A stretch of DNA of 64,000 nucleotides from Mobula hypostoma (Eukaryota). The DNA is taken from the NCBI RefSeq assembly GCF_963921235.1, contig NC_086097.1, positions 14,570,001-14,634,000 on the forward strand. The letters are read 5' to 3'. The position numbers and the translations under genes were made by a program. Numbering within the stretch: the first letter of the stretch is position 1; every line of letters begins with the position of its first letter. The notes below the pieces were generated by a model that worked only from the letters and a program-made list of their open reading frames with translations, was not told the DNA's origin and made no database searches. Shown one piece after another: positions 1 to 64,000 of the stretch.

Positions 1-99
1 CTAGAGTCATAGAGTCACAGAGCAAAGATACAGGCCCTTCAGCCCATCTAATCCATGCCAAACTATTCCCGTCATCTTTTTGTACCTAGTTCCACAGAC

Positions 100-1560
100 C
101 CGCCAACCTGTAAATTGCTTCAAATTCCATTTGTATTGACCAACTTGCTGAGGCAACGTTTTCTGAAAATCCAAGCACACCACATCCACTGGTTTCCCCC
201 CCTCACCTATTTCACTGGACACATTCTCAAAATGATTTCCCTGCCATAATTTGTGTCACCTTTGCTCAGTATTAATATTTTCTACGTTCCTGGATATCAG
301 CTTCTTCACCCTTACTTCTACTCATTTGCCCATCCACTGATGTCAGAGCTACCTTCCAATTTGCAGGAACCATTCCAGAATTCATAGAGTTTTAGAAGAT
401 GATAACCGGAACATCCCTTTCGCTTGGGGCGATACGGTAGCACAGTGGTTAGCACATTGCTTTACAGTGCCTGCAAACTGGGTTCACTTCCCGTCGCTGC
501 TCGTAAGGAGTTTGTACTTCTCCCCGTGATTGTGTGGGTTTCCTCCGGGTGCTCTGGTTTCCTCCCACAGTCCAAAGACGTACCGTTTGGTAGGTTAACT
601 GATCATTGTAAATTGTCCTGTGATTAGGCTAGGACTAAACTGAACGACTGCTGGGTGGCGTGGCTCAAAGGGCCAGAAGGGTTAAATCTGCACTGTATCT
701 CAATAAATAAAATAAATAAAAAATAAACATTCTCTATCTGTAAGGTCTCCTTTTCAAAAACTCTAGAATGCAAGTCATCAGGTACCTGGGATTTATGAGT
801 TTTCCGATTCTTTAAAGTAGTGTTTGTTTTCTAATACTAATTTCTTTGACTTATTCATTTGAGCTGGACTTTTGCTCACCAGAATTTCTGGGAGACTTTT
901 TTTTTGCATTTTCTTCCATGGACAGTTAGAACACATTGTTTCATTTCTCTGCCAATTCCTTATTTGATCATAAATTCCCCTGCTTGTAAGGGACCTTTTG
1001 CCTTGTTTCTATTTACAAACTTATGTCTAGAAGCCTTTGCTGTATTTTAAAGAAATCTTGTTAGTTTACTCTAATTTTATTTCTCTTTCTTAATCAATCT
1101 GTGGTTCATCCTTTGCTGCATTCTAATACAGTTTTAATCCTTAAGTTTTTCTGGCAACTTTATGGGCTTTTTTTCCTTTAGATTTAATATCATCTTTAAT
1201 TTCTCCTGCAATCCATGCTTGCACTATTTTCTGTTGTGTCTTTGTGCCTTAAAGGAATGCGTTTACACTGAAAACCGTGTATTATTTCTTGAGAAGTTAG
1301 CCGTTGCCTATCCACTTTAATACTCTTCCCAGACACCAGAAGCTAACATTCCCCAAGCTACCTCCGTGCTTTCCTTTATTTAGATCGGAAACCCTGGTTT
1401 CAGATTGCACTACATCCCTTCAGAACTGAATGTAAAATTCCATCAGATTATGGTCAGTCTGTCCTTGGAAGTCGCTTTACAAGATTATTAATTAAGCCTT
1501 TCCCATTAAACAGTAAAATTGCTTGTTCACCAACACAGTGATTCTGAAATCCACACAGTA
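100..1560 (-). mobile_element. Old degenerate CR1-like LINE ORF2 remnant, interrupted by a V-SINE
   Basis: The minus-strand translation contains GKPVDVVCLDFQK (CR1 RT motif); the degenerate T-rich sequence continues after the SINE. Confidence 0.55.
426..727 (+). mobile_element. V-SINE (HE1-like) tRNA-derived SINE
   Basis: tRNA-like A/B boxes (tagcacagtgg, ggttcacttcc), V-domain (gtttgtacttctccccgtg...gggtttcctccgggtgctctggtttcctcccacagtccaaagac), CR1-like 3' end and (ataaa)n tail. Confidence 0.85.
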
Positions 1561-4169
1561 ACTACTCCAATATTAGAATTTCATTATTAGTACTAATTTG
1601 ATTTTAGATTAATAGTCCCCTCCCCACAAATGTCAAAAATCCTAGAATATTTAGCTGTCACTTTTGGTTACCAGACAGCCATATTTTCTTCAATGGAAAT
1701 TTTCAGTAAAATTAATCAGATCTATTTGACAGCTATCTTTGCGATTAATTCACATACCTTGCTGTAAATTTAGCTATAGATAGATTCAGATATAGTGTCT
1801 TTTTTTATATTTGGCTTTGTAACATTTTTCCACACTCTAATCTCATTCACTGCTCGTCTTTGCTGTTTAATTTGCTTAGCAGGTTTTTTTTTTAAAACTC
1901 CGCTTTCAGCTTTGTTTCGCTTCTTCCTCACTCCGTTCCCACTCCCTTGGCAATTTAAATCCTCCGGCTTGCAGCCGATACTCAGTGATCTGTGCGGCAC
2001 AAAATTCCAGAGGATGCTCCTCCAGCAGCCGAGCTCCTTTCATCCGATGGATTGGTTACACTGTTGTACCATTGTGCAGGTACAACGCGTTTGCCTACAA
2101 TCAAGCCCCTTCATTTTGGGGGGGGGGTGTAAATGGAAGAATGAGATGGGACATCTCTTTTACTGAACCTTTCATCGGCAGGACAACTGCTTACAAAGAA
2201 CACAGAAACTTAAGTCACTCCCTTTATTGAACAGCACTTTGACTCCAGCATTCATACCAGTTGATATTTGAGTGATAGCGTACTCCTGTCACTAAAAGCA
2301 CAGGTGTGTGTGTGCAAATGAATCAGTGTATTTATCAATGTGTATGAATTAATGGTGATGTGGGAGCATGTCAGACGGTTGGTACAGTACGATCTAATCA
2401 GGAAAAAATATCTCCGTTTTGTACTGGAGTGTGGTAAACCAATAGAAAATTCACTAGAGTATCATGATTACTCCCCTCCCAAAGAAAAGCTCAGTAATTT
2501 AATGTACAATTACCGATGGAACACCTCCTTTCAGGGAAGAGGGTAGGAGAAATCTTCCAAAAAGGTTTAAATCGCATCCTGCAGCCAGTGTAGGTTCCAA
2601 AAGGACACTACAGACTTGTGGGATTAAATCAGAATTGTCGTCATGTACATTCCTGTAGAAACTAATATATTTAATTCTCTGCAACAAGAAAAATATTACA
2701 TGCCAGCAATTTATTTTTTTTTAGAAAAGGCTTCAGCTCTGCTTTTTGAGACTGATCATTATTATTCAACAACTGAATCCTAATAGGAGGAGGCTATTTA
2801 TAGAAATATTGCAAACATCAGTAAAACAAATGCGTTCACAATTTCACTGCAAAAAAACAGGCAGAGAAAATCTCCTATCCCTACCAGCTTCACCACTCTT
2901 GAATCTATTAGTGGAAAACACATGCATTCAGTCTGGCTGCTTTATTTTCAGGAATAGTGTTTTGGTATTTTTAAAAGATGAAGAACCAGTCCAAGCTGTT
3001 TGTGTGCTATCATTATTACTTTATGTAGCCGGGTTTCTTGTTGAGTATTGTGAATGAAATAGAAGCGGCTAGGGTGGAGAAGCTGGGAGGCAGGGGAGGG
3101 AAGAGAAAAAGGCATCCATCAAATTTCTCATCCTGACCAGTCTTCATTTTGGGCCACAAAATTCGATGACATTTGGCTTTAGTAACAGAGCTGGGTCATC
3201 GCCACATATCGCAGCTTCCTCCATCCCGACCCTCTGAGAATCCAAATGGATTCATACATGAGTAATACTGCAATCTATCGACAAAATGTCACTCTGTCTC
3301 ATCCAATTCCAGGCAAAAGTGAAGGATTTGGAGATGCAGAGTTTATTGCTGCAGGGCTTCAAGGAAATATCTCACAGGATATTATTTGAAGGATCCTAAC
3401 AAGGGCCTCATTTATTTATTAAAACTTTCTCCTGTGACAATACACTTTTTCCTGCCAGTCAACCATGTTCAACCCCAAAGCCAGTCCCAGTTAACAGGAC
3501 TTTCCCCATTAAATGGTCTTCAACTTGAAATGTTAACCCTATTTCTCTTCCTGTGGATACCGACTGACCGACTGAGTATAGCTAGTGTTTACTGTTTTTA
3601 TTTTAGACCCAGCAATGTCAGTAATTTTTTTAAAATTTTGATTTGCTCTCATGTGAATCTCTTTCTTATAGAGCTCTGCAAATCTAGTGTCCTCAAATGC
3701 AAGACAATCACGATTAACTCCAACAGAGAATCCAGGCAAAAACTCCCCGGCTATGAAGTGGCTCTGACTTGAAACGTACTGGCAAAAATCGTTCTTCTAA
3801 GGGGAAGGTGAGTAAAGGAGGACGAAAGCAACCAATTGCTGTGTTAAGAGGATGAAATAAATCTCTTTCCGGCTTTCTGTGCTGGTAAAGTTGCTGATAC
3901 ATTGAATGGTCCAATCCTAAGCCTCACATCTTTACAAACTGGCTATTGGTCTAGTAGCACAGCCTGAGATACTAAACTGGCAATCCAGAGGCCTGCAATA
4001 ATGCTCCACAAATGGCTCAAATCCCACATCATCCTTATTTAATCACTATAATAAGTACACATAGATATCTAGATGTTTGGGGGCCAAAAGGCAAGCTGGA
4101 GCTGTGGGGGGTTCTCTACATACCAGTATGTTCATCTAATCAAATTAGGCTTGAAAAGAATTTGACATT

Positions 4170-4474
4170 TATTTACTTGATAACTTACTAAATTTACTGA
4201 TATACAGCACGGAATAGACCCTTTCAGACCTTCAAGCCGTGCCACCCAGCAATCCTCCGATCTAACCCGAATCTTATCATGGGACAATTTACACTGACCA
4301 ATTAACCTAGCAACAGGTAAATCGTTGGACTGTGGGAGGAAACCAGAGCACCCAGAGGAAACCCACGTGGTCACGGGGAGAACATACAAACTCCTTACAG
4401 GCAGCAGTGGGAATTGAACCTGGGTCACCAGTGCCATAAAGCATGGTGCTAACCACTATGCTACCGTGCCACCC
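4170..4474 (-). mobile_element. V-SINE (HE1-like)
   Basis: Reverse complement of the 426-727 family. Confidence 0.85.
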
Positions 4475-4759
4475 ACTTCACATGAAGCAATGAAATTCTA
4501 TAACATAACACCTACTTATTAATTGAATAATTAGGAAATTTCAAAGTTTATAGATTTTAAAAATCAACCCGAATATCACAGAAGGAAAAAATAAAAAAAA
4601 GTTAAATGCATGTTAAACCCAATGAAAGGGTCTTCCTAAAATGGAAGTCCTATAACAGCTTTAGTGGGGAGGTAATGGGTGGGGTTGTGGGTAGCATCTT
4701 ATATACCAGTGCAACTAATGGATTGATTTTTGTCTGGAATAAAAAGATAACAGAGATGA

Positions 4760-5000
4760 TTATGGAACTAACGGATTGTCATAAAAGCCCCTGCAATTCA
4801 CTAATGTTCTTGCGGAAGGAAATCTACTATCCTTACCCATTCTGGCTTCTATATGATCCCAGACCCACAGCACTGTGGTTAATTTTTAACTGCTCTCAAA
4901 AATGCTTTGCTAGCCACTCACTTTAAGATAATTAGGGATGGCCAGCAAGTGCTGACCTTGCTGGTGACGTCCACATCCTGTGAATGAATTGGAAAAAAAG
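4760..5000 (+). mobile_element. Elasmobranch SINE-like repeat, 3' part (5' part probably at about 3945-4030; short copy at 51495-51550)
   Basis: aattagggatggccagcaagtgctgaccttgctggtgacgtccacatcc is shared with 51500-51550. Confidence 0.45.
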
Positions 5001-5194
5001 CTGCAATAAAACGCAGCTCCATTCTTCAAATGGCTTGTGAGATAAAGACACCGGATAGAGGACAATGTGTAATGTCTCCATCAGCTGCTGGATAAGTTCA
5101 CCTTCATACAAATTCTGAGAAGGTGCAGTAAGAAGTCATCACCTTGCCGATCAAATCCACATTCAAAGTACTTTGGCCAAATTCACAGACTTCA

Positions 5195-5740
5195 TTCAAA
5201 GTTCAAAGTAAATTTATCATCAAAATATGTACTCTATATGTTACTACCTTGAGATTAATTTTCTTGCAGGTACTTACAGGACAAAATAAATACTGGAGAA
5301 CTTACAAAACACTGTTCATAAAGAGACAAAGACTGACAAATTCCAACGGCGAAAGAAAACAACTTGTGCAAATAAAAAGCAATATAGAGAATATGAGTTG
5401 TAATGAGTCCTAAAAAATGAGTTTGTAGGTTGTAGAATCAATTCAGAGTTGTGGAAAATAAAGTTATCCATGACGGTTCCGGAGCCTGATGGTTGTAGGG
5501 TAATAACTGTTCCTGAACCTGGTGGTGTGAGACATATGGCCTCTGTACCTCCTGCCCGATGGTAGTAGTGAGAAGAGTGTGTGGCCTGAATGTTGGGGGT
5601 GTTTGATGACGGATGGGTGCTACTTTCTTGTGGCAGTGCTCCATATAAAAAGGTGGGGAGGTCTTTGCCTGTGATGGACGCCACTGTATTCTACACTTTC
5701 TGTAGTTTTTCCCTTCCTGAGCATTGGTGCTTCCATATCA
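5195..5740 (-). mobile_element. Rex1/Babar-like LINE 3' fragment
   Basis: HCHKKVAPI...HTLLTTTIGQEVQ region and a (ttcaaag) tail. Confidence 0.7.
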
Positions 5741-8700
5741 GGGTCTTCATTTTTTAAGAAGCTGTTTGATGATGTTTCTGGTACAGGTCACGAAACTAAA
5801 AGAAGACATTCCCCTCAAAACATCGGGAAAAACAAATTCCCTCAATTTTTGTGATACTGTACCTTTAACAGTGGACAACTATATGTCTCTCTTGCTCCTT
5901 ATTATGTCTTGTCCTCTCTCCTTCATCTCTAGCCTTTCCTCTCTGTGCAAAGCTTGACCCTCAATGGCCCACATTACAAGTTTATATAGACAGAAAACAA
6001 GAACCTGTTCAGCTTCATTGACGTACTTTTCAGCCTCTAGTGATCTACACTGGTTGTGTCCACTGTTAGAAACACATGGACATTTGCCAGCTCTGCCGAC
6101 ATCAACCCAAACCATTAACCTTGTATTTTCTCTCTTCGTAGAGGCCGCTTGCTGATTATTTCCAGCCTTGTATTTATCTCAGAAATTTTGCTGGCAATAG
6201 TTAACTGCAGGAATAAGATAAATCAAGCCAGGCAAACAAGAAAATCAAAATATCTACAGGTATGCACAAGCTCCGTTTGAATTCCCTCCCCACCTGAATC
6301 TCCAACAGGACTTTCTTACTGAATACGATCCTCTAAATCCCATTGTTTAATGCATAGCTAGGAGTTTCACTAGTCAACCATTCAATGACTAACTTTAAAA
6401 TAAATATAAATAATGCATTAATGAATGGATCTTTTATAGATGGGAGGTACTTCCCACCCAGGAGAGGGAATAGGCTGTGGTAACACTGTAGAGCACATTT
6501 TCATCGCAATGGTTCCAATGAAATATTTTTTATATAAGTTCCTTGCAAGAAGTGGTATGGGAATGAGCCATTCACCACACACGTGGGAAAAGCTTTTTAA
6601 GTCATTCAGTCGCAAAGGCTGTTGTACCACTCAATGAAATCATGGCATACCATATCCCCGCACCATCCCACAAAGTTGGCTCCCTATCCTCCCCCCACCC
6701 CAAATCTTTTGTCCAGAAACAAAAGATTCTTAAACTCAAATTTAAAATGATTAGGCATTACTGGCATTTCCTTCTTGTGGGAGTGTTTGCCTCTACTTTC
6801 ACCTAGCGTTTGGAAAAAAATAGGCATTATCTGATTTTAAAAGGCAGGGAGGAAAGGAATTGTCCTGTGCTCCTGTCCCAGTCATTAATCTTTGTGTTAA
6901 CATTATTGATCCTTTTTGAAACTCCAGAAAGCCACGGTCAAATCACTTCCTCACCTACTTCCCAGAGAACAGGAGCTAGGTCGATGTCATCACTTCTCCT
7001 AATCTGACCCTTGGATTCCCCTGGTCATACTGAGAGCGCAGGATGTAAAACATAGGTAGACACTCTTCCCCCTCACCCCCCATCCCTCAGAATGAAGACA
7101 TTGGAGAATTGAGTTGAGGCTTCGCTGGCACAAAAAGGCTCTCGATTCACGCCTGCCCACATCCTAACCTCATCCCCGAGCCGTGTCAGGCCTCCTATTT
7201 TTAACAACTGATCTAATCACTTTCATCTCCTTTCGCTGGTCATCAAAAATTCCCCATGTACTGGAACTGCTTTAAAGTGCTACTTACAATACTGCATTAA
7301 AAATTAATTACACATGGCATTTTATTGATAGTGCATATCTTAATGAGCACCAGCTGTGTGCAGCAACCAAACTCAATTTAAAGACAGCAATAAAAAAAAA
7401 CAGGCTTCCATCTCCCCCCCTCTCTCCTGCACCCCCCAACCCCAAACTCCCTTTCATAGTCAAAATGTCAACATCTTGCATGGATTTAAAACAGAGAACT
7501 TTGATTTAGTACTAAATTTAGACAGGTTTTTGAAGAGCTGCACGGATTCTGTCCTGGCGCTTTAGGAGCGTGGAGTTTTGTTAATCTACATTTAAAGCAG
7601 CTTATTGAAGTCCCTGGAGGGCATGGTGTTGTGTGTCTCGCGTCCGAATAAACAACTGATATGTACACTGCAGGTTAAGGGTTTTTAAAAAAAATTTAAA
7701 AACAGCCGATTAAACATTTCTCTTTAAAGAACTGGACAAGACGGAAAAGATTTTCCACATTTTTTAAAAAATCCTAATCCAATTTCTTCCATGGTTTATT
7801 TGCCAAAAAAGAGAAGTCAAAATAAATTTATGTACTTGATACAATTTAGATTTACTCCATATGGAGTGCAAGATTTCTGATTAAATCCACATCTCCCCCT
7901 CGATTATTTTTCCGATATTTTCATTAGGATGCTGGTTCCACAGAGTAGTAATGCAAAGGAATTCCTTTCATGTGCCAATTTCTCAGAGCGTTTTTTCTTC
8001 CTCTGCCTCTTTTCCGAACGTATCAGCTTCACACGGGGCTGACATTTGCGTTGCCAGACATTATCCGAAGGGAGAGGTTTGCAGCAAGGCTGACTGGCTG
8101 AGTTTAACCGAGACGGAGGGAGTATGGCTTTACCGACACACCTAATCTGATCACTATCCATTCCCCCCACCCCCCCCCACCAGATTTCCGCTGGTGGAAG
8201 GTTCTACCACTGGCTGACCAGAGGTGTGGAATCTGGAGCCAGTGAGCCCAGGGCAATGCCATGTGTCCTATCGCTAGTCAGGCAGAGATTCAGCAGAGGC
8301 TCTCTGGGAGCCAGCCTGACCTTGACAGATGACCTGTACAAGGAATAATCTCCGTGGGTGAAATAGAGCGCAGCAGGTCAATTGCAGTGAAAACAAAATC
8401 AAGTTCAACCGCCTCCAGTACGGGCTTTAACACACACTGAATGACAAGCTCCAGAATACGTCTCCAACCTCAGCCATAAAAAGCAGGGCAAGTCTGACCG
8501 TAACTTACAAGGGGTTCTTCACCTGAGTAAAGTGACTGCAAATAAGTGAGTCACTCGTGCTTCCGATTTAGTGAGCTATCGTGACAGAACACCCGCAACA
8601 CGGGGTCATTGCTGCAATATCTTATACTTCTCGTTGACTGGCCAGCTTTAGAAATAGTCATAATTTATTCCACACACAGAACATAACTCACAGATGTGCT

Positions 8701-9019
8701 GCAGAGACTCTCGGGCATTCATAACCTGGCAACAGGACAGGACTAAATGTTGTTTATAGAAAAATCTGCCTTATTCATAATAACCTTATACGTAATTCAC
8801 TAACTTGCTCTGGGACATGAAAGGTGCCACATAAAGACAGAGTAGTTTAGTAGCTCTTATTTCTTCTTCTACATTTAAATTCTATTAGTTACGTAGAATA
8901 GATCTATACACACTTTTGTTCTTGATCCAACTTCTCTTTGGCATCTGCAAATCCTTTCTACGTTCAGGAAGAGATGTAAAGAAAGTAATAAAGTTAACTA
9001 TTTCAAAATCTCTCTACTT

Positions 9020-9240
9020 GGAGCAGAAAATGCTAGAAAAAAAACTCAGCAAGTCAGGCAGCATCTGTAGAAGAGAAACGGTTAACATTTCCGAATCCGA
9101 CAAAAGACCACAGACGTGAAACATTAACTGCTTCTCTTCCCTCAGATGCTGCTTGAATTGCTGAGTCTTCCCCGCACCCCCCAGAATTTTCTGTTATTGT
9201 TTCAGATTTCCAGAAATTGCAGGTTTTTTTAAAATTTTAC
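9020..9240. mobile_element. Degenerate palindromic Penelope-derived element (similar remnants at 3500-3640, 9925-10060, 22295-22420, 23100-23320, 26965-27065, 32425-32515)
   Basis: actcagcaagtcaggcagcatctgt ... cagatgctgcttgaattgctgagt inverted arms. Confidence 0.55.
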
Positions 9241-10359
9241 TTTCAAAATCTTCAGTCCTTCTTGGAACTACTCCTTCTTTGTTACATTTTCTTCTAAGGG
9301 TCTCTGCCTCTGATTCTCAACACTGATACACAAACAAAGCTAATTTCTCCTTTGTCCCAAATGGATGAGTGTATCTCCATCTACCCAGGAGACGATCAGA
9401 ATGTCCAAACTTGTCCATTAGGCTTCATCTTGAGATCTTGTATCCCAAAAATAGCTCGGATACCACAAGGGGGCTTGCACTACCCAATGCTCGCACTGAA
9501 TAGCACTCAATAGAATCTGAGTCTTGGTCACACCAATCAATGTCTCCCAAAATTTGATCTACCCCGGAATCTGATCATCAGGCCAAATGGCCCAAACTCT
9601 GCTCAGCCTGCTACCCACCTCTTTTCATACAACGAGCTTGTCTTAAACTTGTCGACATTTCTTCAAAACAAAGTAAGGGTTAGACAAATGAATCGTACAG
9701 CTCTGTAAACTTGTTCACATGCACAGGTTTGTACAAACTAGCTTTGAATCGGACCTTGTCCATATTAAGCTCTGCCACGGATGGTCTCAAGTCCGGCGGC
9801 AAAAAGGAGAAGGGTTGGATTGTGGGGCTAGCTAGCCATCCCATAAAAACCAAGTGTGTGTGTGTTGCTGAAGATTTTCAGAGTCTGCAGAATCTCGTAC
9901 GTCTAGGTCAGGCACTTACCTGCAGCAAGACACAGAACGCTGGAGAGCTCAGGTGGTATAGAGGTAGGAAATAGATAGACAACCTTTCAGTCCAGATAGA
10001 TGCTGCCTTGACCTGAGGAGATCCTCCAGCATTTTGTGTGTGTTGCATCTAGATTTCAGTTGTGTTAACTAGTGTCACTGTCACTGGGAATTGCCAGACT
10101 GCTAGTGGGGCACAACAGGTCAGAAGTTATATTTATAAGTGAAATGTTTATATTTATAAGTAAAATGTTCTCAGTCCACTGGATCTTACTATTACAGTGG
10201 TAATTTTCAGTAGTACTGGAGTTCAATAGCAGCTGCAAAAGCACTGCTTGCAGACGGATCTTGGGTAGCTGGAAACAAGGGTGACAGCTCTTCCTGGGTA
10301 CCAGATGCACTGTCCCAGTGAGAAAGCCAGTCAAAATGGCGACCACTGGGTACTCGGAT

Positions 10360-10660
10360 GTTTCATGACTTTCTCTCCACTCTGCTCTCCTATCCGATTC
10401 CTTCCTCTCCAGCCCTTTATCTTTCCAACCTGCCTGGCTCCATCTATCATCTTCTAGCTATCCTCCTTCCACTACCCCCACCCCCCGACATTTCTAATCT
10501 GGTGTCTTCTCTCTTTCTTCTCAGTCCTGAAGAAGGTGTTCAGCCTGAAACGTTGACTGTTCATTCATTTTCGCAGATGCTGCCTGTCCTGCTGAGTTCC
10601 TCCGGCGTTTTGTGTGTGTGTTGCTCTGGATTTCCAGCAACTGCAGACCTTCTCGTGTTT
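10360..10660 (+). mobile_element. Penelope-like 3' UTR/pseudo-LTR fragment
   Basis: Pyrimidine-rich tract, hammerhead, then gatgctgcctgtcctgctgagttcctccggcgttttgtgtgt...ttccagca, paralleling 13400-13670. Confidence 0.7.
10522..10559 (+). ncRNA. Minimal type I hammerhead ribozyme motif (best-preserved copy)
   Basis: cagtc CTGAAGA AGG-tgttcag-CCT GAAA CG TT gactg: perfect 5-bp stem I, intact core, GUU triplet. Confidence 0.7.
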
Positions 10661-11504
10661 ATGCTTTGCGGCTGTCTCTTCTCTCATCACCCTGGAGGGA
10701 GCTCGACCCCTCACTCACGACCTAACATTGCACCAGTCAGAACACAGAAGAAAACGACTTGGAAAAGCAGAACAGAACAGAACGTGGGAGGCAGAGTTTA
10801 GCACATGTGCAGGGATAGGGGCAGCTCTGCCTCACAGCATGGGCGAGCTCGCAGATGACTTCAGCACATCCACGTCGAACAGGCTCCCTCTCCCTTCACC
10901 CACCCGGCCCCCTCCGCACGTGGCTTTGCATTTCATACTGCACCCAAAAAGTCTCCCTCATTTCCAAAGGTGTGGGGGAGGGAGGCAATCAAGTAACCAA
11001 CTAGAAAAGAACAACTTTCAACACTAAATACAAACATTTAAAAAATCCTTTGGAAGAGAAGATGACAGGGGGTATGCAATCACACTCTTTTTTGTAGTTA
11101 CTAAAATATATATTTTGAAATACCAAGTCAATTATAAGTAGAAGAATTGCTCTTTGTTAAATGGCTAATATGGTGGTACTCTAATAAAATCTCCAGCACT
11201 TCCCGGCAAAAGCAGTCCTACAGCCTCCCCTATGTGGGAACAGCGAGAGTGCTGCCTGAAACTGTGCATTCAGCAGCCGGCAACACTTCTCTCTCCCTGC
11301 AGGGTCCAGACTAGGTAAAATTAAATTAATTACCACACCCGTACAAATCCCCATTCCAGATTATTCATTTCAAATCGCTTCCTGGAGTGCAGTCAAGGGA
11401 AGCGGACAGGGGTGTTTGGGGGGGGGGTGCGGGATGGGGGGAAAACGCATAAAAAATCTTTTACGGGAAACTTTTACAGTTCAAATTAACTGGCAATAGG
11501 AAAT

Positions 11505-11730
11505 TATTTATTTATTTGTTTGTTGAGATGCTGTGCAGAAAAGCCCCTTCCAGCCCTTCAAACCACACTGTCCAGCAGTCCCCTGATTTAATCCAAGCCC
11601 AATCAAGGGGCAACTTACAACAACTGATTAGCCTATATCTTTGGTCTGTGGGAGGAAACCCACTCGGTCACGGGGAGAACGTACAAACTCCTTATGGGCA
11701 GCATCAGGAATCAAACCCGGGTCACCGGTA
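11505..11730 (-). mobile_element. V-SINE (HE1-like), degenerate
   Basis: ttggtctgtgggaggaaaccc...cacggggagaacgtacaaactcctta. Confidence 0.75.
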
Positions 11731-12210
11731 AGGAACAGCAAACTCTGAAAGGATTGATAAAACCCTGAGAGTCCAATGAGAGGTTTACCAACAAGAGCGG
11801 ATGATTGCAGTCAATGTGGGCTTCCTCCACCCTTTCCCAACACATCAGTGTTACCAGAAACTTTCACTAGAGCAGAGAGTGTTACCAACATTTTGGCAGT
11901 ACTTGAACAGGAAGATCCCATAACCATAAGATGCAGGAGCAGAATTAGGCCATCTGGCCCATCAAAATTGCTCTGCCATTCCATCATGGCTGATTTATTA
12001 TCCCCCTCAATCCCATTCTCCTGGCTTCTTCCCTCAACCTAATCAAGGACCTATCAACCTCTACTCCACAGCCATCTGTGGCAATGAATTCCACAGATTC
12101 ACCATACTATGGGTAAAAAAAAAACCTTCCTCATCCAAATGGACATCCCTCTATTTTGAGGTTGGTCCTGGACTGCCCCACTATAAGAAACATCCTCTCC
12201 ATGTCCATTT

Positions 12211-12960
12211 AGATGGTAGGGCATCGAAGAATGCAGTAGAACGACGGGATCTAGGAATAATGGTGCATAGTTCCCTGAAGCTGGAATCTCATGTGAATAT
12301 GGTGGTGAAGAAAGCTTTTGGTATGCTGGCCTTTATTAATCAGAGCATTGAGTATAGGAGTTGGGATGTAATGTTGAACTTGTATAAGGCATTGGTAAGG
12401 CCAAATTTGGAGTATTGTGTACAGTTCTAGTCACCAAATTATAGGAAAGATGTCAATAAAATTGAGAGAGTACAGAGGAGGTTTACGAAAATATTGCCTG
12501 GGTTTCATCTCCTAAGTTACAGAGAAAGGTTGAACAAGTTGGGTCTTTATTCTTTGGAGTTTAGAAGGTTGAGGGGGGACTTGATAGAGGTGTTTAAAAT
12601 TATAAGGGGGATGGATGGAGTTGACATGGATAGGCTTTTTCCATTGAGAGTGGGGGAGATTCAAACAAGAGGACATGAGTTGAGAGTTAACGGGTTGAAG
12701 TTTAGGGGTAACATGAGGGGGAACTTCTTTACTCAGAGAGTGGTAGCTGTGTGGAACGAGCTTCCACAAGTGGTTGAGGCAGGTTGGATGTTGTCGTTTA
12801 AAGTTAAATTGGATAGATATATGGACAGGAAAGGAATGGAGGGTTATGGGCTGAGTGCAGCTCAGTGGGACTAGGTGAGAGTAAGAGTTCGGCACGGACT
12901 AGAAGGGCTGAGATGGCCTGTTTCCGTGCTGTAATTGTTATATGTTTATATAATTGTTAT
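12211..12960 (+). mobile_element. CR1-clade (HER1-like) LINE, 5'-truncated 3' end, relatively young
   Basis: Encodes LYKALVRPNLEYCVQF*SP...LSYRERLNKLGLYSLEFRRLRGDLIEVFKI...TRGH...FFTQRVV.VWNELP, the CR1 ORF2 C-terminus. It has an in-frame stop at 12428-12430, a 3' UTR hairpin region and a tgttata-like tail. Confidence 0.9.
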
Positions 12961-12970
12961 TCTATCAAGG

Positions 12971-13672
12971 TCTCCCGATGTGGCCTTTTATATATTGGTG
13001 AGACCCGACGCAGACTGGGAGACCGCTTTGCTGAACATCTACGCTCTGTCCGCCAGAGAAAGCAGGATCTCCCAGTGGCCACACATTTTAATTCCACATC
13101 CCATTCCCATTCTGATATGTCTATCCACGGCCTCCTCTACTGTAAAGATGAAGCCACACTCAGGTTGGAGGAACAACACCTTATATTCCGTCTGGGTAGC
13201 CTCCAACCTGATGGCATGAACATTGACTTCTCTAACTTCCGCTAAGGCCCCACCTCCCCCTCGTACCCCATCTGTTACTCATTTTTATGAACACATTCTT
13301 TCTCTCACTCTCCTTTTTCTCCCTCTGTCCCTCTGAATATACCTCTTGCCCATCCTCTGGGTCACCCCCCCCTTGTCTTTCTTCCCGGACCTCCTGTCCC
13401 ATGATCCTCTCGTATCCCCTTTTGCCTATCACCTGTCCAGCTCTCGGCTCTATCCCTCCCCCTCCTGTCTTCTCCTATCATTTTGCATCTCCCCCTCCCC
13501 CTCCAGCTTTCAAATCCCTTACTCACTCTTCCTTCAGTTAGTCCTGACGAAGGGTCTCGGCCTGAAACGTCAACTGCGCCTCTTCCTATAGATGCTGCTT
13601 GGCCTGCTGCGTTCACCAGCAACTTTGATGTATGTTGCTTGAATTTCCAGCATCTGCAGTATTCCTGTTGTT
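12971..13672 (+). mobile_element. Penelope-like element 3' fragment: GIY-YIG endonuclease C-terminus plus pseudo-LTR/3' UTR with a hammerhead motif
   Basis: ORF ending at 13245 reads CGLLYIGETRRRLGDRFAEHLRSV...PVATHFNS..HSHSDM...RLEEQHLIFRLGSLQPDGMNIDF, the typical PLE GIY-YIG domain. It is followed by a pyrimidine-rich UTR and CTGACGA...GAAAC. Confidence 0.88.
13539..13576 (+). ncRNA. Minimal type I hammerhead ribozyme motif within the Penelope-like element
   Basis: tagtc CTGACGA AGG-gtctcgg-CCT GAAA CG TC aactg: intact core, 3-bp stem II, ACGT palindrome in place of stem III, GUC cleavage triplet, stem I with one mismatch. Confidence 0.7.
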
Positions 13673-15607
13673 TTCTTTCAGTATTTGATAGGTTTCAATG
13701 AGATCCCTCCCCCTCCCACCCATTCTTCTAAACTCCATTGAGTACTGACCCAGAGCCATCAAACACTCCTCAACTATTAACCTTGGCGTGACAACAGCAA
13801 GGCAACTGGGATTTGGCGATATTGGTTGAGGGCTAAGTATTAGTCCAGGGTACCAGAGAGAGCTCTCCACGATGGCAGCATTAGTGTCTTTAAATGGACA
13901 ATGGACAAGACTGTACCTCAGTCCACTGTCTCGTACTAACGGGGGCCCTTCCCAACTATTGGGTTGGGGCATCAATATAATTGTCAAGCGCTCCGGTATG
14001 GGGACTCTTGCTTCACTCAGAGGGTCGTGACAAGGACACTCAAACAATCAGATCCGCTTCACTCACAGAGGGCTCAGCAAAAGAGATTCAGACACAAGTA
14101 TTTTCCCATCTACTCCACTTCCACAACAGAAGCTAAACATCTGTCGTCTGCTGCTGACAAAAATTTAAACAAAAATAAACAAGTTGGTTAACAGGATATA
14201 GTTTGTTTCCTAAATACGACTGGGATATTTGATTGTTTTACATAGAGGCGTTCTCTCGGCCATCCTGTACTCGAACAGCGCATTGCTCAGGAGCCGGTCC
14301 CTGGCTTCCCTCTACCTCCACTTCACCGGTTCCCCATCTGCTGACTCCTTCATTGTTTCTATGAAGGTTTAAGTTCCCACCCCAAAGTTGGCACCTCAGC
14401 AACACCAAGTTGAACAGCATGGGAAAATGAGCCCAGTCCCTCCTGCCTGTGCTGCCTCTTTATAATTAGCCCCCCCCCCCATTCCCGACGTGTATGAAAA
14501 GAAATTCTCTTCTGAGCACACATCCTTTTGTAGCTTGCTACTGAATCTGCCGAGCCACAGTGGTAATGGATTTTTTTTTAATGCATGGGCAGAATTTGTG
14601 AAAGAGAAGCTGATTCTCAAAATTTACAGCCAGTTAAAGTGGTCAATAAATAGCTAGGATTGCCAATGCTCTCAAACTCTCGGGGCCGTCCCGGGAAGAA
14701 CATAATATTATACATTATACACAGTGAGAAAGCAGCCATTAATTCTCTGGTGTGAATGTCACCGGCTGAAGATCACCAGCAGTACACTTCCACATTCACA
14801 GCACCTGATGCCACAACAATATACCAACAGCACAGCAAGGCTTCCACGCAACATTAAAAACAAAACATCGTAAACAGACACCGGGAATTACTTCAAGGCA
14901 AGAATTTAATCCGGGGAATTCAGATGATTATTCGAAACTACTTGACCTTCAAAAAGCCCGGTGTGCGAGGCGATTTGCACCCCGGGGTTAGATCGGTGTT
15001 TGCGGTAACTCAACCCATGCACCATTTCCCTCCACATAATGGCTTCTTTTAAAATCCGCTTGACTGGCCTGTGGACCAGGGCTGCAGAACCATTCAATCT
15101 TGCCTTCCAGAAACTGCGGCGGCAGCAGAATCAGTAAGGAAGGGGATAAATATTTGACGAAGGAAAATTCAAAAGGGCACAGGGATGTGGGACTGAGTGG
15201 GTAGGTATAGTGGTTCAGAGAGCTTCCTGTGCCCTGGGGTTCTGTAATTCCAAGGCAGAGCTGTTAGTGTACGGGACTAGCAAGGGACAATACTTCCATT
15301 GAATCATAAAAGCATTGAAGACTGGTATTAACACAGTACAGAAGGCCACTCAGCCCCTCCAACCTATCCCTGCCCGCAGATGAGCAACCCAATCAGTTTC
15401 GTTCTTTTGCTCTTTCCCAGTAGCTCTGCAAATTATTCCCTGTCAATTGGTGAGCTATCATATCTGAGTTACCTCACCTTCACCACCCCTGCAGGTAATG
15501 GATTCTAGGTTAAAAAAAAATTCTCTTCTCTACCTTCCCACCAAAATGTTTGATCTGTATATCTGGCTTTTAAGGCTTCCACTAATGAGCAAAATCTCCC
15601 TCTTTCT

Positions 15608-15687
15608 GAGGGGTTCCCAAGCTGGGGTCCACAGACCCCTCAGTTAATGGTAGGAGTCCATGGCATAAAAAAGATTGGGACCCCCTG
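15608..15687 (+). mobile_element. ~80-bp hAT MITE
   Basis: Same family; flanks ctctttct / ctctaact. Confidence 0.75.
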
Positions 15688-16744
15688 CTCTAACTGAACC
15701 AATGTAACAATGATAGGGGCATGAGATTACAATACACGCCCAGTTAATCTCATCATCTGCAGCCCCAGCGAGGTGTGCCTGAAAGGAATTCTGCACGCAG
15801 TATGTTTACCACCGTAATCTTTAGGTTAGCTGACAGTGTTAGACAAAAAGCAAGAGTTCATACACTACAATGTGGGCTTGTCGCTCTACAGTAAAAATGG
15901 TGATTATACACCGAAACAGAAGAGTCAACGATTTCTTTCGGTGACTGACAGATTATTTAATTGCCATAATAATTGGTTAGCAGAGCTTCAATCAATACCC
16001 CTCAGCAGCTCGAGGGAGGGGTACAGAGAAATAGTGGAGGGGGGGTGCGGTTGCCAGATGAAGATAGTCACTTCTCGTTTGCTGTGCTGAATAGAAAGCC
16101 TCCCCCCAACTCCCAGGACTAATTCCCCAACATTGACACCACAGCAGCAAGTTCAATTCTCAATGCTGAAAAGGGTTTCTTGTGAAAAAGGGGGTGGGGG
16201 GAGAGACTACATTTAAAACCAACAGGTCATGAAAAATTGAATTTTCTTCAAAGTACGGATTCTATGGATAATAGAAATTATTTCTCCAAGCTTTATTTAT
16301 ATTTGTTAATTCCATTCAAGCTCAGATAACTATTTTTACCCTGTGGTAAGGAACAATTTGCTGTGCAAAAATACTTTACCAATCAATTCTGCTGATGAAT
16401 TAGTACAAACTGTATAATGCTTTATTTTCATAGGATTTACATTTTGTTGAGACTTATTTTCACTCTATAATGCCGATGGTAAATAGCATTAAATCAGCTG
16501 AAGAATAAAAATTGCCTGTGTTTCAGTATTAGGATTTTAAAAAATAATCAATCTTATTGAAATCTGAGATGATGAGATGTGTTTCGCATTTCTATCAACT
16601 AATTCAGTTCTTGAACTAACCTATACAACCCTAATCACCTCCTCAGTATCACAACACTATGCCTGCTTCACACTATAATGGTCATGTTCTAATTGTGTTC
16701 TTTCTTGTAAAAAATGCCTATAATTTATGTTTAAATTATATTTC

Positions 16745-17410
16745 TCGTGTATGGAGAGGGTTCTAACTGGTTGCATCTCTGTATAAAGGAGCCACTGCAC
16801 GGGATCAGAAGCTGCAGAAACACAGCCTGCTCCATCACGGGCACTAGCCTCCTCAGCATCCAGGGCGTCGTCAAAAGCCAGTGCCTCAAAAAGGCAGCCT
16901 CGGTCATTAAGGATCCACATCACCTAAGACATGCTTTCTTTGCATTGCTACCATCAAGGAGGAAGTATTTGGGCTTGAAGGCAGACGCTCACCATTCCAG
17001 GAACAGCTACTTCCCCTCAGCCATCAGATTTTTGAATGGACCGTTTGTGTGATCTTTTTTTTGCAAGTGGATGGTGGTGGGGGGGGGGGAGGAGGTTGAT
17101 GTTTGAAGTTTGATGTTTTTCTTTGAACAGGTTAGTTCCTTGGTTCTTTGTTTCGTGACTGTTTGAGGGGAAGACGAATTTCAGGATTGTATATTGCATA
17201 TATACTGCGATAACAAGTGTACTTTGACAACGAACTCGCGTACACTATCGCACTATTTTTTTCCTCTCTTTTTGCACTGCTTATTTTATATATATTTCTT
17301 ATTGTAGTTTAGTTTTTATTATTACATACTGCATTGAGGTGTTGCCACAAGACAACAACTTTCACAACATATGCCAGCGATATTAAACCTGGTTCTGATT
17401 CTGATGTTGT
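16745..17410 (+). mobile_element. Rex1/Babar-like LINE 3' fragment(s)
   Basis: CLKKAASVIKDPHH...ALLPSRRKY...RNSYFPSAIRFLN. Confidence 0.75.
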
Positions 17411-17694
17411 GTGCCTGTGATACGGATGCAAGTAAGTTCATCATTGCAACTGTGCGTTTCTGTACTTGTGTATGACAACAGATCCAAATCTGACATTTTT
17501 ACATTTTAGTCATTTCGCCTGATGGGGCTGGAAAACCCAGCTTTAAATTCATAAATTGTGTTGACATAATAAAATTATGTACAACGCTTGCGCTACAAGA
17601 TACAGGTCCAATTCTTCATCGAGTCCCCGAACTCGGATATACAGTACTCCCAGGGCAAGAGCGAGGTTACAGCAAAGATTTGATGTTCGTCCCG

Positions 17695-18080
17695 TCTGAG
17701 AACCTGAATCGGGTTTAGTATTGCTAGCATACGTTTTGCAGCAGCGGTGCAGTGCAATACATAATGATAAAAAAACTATAAATTACAATATGTTTAAGGG
17801 CAAAAAGAGAGCAAAATAAAAAGAAAAATAGAGGTAGTGTATATGCTGTCCATTCAGAAATCTGATGGCGCAGGGGAAGAAGCTGTTCCTAAAACATTGA
17901 GTGTGTGTCTTCAAGCTCCTGTATCTCCTCCTTGATGGTAGCAATAAGAGGGCGTGTCCTGGGTGATGTGGATTCTTAATGATGGATGCAACCTTTTTGG
18001 GGCATCGTCTTTGGAAGTTGTCATCGATAGTGGAGAGGCCAGTGCCTGTGAATGAGCTGGCTGAGTTTAAAGCTGTTTGC
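17695..18080 (-). mobile_element. Rex1/Babar-like LINE 3' fragment
   Basis: KKVASIIKNPHHPGHALLLLPSRRRYRSLKTHTQCFRNSFFPCAIRFLN. Confidence 0.8.
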
Positions 18081-18439
18081 AGACTTCTGAAGAGGGAGAT
18101 GCAAAGGCCCAGATTTTGGAACTTGTTCACGTTGTACATTTTCCTTTTCCTTTGGCCTTCCTCGGTAACCAATCATAAACATGAGAAAGTACTGAAGAAC
18201 AGTCTACAGTCTGTTCATTTCCATCAAAGTTGCCTGACCTGCTGAGTTCCCCTCGCATTTTATGTGTGTAACTCTGGTACCCAAGCCTTCAGTTTCCCAG
18301 TAAAGAATTCCCCTGCTAAATCTTTAAAGTACTTAAACCTCTCCATGACTATCAGCCAGATAGTTTAATATTTATTGTGGCAAAACACAATAGTGGATAA
18401 TGAACAGGAAATAAATAATTATTTTTGAACACTCCAAAT

Positions 18440-19390
18440 AATACCAAGTCAACTCAACAAGCCTTTATGAAAGATAAATCACATTTGACAAATTTTCTTG
18501 AATTCCCTGAGGACGTTGGCTACCCCAGGAGTTGGTTTTGGCTCTTAATTTTTATACTCTTTACATTGATGATCTTGAATAGAGAACAAAATGGAAGGCT
18601 ACCTAGTTTGCAGAAATAGGTGGAGTTTCAGGTTGTGAAGAGAACACTGCGATTTTGCAAAAGGATATGGATAGATAGCATGGCAGGGCAAAACGTGAAA
18701 AGCAGAGTTTAATGTATATTTATTTATGTACTTATTGAGATACAGAATGGAATAGGACCTTCTGGCCCTTCGAGCCACGCAGCCCGGCAACCCATGATTT
18801 CACCCTAGCCTAATCACGGGACAATTTACAATGACTAATTAACCTACCAACTGGTACGTCTTTGGACTGTGGGAGGGACCCGGAGAACCTGAGAAAACTC
18901 ACACGTTGCACCGGGAGAACGTACAGACTCCTTACAGTTGACAAATCCAACACCCCGAGCTGTAACAGCGTCGCGCTAACCACTATGCTAGCCTAATGTG
19001 GGGAGGTTATGCACTTTGGAAAGAGGAATCAAAAGGAGAAAAACTGCATTTGGGTAGCGATCAGATCGATCTAGGTGATAAATCACAAAAATAACAGCAG
19101 GTCAGTCCAACAAGAAGTTATCAAGGCAAACAGCATTCTACTCTTAATTGTAAAGGGGCCTGAGTTTAAGAATAGTGAGGTTATATTACAGTTGTACAGG
19201 GTATTGGTGAGGCTGCACCTGGAACACCGAGGAAAGCTTTGCTTTCCTTACCTAAACAGCGATATAGTAGCATTTGAGACAATCCAAGACAGGCTAATTC
19301 CTGGAATGAGAGGGTTATGATATCGAGAGAGGCTAGATGGTTTGGGTCTATATTCCTTGGACTTTAGGAAAACAAGGGGTGACTGAATGG
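18440..19390 (+). mobile_element. Degenerate CR1 RT fragment interrupted by a V-SINE
   Basis: Q.AFMKDKSHLTNFLEF and EVILQLYRVLVRLHLEH...RLIPGMRGL motifs; a taatgt repeat flanks the SINE insertion. Confidence 0.7.
18715..18990 (-). mobile_element. V-SINE (HE1-like)
   Basis: Full family match in reverse orientation. Confidence 0.85.
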
Positions 19391-20559
19391 TCTATTGGCA
19401 CATTCTATGATCGTATATGATCCAAAAGAATGGCTGAAGAGAAATATTTCTAATGCCTGAGGAGTAAGGGAGTACAGTGAACTGTCTAAATATTAAAACC
19501 AGACTCTTCAGCATCGGAGATAACAGATTTCCAACACGCTTCGCAAATGGCATTCGTTGCCTGGCTGACTGTTAACTTTAAATCAGAAATACATTGGTTT
19601 CCACTAAAGTAAGGCAAGTGGGACCAGAGCAGCCATGAACTCCTGAGCAGGGGCTCCCAGCCTGGGGTCTACGGACACGGACCTCCCCGTTAATGGTAGG
19701 TTAATTATCTAACATCCACGCAATATGCGGCACTACCCTTAACACGCATGCCTGGCAGATGCAACTTTCCAAAATGTGACCACTCCACATCAGGGCACAA
19801 CATCTATCCCATAAATATTTTTATTTAAACACTCCAGCTTCATATTTCACAACAGTATAGAAGGAATCCATCTGAATGGGTCTCAGAGCAATCTCATCCA
19901 TCTTATTCCCTCACTTACTTCCCCGTAAGCCAACTCCTCTCAATATCCGGCGATTCTCTGACACCTCGTAGACACTGTCAAATACTCTCACACTGCGTGT
20001 GTCCCTGCGTTTATTCACCCACTCCGGAGGCTGCATATTCGTACCTGATCCCTACTACACCACGAAGGTGACAGCTTGCACCATCTTCCACCTGCCTTAG
20101 GACAAGGGCAGGAAAGAATTAACAGGTTCTTGAGGATATTATTTCAGCCCTTCTACCCACCACTGGCTGGTTGGACAGAAATCAAAATACATTCGCGGGT
20201 TGGAGATAAAGCAGGAGAAAAAACGGAAAAAGAGAGAGGATTTACAAAGTGTGACAGCAGATTATTCTATCAACAAGAGCTGTAGCCATGGTGTAAATAC
20301 TTAAGGAGTGAAACAGCAATAAAACAGCACGTGTCACCTGCATTTTTTTAAAAATATAAAACCAGTGAGCCAAAAAAAGATTTAACAATCCCAGGAAATG
20401 AGATCCGTGACATGTCACAGAAGAGTTAAAAACTGGGAAATCCAGAGTGCTTTCAGGAGAGATTGGGGACCAGGAGTGACAGGCGGACAGGGAAAGCAGT
20501 GAGGCTCAGCAGATACATGGCAGAAGCATCACCCCCATCTCCCTCCCTCCCCCACGCCG

Positions 20560-20750
20560 ACATTAATTCTCAAAAGTCATGAAAATTACCATGCATGAAT
20601 GCAAAAAGCATGATCAAAAGTAATTAACAGAGCTTCATATGCAAATTTTATTAATGCAGAAGTACAAAGTCATTATGCAAATTAAAGCTACGTCAACTCT
20701 CTTGACAAATATTCAGCACCAGAATCAATTTCGGCAAGAATTTTTTTATG
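20560..20750. promoter_or_regulatory. Candidate intronic enhancer with paired POU octamer sites
   Basis: ATGCAAAT at 20639-20646 and 20675-20682, plus TAAT/TAATTA homeodomain cores, in repeat-free sequence. Confidence 0.4.
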
Positions 20751-21310
20751 TACGGGGAGGAGGTGTATTGGGTTGAAATTTTGGTGGGGTGTGGGGTAGA
20801 AAGATGGAGAAACATCAAGGGGTGAACCACGACAAGTTAGCGGGTGCTTACAATGGGATACGGAGTGGGGGAGCTGAGAACAAAATTAAAGAACGAAACC
20901 TCTGGTTGCTGTTGTAAGTTTTGACAGAAACACAGCAACTCATCAAGAATCGATCAACACCAGGCAGCCAATCAAAACGGCAACACGCGTAATGAAGGCG
21001 ATTGATGAGTGTTTGGCTTTTCTGCAGGGTAATGAACTAGAATCCAGTCAAAATATGAATATTCATGAGGCTGCTCCTGCCTTTGATGATTAAAGAAATT
21101 TTTAATATTCAAATGAGCGCTGCCGAATTATTAACAAAGAGCAAGTGTGCAGAAAATAGAAATAGGAAGAGGTAGATTTGGGAAAGGGAGGGGCTGGAAC
21201 GCACAACTAGATATCCATATTATGGTGTTAAATACAGATTTTAAAAAAATAAATATGAAGTAAAGGAGAAAAGATGACACATATTTAATAAGGATAAGAC
21301 CATATCGACT

Positions 21311-21610
21311 ATTTTTATTTATTTATTTAGTTGTAGGAATACAGCTGGGGAACTGGTCCTTTGGGTCGTACCACCCAGCAACCACCTACTTAACAGTAGC
21401 CTAATCACTAGGCAATTTACAGTGACCAATTAAACTACCAACCGGTACATCTTTGGACTGTGGGAGGAAACTGGAGCACCCAAAGAAAATCCATGCTGTT
21501 ACGGGGAGAACGTACAAACTCCTTACAAACCACGCTGGCGCCAGAATTGAACTCCCAACTCCGGAACACCCCAGACTGTAACAGAATCGCGCCAAGCACT
21601 ACACTATTTT
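21311..21610 (-). mobile_element. V-SINE (HE1-like)
   Basis: Full family match in reverse orientation. Confidence 0.85.
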
Positions 21611-23359
21611 GGCACCCATATTGGGGATAGACCTGATATATACGTATCAAGTCAATCAGGCAAAGACAGCTGCTTTTCAGGGGGATTATCAACTCAGGCA
21701 TTGTTGCCCTTCTCCAAGTTACCCCATGACTCCTTTGGAGAAATGGCGGCAGAAGGTGACACATCAACCCTCCCCACCTCTGGTTTGCGCCCCTTCCCCC
21801 AATGGCTACCTCCAACCTACCATGAGGACATCTGATTATGGAGTGAGCATCCCTAACTAGCCATCCACACATACAGGGGCCATGGTGGGATGCCTCCCAA
21901 AACATATTGCCGCGGAAACTGGTCAACATCAGCCATCCATCAGCCACAAGCCCTTCCAATTGAACATAGGAGAATTATCAGACATAAGCTGACGTGGCTG
22001 CATAAGGAGAAACAAGTACAGTTGGACAGAGAGGCAACTTTCAAAGGAAATCAAAGCAAGAGGCACAGTATTGAGAGGTTTTGAGCAGGTATTCTAGTGC
22101 TTAGGGCCGTAGAAACATGGTCATTAATGGTGGAAGAAATTCGGGGTGAGGTCTTGGAGAGTTATAGAGCTAAGGACATATTTGGGATGGGGAGAGGAGA
22201 TTCTCTCTGGGCACCTGACCCTGATTAGTGCAGCCCGCAGTTCTACTGGCCTTTTTCTCTATTGCCTCGGCCTAGGATGACAGAGAAGGTACAAGAGACT
22301 GCAGATGCTGGAATCTGAGTCCTGTTGTAGGGTTTCAACCCAAAACATCAAACATCAACAATTCCTTTCCTCCTACAGATGCCGCTCAACCCAGTGTGTT
22401 CCTCCAGCAGATTTGTTTCTTGCTGAAAACAAGAGCCTATTTGCTTTCAGAGAATCCACCCATTCATACGGTTTCAGTGCCACACCATGCACAGCACAAA
22501 CCCATGGCCGTCGGGAAAGGTGGGCACAAATTCTTGCTCCCTTTTCAATCTGAGTTCACATTTATTGAAATTCCAATACCCACCCACTCACCAAGTCTCC
22601 AAAAATAAAAAGAGTTGGTGGAAATGCCAACTCTGCTTTCATTTGAATGAAGGGCTTAGAAATATTATTTCTCATCATCATCACACCAATATTTGCTGCA
22701 TCCTATGCCGTGGGTGATCATGATCTTTGACCATGATGGTTCTTGGCAAATTTTTCTACAGAAGTGGTTTGCCATTCCCTTCTTCTGGGCGGTGTCTTTA
22801 CAACCATTATCAGTTCTCTTCAGAGACTGTCTGCCTGGCATCAGTGGTCACATAACCAGGACTTGTGATATGCTCCAGGTGCTCATACTACTATCCACTA
22901 CCTGCTCCCATGGCTTCAAGTTACCGGGATCGGTGGGGGGGGGGGCTAAGCAGGTGCTGCACCTTGCCCAAGGGTGACCTGCAGGCGAGCGGAAGGAAGG
23001 GGCGCCTTACACCTCCTTTGGTAGAGACATATCTCCATCCCGCCACTTCCCAAAAGTAAAGAAAAACAAGGAGGGTAAATTAAATCTGAAAGCATTTATG
23101 GAGACACAAGAGCCTGCAGATGCTGGAATTTGAAGCAACATATAAATAGATAGACAAATTCAGTGGGTCTGATAATATCTATGGATGGGTTGAATCCCTT
23201 CGCCTGGATTGATCAACCAGATAAAGGGTCTCCACCCATATCCCATATCTGTGAATGCCCTTTTCCCTCTGTAGACGCTACCTGACTTGTTGAGTTCCTC
23301 GAGCTTTTTGTGTGTTATTTCTGAAGCATTTGTAACCAGTTCTGGAGATTTTCAGAAAT

Positions 23360-23760
23360 AGGATCAGAATCAGGTTTAACATCACCAGCATATGTTGTGA
23401 AACGTGTTGTTACATGGCAGCAGTACATTGCCATACATAATAATAAAAACTGTGAATTACAGTATATATATATAGATTAAATTAAATAAGTAGTGAGGTA
23501 GTGTTTAAGGGTTCAACATCCATTCAAGAAGCTGTTCCTGAATTGTTGAGTGTGTGCCATCAGGCTCCTGTACCTCCATCCTAATGGTAGCAACAAGAAG
23601 AGGGCATGTTACTGGGTGATGAGGGTCCTAAATGATGGATGCCGCCTTTCTGAGGCATCACTCCTTAAAGATGTCCAGGATGCTTGGGAGGCTGACTGAG
23701 TTTACAACTTTCTGCATCTTATTTCAATCCTGTGCACCAGACGATGATGCAGCCAGAATG
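23360..23760 (-). mobile_element. Rex1/Babar-like LINE 3' fragment (further pieces at 28975-29360, 31320-31610, 39820-40290, 46950-47230, 55900-56372, 59945-60885)
   Basis: atcagaatcaggtttaacatcacc tail and aagctgttcctgaattgttgagtgtgtgcc body. Confidence 0.7.
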
Positions 23761-25092
23761 TAGTTTGTAGTCTGCTTAAGGGCTCAATCTTGTCAAACAT
23801 AACCAGTAAAACCCTGGCAGTGGGAAATAAATACAGAAACGAAGATCCAAATATTCCACATCCATTTGTTCTCCTTTATGGAATATTTCTAAGTTCTCAA
23901 TTAACTGCAAGATGGCAGCATTGTACTTAGAAAGGAGCAGCTCAAATGGGACAGAAAGCCATCTTTATCTGGACTGATTTTGTAATCTCTGTGAATGGCC
24001 ATGCTCTGACAGAACCAACTCACAGACCTGCACAAGCACAAACAATGTGTTCACACAAAACGAATTTCAGTGCTTTAATAGTCCCCTTAAAGTACGGGAA
24101 ATACCGAAGGCTTTCTTTTGGATTTCAGTTCGAGGGAAATCAAACAGCTTTTGATCAGATTACATTTTCCGAAAACAAGATTTCTGAAGGTCCATTTATG
24201 ACCCTTGTGCATTGCAAAGCGCTTTATAGCCAATGAACAAATACATTATCAATATGTTATCAGTTGCTTCTCCGCGAATTGGGCTAATGGAGCTGAATGT
24301 AAACATGTTGTAAACACCAAAAGCCAAGCTCAGAATTAATCCATTTCTGCTCGGTGGACGAGTCCCAGGAGGAAGGGAACTCTGGGATCGGCACTGCAGG
24401 CATAAGCTTCCTCTCCTGGGAGCATGGATCAGAAATTCAGGCAAGGAGACCGCCGGGATTTTTCATCCCGTTAATTTTAACAGATGGAAATTCCTGAGGG
24501 TTACACTGGACTCTTCGCCCAAATTCCTGATCGGCAATCCCACTGGGGGGTAGCAAGATCCTCGAGTAAGAAACTCAAGTGTTTTACTGCTCACAAAGTG
24601 TGAGTAAAATGGTGGTCAGAGGTAGGCCTTTGGAACCTCAGCCTTAACGCTTCTGCAGCCTGGATCACAACAGTGGGTCAGAGATTCTGCTGCAGAGATA
24701 AGGTACTGGCTCTGGCAACCCAAACACGAGCAGCCAGCGTGGGCTGTCCCTCTCCAAATTTAAAGCAGAATCAGTTATGCATTGCTGGATTATGCAGCTC
24801 AGTGCCAGAAACTTAACAGTGAGCAAAGGTTACCCTTCTAATTATCCTCAACAGCTCAGGTTCCTGTTCCATGACTAAATATAGACAAGGAGGTGCCAAA
24901 AAGTGCCTGAAAGTCCTACACACTACTGGCAATGCAGGTAGATGGGAAAAAAAAACAGATTAAGAAACACCCAGACAGAACATAGACCTGTTCTAATAGC
25001 TACCACAGGCGGCATGTTGATAGGGGCTTGGAAGTTGGGCCTTTTCCTGTCTCACGGACGCGGAAGGGCAGTTGGACAGTTGCCCTCCTGCA

Positions 25093-25310
25093 ATGCACAC
25101 AAAAATGCTCGGAGGAATTCAGCCTGTCAGGCAGCATCTGTGGAAAGGAATAAAGCATCAACATTTCGGACTGAGACCCTTCATAAGTCACGTTGGTTTG
25201 AAACCTCAGTTGTTTCTTCCTCTCCATAGATGCTGTCTGGCCTGCTGAGTCCCTCCAGCATTTTGTGTGTGCATAACTCTGGATCTGCAGCATCTGCAGA
25301 GTCTCTTGTG
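25093..25310. mobile_element. Palindromic Penelope-derived short element
   Basis: Inverted arms at about 25093-25145 and 25224-25274 surround degenerate hammerhead remnants. Confidence 0.7.
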
Positions 25311-28086
25311 CTCTCCTCACATGCTTGTGAGTGCCAGGAGAGGCAGGCGGATTTGAGTATCAAAGGGAGAAGTATGGACCAGCAGGGACTTCTCAACCGG
25401 GCCACTGTGTCACTGTGTTGTGGGAAATACCAAACAAACAGCAAAATGAGGCCCACTGTGGTGGATGCCAGCTCGTGTTGGGTGTGCCAATGGTGTGAAG
25501 AAAAAGAAGCAGAATTTTAAAAAGGACCTCGCCTGTGGTGGTGTTGGAGGGACAGGATGGAGGAGCACTGCAGCGTTAATTTTACCCAGAATGTTTCTGA
25601 ATTATTGAAATGTGAGCCAAACTTAACTGCACGCTCAGCATTATTACAATCAGCATCACATCTCAGGTACGATGTAAACAGGCCTGCCTGCATCAATTCT
25701 GAAATAGCCTCTGTAGGTACGAATGACTCATTGATCTCAAATCAACCCCACAAGTCATCGACAACAAAGCACATCCCTAAAGAGGATCCTTCGACACACC
25801 AATTTAAACATTCTCTATTGTATTTAATTGCTCCCGCATACAAAATATTATTTTTCTAAAGAATAAATTGCATTTATTTAAGCGGCTTTAGTTCGGTGGT
25901 CAAAACTTTCTTTTACACTTTGGGGAAAGCTTACAAGTAGGCAGCTCTCCCTCTCTTTCTTCAGTATATTATCCCATTAGGGGGTCAGTAATGGCTTTGC
26001 AGAACGAAAGCCAACATTTTGGAACGACCACTTACAGCAGTTTAAGCACCCCCAACATCTCCTACGTTGATTTTACAATTTGTTGTTAGCGAGCTTTTTG
26101 CCTTTTATAGAAGAGGAGTTTCGATATCAGTGGGTTTCAGAATAGTACAGGAGGCAACAGTTTTGAAGAAAATCCCAGTCACAATAAATCTGGCAGAAGA
26201 TCTGTACAAGGCCAGCATTAGTAGAAACCTAGCACAGTGTCCCAAGGCTGGATTTCCAATCCAGCCTATGTGCGTAATACTGTAACGTAGCCTTGAGAAT
26301 AGCAAGGGGAACTAAGCCAAATAAAGCAACTCTAATAAACGTTTCCAGACCAAATCGTGACAGGATTAATACTGAAAAGGAGGGAAGGGAAAACAAAAAA
26401 AAAAGCAAGCCTGTAAAGATACTTTGACACTAAATCTTTCCAATTCTGTGTTGTGCTCGAGTGTACGCACTTCACAAATGGAGTGTGGCAACTTGGCTGC
26501 TGGGTTTCCTACCTTTTAACAATGCATACCTCAAAAAGTACTTCTGTATCCCCCGGGAGAGTGGGAGAAAATAAAAGTCGCTCTCAGAAAGATCCGCAGT
26601 AAAAATGAGTACAATGCAAAGTTAAACTTGTGATTTTAGATGTGTTTTTTAAAATAAATGGGCAGAAGTGAAGATTAAATAGTCAACAGATGCATTTGTC
26701 TGGCCTACTGAAAGCATCACATTATGTTCGGCTTATATCACCATTTTTAAATCAAAATTGTACCAAAGCCCCAGGAAGGCAATAGATGGCGGGGGGGGGG
26801 GGGGTCATAATTTTGATGTTACCTGAAGATGGGTCCACTCTCTTCCGGACTGTCTCATGAAGCAAGCAAGACTCTTCTCAAGTAGGAAGGTGCGAAAATC
26901 AAAGCGGGAATCACGAGAAAAAAAGAGGGAAGACTGCAAAAGCTGGGAATCACGGATTAGAACAGAGAGTGCTGGAGGTACAAGTCAGGTCTGTAGAGAG
27001 AACAAGACCCTTTATCAGAACTGCATGCTGATGAATGGCCTACAGCCCAAACATTAACTCTTTATTTTTTTCTGGGAAATGGGAGTTAAATCTACATGCT
27101 CTCATAATCTATCCCAGAATAGATTGTAAAACACAAGAAAGCAACTATACAAACATGGACAGAAGGCTTGAGGTGTGTCATGAAAGGAAAGATCTGTATT
27201 TATACAGGTCGAGTGCAACTAAAGATCATTTTGATAGAGCGGCGACTTGCTTCCTGAGGGAAGGGTGAGGCCAAGGACAAGCAGTCAGTCTGCAAATTAC
27301 ACCCAGGTCTTTCAGTAAACACCTCCACAGATGAAGGCTGGTCAAAATTTGTCTTTCTACCACACAAAAATGGATGTTTGATCACTTGTTACATTTACAT
27401 TTGTGACTTCTGCTAACTAAACATATTAAGGGATGATGTAGGGAGTCATGTCACAGCTCAACTATGACCTTAATGCTCAATAAGTTTGAGGAATTAAACT
27501 GCTCCGCTTGTTCCACACAGTCCTACCTCTGAACGTCTTTAAACAAATCTGGCCAGTAATGGGTTAAACATCAGTTGTTCACTGTTGCCAAGAAACGGAT
27601 GTTATCAGAGTTCAATTTCTGAATTGGTTTATTGCGTTTGTGATGAAAACTCTAAAAATGAAGAGTATTCGGACTCTAAGGCATTAACCTTGCCTCTTCC
27701 CTTTCAAAATCTGAAAGACCTGCTGTGAATTGGCAGCATTTTCTGTTTTTAATTTCAGGTTCCTAGCATGTACAATGTGCTTTTTTAATCTAGATTCTAG
27801 CCAGAACCAAAACTCTCTCAAATTCAAACTCAATCTTTTTCCCCTTTCAATTGATCAAACACCTTATCCACCTTGATAAGACACCACAGCTGCTATCAAT
27901 CCTGACGATGCAGAGAACAAGAGAGCTAACTGCGAGTGAATTACAGGGCTGAAAATTCAAATCAATTTAATTGCAGTCTTTAATGTGGCCCCAACCAGCA
28001 TTGAGGGAGGCTTGGAATACTACAGTTGGAAGAGAGCTGAAGATGGATAACACAACCTGGGATTGTATACAAGCACATGCAGCTAA

Positions 28087-28263
28087 CTGATGGTTAAAGC
28101 TTATAAGCATATAACAATTACAGCACGGAAACAGGCCATCTCGGCCCTTCTAGTCCGTGCCGAATGCTTACGCTCACCTAGTCCCACCGACCTGCACTCA
28201 GCCCATAACCCTCCATTCCTTTCCTGTCCATATAGCTATCCAATTTTACTTTAAATGACAATA
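28087..28263 (-). mobile_element. CR1 3' terminal fragment, same subfamily as 12211-12960
   Basis: Near-identical reverse complement of about 12795-12945. Confidence 0.85.
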
Positions 28264-28547
28264 TGGATGAACGCGAGCTCAATCAAACAGTTAACCTGGT
28301 CTCATTAAGCCCTGCTATATGTATCATGAGTCTGTTTTAAACGTAACAGTAGAGCTTACACATGAAACTCAAAATATAAATTAGTGATGCATTTTCCTGA
28401 TCAGTTTCCCTGAAATGGAAAAGAGGGGGGAAAGTGTGCAGCAGAAAAAGAAGCAGGGTTCAGATGGGCTGAATGGCCTGTAACTCACACACTCAAAACA
28501 AAAATCAAGATTATTAAAGATGGCCCATTTGATTTACCTGTCCAGGA

Positions 28548-28627
28548 CAGGGGTTCCCAACCTGAGGCCCACGGACCGCTCAGTTAATGATAGGAGACTG
28601 CGGCATAAAAGAGGTTGGGAACCCCTG
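28548..28627 (+). mobile_element. ~80-bp hAT MITE
   Basis: TIRs caggggttcccaacct / aggttgggaacccctg; degenerate TSD gtccagga / gtcaggga. Confidence 0.8.
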
Positions 28628-29186
28628 GTCAGGGAGGAAACTGACACTGTGGTAAAAAAACAGCCAAAGGGAGTGGTTCTTCCCTTTGTCTGTCCTTTAG
28701 TATCCACAGCGAGGGACAGCAGCCTCTGCTAAGTCAACAAGGCAGCTGAGATGTAAAACCCATTATCTGGGTAGAAGCATGTGCAAGTCCCTCAGCACAC
28801 TGCTGAACAGTTCCTTGTGTTGATTATAAAGTGAGCCCGGCAGTTTTGGAAGCATTGGAACTAACTAAATAAAACCAACAAGTAACTACTGTTTAAAAAG
28901 CCTTACTCAACTGCTGTAAGGATCTTGTAACTTCTCTGATTTTTCTAGCAAGCAGTTTACCAGAAACGAGTTGCAAGTCAAATCAAAAGTCAAAGCATAT
29001 TTATTATCAACTACTTCAGACCCATTTTCTTGCGGGCATTTACAGGAAAATAAAGAAGAACAATACACTTTATGAAAAACTATGCATAACCAAAGATTGA
29101 CAAACAACCAATGTGCAAAAGAAGAGAGACTGTGAAAATGAATAAACAGATAGATAGATAGATAGATAAACAAACAATAAATAGAC

Positions 29187-29290
29187 AACACACACAAAAT
29201 GCTGGAGGAACTCAGCAGGTCAGGCAGCATCTATGGAAATGAATAAACAGTCGCCGTTTTGGGCTGAGACCCTTCATCAGGACTGGAAAC
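29187..29290 (-). mobile_element. Penelope-derived short element with a mutated hammerhead, inserted in a Rex1-like 3' tail
   Basis: caacacacacaaaatgctggaggaactcagcaggtcaggcagcatctatgg...cagtcgccgttttgggctgagacccttcatcaggactg. Confidence 0.75.
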
Positions 29291-29569
29291 AGAGCAGGAG
29301 TTATAGAATCCTTGAAAGTGAGTCTATAGGTTGTGGAATCAGTTCAGAGTTGAGGTGAGTGCCTTACTTTATTTCAATACAGTTGAGAAATCTGCACTCT
29401 GTAACTCACCCTGCCGTCTCCGTCTTATTCCCAGCCCCTGTGCCTATGGTTGATGCCTCATTCCTTACCCTTACGTCTTGCATCCATCCCCTTTCTCCCA
29501 CCATAGCCTTTACTCACTGTTTCTGCCTTGTTCCCCAATCTCTCTGGGAAAACAGAGGAGCCAAATAAG

Positions 29570-29965
29570 TAACAACTCAGTAGTGGAACTCTCATCTCTG
29601 CCTTGAAAGCTTTCCGGTTCGAGTCGCACCCAAGACACTTGAGAGACAATCTTTCATCTTAAAGGGTACAGGATGCAAACAAAGTAGACGGGTACAGGAT
29701 GGAAACAAAGCAATGTTCTAGATGTTCGACTACAATAGGATGAGGGAATACTGCTTTGTCAATAGCATCAAATGAAGTGTTAAACTGTGTCCCTTCCACC
29801 TATAAGGGAGAAAAGGAAGCACTATTTTAAAGAGAAATGGCCCTGCCTGAGTCAATACTCACCCTTCTACCCACATCATAAGCCACAAACTGGTCATTAC
29901 TGCACTTCCACTTATGGGTGTTCGCAAGATGGTTGACATGCTTCCTACAACAGTGACCTCACTAC
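29570..29965 (+). mobile_element. Ancient DeuSINE (SacSINE1-like) remnant (second remnant at about 47765-48100)
   Basis: tRNA-like head (ggttcgagtc), gagggaatactgc...gttaaactg...gcactatttt...aagag...tggtcatta Deu-like core, and cttcctacaacagtgac tail. Confidence 0.45.
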
Positions 29966-30658
29966 TGGTATGACTATCGTAACGTGAGGCCAATCAGCCC
30001 ATCGACTCTCTGCTACCCTGCTGTAGAGCAAAACAATTCTTTTTCCACCCTTTTCATCATAGGCCTGCAACTTATTTCCACCACCATTCCAGGTGGTGGG
30101 TACAGATCATTACCACTCCCATGTGCAGTAAACATTTTCCTCTCATCACTCCCTTTCACTTCAAATCTTTGTCTCCTGGTCCTTGAAATTCTCAATTTGT
30201 CCTATCTGGAGCAGCCTTTGTATAACCTTCCTGCAACCCTCTTTTTTAACACGGAGAAAAATCCCAACATCTCCAGTCTCAGTTTATGGTTGAATTGGCC
30301 CATCCTTCGAACATTCCGTGCTCCCTCTCTTGGACTTTCACTTCCTTCCTAAATGGGGTGACTAGATATGGACGCAATAGTCCGGTTATTCTAGAGTTTT
30401 ATTAAGCATTTCAAGACATACCAAAATCATGAAGGGCAGCTTATGAATACAAAGATATCACTGTTTAAACCCACAATAAAAATATTTAATTTCCAGACTC
30501 TTAAATTGCTTTGCATTTTGTGGGCATTTTTTGTACCTACATCTTCTACCAAAATCAGTGTAAGAGGCTTCCTTGCGAACTCTACTGGACAACCTCCACT
30601 GATCCAAATCACTTCTAAAGGTTTTCTTCATCTTTTACATGGATCTACCATAACTTAC

Positions 30659-30703
30659 CAACTAACTGTGATGCCCAGGGAAATCCTAAGGTGGTAAAAA
30701 CCT
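30659..30703 (-). CDS. Candidate 45-nt cassette micro-exon of BCL11B (E-VFTTLGFPWASQLV-G)
   Basis: Minus strand reads attttactttttttt-ag|AGGTTTTTACCACCTTAGGATTTCCCTGGGCATCACAGTTAGTTG|gtaagt: T-rich tract, AG acceptor, consensus donor, length 45, stop-free in phase 1-1. Confidence 0.35.
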
Positions 30704-32098
30704 CTAAAAAAAAGTAAAATCTGCTTTGCCTATTGATCTCACCACTACTCCCAACCTTTATACCTGCATTTTGGACCCCTTCCCTATCTGCCCTGCATCT
30801 GGCAGCACTCCTCAACCCCTCATTATCCGAGCAGCCCATGCTCTAGGCATTAATTCTTTGTTAAATGAGATTTATTCTCCATATGAACATCGAAACACCC
30901 AGTGAAAATGCCTAGGTAGAAAAGTGCATGTCTGTACTCCCAGCTGGTCCAAGGTGAGTGGAGGAGCCTCCAGAACAAAGGTTCTCCCCCTAAGAGTGTA
31001 ACTTTCTGTCAGACAAAGTCAACTGGTGCGCAAACAAGCTTCAGTTTAAAAGGCACACGGCAGGATTCACCAAGAGCAAGTAATGAACATGAAGATATTT
31101 CAACACCGACGGGGAATTCTGGTACCAAGCTTCTCATAACCGCCTTCCAACAGATCAGGAGTGTGAAACTCACAGGTTAATCCCAATGTTTAAATTCACA
31201 TGGGTACAAATGAGAGATGGATAATAAACCTGAAAAATCCTTTCCCCTTCTGTATTACAAAGTTTGGAGCTTTCACTGTCACTAACAGAATGCATGCTGA
31301 CCTCCTACTTACATTTCTTCTCATTACTACCATCAGACAGGAGGTACAGGAGCCTGAAAACATACACTCAGTGTTTCAGGTACAGTTTCTTCCCCTTCGC
31401 CATCAGATTTCTGAACAGACAATGAACCCATGTACACTACTTCAGTACTTCTTTTTCTTTTTTTTTTGCTCTCTTTCTGCTCTGCTTATTTAACATATAT
31501 ATTTATTATAATTTATATATTTTTGTCATTACACATTGCGCTGTACTGCTGCTGCAAGACAACAAATTTCACAATGTATACCAGTGATATTAAAGCTGAT
31601 TCTGATTCTGAACAAAGGTGTTCTGACTCTTAGGAGATTTCCCAGCGGATTCCAATTAAATAATCATTCAATGTGCACACTTGCATATTCTCCAGTGGGT
31701 AGCCATCAAAAGTAGGAATGATAAATTCATGAAGTCATACAGAACCGAAAGAGGCCCTTCGGCCCATTGAATCCATGCTGACCACCCATTTCCACTAAAC
31801 CTCTTTTGTTCTCCCCACATTCCCTTCAACTCCTTCACTCATAAGCAGATAGGGGCATTTACACTGGCCAGATAACCCACCATCCTGCACAGCTTTGGGA
31901 TATGATAGGAAATTGGAAGGCCTGGTGGGAACCTGTTTTTCATTGTAATTTATTATTTTTTATTAGATGTTGTACTGCTGCTGCAAGGCAGTAAATTTCA
32001 TGACATTTGCTGGTGATATTAAACCTAATTCTAATTATGACATCTTCATATTAAACCTATGGAAATCCATTGAATGGTGCATTAAAAATATTCAGCGC

Positions 32099-32155
<57 letters not shown>

Positions 32156-32869
32156 TTGAGACATTCATGACACTTACTGTACTCACACAACAACCTGGTG
32201 ATGGCAAGTGACACAGAAGTCAGTGTACCATTTGGGAATGCAGACTACTGTCTGCAGTACAAAATGATTTGCCGTGATTAGTTCAATTGAGGAAGGAAAA
32301 AGATATAAGAGTGCTGTGTAAAAGTCTCAGGCACTTATATACAGCTAGAATACCTGAGTTTTACACAGTATTGTGGTAATTTTATGTATTGCACTATACT
32401 GCTGCTGCAAAAAAAATTCATGATAACACACACAAAATGATGGAGGAACTCAGCAGGCCAGGCAGCATCTATGGAAGGAAATGAATAAACATTTTGGGCC
32501 AGGACTCTTCTTCATATGTGCGTGATGGTAAACCTGATTCTGATATGGGGTCTCTATTGTGGACTGAGAGTGGGAAGGGGGCAGGGAGAGGGGAGTCGTG
32601 GTTGGGAAAAGGGGAAAGGAGTGGGAAGCACCACAGAGACATTCTGTAAGGATCAATAAAACAACTGTTTAGAATCAAATGGCACTGCCTGGTGTCTCAC
32701 GGCTGGGTGTGTCTGCACCCGTGCCACAGCTCCCCCACCTTTCCACCGGCAAACCTCTGCCACCTGTCCCACACCCCTCCCACAGTGCTCCACCCTCACC
32801 ATTCCCCAACATCCTTTGCTCCTGCCAGCCAGATCTACGAACTTGCTTTCCGCTCCACGCTGACAAGTA

Positions 32870-32935
32870 CAGTACTGTGCAAAAGTCTTAGGCACCCTAG
32901 CTATATATATAGCCTAAGACATATGGACAGTACTG
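32870..32935. mobile_element. Short Tc1-type MITE (degenerate second copy at about 32310-32373)
   Basis: TA-cagtactgtgcaaaagtcttaggc...gcctaagacatatggacagtactg-TA palindrome. Confidence 0.65.
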
Positions 32936-35900
32936 TATGCAGAAAGGAACAATGCAGTAATGCATTACAAGGTATGTTTTATTTCCCTGGTAACGGGAAC
33001 CTAACATAAAACAGCAGATTCTCAATGACGCTCAGTTGTACAGGTTTTAACCTCAGTTTTTATTTTAAAAATGCAGCGATGTTGAGAAAATTTGCTAAGG
33101 AACATCTCTGCTACTGGTGACCAATTATGTTAATTTTTAGGGTTTTGTTTAACCCGAAACTCTGGTTCTTCCATCAGGAAGAGAGAGGGAGGCAGTATGA
33201 CGAAATAGAGCAGTCAGGAAAGGCTAAGCAATTTCCCATTGCCCCTGTTCCCCTTCCTTCCCCACCAAACCCCTGACAACAGCTTCATGGGGAACACAAA
33301 GAATCGCAACCACTCCTCGACTGACACTAACACAATAAGGTTCAAGTGATATTACCCCAGCCAAACTTGTAACTGGCAGCGATGTTGTATAACGCACTGA
33401 AAGCCTTTATGTTAACCTGTCGAGATTGATATTCTGAAAATACAGCACACACACACAAAAAAAAGGCAATTCTGCACCAAGCCTGTAGCACACTACACAT
33501 TCTTATGACAGACTCTGCTGTCAAACGAAAAAAAATCACTGTTCAAGTATCAGGAAACAAATCCCATGGCTGAAGTCTAGGAAAGCGATGGTAGGTTACG
33601 TCCACCTCAGCTCTCAGTGCCTCAGATGATATATTCAGAATGATACCCAATTCCATACCATCTATAAAAGCTTTTATGCTGTTCGTTCGACATTGTCTAG
33701 CTTGCACATCAAGGCGTTAAAAATCACAGACTGCACATACTGGGAAAGATTTTGTTTTTGAACAGAGATTCTGCTGAATGGACCCAAGATTTATTCAATG
33801 TGAAAGATAGACATTTTGATTAAATGCATTAAGATCCTATTATCAAAGCTGCTATTCAAAACACAGCATCTAAGCAGTTAGAGCTTTAAAAATAATAAAA
33901 TTGTCCTTTGTGACACTGCAGTCAGATTCTTAATACCGGTTCTCCAAAGTCTCTGCTTTGGCACGTGTTGATTCGTTTCCAGCTAAGGAACTGGCCAGAA
34001 GTTCAGTGGATAAAAAGAACGCTAACTTATTAACATAAAGCAGTCCTACAGACTGAGGAATCCAGGCTGGGGAATCTGCAAACAATATTAATACAAAGGC
34101 AGGGAAGTTGTAGAAACAGATGAACTATACATAACACACGCAGGAAGGTACTTCTTGTATGCCAAGTGTTAGTGTATCGCAAACGCATTTATAAGGGACT
34201 AGGTTTACAATTCCATAGCATAGAGTGCAGAGGAAATCTTCACTTTACTTTTAGATAGAAGCCTTTTGAAGGCTCATGCATAAAGAAACACTTTGTTAAA
34301 CATCCTCCTCATTCGCACTATTCCTTCATCTCCCTGTTCTATCCGCACAAAATCAAACACAGCGTTTTTCCTCTTTAGTTTCTATGAATTATGAATACAG
34401 CTGTCTTATCCCGAAGTATATTTACAGATTTTCAAAAGTAGATAGTATCTTGTTAGATTGTAATAAATGGGGCCCAGGAGAATACTCTCAAGTCAGTCAA
34501 GGCAACCTCCAAACAATAGCTCCTTCCTCATTCAGATGCATGTCTTCAAAAAAATGTCGCAATTAAGGATGCTGCAAAGTACTTTTAGCAGCCGCTTTTC
34601 CTACTACAATTGAACTAATCACGACAAATCATCTTGCACTGCAGAAAGCTGGCTTGTCGGTTTACTTAACCCTCTCCAGTCTCCAGCTGCATATGGACAC
34701 AAGTCACAAAGAAGATATCCTACATCTTAATCGGATATTCCAATTAATGTCTTTGTGTTTTGCTTTATTAAGCAATAATAATTTTAATAATGAATACAGA
34801 CTGTAATCCTCTTTCATTTAAATTCCAAATGTTTTCTATAAATGTTTTCAATTATAGGAAAATTAACTTTGCAGGTTTGATTCCTGTAATTTTCTGACCA
34901 CAATGTAAGTGCATAATTTTAGATTTTATTTCTGATGACTCTTATTTTTTTTGTAACTGTTGATATTTTCTAGCTCCCCTACCACTAACAGTTCAAAAAA
35001 TGGAGAGAATGTTTCTTCACAGTTTCTGTGCACAGTTCAACACTTCTCAAATTCACAGCACTGTCCACGATATAGGATATATCCAAATCCTCTGTTATCC
35101 TAAAGATAGCAGACTCAGAATCAATTTCAGCATCCTATTATCCTTTAGGGCTGCAGTACAGAGATCCTGAACAGCATACCACTAACAGGGACACGAAACA
35201 TACCTGATTCTGGCGGGAATGAAACGAAATGAATTGGAAGGTGGGTTCACAAGAAATAGAGTGACAGAGCTATCATCAAACTCTCCTGGAAATTACAAGA
35301 TTTGCTAACACATTCAATCCAGTCTTGCCCTAGGCACTTAAGCAAGGCTGTACCCATGCTGCCCTGGATGGTAAGGCAATATCATCCCCATTGTATTCTT
35401 CCCGCAATGTGCATTAAAATGAATCTTTTCACCCTGTCCTTGACACTGCAATGCCTTTCTATTCAATCTGCCCTGAATATTAAGACATTGTCTGCATCTA
35501 GTACATTAACTCAATGTTTTAAATATTCAGTGGTACCCAAAAGATTAACATGTTCTATTTAACACTAACCTTGCATGTTATGAAGAATTTAACTTAGTGA
35601 ATTCAGTGCCATTTATTACAGTCAGCCAGTATTTTGCTCAATGTTTTTCAAAGATCTCCTGTGTATTACTGGCAGTAATTTACCGTTCATGACCTGTACA
35701 TTAAGGCAGTATTTTACCCTCTCTATTTCTTCCTGTATTGTATATCAAGGTGGGGTTTAAGCTGTTTTATTCAGGAGTATCCTGAGCAGTGATTTGCCCA
35801 AAACATGTAGGTATGGTACCTGCATGAGATGCATTTCACTGATGCACAGGGCAAGGTCTGTTTTTTTTCTACCGACACACAACTTGAATATGCGATTTTA

Positions 35901-35939
35901 AAAAATGGTTAGTTTTGCTGGATTTGAGTCACAGCTTTG

Positions 35940-36610
35940 CATATCATCTCTCTGGATCTTGATATTTCTGAGGACCTAACCTGATCTCAACATATCGACG
36001 CAGCAAGACAGCGGTTATATTTCATTAGGAGTGTGAGAAGATTTGGGGTGTTACCTAGAACACTCGCAAATTTCTCCCGATGTACCATGGAGAGCATCCT
36101 GACTGGCTGCATCACCCTCTGGTATGCGGGGGCGAGGCGGGGTGGGGAGAGTGGTGGCTACTGCACAGGATCGCAGCAAGCTACAGAGAGTTGTAAATTT
36201 AGTCAGCTCCATCATGGGTACTAGTCTCCATAGTATCCAGGACATCTTCAAGGAGTGGTGCCTCAGAAAGGCAGCGTCTATCATTAACGAACCCCACCCC
36301 ACCCCCCCATCACCCAGGACATGCCTTGTTCTCATTGCTACCATGAGGAAGGAGGTACAGAGTCCTGAAGCACACACTCAGCGATTCAGGAACAGCTTCT
36401 TCCCCTCTGCCATCCACTTTCTAAATGGCCATTGAACCCATGAACACTAACCACCTCACTACTTCTTAATTTATATTTTTGCACTATTTATTTAACTATT
36501 TAAATATATATACTCACTGAATTTCAGTATTTCCCCTTTGTTATGTACTGCTACCGCAAAGTTAACACATTTCATGACAAATGCTAGTGATATTAAACCT
36601 GATTCTGACC
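35940..36610 (+). mobile_element. Rex1/Babar-like LINE 3' fragment
   Basis: Translates to RRFGVLPRTLANFSRCTMESILTGCITLWY...DRSKLQRVV...CLRKAASII...HTQRFRNSFFPSAIHFLN; tail tattaaacctgattctga. Confidence 0.8.
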
Positions 36611-37099
36611 ATGTACTGCCAATACTAATCAGTTATGACTACAGCACAACTAAAGGCAGGGGCACAACAAAAGGAGGAATGGACAGCACACATTTGCAGA
36701 GAAGGTACAGGAGCAACGTCACACTCATACTAGGGTAAAGGTGGTCTGTAAGTACCCAGCAGAACAGACTGCCTCCACCCAGAATCACAGAGTGCCATTG
36801 TCTGACGTTCAGAATTTCATACGCTTGCACAAAGAGCTGTTTGCTCTCGGGGACCAGAGAGAAAAACCAGGTGTTTTTACTGAGCAACTACAGAGCCGCC
36901 AAACAGCAGCAAAAGAAAACACTGGCAGCAATTCCTGGGCTGCTCCAGACGGGGGAGGAAATTTCACCTTCTTTTAAAATCAACAGCCGAACAGTACAAA
37001 GGTCAGACCCAAACACAACAGATCAACTTTGCAACCCCTGATGCCAGCCAGCGGCACTCCCTTCACTTCCCTGGGCAACCAGGTCACAACAGCGCCAGA

Positions 37100-37397
37100 G
37101 CAACACACACAAAATGGCGGAGAAACTCAGCAGGTCAGCCAACATCCATAGAAGGGAACAAAGAGTTGACATTCCGGGCTGAGACCCTTCTTCAGGACTG
37201 AACCAGACCGTTATTTGACGTGTAGATGCTGGAAATCCAAAGCAACACATATAAAAATATTGGAGGAACTCAGCAGGTCAAGCAGCATTGATGGAGAAAG
37301 AGTAAACGGTGAAGGTCTCGACCCGAAACGTCGACCGCTTACTCTCTTCAAATGATGCTGCCTGGCCTGCTGAGTTCCTCCAGCATTTTGTGTGTGG
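37100..37397. mobile_element. Two tandem Penelope-derived short elements: one with a mutated minus-strand hammerhead (37163-37200) and one palindromic (37243-37397)
   Basis: The arm caacacacacaaaat(g)ctggaggaactcagcaggtc occurs twice. The second is closed by the inverted arm gatgctgcctggcctgctgagttcctccagcattttgtgtgtg. Confidence 0.75.
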
Positions 37398-37848
37398 CAA
37401 GGTTGGAGTGCACCTTTCACATTGCGATATCTTAATATTCAATGAAAGGGAGAGTACTGGCTGGAGAGGGAAGTTGGAAAAAGAGGGGAGGGGGAAGAGA
37501 GCAAGTGGGATTGCATGGAAGGTAAAGGGTTACTACACGGTCCATGTATGGAGCAACTGTATACAGTACTTTTGGAAAGGGAATGTAATAATGTAAAATA
37601 CAACAACAACATTACACTCCAGGCAGTGAGTGGGTCTTGCACAATTGCTGCAATATCAATCGGTCAGTCTAATGCAGAGAAATCCATCCTTGATAAACTA
37701 ATGAAGAACTTCAGTCAGAATATCAATTCACCCTGCGTACTGGACTTCCTGATAAGTAAGCAAACTATTGAGATCTAAACTTAAGTAAAAATTTTGTTTT
37801 TCCAGAATACTAATCATTACGTTTCAAGTCATGGATTGACAGAGAGGA

Positions 37849-37854
37849 ATGTGT

Positions 37855-37910
<56 letters not shown>
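37849..37910. repeat. (GT)n microsatellite (others: (CA)n at 32099-32143, 54308-54336, 56806-56832 and 62414-62483; (CT)n at 42737-42765)
   Basis: Directly visible. Confidence 0.95.
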
Positions 37911-37912
<2 letters not shown>

Positions 37913-38434
37913 CTTTGCCCATTTGTGAAACACATTCCACACACTTCATTCTTTTTCAAAACTCTGGGATTTGACTGCACATTTCAATTTCCTTGAGGTT
38001 TGCTGTGGGTTCGAACTAATAATACACTACCAATAAATCACCTAGATCACATGATGACCAGATCACACTCTCATAATCAACGTCCCCCCCCCCATCACCC
38101 CCGTTACCTCCCCAAGTCTCTCACCCACCCAGTATATGTACATCCCTCCAGACAGGGCCTCTCTTTTCCCGGGCTCACTTCCCAGAAACCCCTGAGTCAC
38201 TTTTTCCGACATTAATCCCTGGCTACTTACACTTAAAATACTGGAACCATCATCTACTGGGTCTGGCTCAATTTTCTATTCCTGCATAACTGTGTGTCTG
38301 ATAGCACTCTTCAGCCACTTGACATGTGCAATGGCAATTTGTATTCATAAAATAGTCAGCACGTCTTGCACAAAACTGAAAATGAGTTTTTTTCTCTGCT
38401 ACTGTGAAGGCTTTATTGCTCTACTTGTAACCAA

Positions 38435-38835
38435 TTGGGTGGCAGGGTGGAGACACATATCGACCAAAGGAGGTGTAAGGCATTCCTTCCCTCCACTAGC
38501 CTGCAGGTCACCCTGGACAAAGTCGATCACCTGCTTAGGCCACCCCCACCCCCCAATCAGCATTATGTGAAGCCATGGGAGCAGGTGGTGGATGGTCGCA
38601 TGAGCAGCTGGCGCAGGTCACAAGTCCTGGTTATGCCACCACTGACACCAGGCAGACAACCTCTGAAGAGTACTGATAATGGCCGGGGTCACCCGCCTTG
38701 TAAAGACACTGTTCAGAAAAAGGCAATGGCAAACCACTTCTGTAGAAGAATTTGCCAAGAATAATCATGGTCATAAGACCATGATCGCCTATGTCATATG
38801 ACTTGGCGCATAATGATGATGTCATACGACACAGC
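38435..38835 (+). mobile_element. SINE-like repeat with an RTE/BovB-type 3' end (inverted copy at 22675-23045)
   Basis: ggcaatggcaaaccacttctgtagaa...tttgccaagaataatcatgg with a (gat)n tail; the reverse complement is at 22675-23045. Confidence 0.6.
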
Positions 38836-41439
38836 ACACATTATGACGATGATGGTGGTGGTGGTGGTGTTTTTAGGAAGTTGAATTATCTGTGTCAGAA
38901 GCTTAACCATCCTTTTCCATGACCATGGATGTCAGCACCCCTATTCTGGCTTTCTGCTGTGCTCTCCTGGTGTAACCCAACCTCGCTTCCTCATCTTGTC
39001 TGCAAACCATCTTCAAACTCATCTTCAGCTGCAAACCAACTACTGTCCCATTTCTCCCAGGCAGTCAGAGGACTCTCTAAGGAGTTGCAAAGCTTCCTCT
39101 GCACCTTCTGGGCTTGTGATAGATGCCCAAATTATAAAGCATGAAACACTCAGGACATGAACGTAGAAAGAAAATGGAAACAAAAATCAGCGAATGGGGT
39201 AAAGACAAAGAGACTAGAAACAAGGGCAAGGAGGGACTTACTGAAAAGGAGTGGGAAAGAAAAAGGCACCAAGAATAATTGGAAAATACATTATAGAGGA
39301 CAGTGACGGATAGAAAGCAGAACCTCTTACAGGAAGATAGTGAACAATTAATGCTGACAATTGAACAAGAGGTAGCTAATTTAAATAAAAATAGTATCAA
39401 AGCAGAGGAGTACACAGCCAACCAATTCCCTCAGCAGTGACTAACTTCAATTATTCCTGAGATCAGGCAATTCCTGTTCAATTTACCACCCCTCCACTGA
39501 TCACACTGTTAAAAGTTCACACAACAGTCTTCGTCACCAAATCAGTTACAGCGGCAATTGATGCAGGTAAGTAAAACAGCAATGTACTAATGCAAGAACA
39601 CAGCAGAAACCCGATGTTGCAACTGCATCCAACGTCCAACAGCTTCTGATTTTAAAAAAAGAGACTTCCCAGCACACAAAAATAAAACGTGTTTGGCATT
39701 TGTCCAGGCAGGGAAAGGGACTTTCCAGTCCAACAATGTAACAGAATACCTGGTCGCTGTCATAGTGGTGTTGATGGGAGCTTGCCACATGCAAACTAGC
39801 TGACATATACTGTTCCCATGACTTATGGACTCACTTTCAAAGACTCTTCATCTCACACTCTCAATATTTATTACTTGTTTATTATTTTTTCTTTATGCAT
39901 TTTCAGAGTCAGAATCAGGTTTGATATCACCGGCATACGTCATGAAATTTTGTTAACTTAGCAGCAGCAGTATGATGCAATACATGATAAATATACAAAA
40001 AAACTGAATTACAGTAAGTATATATGTATATTAAATAGTTAAATTAAAACCAGTGCAAAACAGAAATAATATAATAAAAAAGCAAGGCAGTATTCATGGG
40101 TTCAATGTCCATTTAGAAATTTGCACAGTTTGTTTTGTCTTTTGCACGTTGTTTGACCGCCCGGTTATGTGAGGTCTTTCATTGATGTTACTGTGAATGC
40201 CTACAAGAAAATGAATCTCAGGGTTGTATCTGGTGGCATATATGTACTGTGATAATAAAGCTTTGAACTTTGAAATTTACATTGAACTTTGAACAACAAC
40301 CAATCTGACAAAAGTTCTTTGGTTACATCACCTGTTTGGACATCCCAAGCCCATGATGAGATTGTAACTGCGTTATGTCCTATAAGTAATATGAATCACT
40401 CCCATTAACGGCAGCACCTTGGATATACTTCAACACAGAAGTGGAGAGAACTTGCCAACACCATTCAAAGTTATGTACAATATCTGTAAGTTACGTATAA
40501 TTTATGTTAATTTATGTTAACTAATATTTGTCATGTTTGTAATGTACTGCACTGCTGCTGCAAAAAAGCTAATTTTCATGACATTTACACCCTGCATACG
40601 TATGCCTATGACAATAAATCTAAACTTGAAATGAGCAATTGATATTCCTTTCCACACAGGAACCGACTTGCATTGATGTAGCACCTTTTATTCAGAATAT
40701 CCCAAATCTCCTTTCAGATAATGAAGTATTTTCAGTTTAATAATGGTTGTAATGCAATATAATCTTTCCAAAACAGATTCCTGGAAAAAGGGAAAATGTG
40801 TTTTCAGAAAACAGATACAAATTGTATAAAAAATAATGTATCTTTTAAAATAAACACAATGTGCAGCAGAAAGTTTAAACCTGTTCATAGCTCTTGATCT
40901 ATATTTATATTGGACCTTCGAGAAAAGATACTGGATAATTGGGGGGGGGAAGATTAGAATAGACTATGAAAAAGCAGACTTGTGACTTCACAATCTACCT
41001 CACTATGATCTTGCAGCTTATTGTTTACCTGCATTGCCTGTCTTTTGTAGCTATTACGCTTTGTTCTGCATTTTGTTATTGGTATACTTTGTACTACCTC
41101 AGTGCACTGTGCAATGACTTGATCTTTATGAACTGTATGTAAGACAAATTTTACACTGGGTCTCGATACATGTGACAATAATAAACCCATTCCAATCCCA
41201 GCCTCATTTCTCAATCATCAATTCACAGAAACAGGAACCCCAATATTTCATTTAAAGACACTTCCTGTGCAAAGATTTTAATGACGTACTTTTGATTTTA
41301 GCCTTTCGTTGCAAAGCAGTAACAGCATGTCCGGCGGTGCATCGCAGCTCGGTTGTTCAGGGAGGAATCTGAACCTCAGCCATACTGGCACAGATATGGA
41401 CTTCCTTAGCCAAGGTGGATGGTCGAGAACAGTAATAAA

Positions 41440-41745
41440 TTATGGCCTTCTGGCCCAACTCGTGCATGCCAGCCAAGGTGCCTACCAGAGTTAATCTCAT
41501 TTGCCTGTGTTTGCCCCATATCACTCTAAACCTTTCCTATCCATGTACCTGTCCAAATGCTTTTTAAATGTTGCAAATGTACCACTTCTCGTTGCAACCT
41601 ATTCCGTACACTCGCCATCCTTAGTGAGAAGAACTTGCCCCTCAGCTTCCCTTTTTCCCTTCTCACCTTCATTTTGAAACTCCCCTACCCTGGAAAAATG
41701 ACTTTAACCTTTCACCTTACCCATGCCTCTCACAATTTTATGGAC
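41440..41745 (-). mobile_element. CR1 3' fragment (degenerate; similar pieces at 29980-30400, 47300-47465, 50850-51180, 55630-55880, 56372-56670)
   Basis: ctctaaacctttcctatccatgtacctgtccaaatg...cttgcccctcag signature of CR1 3' ends. Confidence 0.6.
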
Positions 41746-41769
41746 ATACTTATATTTTTCTGGACCATC

Positions 41770-41970
41770 AATCTGCACCACCCAGCAATCCCTCGATTTA
41801 ATCCCAGCCTGATCACGGGATAATTTACAACAACCAATTAACCTACTAACCATTACGTGGAGCACCCGGAGAAAACCCACACGGCTACCGGGGCGTAAGT
41901 ACAGACTTTCACAGGCAGCCGCGGGAACTGAACCCACGTCGCCTGCACTAACCAGCATGCCACCATGCTG
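41770..41970 (-). mobile_element. V-SINE (HE1-like), degenerate
   Basis: cacccagcaatccctcgatttaatcccagcctgatcacggga...ggagcacccggagaaaacccac. Confidence 0.7.
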
Positions 41971-42734
41971 TTATAAGATCACTCCTCTCCATTCTACTTT
42001 ACTCCAAGGAAAACAATCCCAGTCTCTCCAGTCTTTTATAACTTGTGCCCCCCACCCCGCCGTCTCAGTCCCTTGTCGACCTTTTCTGCATCTTTCTAGC
42101 TGCAATATACCATCACCAATAAAAAGTAAAATGAATTTCAGGAAGTGTAGCTTCATATCTTCTGTGAGGGTAGACAATCACAGGTGGTCCAAATGTCCAC
42201 CTATTTGGTGGGCTTCAAAATATCATGTGGTTATTGAGGGACAGAAGGAAGCTATTTAATCCCTCAAAGATATATTAACTGCTGGCTACAAAAATCTTGC
42301 CAGCTCCATTTTCCTAAAGCCCCAACAAATTATTTCCAATCCACTCTCAGAAGCTCTGGTTGATTCCATTCCTACCATGCCTACTGTTATTGAGCTCCTG
42401 ATCATAATTGCTACCTGAGTTAAAAAGGTTTTTTCCTAAGTTCAAAGCAGGTTTATCATCAAAGAATACATATGGGTCCCCACGTTACCCTGGTACTTTT
42501 AACCCAGGATTTTCAATCGGTGACCGACGGTCCTTGAAGCTCTCATTAACAGAAACAGCTCCCCACCTTTACTCTATCTGTCCAAACCAGTCATAATCTT
42601 GTACACCTTTATCAAATCCTCTCTCGATGATTTCTGCACCAAGCAGGTTTGTCTTGTCCTGACTTGCCACCCACATTCAGAGGCCCAATTTCAAATTGAG
42701 ACTCACTCCAGCCCCTTGGCGGCCACTTCAAGCA

Positions 42735-42768
<34 letters not shown>

Positions 42769-43229
42769 CTGTTCCAGCCATTTTTTTTTCAAGTTTACCT
42801 CAAATGGATTGCATTGTATTGATATGCCCGCAGAGTAACATGTAACATGTACAGTTGTATTGGAACCGAACACCCGCTTTGTTGAGTTTAACCTCCTATA
42901 TAATTGCCTCGCACTTTTGAAGAATGAAGTGGAAATGAAAACGACTGAATTTTCTTTCCATTCAATGCTGGATGTGGTGCAGCTTAATGGACTAATTGTT
43001 AAAAGAAGCTGCAATTTACTAACAGACAGCAATAGCACTGATAATGGGGCCCTATTGGACAGAAGCAGAGGCAATAATGATTTTTTTTTATTTAGTTAAG
43101 TAAATGCTGTTAGCAAGGCCAACATTTATAGTCCAACCCTCATTGAGGAGATGGTGGCGTGCTGTATTCTGAACTCAGTGCAGTCCTTCTGGGATAGGCT
43201 CTCTGACAGTAAGGTAATAAAATTTAGAC

Positions 43230-43308
43230 CGGGGTTCCCAACTTTTTTTATGCCATGGACCAATACCATTAAGCAAGGGGTCCAAGAACCCCAGGTTGGT
43301 AACACCTG
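43230..43308 (-). mobile_element. ~80-bp hAT MITE
   Basis: Same family, reversed; TSD atttagac / attgagac. Confidence 0.75.
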
Positions 43309-44034
43309 ATTGAGACTTATTAACAATGTGGGTGTAGCAAGTTACTTCTCAGTCAGGACAGCATACAGTTTGGAGGGAACCTGCAAGTGGTGGTGTTCCC
43401 CTGTTGCCATGGTCTTTCTTGGCGGTAGAAACATAGGAAAGCACTGTTGGATTAGGCTACATATTTTGCAGGATGATACGCAATACTGTGCAAGTTGATT
43501 TGCTGAGAAGGTGTGTGGTGTGTTGGTCTTCATTAACCAACCCACGGGCCATAGTTTAAGTGACAGAATAATACATCACAGGAGGGTGGCCATTCGGCCC
43601 ATTGTGCTTCTGCTAACCCCAGTGCCCCAAAGGCAGTTTCAACTCCCCCCATTCACAAGGAAACATGAGCAATCGGTCAGCCCATCAAGCCTTCCCCAAC
43701 CATTCAACATGCTCACGGCTTATCAACTCTGGCATGAACTATTCTGTGCTAGCTTCTCATAACCCTCAATATCTCAGTCATTCAAACAGTGTACCTTGGT
43801 ACATGTAAAAACAATGAGCTATTTTACCAGTTGTACCAAGTACCTTAAAATGAACTCTTGACTTCACAATCTACCACTGCACCTTAATATTTACCAGCAC
43901 TGCTCTTTCTCTGTAGTTGTTGCATTTTATTCTGCATTGTTCTAGCTTTACCTTGTTCTACCTCAGTGCACTGTGTAATGGTTTGATCTGTATGGACAGC
44001 ATGCAAGACAAGCTTTTCACTGTATCTTGGCATA

Positions 44035-44600
44035 TAAGACCATAAGATATAGGAGCAGAATTAGGCCATTTGGCCCATCGAGTCAGCTCCACCATTTCAT
44101 CGTGGCTGATCCACTTTCCCTCTCAGCCCCAGTCTCCTGCCTTCTCCCCGTATCCCTTCATGGCCCAGATCTATCAACCTTTCTCTTAAATATACCCAAT
44201 GACAGCTGTCTGTGACAACAAATCCCACAGATTCACCACTCTCTGGCTAAAGAAACTCCTCCTCATCTCTGTTCTAAATGGATGTCCTTCTATTCTGAAT
44301 CTGTGCCTTCTGGTCCTAAAACCTCCCACCATTGGGAACATCCTCTCCATATCCACTCTTTCGAGGCCTTTCAACATTCGATGAGATTCTTCCCACATCC
44401 TTTCTTAGATAAGAGGCCCAAAATTGCTCATTAATACTCCAAGTGAGGCCCTATAAAACCTCAACATTACATCCTTGCTTTTATATTCCTGAAATGAATG
44501 CTAACATTGCATTTGCCTTTCTCACCACCGACTCAACCTGCAAACTAATCTTTAGGGCATCCTGTACGAGGACCTCCAAGCACCTCTGCACCTTGAATTT
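44035..44600 (-). mobile_element. CR1-clade LINE 3' fragment
   Basis: The minus-strand ORF gives RMLKGLERVDMERMFPMVG...RTRRH...FFSQRVVNLW; tail taagaccataagatatagg. Confidence 0.85.
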
Positions 44601-46185
44601 TTATCAATAATAAACTAACACTAATTCCATTTTATCTACCTATCAAAAGCTTCGCTAGATCTGGCCCCTGTTGCAGATTACCACACTCTGCAAAGTGCAA
44701 CCTCAGTTTTAAGTAACCGGGCCCTTATCTTGTATCCACTTCACCTCAACTGAGACGAGAGAAAACATCTTAGCTTCTACCCTGATATGCCCCCCTCAGG
44801 ATCTTCCATGTCCCAATAAGGTCTCTGCTCATTCACCTAAGCTCCACCGCACCCGCTGCTCTAAGCACTTATTTGATCCCCTTTCAACTAAAATTAGACT
44901 TGAAACAAAAGATGCACACTAGAAACCACTGCAGAGTTTACAGCCAACTTTGGTGGTATCAATTTCCTTCCAAAAGGGAAAAAACATGAATTCCAAATTG
45001 CCCTCTGCACAGGTTTTGTGAGATCTGATTTCTCGCCGCCTGTTCCCAAAGTTATTAAACTTCTCAGCGACTCGAGGAGACAGAGAAGCAGAGGCTGCCT
45101 GCTATTGTGTGGAACAGGTCTGACTGACTTGCCAGTCTGTTGCAATGACTGCTTTACATCGGTATTTGTTACTCTAGGCTCTAAAGCAGAGAATGTTCTT
45201 CGTCCTTCTCACTGCAGAAGGCAACTGTCTGCACAACAAAGGAAGCCTTGCACGGATAAACCCGAGGACCAGGGATCACAAAAAGAAAATCACACGTTGA
45301 ACAAGCAGAGGCAAACAGATAAAAGGAGCGTCTCTGTCCTTGGACCTGGCAGGCCTCCTCCCCACCCGCACCCTTCCCCCTCACTCCCCGGCCCAAATCA
45401 ATGCTTGGACTGGCTCCTCACTTTAGCGAAGGTGAATTGGCTCCCGGCCAAGCTTAGCTAACTTTGCACTTCCTGCACAGGAAGCTTCTCGATCAGCATA
45501 CAGATCTTTACAAGCTCATAAAACCCACCCCAAGACACCTCTTAAAAGAAAAAGAGGAAAGCGAAAATCAAAAATACAGTGATCCGTCTCATTTCAGCCC
45601 GACATCAGCAATGCTATGTTCAACTGGGTCTTCCCAGAGTCACTGTGCTGCTATTAACCCATCGAGGTTCACCGCCAAGAAATGCGGGTTTGTTTTCAGG
45701 TACGGAGGCTGCGCACATTTAATTGGCCTATAATCTTTTGTTTTCCGGAGGCCATTAAAATGTACTGCTCTGCTGAACTGCACTTAGGGTCCAGCTTTAT
45801 GAACTGTAGACAATATGTGTGCGACCAGTTCAAAGAAGCACAGCAACCACTGTACGATGGTGCCTGCACTGGGAGACAAGAAAGACTCCGGCATCTGCCC
45901 ACCACAACTGCTCAGCAAACAGGTCTAATGTGGTAGCAAACCAAGGCCAGGTGCTGCAACGCTCTGACGGCTCAGTAAGTGTATGCTGTCGAGCCACAGC
46001 AAAAAGCAAGACGCCCTTCTCGCCGCTGAGTAACCGGACACAGGCCGGACGATCGGGGGTGAGAGTGCAGGCAACCACAACTGGGGCGTGCTCCATCTCC
46101 ATCCGGTGTGCCCACACCGTTCTGTCGGATGGTGACCAGGGAGCGACAAACCTGCCTTCTGTGCTCCTCCTAGACACCAGAGACC

Positions 46186-46363
46186 CTGCACAGACAAAAT
46201 GCTGGGGGGGCTCAACAGGTCAGGAAGCACCTATGGAGGGGAATAAACAGATGACGGTCGGGGCCGAGACCCTTCATCAGGACCGGGTCAGGACAAACGA
46301 CTGCTCAACTCCCTCCACAGGTGCTGCCTGACTTGCTGAGTTCTTCCAGAATCTTCTCTGTGC
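46186..46363. mobile_element. Palindromic Penelope-derived short element with a mutated minus-strand hammerhead
   Basis: Inverted arms flank gggccgagacccttcatcaggac. Confidence 0.7.
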
Positions 46364-48147
46364 GCTATCTGTGTTCCTCCTTCCCTAACAGAGGGCAGCG
46401 AATACCTGGAATGTGCTGCCAGAGGAAGTGGTGGAGGGGGGGTAATTATTGTAAAATTTAAGAGGCACTTGAATATGTACGTATATGTAGGAGGAGGACT
46501 TGGAGAGAGTTAGGGAGAATGCGGAAAACTGAGACTTACACTGGTTGGCATGGACCACAAGGGGCCTGTTCCCATGCCCTCGATGACCCTCAGCTGGAAA
46601 ATCGCACCATTCCCACCACCGGTGACAGTTATATTCGAGGGACGAGGGAGCAGCCCTGCTTGGCTCCACCTCACAAATTGCAGTGAACGCATCCCAACAG
46701 GCGGCTCAGTGGCAAGAGCCGCCACCTCCCGGTTCCAGCCGCTCAGCTCCGGATCTCTGTGTGGGGTCTGCATGGCCTCCCGTGGGCTTCCTCCATGTGC
46801 TCCAGACTCCTCCCACACCCTAAAGATGTGCAGCTCGGTAGGTTAATTCAGCGCTATAAATTGCCCGTGGTTAAAGAAGTAGGATTTGGGGAGAATTGAT
46901 AGGAAAACGGAGGGAAATAAATAGCATAAATGCGAATATAGAAACTGCATCTCCATTCAGTACAGCAACAGCTGAGCATCGGACTGGAAGTCCCTGAAAA
47001 GGACCGTGAGAATGGCCGAGAGGATCATAGTGATCTCCCTACCGTCTACCGGGGACATTCATCAGGAACACTGCGCATGCAGGGCCCTGAGTATTATCAA
47101 GGATCCTACCCATCCATCCAGCATCCTCTTTGACTTTCTACCGTCAGGCAGGAGACTCCGGTGAATAAAAACATGAGCGGTCAGGATGTTAAACAGTTTC
47201 TTCCATCAGGCCATTAGGGTTCTGAACTCCCCGCTGTATCACATTCAAAGTGTCACCGGTTAATTTGTTTGTACCCTACAATAGTTAATTTATGCATAAC
47301 TCATAGAACCGTAGAACTATAGAACACTACAGCACAGAAAACAGACCATTAGGCCCTTCCAGTCTGTGCCGAAATTTTATTCTGCTAGTCCTATTGACCT
47401 GCATCCAGTCCATCACCCTCCAGACCTCTCCCATCCATGTATCTATCCAATTTATTCTTAAAACTTAACAGTTAGATTTAATTCTTACTTTCCGAAGTTA
47501 TTGTGTGTTATGCGTATTGCTGTGCTTTACACCCTGGTCTGGAAAAACTTTGTCTCGTTTGACTTGACTTGAACGTAGTACATCCAACATTACAGGTTCT
47601 TCAACCCATGGTGTTGTGCCAGCCTTGTAACCTACTCTTAATTTACCCCTTCCTTTCCACATAGCCCTGTTTTTCTATCATCCATGTGCTTGATGGTCAG
47701 TCTGGGTTTAGTAGGCCGAATGGCATCTTTCCAAGCAGATGGCTCTATAACCCTATCCCAATGACTGCAGCTCAGTTGGTAATACCCTCCCCTCAAGTCA
47801 GAAGGCTCTGGGCTGAAGTCTACTCGAAATCCAGCTTGAGAAAGTGCACCACAGTTGTTGAAAGTGCACCTTGGACAAGATACTAAAGTTGAACGTAAAA
47901 GGCAGCATTTCAAAGATGATCATTGGTGTATTTCCCCCTATCTGTGCTTCCACCAAGCCCTCAAGAGACAGATTATCACTCTACTGAGAGCTTGTCTTGT
48001 GTGTGAACTGACTGCTGTCTTTCCCAAAATTTGTGACAGTGACCGAACTTACTGCTTATAAAGTGACAAAGGGCACTCCATTGTGAAAGGCCACATGTAA
48101 CCATTATCACCGGCAGAACTTCCTCACCGTTACCATTCCAACCAAAG

Positions 48148-48385
48148 AGGGGCGGTACTGTCGCGTGGCGGACAGCACAATGCTTTATAGTACCAGTGAC
48201 CCCGGTTCAATTCCCACCACCGTCTGTAAGCCCCAAGACCGCGTGGGTTTCCTCCCATGGTCCAAAGATGTACTGATTAGTAGGTTAATTGGTCATTAAT
48301 TGTCCCGTGATTAGGCCAGGGTTTCTGGGCAGAGCAGCTCAAAGGGGCAGAAGGGCCTATTCCGCACTGTATCTCAATAAATAAG
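48148..48385 (+). mobile_element. V-SINE (HE1-like) with internal deletions
   Basis: ggttcaattcccaccaccgtctgtaag...taggttaattggtcatt...gggcctattccgcactgtatctcaataaataa. Confidence 0.8.
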
Positions 48386-49119
48386 TTTACCATGTAAAAA
48401 AAATTAACTTAAAATTATCGAATAAAGTGATGCCTAACCAGGACATGTCCAAGCACTGTACTCAACTCTAAATAGTTTTCACACCAATGAAAGTTATTAA
48501 CCCAGTTTGGCAACCAGTCCAGACCCAGTTATGAGTAGCAATTTATTGGAAATTTCATCATGTGGAAATAGTTTGAATGCTTATAGTTGAAGGCATGTTT
48601 GCTTGTGTTCCATGTTGTGAGGAGATCACAAACTCTCTCTGGATTATGAACACCCCTATATACAGAACAAGTTCCCATAAGTTTATTGAATTCAAGTCCC
48701 ATGTACCTACATAGGATCGTTCCTAAGGGCAGATACTAGTTTCCTGTCTTCCTCGATGTTTGGTAATTGTTTTCTTTTCTTTATTAGTCACTCTTTTTGT
48801 TGATACCATTCACTACAAGACTGTGGTTACCATATTAGGTAAGTTCTGTGTAATTCTGATTTATGGACAAGATTGACAAGACTGCCTATAAAAGCAAATC
48901 CTTGGGACAGCGTATATTAGCATATCTCAGACTTGCAACGAATCTCATCGGCTAGTCACACCCATGAGCCCTGTTAACCTAGTGCAGTGACACCACCTGG
49001 CTTCATAATTGGACAAGGAGCACACTTGCACGAGAAGTTCCACAACCACAATGGACTTGCCCTGCAACACAGGTCCCAGTCAGAGTGCAGGTGAGACAAG
49101 ACCAACAGACCAGGGCATT

Positions 49120-49470
49120 GGCTGGAGTCAAGGCTTTGTGCTATGGCTCTTAGTAGGGTCACCCATGCCAAACAGGTCAAAGGGTAGAGGCCAGACTAAG
49201 AGTGGTCCACCGGTCCTCCAGGTTCAGGGGTTCAGCTCAGGGCTAACAACCCTGACCGGTAAAACAAAATTGTTACGGAAACAGCAATGAAGAATCCTTC
49301 TACATCTGAGTGTGACGGTATTCCTGAGTCTCCACCCGGGACTTGCACCACTGACAGAAGTGAGAACCGGGAGGAAGCTATTGACATGATGAAGGAAGCC
49401 CTGAATCCCACCAGAGATAGAGGGAACTTCAGTGCTGCCCTAAACACCAGCGGCATAATAGGAAGTAAAA
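49120..49470 (+). mobile_element. Non-autonomous RTE-like element (second copy at about 53210-53490)
   Basis: About 180 bp are near-identical between the copies, including ggtcctccaggtt...gggctaacaaccctgac, which resembles RTE 5' UTRs. Confidence 0.55.
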
Positions 49471-49974
49471 TACTGGGAGATTTGATCCCTCAGTTTATAA
49501 GCACTGTTCCAACAGTTTTTAATAGCCAATTAGGAGCAGTTGGTCTGCCTGGTAGTACTATGGATACAGGTGGTCGAGGGGTAGATGTGGACAGAGTAGG
49601 TGATCGTCCAAACAGCACTCTAAGCACGTAATCAATCAGTCATCATTTAGGGATGCCCAAATCCATTAAAGGAACGTCACTAAACGCTATAGCTTGTGAA
49701 TGACTGGCAGATTTCTCAGAGTTCTGAATGTAATAGGCTTTAACACAAAGGGAAAATGTTGACGTTCCGTAAGTCTTCCTCACCACTGGCAGCCTTTCGA
49801 AAGTTGTAAATTTAACAAGTTACAAATCACTTCAGAGGCCAATGCCAACGAGTGAACTGACAGCGTTAATTACAACGGCCTGAAGGACCAGCAGACCAAG
49901 GGATGGCTGTACCAGTCACAAACAGGAAGGAAATGTTAGTGAGAGTGAGTAAAAAGGAGGGAAGAAAGAAAATA

Positions 49975-50491
49975 GTCTCAGTGGCCACTTTATTAGGTAC
50001 ACCTGCTTGTTAATGCAAATAACTAATCAGCCAATCACGTAGCAGCCACTCGACACACAAAAGCATGCAGACATGGTCAAGAGTTTCAGTTGTCGTTCAG
50101 AATGGGGGAAGAAATGGAATGATTGTTGGTGCCAGACGGGGCGGTTTGAGTATCTCAAAAACTGCTGATTTTCTGGGATTTTCACACACGTCTCTGGAGT
50201 TTACAGAGAATGGTGTAAAAAAAAAACCCAAAAAAATCCAGTGAACGTGGGTGAAAATGGCTTAAATAGAGAGGTCAGAGAATAGCCAGACTGGTTCAAG
50301 CTGACAGGAAGGCGAGAGTAACTCGAATAACCACACTTTACAACCGTGGTGTGCAGAAGAGCATCCCTGAATGCACAACACATCGGACCTTGAAGTGGAT
50401 GGGCTACAGCAGCAGAAAATTGTGAACGTACACTCAGCGGCCATTTTATTAGGTACAGGCAGGCAGTGCCTAATAGAATGGCCATTGAGTG
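49975..50491 (+). mobile_element. Non-autonomous Tc1-like DNA transposon
   Basis: TIR ctcagtggccactttattaggtac at left and cctaatagaatggccattgagtg-TA at right. The interior translates to MIVGARRGGLSISKTADFLGFSH, resembling a Tc1 transposase N-terminal HTH. Confidence 0.7.
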
Positions 50492-50983
50492 TATACTATT
50501 TGTGGCTGGTTCCTGGCTGAGACATTTGAGAAGGTACCTTGGGCTTTCCAGCCGGCCATTCTCTGATGTAGATCGAAGCTTTCCAGTTGAAAACGTTCCC
50601 CTGCAGTCCATTTTAAAAGCAGGCCCTGATTCAGATTTTTACAGTGGAAACCCCTGTTGACAACATGAAGGCTAAACAGAATTGAGGCAGAAGAGTGATT
50701 GTCCGACATCAAACTGCTGAGAAATAGCTGTATTCTTTGCTTTTGCTGCAGTGCGCTCTATAAAATTACCTGGAACAGCACGTCCGTTCAGCCTTTCATA
50801 TATACCACCCCTTTAACAGAGTGCTCCTTTGCTTTCTCACAGCCCCGAAAAATAGGAACAAAGAACAATAAACAGGCTCTTCAGCCTGCAATCTTTTAAC
50901 CTACTCTAAGATCAATCTAACCCTTCTCTCCAGTTTTCTATCATCCATGTGTCTATCTAAGAGTTTCATAGACGCCCTTAATT

Positions 50984-51062
50984 CCGGGGCTCCCAACCTT
51001 TTTTACGACATGGACCGCTACCATTATCTGAGGGGTCTGTGGACCCCAGCTGAGAACACCTG
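50984..51062 (-). mobile_element. ~80-bp hAT MITE (degenerate), inserted in a CR1 fragment
   Basis: Same family, reversed. Confidence 0.7.
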
Positions 51063-51189
51063 CCCTCTACCTCTGCCTCTGCTACCACTCTAGGCAGGGT
51101 GTTCCATGCACTCACCACTCTCTGTGTAAAACAAAACTTACCTCTCACATCCCCTGCCATACTTTCCTCTAATCACCTCAAAAACAGAA

Positions 51190-51310
51190 GCAACACACAC
51201 AAGATGCTGGAGCAGCTCAGCAGGTCAGGCAGCATCTACGGAAGTGAATAAACAGTCCACCTTTCAGGCTGGGACCCTTCTTCGGGACTGGAGAGGAAGG
51301 GGGAAGTTGC
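51190..51310 (-). mobile_element. Penelope-derived short element with a mutated hammerhead
   Basis: Same arm sequence, followed by cagtccacctttcaggctgggacccttcttcgggactg. Confidence 0.7.
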
Positions 51311-54300
51311 ATTAAAATTAAGGTCCTTTGATGGGCTATGGATTAGTGTGGACACGATAGGCGAAGAGGTCATGTTTGTGTGCGGTGTGATTCTATGACC
51401 CTGTTGATCCATTCCCCTTTTAAAAGGGATGATCTACTCTCCTGGCTGTCTCCAGGACTGCTGCAATTCAACATGATTCATCACCGCCTCCTCAGCAGCA
51501 ATTAGGGATGGATGGTAACTGCTGGCCTTGTCAGTGATGCCCACACCCTGCGAGAGAACAACTCATTTTTGCCCTCACCACGCCTTTGAAGCTCTACCTT
51601 CCAGACCTTAAGCACTCACTGTGTGAAAACGTTCTCCGCTGAAGCCAAGAATCACAGCGGCGGCGGGGGGGGGGGGGGACTGGTGTCGGCATCAGTTCCT
51701 CTTTGGCAGTTCCTTGAGGCTCAGCAGGGTTTGCTTCCAAGTGACAAAGGGCTCAAACCTCGATCGACAGACTCAAACATGTGAGTAGTTGGGTAAATCA
51801 TCAACACCATCGTAATGTGCCGTGTAAAACATGGATAATGCACCCCCCTGTGATGCCCTTATACCGGGATGACAGAACTGTGTGAAAATGAGCTGGGGGG
51901 GACCCTGCACTTCTGCTGCGGGCATCAGGATCATCACCAACCAAGTGCAATTAACTTGTCTGGATTGGTGAGAAGACAAAATCGGAATACGTACAAGTGG
52001 AAACTCTCTAGTCCCGCACCCTGAGACCCAGCTACTGCCTGACCACAGGAAATCTGGAGAACAGAAATTGCCCCCAGTCATCTTCCTCTGAACAGGGATA
52101 CGGTTTTTCTTAAATATACAGACTTTCTGGCGTCATGTATGGGTTCTGGGAATGGTCAGTACCCCAAAGTTTCACAAAGTTGGAAACAGTGTTGGCCGTG
52201 TCTGCAGAAGCTGCACAGGTAGGTTAATGATATATACAGATCTTATCTTAAATTAGTTTATTAGCGTAGATCTGTACTACATACTGGACCATGGAATGAT
52301 ACAGAATATCAAACTAGGGAGTTTCAACCCGCACTATCCGGTTAACACTGTTACGGAACCTAATCTGTTGAGCTGAGCACAGCTACCACACCAAACCTAC
52401 GCCATGACAAGTCAACATCTAAATGAATCCGCCGTCCGGATTTACAGAAGCTTCCGGATCTCCCCCTGGTCTCCTGGACATGGGAACAAACTCTCTCTGT
52501 AGGACAGGACAGCACAACGGGTTGCAGGGGAGCACTGAATGAAATGGCCATCTGATCTCTGACCCAACAAGAGAAACTTTTCCAGGGTATTCTCTAAATC
52601 AGAATCCACCCAAACTTGACTGCAGTGGTCCCTGAAGTATGAATGGATATCAGGAGTTCCACAGATTGCAACTGTGATGATGATGCTGGTCAAATGGTGG
52701 ACCAAACACTCCTTCTGCCATACCAATTAGATGGTAGTGTTAAAGAGATACAAACTCTCTTCAAGCACTATTGAGGAGGGGAATGGTGGAAGTATGTCTC
52801 TTCAGTAGGTAAACCACAGACTAGACACTGCTGCTGAACTGGCCACACACAGGTATAAGTAGAGCTGAGTTCTGAAGAGCAAACTGGAAATACAATGAGA
52901 CAGTGAAAGACTAAAGCAAGTGCTCCAGGTGACCTGTTCCCAAGCAATATCTTGCGTCAATATTCCCAGATCCACCTGCCTTATCGAGGTCCAACCAGCC
53001 TCTGAGGAAGAGAGTCCCACAGCCCCTACAATCCTCCATGAGAAAACTACACCCCATCTGTCTGATATAAGCAGGCCCTGGCTTTCAGTCTGAGGCTCCG
53101 AATTCTAGATTCTCCCACAGGAAGAAACACACCCTCCACGACAGTCGTGTCACGAACCGGCAGCATTTAACATCTTGTAATCAAGCCCGCTCCTGCAAGA
53201 GAACCACAAACTCGTGGTAGAGTTTGGAGGCTTGTGTGCCTCAATCATCCAGCGAGCTGTGCGGGCTGGAGTCAGGGCTTTGTGCTTTGGTTCTCAGGGT
53301 CACCCCTGCCAAACAGGTCAAAGGGTAGAGGCCAGACTAAGAGTGGTCCACCGGTCCTCCAGGTTTGGGGGTCCAGCTCAGAGCTAACAACCCTGACTGG
53401 TCAAACAAAGCCATTACAGAAACAGCAATGAAGAATCGTTCTAACAGACAGAGACAGAGGACTGTCATTGCGGCCAGTGACGTAACAGGCAGTGATTAAT
53501 TAAGCCTGCTAACCCTTTATCCAGCAGATAAAAGTCTAGCTTGTCCAGCCTTTCCTCCTGAGACAACCCAGCTATTGCAGGGGTTTAATACATTAACATC
53601 CCTTGCTAAGCAAGGAGACCAAGACCGCGAAGAGTAGTCTAGATGTAGAGTCTCACCAAAGACCACTATGGTATTGAATTTTCTTCATTAAAAACTATAG
53701 CATTCTGTCACTTAAAGACTTAATTTAACAATGAAGGGATAAGCAAGATCCGTTTAAAGCCAGTCCACTGCCGGTGTCAGGTCTGCTCCCATTCAGGGAT
53801 TGTAATTGTGCCTCATTCACCCCCACTGAACCGGGACGGGAGCAACCACTTTAACTAGCGCCCCAAGCGGTTTGGCCATCTCAGCGCAGTCCCTGGACTC
53901 TGAGGGGGGAAGCTTTCCCTGGGTGCCATTTTTTAGCCAGTTTGGGAGCCCGGTCCAATGTTTCTGTAAGTCTCATTAATCCATGTCCAGTTATCTGCGC
54001 TACAGCAGCCTCAGTTTTACAGACGAGAGCGGCTGCCAACATTCCTGGTGCTGTGTGCTGGCAGACAGCAAGCACAAAAGGCTAATTAGACTTGGCCAGC
54101 CAGAAACACTGACCTGCCCACAGATCCCAGCCCCAACTGGTGACCACCAGGTTCCAGTTACGTATGTGACAGAGGTTGGGGGAGAGAATACAGAAACCCA
54201 ATTTAAAAACAGACACATCTTACCAAGACAAAACTCCGGACAAGGCTGGTAGCCGTTCAGCTCAGGAATCAACTTGTTCAAAGGGCTGGAAAACTTTGGA

Positions 54301-54457
54301 AGCTGAGACACACACACACACACACACACACACACATTATAGCAACCCCAGAGAAAAGCAAGTTCTCTACATCAATAGCTGTGCTTTATTTTTAAACTAC
54401 CATGTTGGGTATATCAGGAATAGAATCAGGGCAATTCATCACACAGAAAATATCCAT

Positions 54458-54725
54458 ATTTTATTTTATTTTATTTAGAGATAGAGAACAGATCCTTCCA
54501 GCCTAACAAGCCACATCGTCCAGCAACGCGCCTTCCCAACCCTAGCCTAATCACAGGACAAGTAACAATAATCAAATACTGTAACCTGCTAACTGGTATG
54601 TCTTTGGACTGTGGGAGGAAACCTATGTATTCACGGGGAGAACGTACAAACTCCTTACAGACAATGCTGGAATTGAACTCAAAACTCTGGAATGCCCCAA
54701 GCTGTAAAGGCATTTTGCCCACTAA
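54458..54725 (-). mobile_element. V-SINE (HE1-like)
   Basis: Family match in reverse orientation with a (tttat)n tail. Confidence 0.8.
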
Positions 54726-55721
54726 CCCACCCCTCCACAACCCCAACCACCACTGCTTTATCATTTCCGGTCAGAGTCACCTTTATGTACAGACATTGCT
54801 GTGCCTAGCATCATTTTATAGACACACCATCAATCTACGTGTATGAGCCATCTTATAAATTTATATTTATTGTATTTTTCTGTATTATTGTCTTCTTTAC
54901 CTTACTGTATTTTTTTAATGCTGCATTGGATCTGGAGTAACAATTATTTCATTCCCCTTTACACTTGTGGACTGGAAATGACATTAAGCAACCTTGAATC
55001 TTGTATCCTCCCTCATTCCAGAGGGTGGAGTTTAACACAACAAAATGGAGGCTCTCGTGTGTGATCAGTGAACAGAATGGCCCACTGCTGTAAAGGGCAA
55101 ATTTCGGTGGCATAGCACCACCCCATCCCCAAGGGTTCTTCTATTATTTACTTGCTCTCAGGCAGGCTGGCACTTTTTCCCCAGATTCGCTTTAGGAAAG
55201 ATTACGTCAATTATTTGGCGATGGGTCTGGAGTCACCAAAGGGTCAGACAAGAATGCCGGTGGTGCTCACGGCTCCCTGGATTGTCACTGCCATCATACC
55301 TGGGGGAGATGAAGCAGTGCGAGTCTGCTTTCAGGGAATGCAGGAAACTGATGAGCGATGGGCCAGAGAAGGGAAATGTGGAGATTGGAAAAACAGTACC
55401 CAAACAACATGCTCTTTCTGAGTAAATCTCTCAAAACAATTCACGCCTACAAGGGCCTACAGCAGCTTCCCGAGAGGTGGGAATCCCAAGCTCCCCCATA
55501 CAAGCACGGCAGCCTGGCCGCAACCAGCATTCTCGGTCTGAAAGCTCAGCGGCCTTCAGTTCTTCAGCACCAAGGCTCAACCACACAATATCCTATACAA
55601 TTATTTATAATTTCTTCCGTATATGAAATTCTACAGCACAGGAACAGAACATTTGGCTCATCTGCTCCACGCCGACCAACATTCCTAGCTAAGCCTGCCT
55701 TTGGCCCATATCGCTCTAAAC

Positions 55722-55802
55722 CAGGGGTTCCCAACCTGGGCTCCACAGACTCCTTAGTTAATGGTAGGAGTCCATGGCATAAAAAAGGCTGGGAACCCCC
55801 TG
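55722..55802 (+). mobile_element. ~80-bp hAT (Charlie-like) MITE with a perfect 8-bp TSD
   Basis: TIRs caggggttcccaacc / ggctgggaaccccctg; TSD ctctaaac at 55714-55721 and 55803-55810. Confidence 0.85.
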
Positions 55803-56043
55803 CTCTAAACCTATACCTGTCCAATTTGAAGTGTCCATAATATACTGTACCTGTCTCAACTGCTTCCTCTGCCAGTTCATTCCATACACTGGTCACCCTC
55901 TGCCGCTGTCGGGAAGGGGGTCCAGGAGCTTTTGGTCCCACACCATCAACTTCAGGAACAGTTATTACCATCGGGCTCCCAAACCAGAGGGGGGATAACT
56001 TCACTCACCCCAGCACGGAACTGATTCCATAACTTATGGTTAT

Positions 56044-56081
56044 AAGTCCTGACGAAGGATCCCAGCCCGAAACGTCAATTG
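56044..56081 (+). ncRNA. Hammerhead motif with intact core but weakened stems
   Basis: aagtc CTGACGA aggatcccagccc GAAA CG TC aattg, followed by the PLE-type sequence ctagagatgctgc...ccagcaacttt. Confidence 0.5.
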
Positions 56082-56769
56082 TACCTCTTCCTAGAGATGC
56101 TGCATGCACCAGCAACTTTTATGTGTGTTCCATAAGTTATGGACTCAATTTCACGGACTCTACAGCTCATATTCTCAGTTTCATTCATTGATTTATTTAT
56201 TATTATATTTGCAGAGTTTGTCTTTTGCACATTGGTTGTTTGTCAGTCTTTGTGTGCAGTTTTTCATTAAGTCTATTATATTTCTTTGTTCTGTTGTGAA
56301 TGCCTGCAAGAAAACAAATCTCTGGGTTGTATATGGTGACATATATGTACTTTGATGATAATTTTACTTTGAATCCTCTGGGTGAAAAGGTTTCCCCTCA
56401 GGTTCCTGTTAAATCTCTCCCCTTGCACCTTAAATCTGTGCTCTCTAGTTCTTGATTCGCCAACCATGGGAAAAATACTATGAGCAATCACCTATCCACA
56501 CTTCTTGTGATTTTATACACATCCTTAAAATTACACCCATTCCCTACACTCCAGTGAGAACAGCCCCAATCCGATCAACCTCTGTGTAGCTCAGTCCCAG
56601 CAATATCTGTCTAAATCTCCTCTGCACTCTTTCCAACTAAGTGACAACTTTCCCAAAGCAGGGTGACTGAAACAGAACAAAATAAAATACATAAAAGTTG
56701 CATCCCCATGCGATTATTCCAAACACTCCTTTAAATATATCAGAAGCAATACAAATATAAACAAAAAAA

Positions 56770-56806
56770 AACACACAAGTGATTCTGCGGATGCTAGAAA
56801 TCTAGA

Positions 56807-56837
<31 letters not shown>

Positions 56838-57240
56838 CAGGCAGCGTCTATGGAGGGGAATAACCAGACCTTCAGGGTGAGGCGGCACTTCGCCTGTGAG
56901 TGTTGGGGTCATCTATCCAGCCTCCTCTATGTTGGTGAGGGCCGGCGCAGGCTGGGAGGCCACTTTCTCCAGCACTCTTGCTCTGTCCGCCACAAGCAGC
57001 TCTCCCTGCCACTACTCATTTCAATCCGACTTCCCATTCCCACTCTGGCATCTCTCACCATAGTCTCCTCTACAGCCACAGTGACGTGTAACGCATTTTG
57101 GAGGAGCAACACCTCATAGTCTGTCTGGGGACTGATGGCATGGATAAGATTACTCTGACTGCTGGTAATTTCAACCCCCCCACCCTCTTTACACCTTCCC
57201 CTCCCCCACATTCTTATTCTGGCTTCTGCCCCCTCCCTTC
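56770..57240 (+). mobile_element. Degenerate Penelope-like GIY-YIG fragment preceded by an inverted pseudo-LTR remnant
   Basis: Translation LLYVGEGRRRLGGHFLQH... and ttggaggagcaacacctcat resemble 12971-13245; frameshifted. Confidence 0.7.
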
Positions 57241-57626
57241 CCAGTCTGAAAGCAAATAAATTTGTCATTTCAGGTCTATGGTAAACACAGGCCACAAAAC
57301 AAGAAAAAAGACCTAAAATTTGAGAATTTACAGGATATGTAACTAGACTGAAGCTGCATTGCTGAATGCTTCATCATCAGTAACCACTTTTGGCTTTCAG
57401 TTATACATTATAGAATGCTTCACAGTTTTTCATGAGAGCTTATACTTTTGGCGGATCCCCTCTCCCGCAACCAGTCATCACCTTCCTCAGCATTTGATCT
57501 CTTCTCGGGAACCGGACACGAGAAAAGAGTTAAATCGGGTGATTAAATAACGAGGTGGCAAGTCACTCCCGAAAGAAGGGGGAAAAGGAGGGTAGCCCTG
57601 AGGGAGTGAAAAACAGGAGAAAATCA

Positions 57627-58079
57627 TACACACACATGCACACTCACGCAGATATACACACACACACACACATGCACACACTCACGCAGATACACATACA
57701 CACACACACACATGCACACTCACGCAGATATACACACACACACACACACACATGCACACTCACGCAGATACACACACACACACACACATGCACACTCACG
57801 CAGATATACACACACACATACACACACACATGCACACTCACGCAGATACACACACACACACACACACATGCACACTCACGCAGATACACACACACACACA
57901 CACATGCACACTCACGCAGATATACACACACACACACACACACACATGCACACTCACGCAGATACACACACACACACACACACACACACATGCACACTCA
58001 CGCAGATACACACACACACACATGCACACTCACGCAGATATACACACACACACACACACACACATGCACACTCACGCAG

Positions 58080-58112
<33 letters not shown>

Positions 58113-58164
58113 CACACTCACGCAGATACACACACACACACACACATGCACACTCACGCAGATA

Positions 58165-58197
<33 letters not shown>

Positions 58198-58290
58198 TCA
58201 CTCATACACAGATATCGCATGCATGTATGCACACATGCACAGATTCGCACACACACACTCTCTCTCTCTCACACACACACACACACATAC
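57627..58290. repeat. Compound minisatellite: unit CATGCACACTCACGCAGATA plus a variable (CA)n spacer
   Basis: Directly visible tandem array of more than a dozen units; it generates the spurious His/Thr and Cys/Val ORFs. Confidence 0.95.
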
Positions 58291-59164
58291 GGGCACATGC
58301 AAACACCCACACAAACATTGAAATATGTAGCTACACACAGAGGTGCGCACGAACTCACATAAACTCAGGCAATACTTTTTTCCTCCAATATCTATGCACA
58401 CATCTCCTTTAATCGGGTCTCTTTCCCACCTGGTGTTATATCTCGGGCTTCCTGTATAAATAAACTTTGATGTTGAGACAGGGAATTGAAGCCCGGTTTC
58501 ACTCGAGAGTGCCTGAGTCTAGAGATTGTCGGGACTGGGGCAGCGGTGACTCCGGCTATCGTGCACATCTGCAGCTCCAAACGACCAAGTTCTACATTCT
58601 CATCTTTACATTCACTTTAGCTTCACATTCACATGTCTACCGTGAATTGCAAAGATGAGTAACACACATCAGACTTGGGAGAAAGCCTCAGCCACGGGCT
58701 CCCGACCGGCTTCAGCGAGGCTGCACAATTTGTCGTCTTTTGCACATTGCTGTTTGTCAGTCTTTGTTTCTGTATAGATTTTCATTAAATCTATTGCATT
58801 CCTTTTATTTCTCCTGTAACTGCCTGCAAGAAAACGCGCGTTGGTGTGTGTGCGCGCGTTTGTGGAAGTGTTTTGAGGACGTGTCCGTGTTTGTGTGCAC
58901 AGGACAGGAGCGGGTTGGGGATCAGTGCAGAGAGCACACACCAGGGACGCTGGAGATCTCGGCGAAGAATCTGTAAACGGGCAGCCGAGGGCACCCGGTG
59001 GAGGCAGGCACCGGGGCAGCAGTGCAAACAATATGACACCAGCACACTTCCACCGCTCTGCTGAAATATTTTCCTCCACCTCACTACAAACAAAACAGTA
59101 CCAGTTCGAAGTTTTCAACGCAAGGCTTTACCAACATTTGGGATTTGGCTCGGTGGAACGTTGG

Positions 59165-59375
59165 AGCGAGGGGAGAGAGGGGGAAAGAGAGAAGGGAGGA
59201 AGGGGAGAAAGAGAGGGAGAAAGGTGGAAGAGAGAAAGGGAGAGAGATTGAGAGGGGGAAGAGAAAGCAAAAGGGGGGAGAGGGAGGGGAGGGAGACGGG
59301 GTAGGGAGGGAGAGGGATGGAGGAGAGAAAGACAGGAAAGAAAGGGGAGAGATAGCAAGAGAGAGGAAGAAGACA
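59165..59375 (+). repeat. Polypurine (GA-rich) low-complexity tract
   Basis: About 200 nt made almost exclusively of G and A. Confidence 0.9.
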
Positions 59376-60009
59376 CCTGCGAAGGACAGTGTGTTGAAAT
59401 AAGAGGGAGTGAGGGTACATGGGAGGGGGAAGGTGCAAGAACAAGAAAGGAAGTGAATATACGGGAGACAGGGTTGCAGGCTGGACTGTGGGTGGAGAGA
59501 GGAATGCAAAGAAAGAATGTTGGAGTCTGTGTGTTGGGGGGGGGAGAGAACGTGGGTGCTGTGGGAGTCGAAATCCTCACTCTACCTGAGGCACATCCAC
59601 AAAGCACACCTCAAAGTGCCAGCAGACTGTCGGGACACCGGGGCGGACCGGTGGGATGAAAACAGCTGCTGCCTTCCTTCACACGGCCGACTACCGATCA
59701 AAACCAATAAACAATGAAATACAATAATCCTCCACCTCCACCTCTCTCAACATCACCTCAAAATCCATTTCTCTACATGCAAATTCACAGGTTCAAAAGC
59801 CATTTCACCACATGGACAATCACCGAAACAAAACTGAATTCTTCAACATTTTCTTCCAAGTGATTTACATCCTGAAAATTTTTAAATGCTAAAATAAAAC
59901 AGTTCTCTTAATACTAAAGCTTTTAAACCTATTTATAAAAACAATGAACCATGTACATTACTTCACTATTTTTTCTCTCTTTTTGCATTACTTGTTTAAA
60001 CTTTATATA

Positions 60010-60831
60010 CAATGGATTCCGGTTAATTGGGTCATTGGTTAATTCATTTTTGCTCTCTCTCTCTCTCTCTTCTTAAAACGACTTTCTGAATTCTTGGGAC
60101 AACTCTTTACGAACAAAAACAAATCCAAGAGAATTGCCGGGGTATCCTTTGTTTATTTGAAACACTATGCCACTTAAACGGGGCAGGAGACTGTTGCTGA
60201 ACGGGTTCTAACTAGTGTCAGTCACGCACACTTGTGTGGCCATTAGATGCCAACACCATGCTTAGAGCAAACAGTTTTAAATGACGACAGTTGCATGCGC
60301 CTGTGCGTAAAAAAGCAGTGATTTCTGTCATCGATAGTGAGAAACTAACAGAAAGACAATTTGGAGCTGTTCTGCTCACTGCGGTTTCAAGCATTCAGGC
60401 TTGGAGATGTCAGAAACGTCTGGGAGTGAAAATGAAACGATTTCACTACTTCAACAAGTTAAGAACTATGAAGAATTTTAAGGTATGAATAATCATCTTG
60501 AACGAAAATGAAGATTTGGAGGATGAAATCACCAAGAGCACTGTATGAAGTCAATCCTCTGCACTGGGTGTTTGCACTGATTTTGTTCATTTACAGTCAA
60601 AAGAACGCAAAGTGGATGAATTTCTCCGTCGATAAATATTAGGAACTAATACAGTTTTATGGCCCTGCAACAGTATTAGTAATGTTCTAATTTGTTCTCA
60701 TCATTTGTTTTTCAGGTTGCCCTATATATACCTTTTAACTATTTCCATGAAACATCAGCTAATTAGGGTAGCCGCTTAATTGGGTCAAAATGCACTGGTC
60801 CCTGATGTGTCCCATTAATGGAAATCCACTA
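60010..60831. mobile_element. Tc1/mariner-superfamily (pogo/Tigger-like) non-autonomous element nested in a Rex1-like tail
   Basis: TA-caatggattccggttaattggg ... cccattaatggaaatccacta imperfect TIRs; the Rex1-like tail resumes on both sides. Confidence 0.55.
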
Positions 60832-62420
60832 TGTTTACTTCGTTTTTATGACACACACCAATGATATTAAAACTGATTCTGATTCCAAAAGAACGCCAGC
60901 GTCAGCAATAATGTTTTTTAAAATTACATTAAGAGATTACAGAAATGCACTGCAAACGCTTATTCTGGAGATTTACGGTTAAGCTGCACACCGGACAGAA
61001 AATATACAAACCCTGATTTCATGCACACGGATAGGTGTGCGTGCAAGCATATGCACATACATACACACGCACACATGCACAGATAAACACAGATACACCC
61101 ACAGAAACTCTGAGGAAGTGCCAGATGCTGATCAAACAACCCAACAACATGAAGCCAGCAACTCTCCCAAATCTCACTCGCCGTCATGGGACAATTTAAA
61201 GAATACGCTTCTCAGATGCTATCAGTACGCCTGCTGGGACAGGTACAAGCCAAGCATTCAGACTCGGAATACCCTCGGGTAAATGATGCGGAGCCATCGA
61301 CCTGAACCGCAAGAGACCCTCTGGTGAAGTCTGCGGGGGAGAAAGGGGTTCTGAGATTTGCACCCAGTCATCACGAGGGAATAGCAGGTCAGGATACCAC
61401 TACAGGGAAAACTGCCAGAATGTCCACATTCGGCTTCCTCGGTTCATCCAAACTCCAATCTTGGAAGAGCATTGTTTTTAATGCAGACATGATTTCATTC
61501 AACCCATTACACAACTTAGTATTTGTTTAGACAGCTCAGCAACCCCTACACGAATAAGCAGTGAATTAAAACACACACACACATGTGCACTATAAAAATC
61601 AGCCCCTATAAACAACGTCAACAAGGAAATCCAAACCACGCTGCCTCCGCCCTTAACTTTCATTTTGCCTGCGTGGGTTCTTTTGTTGAATAAAGGTAAG
61701 TCTTCCTTCTGGGTTAGGCAAAACTGACTTCCTGGGCAAAAGGTAAAGGACTCCTTTCTAGAAATCAGGGAACAAAGTCCCTTGTAGAATCCAGGCACAA
61801 AATGAGATCGTTACCCTTCAACAAAAATCAGTTCCTACTCTTCACCGAGTCAGGGTGACAAGAGGAAGGTGATTTTCCTCCAAAGACATAAAACTAGCCA
61901 ACACAATTAAAGCAGGTATCTTGCACAATATTCCAGAACACCGTTTCCAAAACAAGACAGTAAAATATCAGCACTATTCATGATTAAAGCAACCTCTTTT
62001 CTTAACATTATAGTCAGCAGGGTCAATACCTCCCAGACACTTTCTGGAGCAACAGTGTGGAATCATAACTAAAACAGTAATGCTTATAATAAAAGCACAC
62101 AAAGGTATCGGGAGGGCAGGTTGCCCAATTTGTGGAGAAAATGCGTGCGTGTGCGCGCAAGCTAGGATGTGTACGTAGAGGTGTCGTGTGCTACACACAG
62201 TAACGATGGGAGAGTCCCAGAGCAGTTTGTGCACAGGTGCTTTTTAACCTCTACCACCCCTCCATGTTATATCGAGAGTGGATCACTCACAAGGTGGTAG
62301 TTTGAAGAAAACCTTAGGGAAACTTTTAACCAAACTCTGACTTGATCTCTCAACAGTGACGTGGTATTGTTGTGGCTGCACTCACATCACAGAGTACAAC
62401 AGCACGCATGCGCGCACACA

Positions 62421-62460
<40 letters not shown>

Positions 62461-62534
62461 CACACGCACGCTCACACACACACATAAGGAAAGAGGCCAA
62501 TTATCAGCTCACTGAGGGGTATTTGACACACTAC

Positions 62535-62873
62535 CTCCTGCAAGGTTTTCCTGCTTGGGGCAAATTCCTTTCGTGGGCGTTAGCAGCCGGTCATCTTCCT
62601 CTGGGGTGACTTGGATGCCAATCTCGACGGGTTCAGACACCCTCCTGGGCTCCGGGTGAGGAGGCGAGGGACTGCGTTTATCCACTGCCTTGTCAAAGCA
62701 GCCGGCCGCCGCGCTGCACTGCTTCCTCTTGTGCTCGATGAAGATGAGGATGTCGGCCAGCGGGAAGTGAGCCTGGCACTGGCCGCAGGTCAGCAGGTCG
62801 TGGTCTCCGCCAGCGGGGCCTGCCATGGACGCATCCTCCTCGTCTGTGCTTGCTGCCTCCACATGGTTAGCCT
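62535..62873 (-). CDS. BCL11B: BCL11B (CTIP2) coding exon 2, containing the N-terminal C2HC zinc finger; internal exon, 339 nt, phase 1-1
   Basis: Translates to [52 protein letters not shown]...[37 protein letters not shown]. [28 protein letters not shown] is the BCL11 family motif. [18 protein letters not shown] and [11 protein letters not shown] match BCL11B better than BCL11A. A pyrimidine-rich tract and cag acceptor end at 62874, and a GAG|gtagtg donor begins at 62534. Confidence 0.93.
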
Positions 62874-64000
62874 CTGTTTCGTGTGGGACCAGACAGAGAG
62901 AATGGGGAAGAAAGGAGAGCCATCTTTTAGATAAAGTCACCTCACAACTCGGCCCATTAACATAATAGGAAAACATAAAACCCAATGATATAACCCATAA
63001 TTATTATAAATAATTATAATATTCACACATGTTGCATACTATACTGTTAATGTAGTTTGTGTATCTCTCTTCATTTATGAAAGAATGCAATTCTATTAAA
63101 CAATAAATTTATTTGAATGTCACAAGCAGATTATATTTCTGCCTGTGCAGATGAGGCATAGCAATTTTGAATCTATGTGGGGAAAACTATTCTAATGTAA
63201 CATATGTTTATATAGATATAACCCAGACTTAATAAAGAATTTTTACTAGTGTGTATCACTATGAATGTGTAATATAAAGAAAATATGCTTTATGCATTTG
63301 CATAGATAAATTATTTTCGATTACGCCAAAAAATTGGCACAACCACCACATCAGCTGCTGATACATCCCAGCCAAACAGAAGATTTAAAAATATATGTAT
63401 TTTATTTGAAATCCTGCGGGACTGCTAGGCTGGGAGAGGCACAAGGCAGGAGGCGTCCCCTTTTCCTTGCCTTTATCTGCACTTTACAGTCGGCAATCTG
63501 AGTGAAGGGTTGTGCAGATATTTTTCTTATTGCTGGATGATCTATGCTTCAGCGGAAATCCGCCACAAACAAAGCCTGAAGTGCAAAGGCCTGATCTCGA
63601 ACAATGTCGCTGAATAATCATAAATCTGGATAATATGCCGCCCCAGCTTCCTGCCTAATTCAGTGTCATTTTATGCCCCAATTTGGGTTCACTCCTCTTG
63701 TTTGTTAATTTACACAGCCCGTGATGATTGGCTGGGCAATTATTCTTTGGGAGGGGAAGCAGGTAGGAGGGGGAGGTCAGGCATGTACATCACTACCCTC
63801 CCCAATTTGCTTCAGGACTATGTGTAGATTCACAGACAGCCAACAGGCTGTAACTCCTCAAGTGCAGAGGAGGGGACGGCTGCCGAAATATCGATCCAGT
63901 CTAAGATTCTCTCAATTCCACATAAGAGGGCAAAGGATGCCATTTTTAACAGGGAAAGCGTCACAAGTGCTGGCGTGCAAGACCCTTTCGTGGAACTGCT

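Follow-up and report, generated by a model that had tools for sequence, protein, structure and literature searches.

Decayed minimal hammerhead ribozymes in a ray genome as probable insertion by-products of a Neptune-type Penelope-like element

Minimal hammerhead ribozymes (min-HHRs) located in the terminal repeats of metazoan Penelope-like elements (PLEs) have been in print since 2014 (Cervera and De la Pena, PMC4209133), where those of fish are assigned to Xena, Poseidon and Neptune elements. The repeat family described here was found in a window, a 64-kb stretch of DNA from the ray Mobula hypostoma, and all counts given below refer to this one window rather than to the whole genome. As in the published min-HHRs, the motifs are of type I without a helix III loop and with a palindromic 15.2-16.2, they carry an unpaired base before G10.1-C11.1 and a helix I of 4-5 bp, and they can occur behind an RT-GIY-YIG ORF. 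Most motifs in that study were also single, which was ascribed to truncated PLEs, and opposite-strand pairs were likewise separated by 100-700 bp. The present host differs in being a ray, whereas that paper, supplements aside, appears to note no cartilaginous fish. Helix II also differs, with three pairs plus a U-G pair here versus 7-8 in Schistosoma. The literature on PLE hammerheads in sharks or rays yielded no report of this family, although supplements may list it. The ray Neptune hammerhead family is an addition to the already described PLE min-HHR kind.

Non-LTR retrozymes (Cervera and De la Pena 2020, PMC7229834; Li et al. 2026, bioRxiv 10.64898/2026.07.22.740005) form tandem arrays in which every cut-to-cut unit has its own hammerhead, give rise to circular RNA, and have been reported in one cartilaginous fish. 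Like the ray repeats they are non-coding, contain a type I hammerhead and are akin to PLE terminal repeats, but the 64-kb window includes no tandem hammerhead array. The Poseidon element PAc of Anolis carolinensis (Frangieh et al. 2024, PMC11167929) initiates internally and has both strands extended in vitro, where uncut RNA was used and the hammerhead needs protein to act. Its hammerhead is positioned about 110 nt upstream of two RT start sites and there is an optional tail of 30-40 nt, an arrangement resembling that in the window, and its inserted copies similarly keep an uncut hammerhead. Unlike PAc, the window element is of the Neptune type and has a core ATG that opens no long frame in the window copies. 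Complex PLE insertions (Arkhipova et al. 2013, PMC3846280; Craig et al. 2021, PMC8557442) share with the ray copies 5' truncation, a head-to-head inverted copy, a tail that is confined to one end, target duplications and microhomology junctions. However, the junctions in the window concentrate in the hammerhead, and those accounts do not appear to link inversion junctions to hammerhead helices.

A sequence-only reading of the window had named 11 sites as one recurring motif (10522, 13539, 22318, 25155, 27027, 29248, 37163, 37310, 46250, 51253 and 56044), and a single repeat family is indeed present at every one of these coordinates. The list was nevertheless an under-count, as a profile of the element end detected 28 pieces at E<=0.05 in the window versus zero in the reversed window, and five of the named sites (25155, 29248, 37163, 46250 and 51253) are on the minus strand. 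A type I hammerhead search with a descriptor of the core plus ACGU matched three places in the window (10527, 13544 and 56049), whereas not one of 200 order-2 Markov simulations contained a match. An Rfam scan of the window gave seven matches at E<=1, none to a hammerhead family, but this silence is no evidence against a hammerhead because the motif lacks helix III. An exact-pattern scan of metagenome contigs returned zero matches. The family pieces are the terminal-repeat end of a Neptune-type PLE, consisting of a minimal type I hammerhead and 65-105 nt of sequence that we call the tail.

Across 23 arms, the majority letter is the core letter at all 11 core positions (CUGAnGA, GAAA and UH boxes). 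Majority letters also form the helix pairs, with 71% of cells paired versus 23-46% for slid controls. In helix II the family register places an unpaired A ahead of the G10.1-C11.1 pair (GC in seven, GU in four and other letters in two of 13 copies); the AGG/CCY pairing first proposed fits the CCT variants only. Helix III is a loop-less palindrome, ACGU in all three core-intact copies. Judged by their letters, the core, the helices and ACGU agree with the earlier assignment of these motifs to the minimal type I hammerheads of PLEs, whose helix III is near-absent and palindromic.

Three of the 11 named copies (10522, 13539 and 56044), all on the plus strand, have a complete catalytic core, and only 10522 keeps both helices as well. 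This copy (10522..10559, plus strand) has five of five helix I pairs, a four-pair helix II closed by A-U, and a predicted GUU cut after 10554. It is embedded in a PLE end recognized by profile (10450..10660, plus strand, 5' limit approximate) that comprises UTR, hammerhead and long tail. The copy at 13539..13576 (plus strand) has a predicted GUC cut after 13571, and both predicted cuts, as given earlier, are correctly placed. In 13539 and 56044, the helix I pair adjoining the core (1.1-2.1) is a C-A mismatch. For 13539 this is a private G-to-A change, with G at 13572 in 77-93% of contig depth in all four sequencing runs. Site 56044 is in a 90-bp insert that begins at helix I (56040..56129, plus strand) and whose helices are damaged; it is flanked by a 15-bp target-site duplication with one mismatch (56025-39 / 56128-42). 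Core reading of other profile matches revealed mutated G12 and U16.1 in the single copy of site 29248 (29185..29290, minus strand), mutated A13 in that of 37163, which begins at helix I (37094..37202, minus strand), and mutated U4 and H17 in that of 51253 (51177..51308, minus strand). The profile also located decayed single copies at 3505..3614 and 18186..18288 (both plus strand) and at 32406..32514 (minus strand, absent from the earlier list).

With the core or a helix broken in 10 of the 11 named copies, the claim that the family spreads self-cleaving modules is overstated. CpG positions are changed in 29-42% of cases versus 15-24% elsewhere. Divergence is slightly lower in the core than in the tail (15% vs 22%, p=0.07), a point against the by-product explanation favoured below. 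In flanking context, the predicted helix pairing probability is below 0.1 in five of six copies. Dimeric hammerheads are beyond what cofolding models, and it gave no information on dimers. Covariation in helices I and II, whose lack the sequence-only reading had said would count against it, was not found among 13 window copies (score 0.129 vs a shuffled mean of 0.189, with 490 of 500 shuffles at least equal to the observed value). The copies are star-like decayed relics, which makes the test a weak probe of the ancestral element.

The kinship of the family is revealed by a 5'-truncated Neptune-type PLE at 12958..13675 (plus strand), which includes an ORF end, a pyrimidine-rich UTR, a hammerhead and a long tail. 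The ORF end (12961..13245, plus strand) corresponds to the last ~94 codons of the PLE ORF and encodes a GIY-YIG endonuclease, assigned by protein relatives and by a Pfam GIY-YIG match that is below the cut-off (E=8e-4). The fragment is 92% and 87% identical to ray proteins. Of 126 candidates 53 matched, the best ones being from rays, and among 7999 scored there were 97 longer relatives, the majority of which have RT and PLE-type domains. A Zn-finger-like CxnCxxC linker joins RT and GIY-YIG in 111 of 121 evaluable relatives, and the window copies are truncated downstream of it. Judged by this linker the element is most likely a Neptune-type PLE; RT phylogeny is what also separates Neptune from Nematis. 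The window itself has no RT, and the N-termini of full-length relatives have no match there. The hammerhead at 13539 is downstream of the ORF, as had been stated, but 294 nt past the stop at 13245 rather than directly behind it. The ORF as originally drawn does contain the PLE ORF end, but its upstream third (12817-12957) is not PLE sequence. The same order recurs at 56872-57250, within an insert (56774..57250) in which an inverted tail arm beginning at the cut site is joined to a decayed GIY-YIG fragment and a UTR that ends inside the hammerhead core.

The copies carry the marks of PLE insertion, namely 5' truncation, inverted partners, one-sided tails and target-site duplications. Together with the GIY-YIG and RT relatives, these sequence features agree with the earlier proposal that the family was spread by PLE machinery. 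Relative to the cut, 22 of 28 5' ends fall in the 41-nt hammerhead (-35..+5) versus two in the next 41 nt (p=4e-5, or p=0.001 at 65% detection). Eight of the 28 pieces, most of similar length, begin at the 5' edge of helix I, give or take 2-3 nt. An uncut ribozyme is present at the 5' end of most pieces. The 3' ends cluster at +65..78 (9/28) and +102..105 (7/28). Artificially shortened arms were still detected up to +30 (19-21 of 21-23), with 5' boundaries read by hand and detection power measured using a profile that was itself derived from these copies. Three of 15 elements are flanked by target duplications of 12-15 bp; among 300 random intervals, a length of 11 bp is reached in 4%. A spliced leader as the cause of the helix I boundary was rejected, as the copies share no upstream sequence. 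Joints at 13540 in run contigs were also dropped as a 5' boundary, since the reference copy has an odd base adjoining and the UTRs of other subfamilies differ. None of the 22 listed run entries is of RNA, and the run contigs, which do not convey ends, strand or level, showed no position rich in ends. As a point against the by-product explanation, random truncation would predict a less sharp 5' pile-up than the one observed, and a similar one is also expected from a short master element. The clustering suggests run-off copies of uncut RNA combined with fold-back at the ribozyme helices.

Nine head-to-head inserts have nine different junctions. The pair at 9016..9232 has a 12-bp target-site duplication and arms whose first positions, counted from the cut, are -9 and -31, and the decayed pair at 9882..10059 has arms beginning at -12 and +19. 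At 22279..22430 an inverted tail stub is joined to a decayed copy beginning at helix I (site 22318), whereas both arms begin at helix I in the pair at 23103..23324. Site 25155 is the minus arm, with a broken core, of the pair at 25082..25311, and site 27027 belongs to a decayed pair at 26930..27073. In the pair at 37219..37397 (site 37310) the minus arm starts from +2 and the plus arm, which wholly lacks the CUGA box, from -24. Finally, the pair at 46168..46373 (site 46250) has arms beginning at -31 and +1 and a 14-bp target-site duplication. The inverted arms, of 53-83 nt and 76-79% complementary, and the flanking duplications might recall MITE-type DNA transposons with terminal inverted repeats, in which the hammerhead would be a passenger. 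We regard this as highly improbable, because the ends are unequal, with a tail on one side only, the interiors vary among inserts, the duplications, at 12-15 bp, are long and differ in length, and the same arms also occur singly and behind the PLE ORF. By our own reading of the alignments, the long tail is on one arm only in five of five evaluable pairs.

Within one insert the two arms resemble each other no more closely than they resemble arms from elsewhere (partner ranks 1-15 of 22), which leaves a single-template origin as one possibility. In three of the nine inserts one arm starts from +1 or +2 and its partner at or near a matching CAGTC, which is the 5' strand of helix I or else the Gln-Ser codons of the ORF as judged from relatives. 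Two further inserts have arms beginning on either side of helix II. These junctions favour a variant of the PLE origin in which the hammerhead helices alone, by fold-back priming and cDNA template switching, produce the 5' pile-up with no transcript start at helix I. Self-priming at palindromes has been proposed earlier for PLE inversions, and in Drosophila the start site is about 120 nt upstream of the intron end that corresponds to helix I. However, fold-back is insufficient because non-inverted single copies (56044 with its target duplication, 37163 and 22318) likewise begin at helix I, and we consider this variant rather unlikely.

The sequence-only reading had favoured a non-autonomous, retrozyme-like family. 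In this form, a discrete SINE- or retrozyme-like unit of ~100-140 nt from the PLE terminal repeat would be transcribed independently and copied in trans by PLE protein. The pieces of similar length that begin at helix I would be expected, it has been argued that retrozymes derive from PLEs, and PLEs do have known non-autonomous derivatives. Moreover, in two of four sequencing runs one contig each has the tail joined back to the ORF end (~437 nt back), which shows that related genomes contain short tandems bearing two hammerheads. Within the window, in contrast, the motif is in none of 16 tandem rows, and the only close same-strand neighbour (37219-37309 by 37163) lacks the core. Only three of 28 pieces begin at the cut (+1 or +2) and none ends there, which argues against cut-to-cut units. 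The diversity of junctions and the lack of covariation also speak against such a family, and the short copy 56044 has diagnostic variants in common with the ORF-bearing 13539. This explanation is therefore improbable.

The host gene is represented by a minus-strand exon with a BCL11 CCHC zinc finger (62540..62985, limits approximate), and the repeat pieces are downstream of it. No other BCL11 exon was found in the window by motif. The location inside a BCL11B intron that had been claimed is therefore borne out for the exon, whereas the intron itself is presumed, with no second exon in the window. Judged by its residues, the gene is presumably BCL11B rather than BCL11A. Isolated intronic hammerheads are known in amniotes, and 10522 taken alone is predicted to fold as a hammerhead, so one or more copies might have been co-opted to cut or process BCL11 pre-mRNA. 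However, all three core-intact copies are antisense to BCL11 (intact arms number 0/8 in sense vs 3/7 in antisense orientation, p=0.08), there is no same-strand partner close enough for a dimer (the nearest intact pair is 3 kb apart), and the predicted 10522 fold is lost with its flanks. Co-option is accordingly a very remote prospect.

We consider it probable that the copies are insertion by-products of an autonomous Neptune-type PLE and no separate mobile family, because the motif resides in a terminal repeat behind a GIY-YIG gene with RT plus GIY-YIG relatives, and because the copies show two tail end positions, 5' truncation, often inverted partners, in some cases 12-15-bp duplications, and nearly always decayed ribozymes. 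By analogy with the Anolis PLE, the element's protein would nick DNA and begin reverse transcription inside its own RNA, 65-105 nt downstream of the hammerhead and on uncut RNA. It is possible, at somewhat less than even chance, that the 5' edge of helix I marks the start of the template RNA, which would be why products mostly stop at 100-140 nt, with head-to-head pairs arising when both target strands are extended or when cDNA folds back on the ribozyme helices. Cleavage by the hammerhead of a full tandem element would proceed through a dimer or with the help of protein. Isolated single or opposite-strand copies in the intron are almost certainly non-cleaving and drifting neutrally.

For repeat annotation, which is the main relevance of this ray family given that its kind was described in 2014, 28 relic pieces per 64 kb are a large share of repeat content and resemble MITEs or ribozyme genes. 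More tentatively, the short copies may be a fossil record of the PLE cycle, in which tail-primed run-off on an RNA beginning at the 5' edge of helix I yields 100-140 nt with an uncut hammerhead, and the ribozyme helices, or occasionally the cut itself, set the inversion junctions. If so, this would explain why lone minimal hammerheads vastly outnumber PLEs in animal genomes, and genomic 5' ends would reveal where the RNA starts and how often it is cleaved in vivo. Through the way in which 5' ends and junctions cluster in the hammerhead, both the in vivo cutting of PLE hammerheads and the reason why PLEs insert as head-to-head pairs could be examined on a genome scale.

All 11 sites at which the sequence-only reading saw a recurring hammerhead motif proved to be members of a single repeat family, with five of them on the minus strand. 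A descriptor of the core plus ACGU matches the window at 10527, 13544 and 56049, and scored 0 in each of 200 order-2 Markov simulations. A profile made from 23 arms, as we call short copies of the terminal-repeat end of a Penelope-like element (PLE), recovers 28 such pieces in the window (E ≤ 0.05), whereas the reversed window gives no match. The motif runs in the order 5-bp helix I, CUGAnGA, an unpaired A, helix II (three G-C pairs plus U-G, with a 4-nt loop), GAAA, CG, UH and helix I, and A15.1-C-G-U16.1 forms a loop-less palindrome. This anatomy bears out the proposed PLE-type minimal type I hammerhead with a near-absent palindromic stem III (ACGU), as it fits the description of the minimal type I hammerhead of PLEs in the accessible portion of PMC4209133. 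An Rfam scan of the window gave seven matches, none to a hammerhead family, which is expected because the motif lacks helix III. At least three subfamilies differ just 3ˊ of the predicted cleavage site (the cut), one including 13539 and 56044 and another the 9016-9232 pair and 3505-3614.

The core is kept only in the copies at 10522, 13539 and 56044, the latter two with a C-A mismatch in the core-adjoining pair of helix I. The mismatch in 13539 is a private change, because G dominates at that position in all four sequencing runs (77-93% of aligned contig depth). Taken alone, only 10522 is predicted to adopt the hammerhead fold (−8.7 kcal/mol), which disappears once flanks are included. Among 13 window copies, 71% of helix cells are paired, above slid controls. 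The covariation proposed as a check on stems I and II did not emerge from these copies, whose score falls short of the mean across shuffles and is equalled or exceeded in 490 of 500 of them. Across the 23 arms, 29-42% of CpG positions are changed, and non-CpG changes affect 22/146 core positions (15%) versus 290/1337 in the tail (22%; p = 0.07). Such a pattern marks copies that have decayed since they inserted.

The parent element is represented by 12958-13675, where the end of a GIY-YIG endonuclease (12961-13245) has 92% and 87% identity to ray proteins. Its relatives comprise 53 matches among 126 candidates and, via a shark relative, 97 proteins of at least 822 residues out of 7999 scored. 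Most of these 97 carry RT and PLE-type domains, and of 121 evaluable relatives, 111 have a CxnCxxC linker upstream of the endonuclease. Because the relatives carry these domains and the linker, the stretch is classed by sequence as a 5ˊ-truncated Neptune-type PLE, the linker being a mark common to Neptune and Nematis (PMC8557442, in part). Contigs from related sequencing runs that match it number in the thousands (15,580 in X1), which shows many variant copies and is not a copy number. The stretch abuts a LINE-like 3ˊ fragment with open frames (12200-12957), creating a chimeric 142-codon frame. The frame 5ˊ of 12958 belongs to this fragment, which we take from its motifs to be CR1-type and for which Pfam gave no match; 56376-56684 holds a related piece in inverted orientation. 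A second, decayed GIY-YIG fragment is found at 56872-57180, within a PLE fragment (56872-57250) that, unlike every other copy, ends within the hammerhead core without a tail, through either a deletion or an unusual priming event.

Piece boundaries were hand-read from alignments relative to the cut. The 3ˊ ends fall at +65 to +78 in nine of the 28 pieces and at +102 to +105 in seven, with 11 between or near these clusters and one truncated. Head-to-head pairs (palindromes of two inverted arms) make up nine of the inserts, with a long tail on one arm only in all five evaluable pairs. Target duplications of 12-15 bp were found for 3 of 15 elements tested, and 4% of 300 random intervals reach at least 11 bp. 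The pieces thus bear the PLE insertion marks described in the available parts of PMC3846280 and PMC8557442, namely 5ˊ truncation, an inverted partner and a 30-40-nt tail at one end. Lone motifs and opposite-strand pairs have been attributed to truncated PLEs since 2014 (PMC4209133, sections consulted). At 37094-37397, three arms (two minus, one plus) lie within 300 bp and may be one insertion, partial-tandem plus inverted; a search for a target duplication around them found none. The 56044 element lies within one copy of another dispersed repeat family (56113-56386, 5191-5451, 40092-40274 and 58722-58835), with a palindromic target. The window also holds a near-perfect 71-bp palindrome (50426-50496), probably a MITE in our judgement, weakly matching mir-9256 (42 bits versus a gathering threshold of 80), and a CA-rich minisatellite (57628-58214; period 36-38 bp, ~14.5 copies).

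Of the earlier proposal, spread by PLE machinery is supported and a distinct non-autonomous, retrozyme-like family is not. Animal retrozymes are by definition tandem arrays with a hammerhead per unit (PMC7229834 and bioRxiv 10.64898/2026.07.22.740005, parts of each). None of 16 tandem rows in the window holds the motif. The cut marks the 5ˊ end of only three of the 28 pieces and the 3ˊ end of none. All nine palindromes differ in their junctions and so were not copied from one master. Diagnostic variants common to the short 56044 and the ORF-bearing 13539 in the alignment likewise count against retrozymes. Two observations count against PLE insertion products: among the 15 joints listed of 91, single contigs in two of four runs connect the tail to the end of the ORF ~437 nt upstream, and therefore short tandems exist elsewhere; and arms of the same insert are no closer than arms of different inserts.

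The 5ˊ ends pile up in the 41-nt hammerhead, which holds 22 of 28, with three farther upstream and three downstream. The adjoining 41 nt hold two (22 vs 2, p = 4e-5; p = 0.001 assuming 65% detection of shorter pieces). When arms were artificially shortened, 19-21 of 21-23 were still detected up to +30 and 15 of 23 at +40, the profile used having been derived from these copies themselves. Of the 5ˊ ends, eight map to the 5ˊ edge of helix I (position −31) or no more than 2-3 nt away. Pyrimidine tracts ending in CAG adjoin the helix I 5ˊ strand at 10505-10526, 13515-13541 and 57225-57245, and by consensus motifs we take the sequence around −31 to resemble an initiator and also, with the pyrimidine tract ahead of it, a splice acceptor. 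Three palindromes have one arm that begins at +1 or +2 and meets a CAGTC in its partner; this CAGTC is either helix I or, judging from relatives, two ORF codons. The Penelope element of Drosophila has an intron whose end coincides with the helix I 5ˊ edge (PMC4209133, in part).

The Anolis PLE protein nicks and extends both DNA strands in vitro; reverse transcription begins at two internal sites, which set the tail, and copying of uncut RNA reaches its 5ˊ end. The hammerhead cleaves only with protein, and no in vivo reads end at the cut (all from the available sections of PMC11167929). Most ray inserts would have been primed 65-105 nt 3ˊ of the hammerhead. Copying might end after 100-140 nt at an RNA 5ˊ end located at helix I, an option to which we give somewhat less than an even chance; the Drosophila start, well upstream of helix I (PMC4209133, sections consulted), counts against this. 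Alternatively, cDNA fold-back on the ribozyme helices would stop copying at that length. Head-to-head pairs would arise from two-strand extension or fold-back. The hammerhead of a full tandem element would act as a dimer with low activity; lone or opposite-strand relics are without a partner.

The suggested location within a BCL11B intron stands in part: a host exon encoding the BCL11 CCHC finger lies near 62540-62985 (minus strand), but no other exon was found in the window, and the intron is thus inferred. From its residues, we take the gene to be 11B rather than 11A. Cores are intact in three of seven arms antisense to the host gene and none of eight sense arms (p = 0.08). With every core-intact copy lying antisense, the copies are unlikely to affect the BCL11 transcript. 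Minimal hammerheads of fish PLEs, Neptune included, were published in 2014 (PMC4209133), and a 2026 preprint describes PLE-derived vertebrate retrozymes, one cartilaginous fish included (bioRxiv 10.64898/2026.07.22.740005), as far as the accessible portions of both extend. Neither this ray family nor the hammerhead 5ˊ-end pile-up was found in a literature search of open main texts. The ray family is real, abundant and mostly dead, and is of a kind already known.
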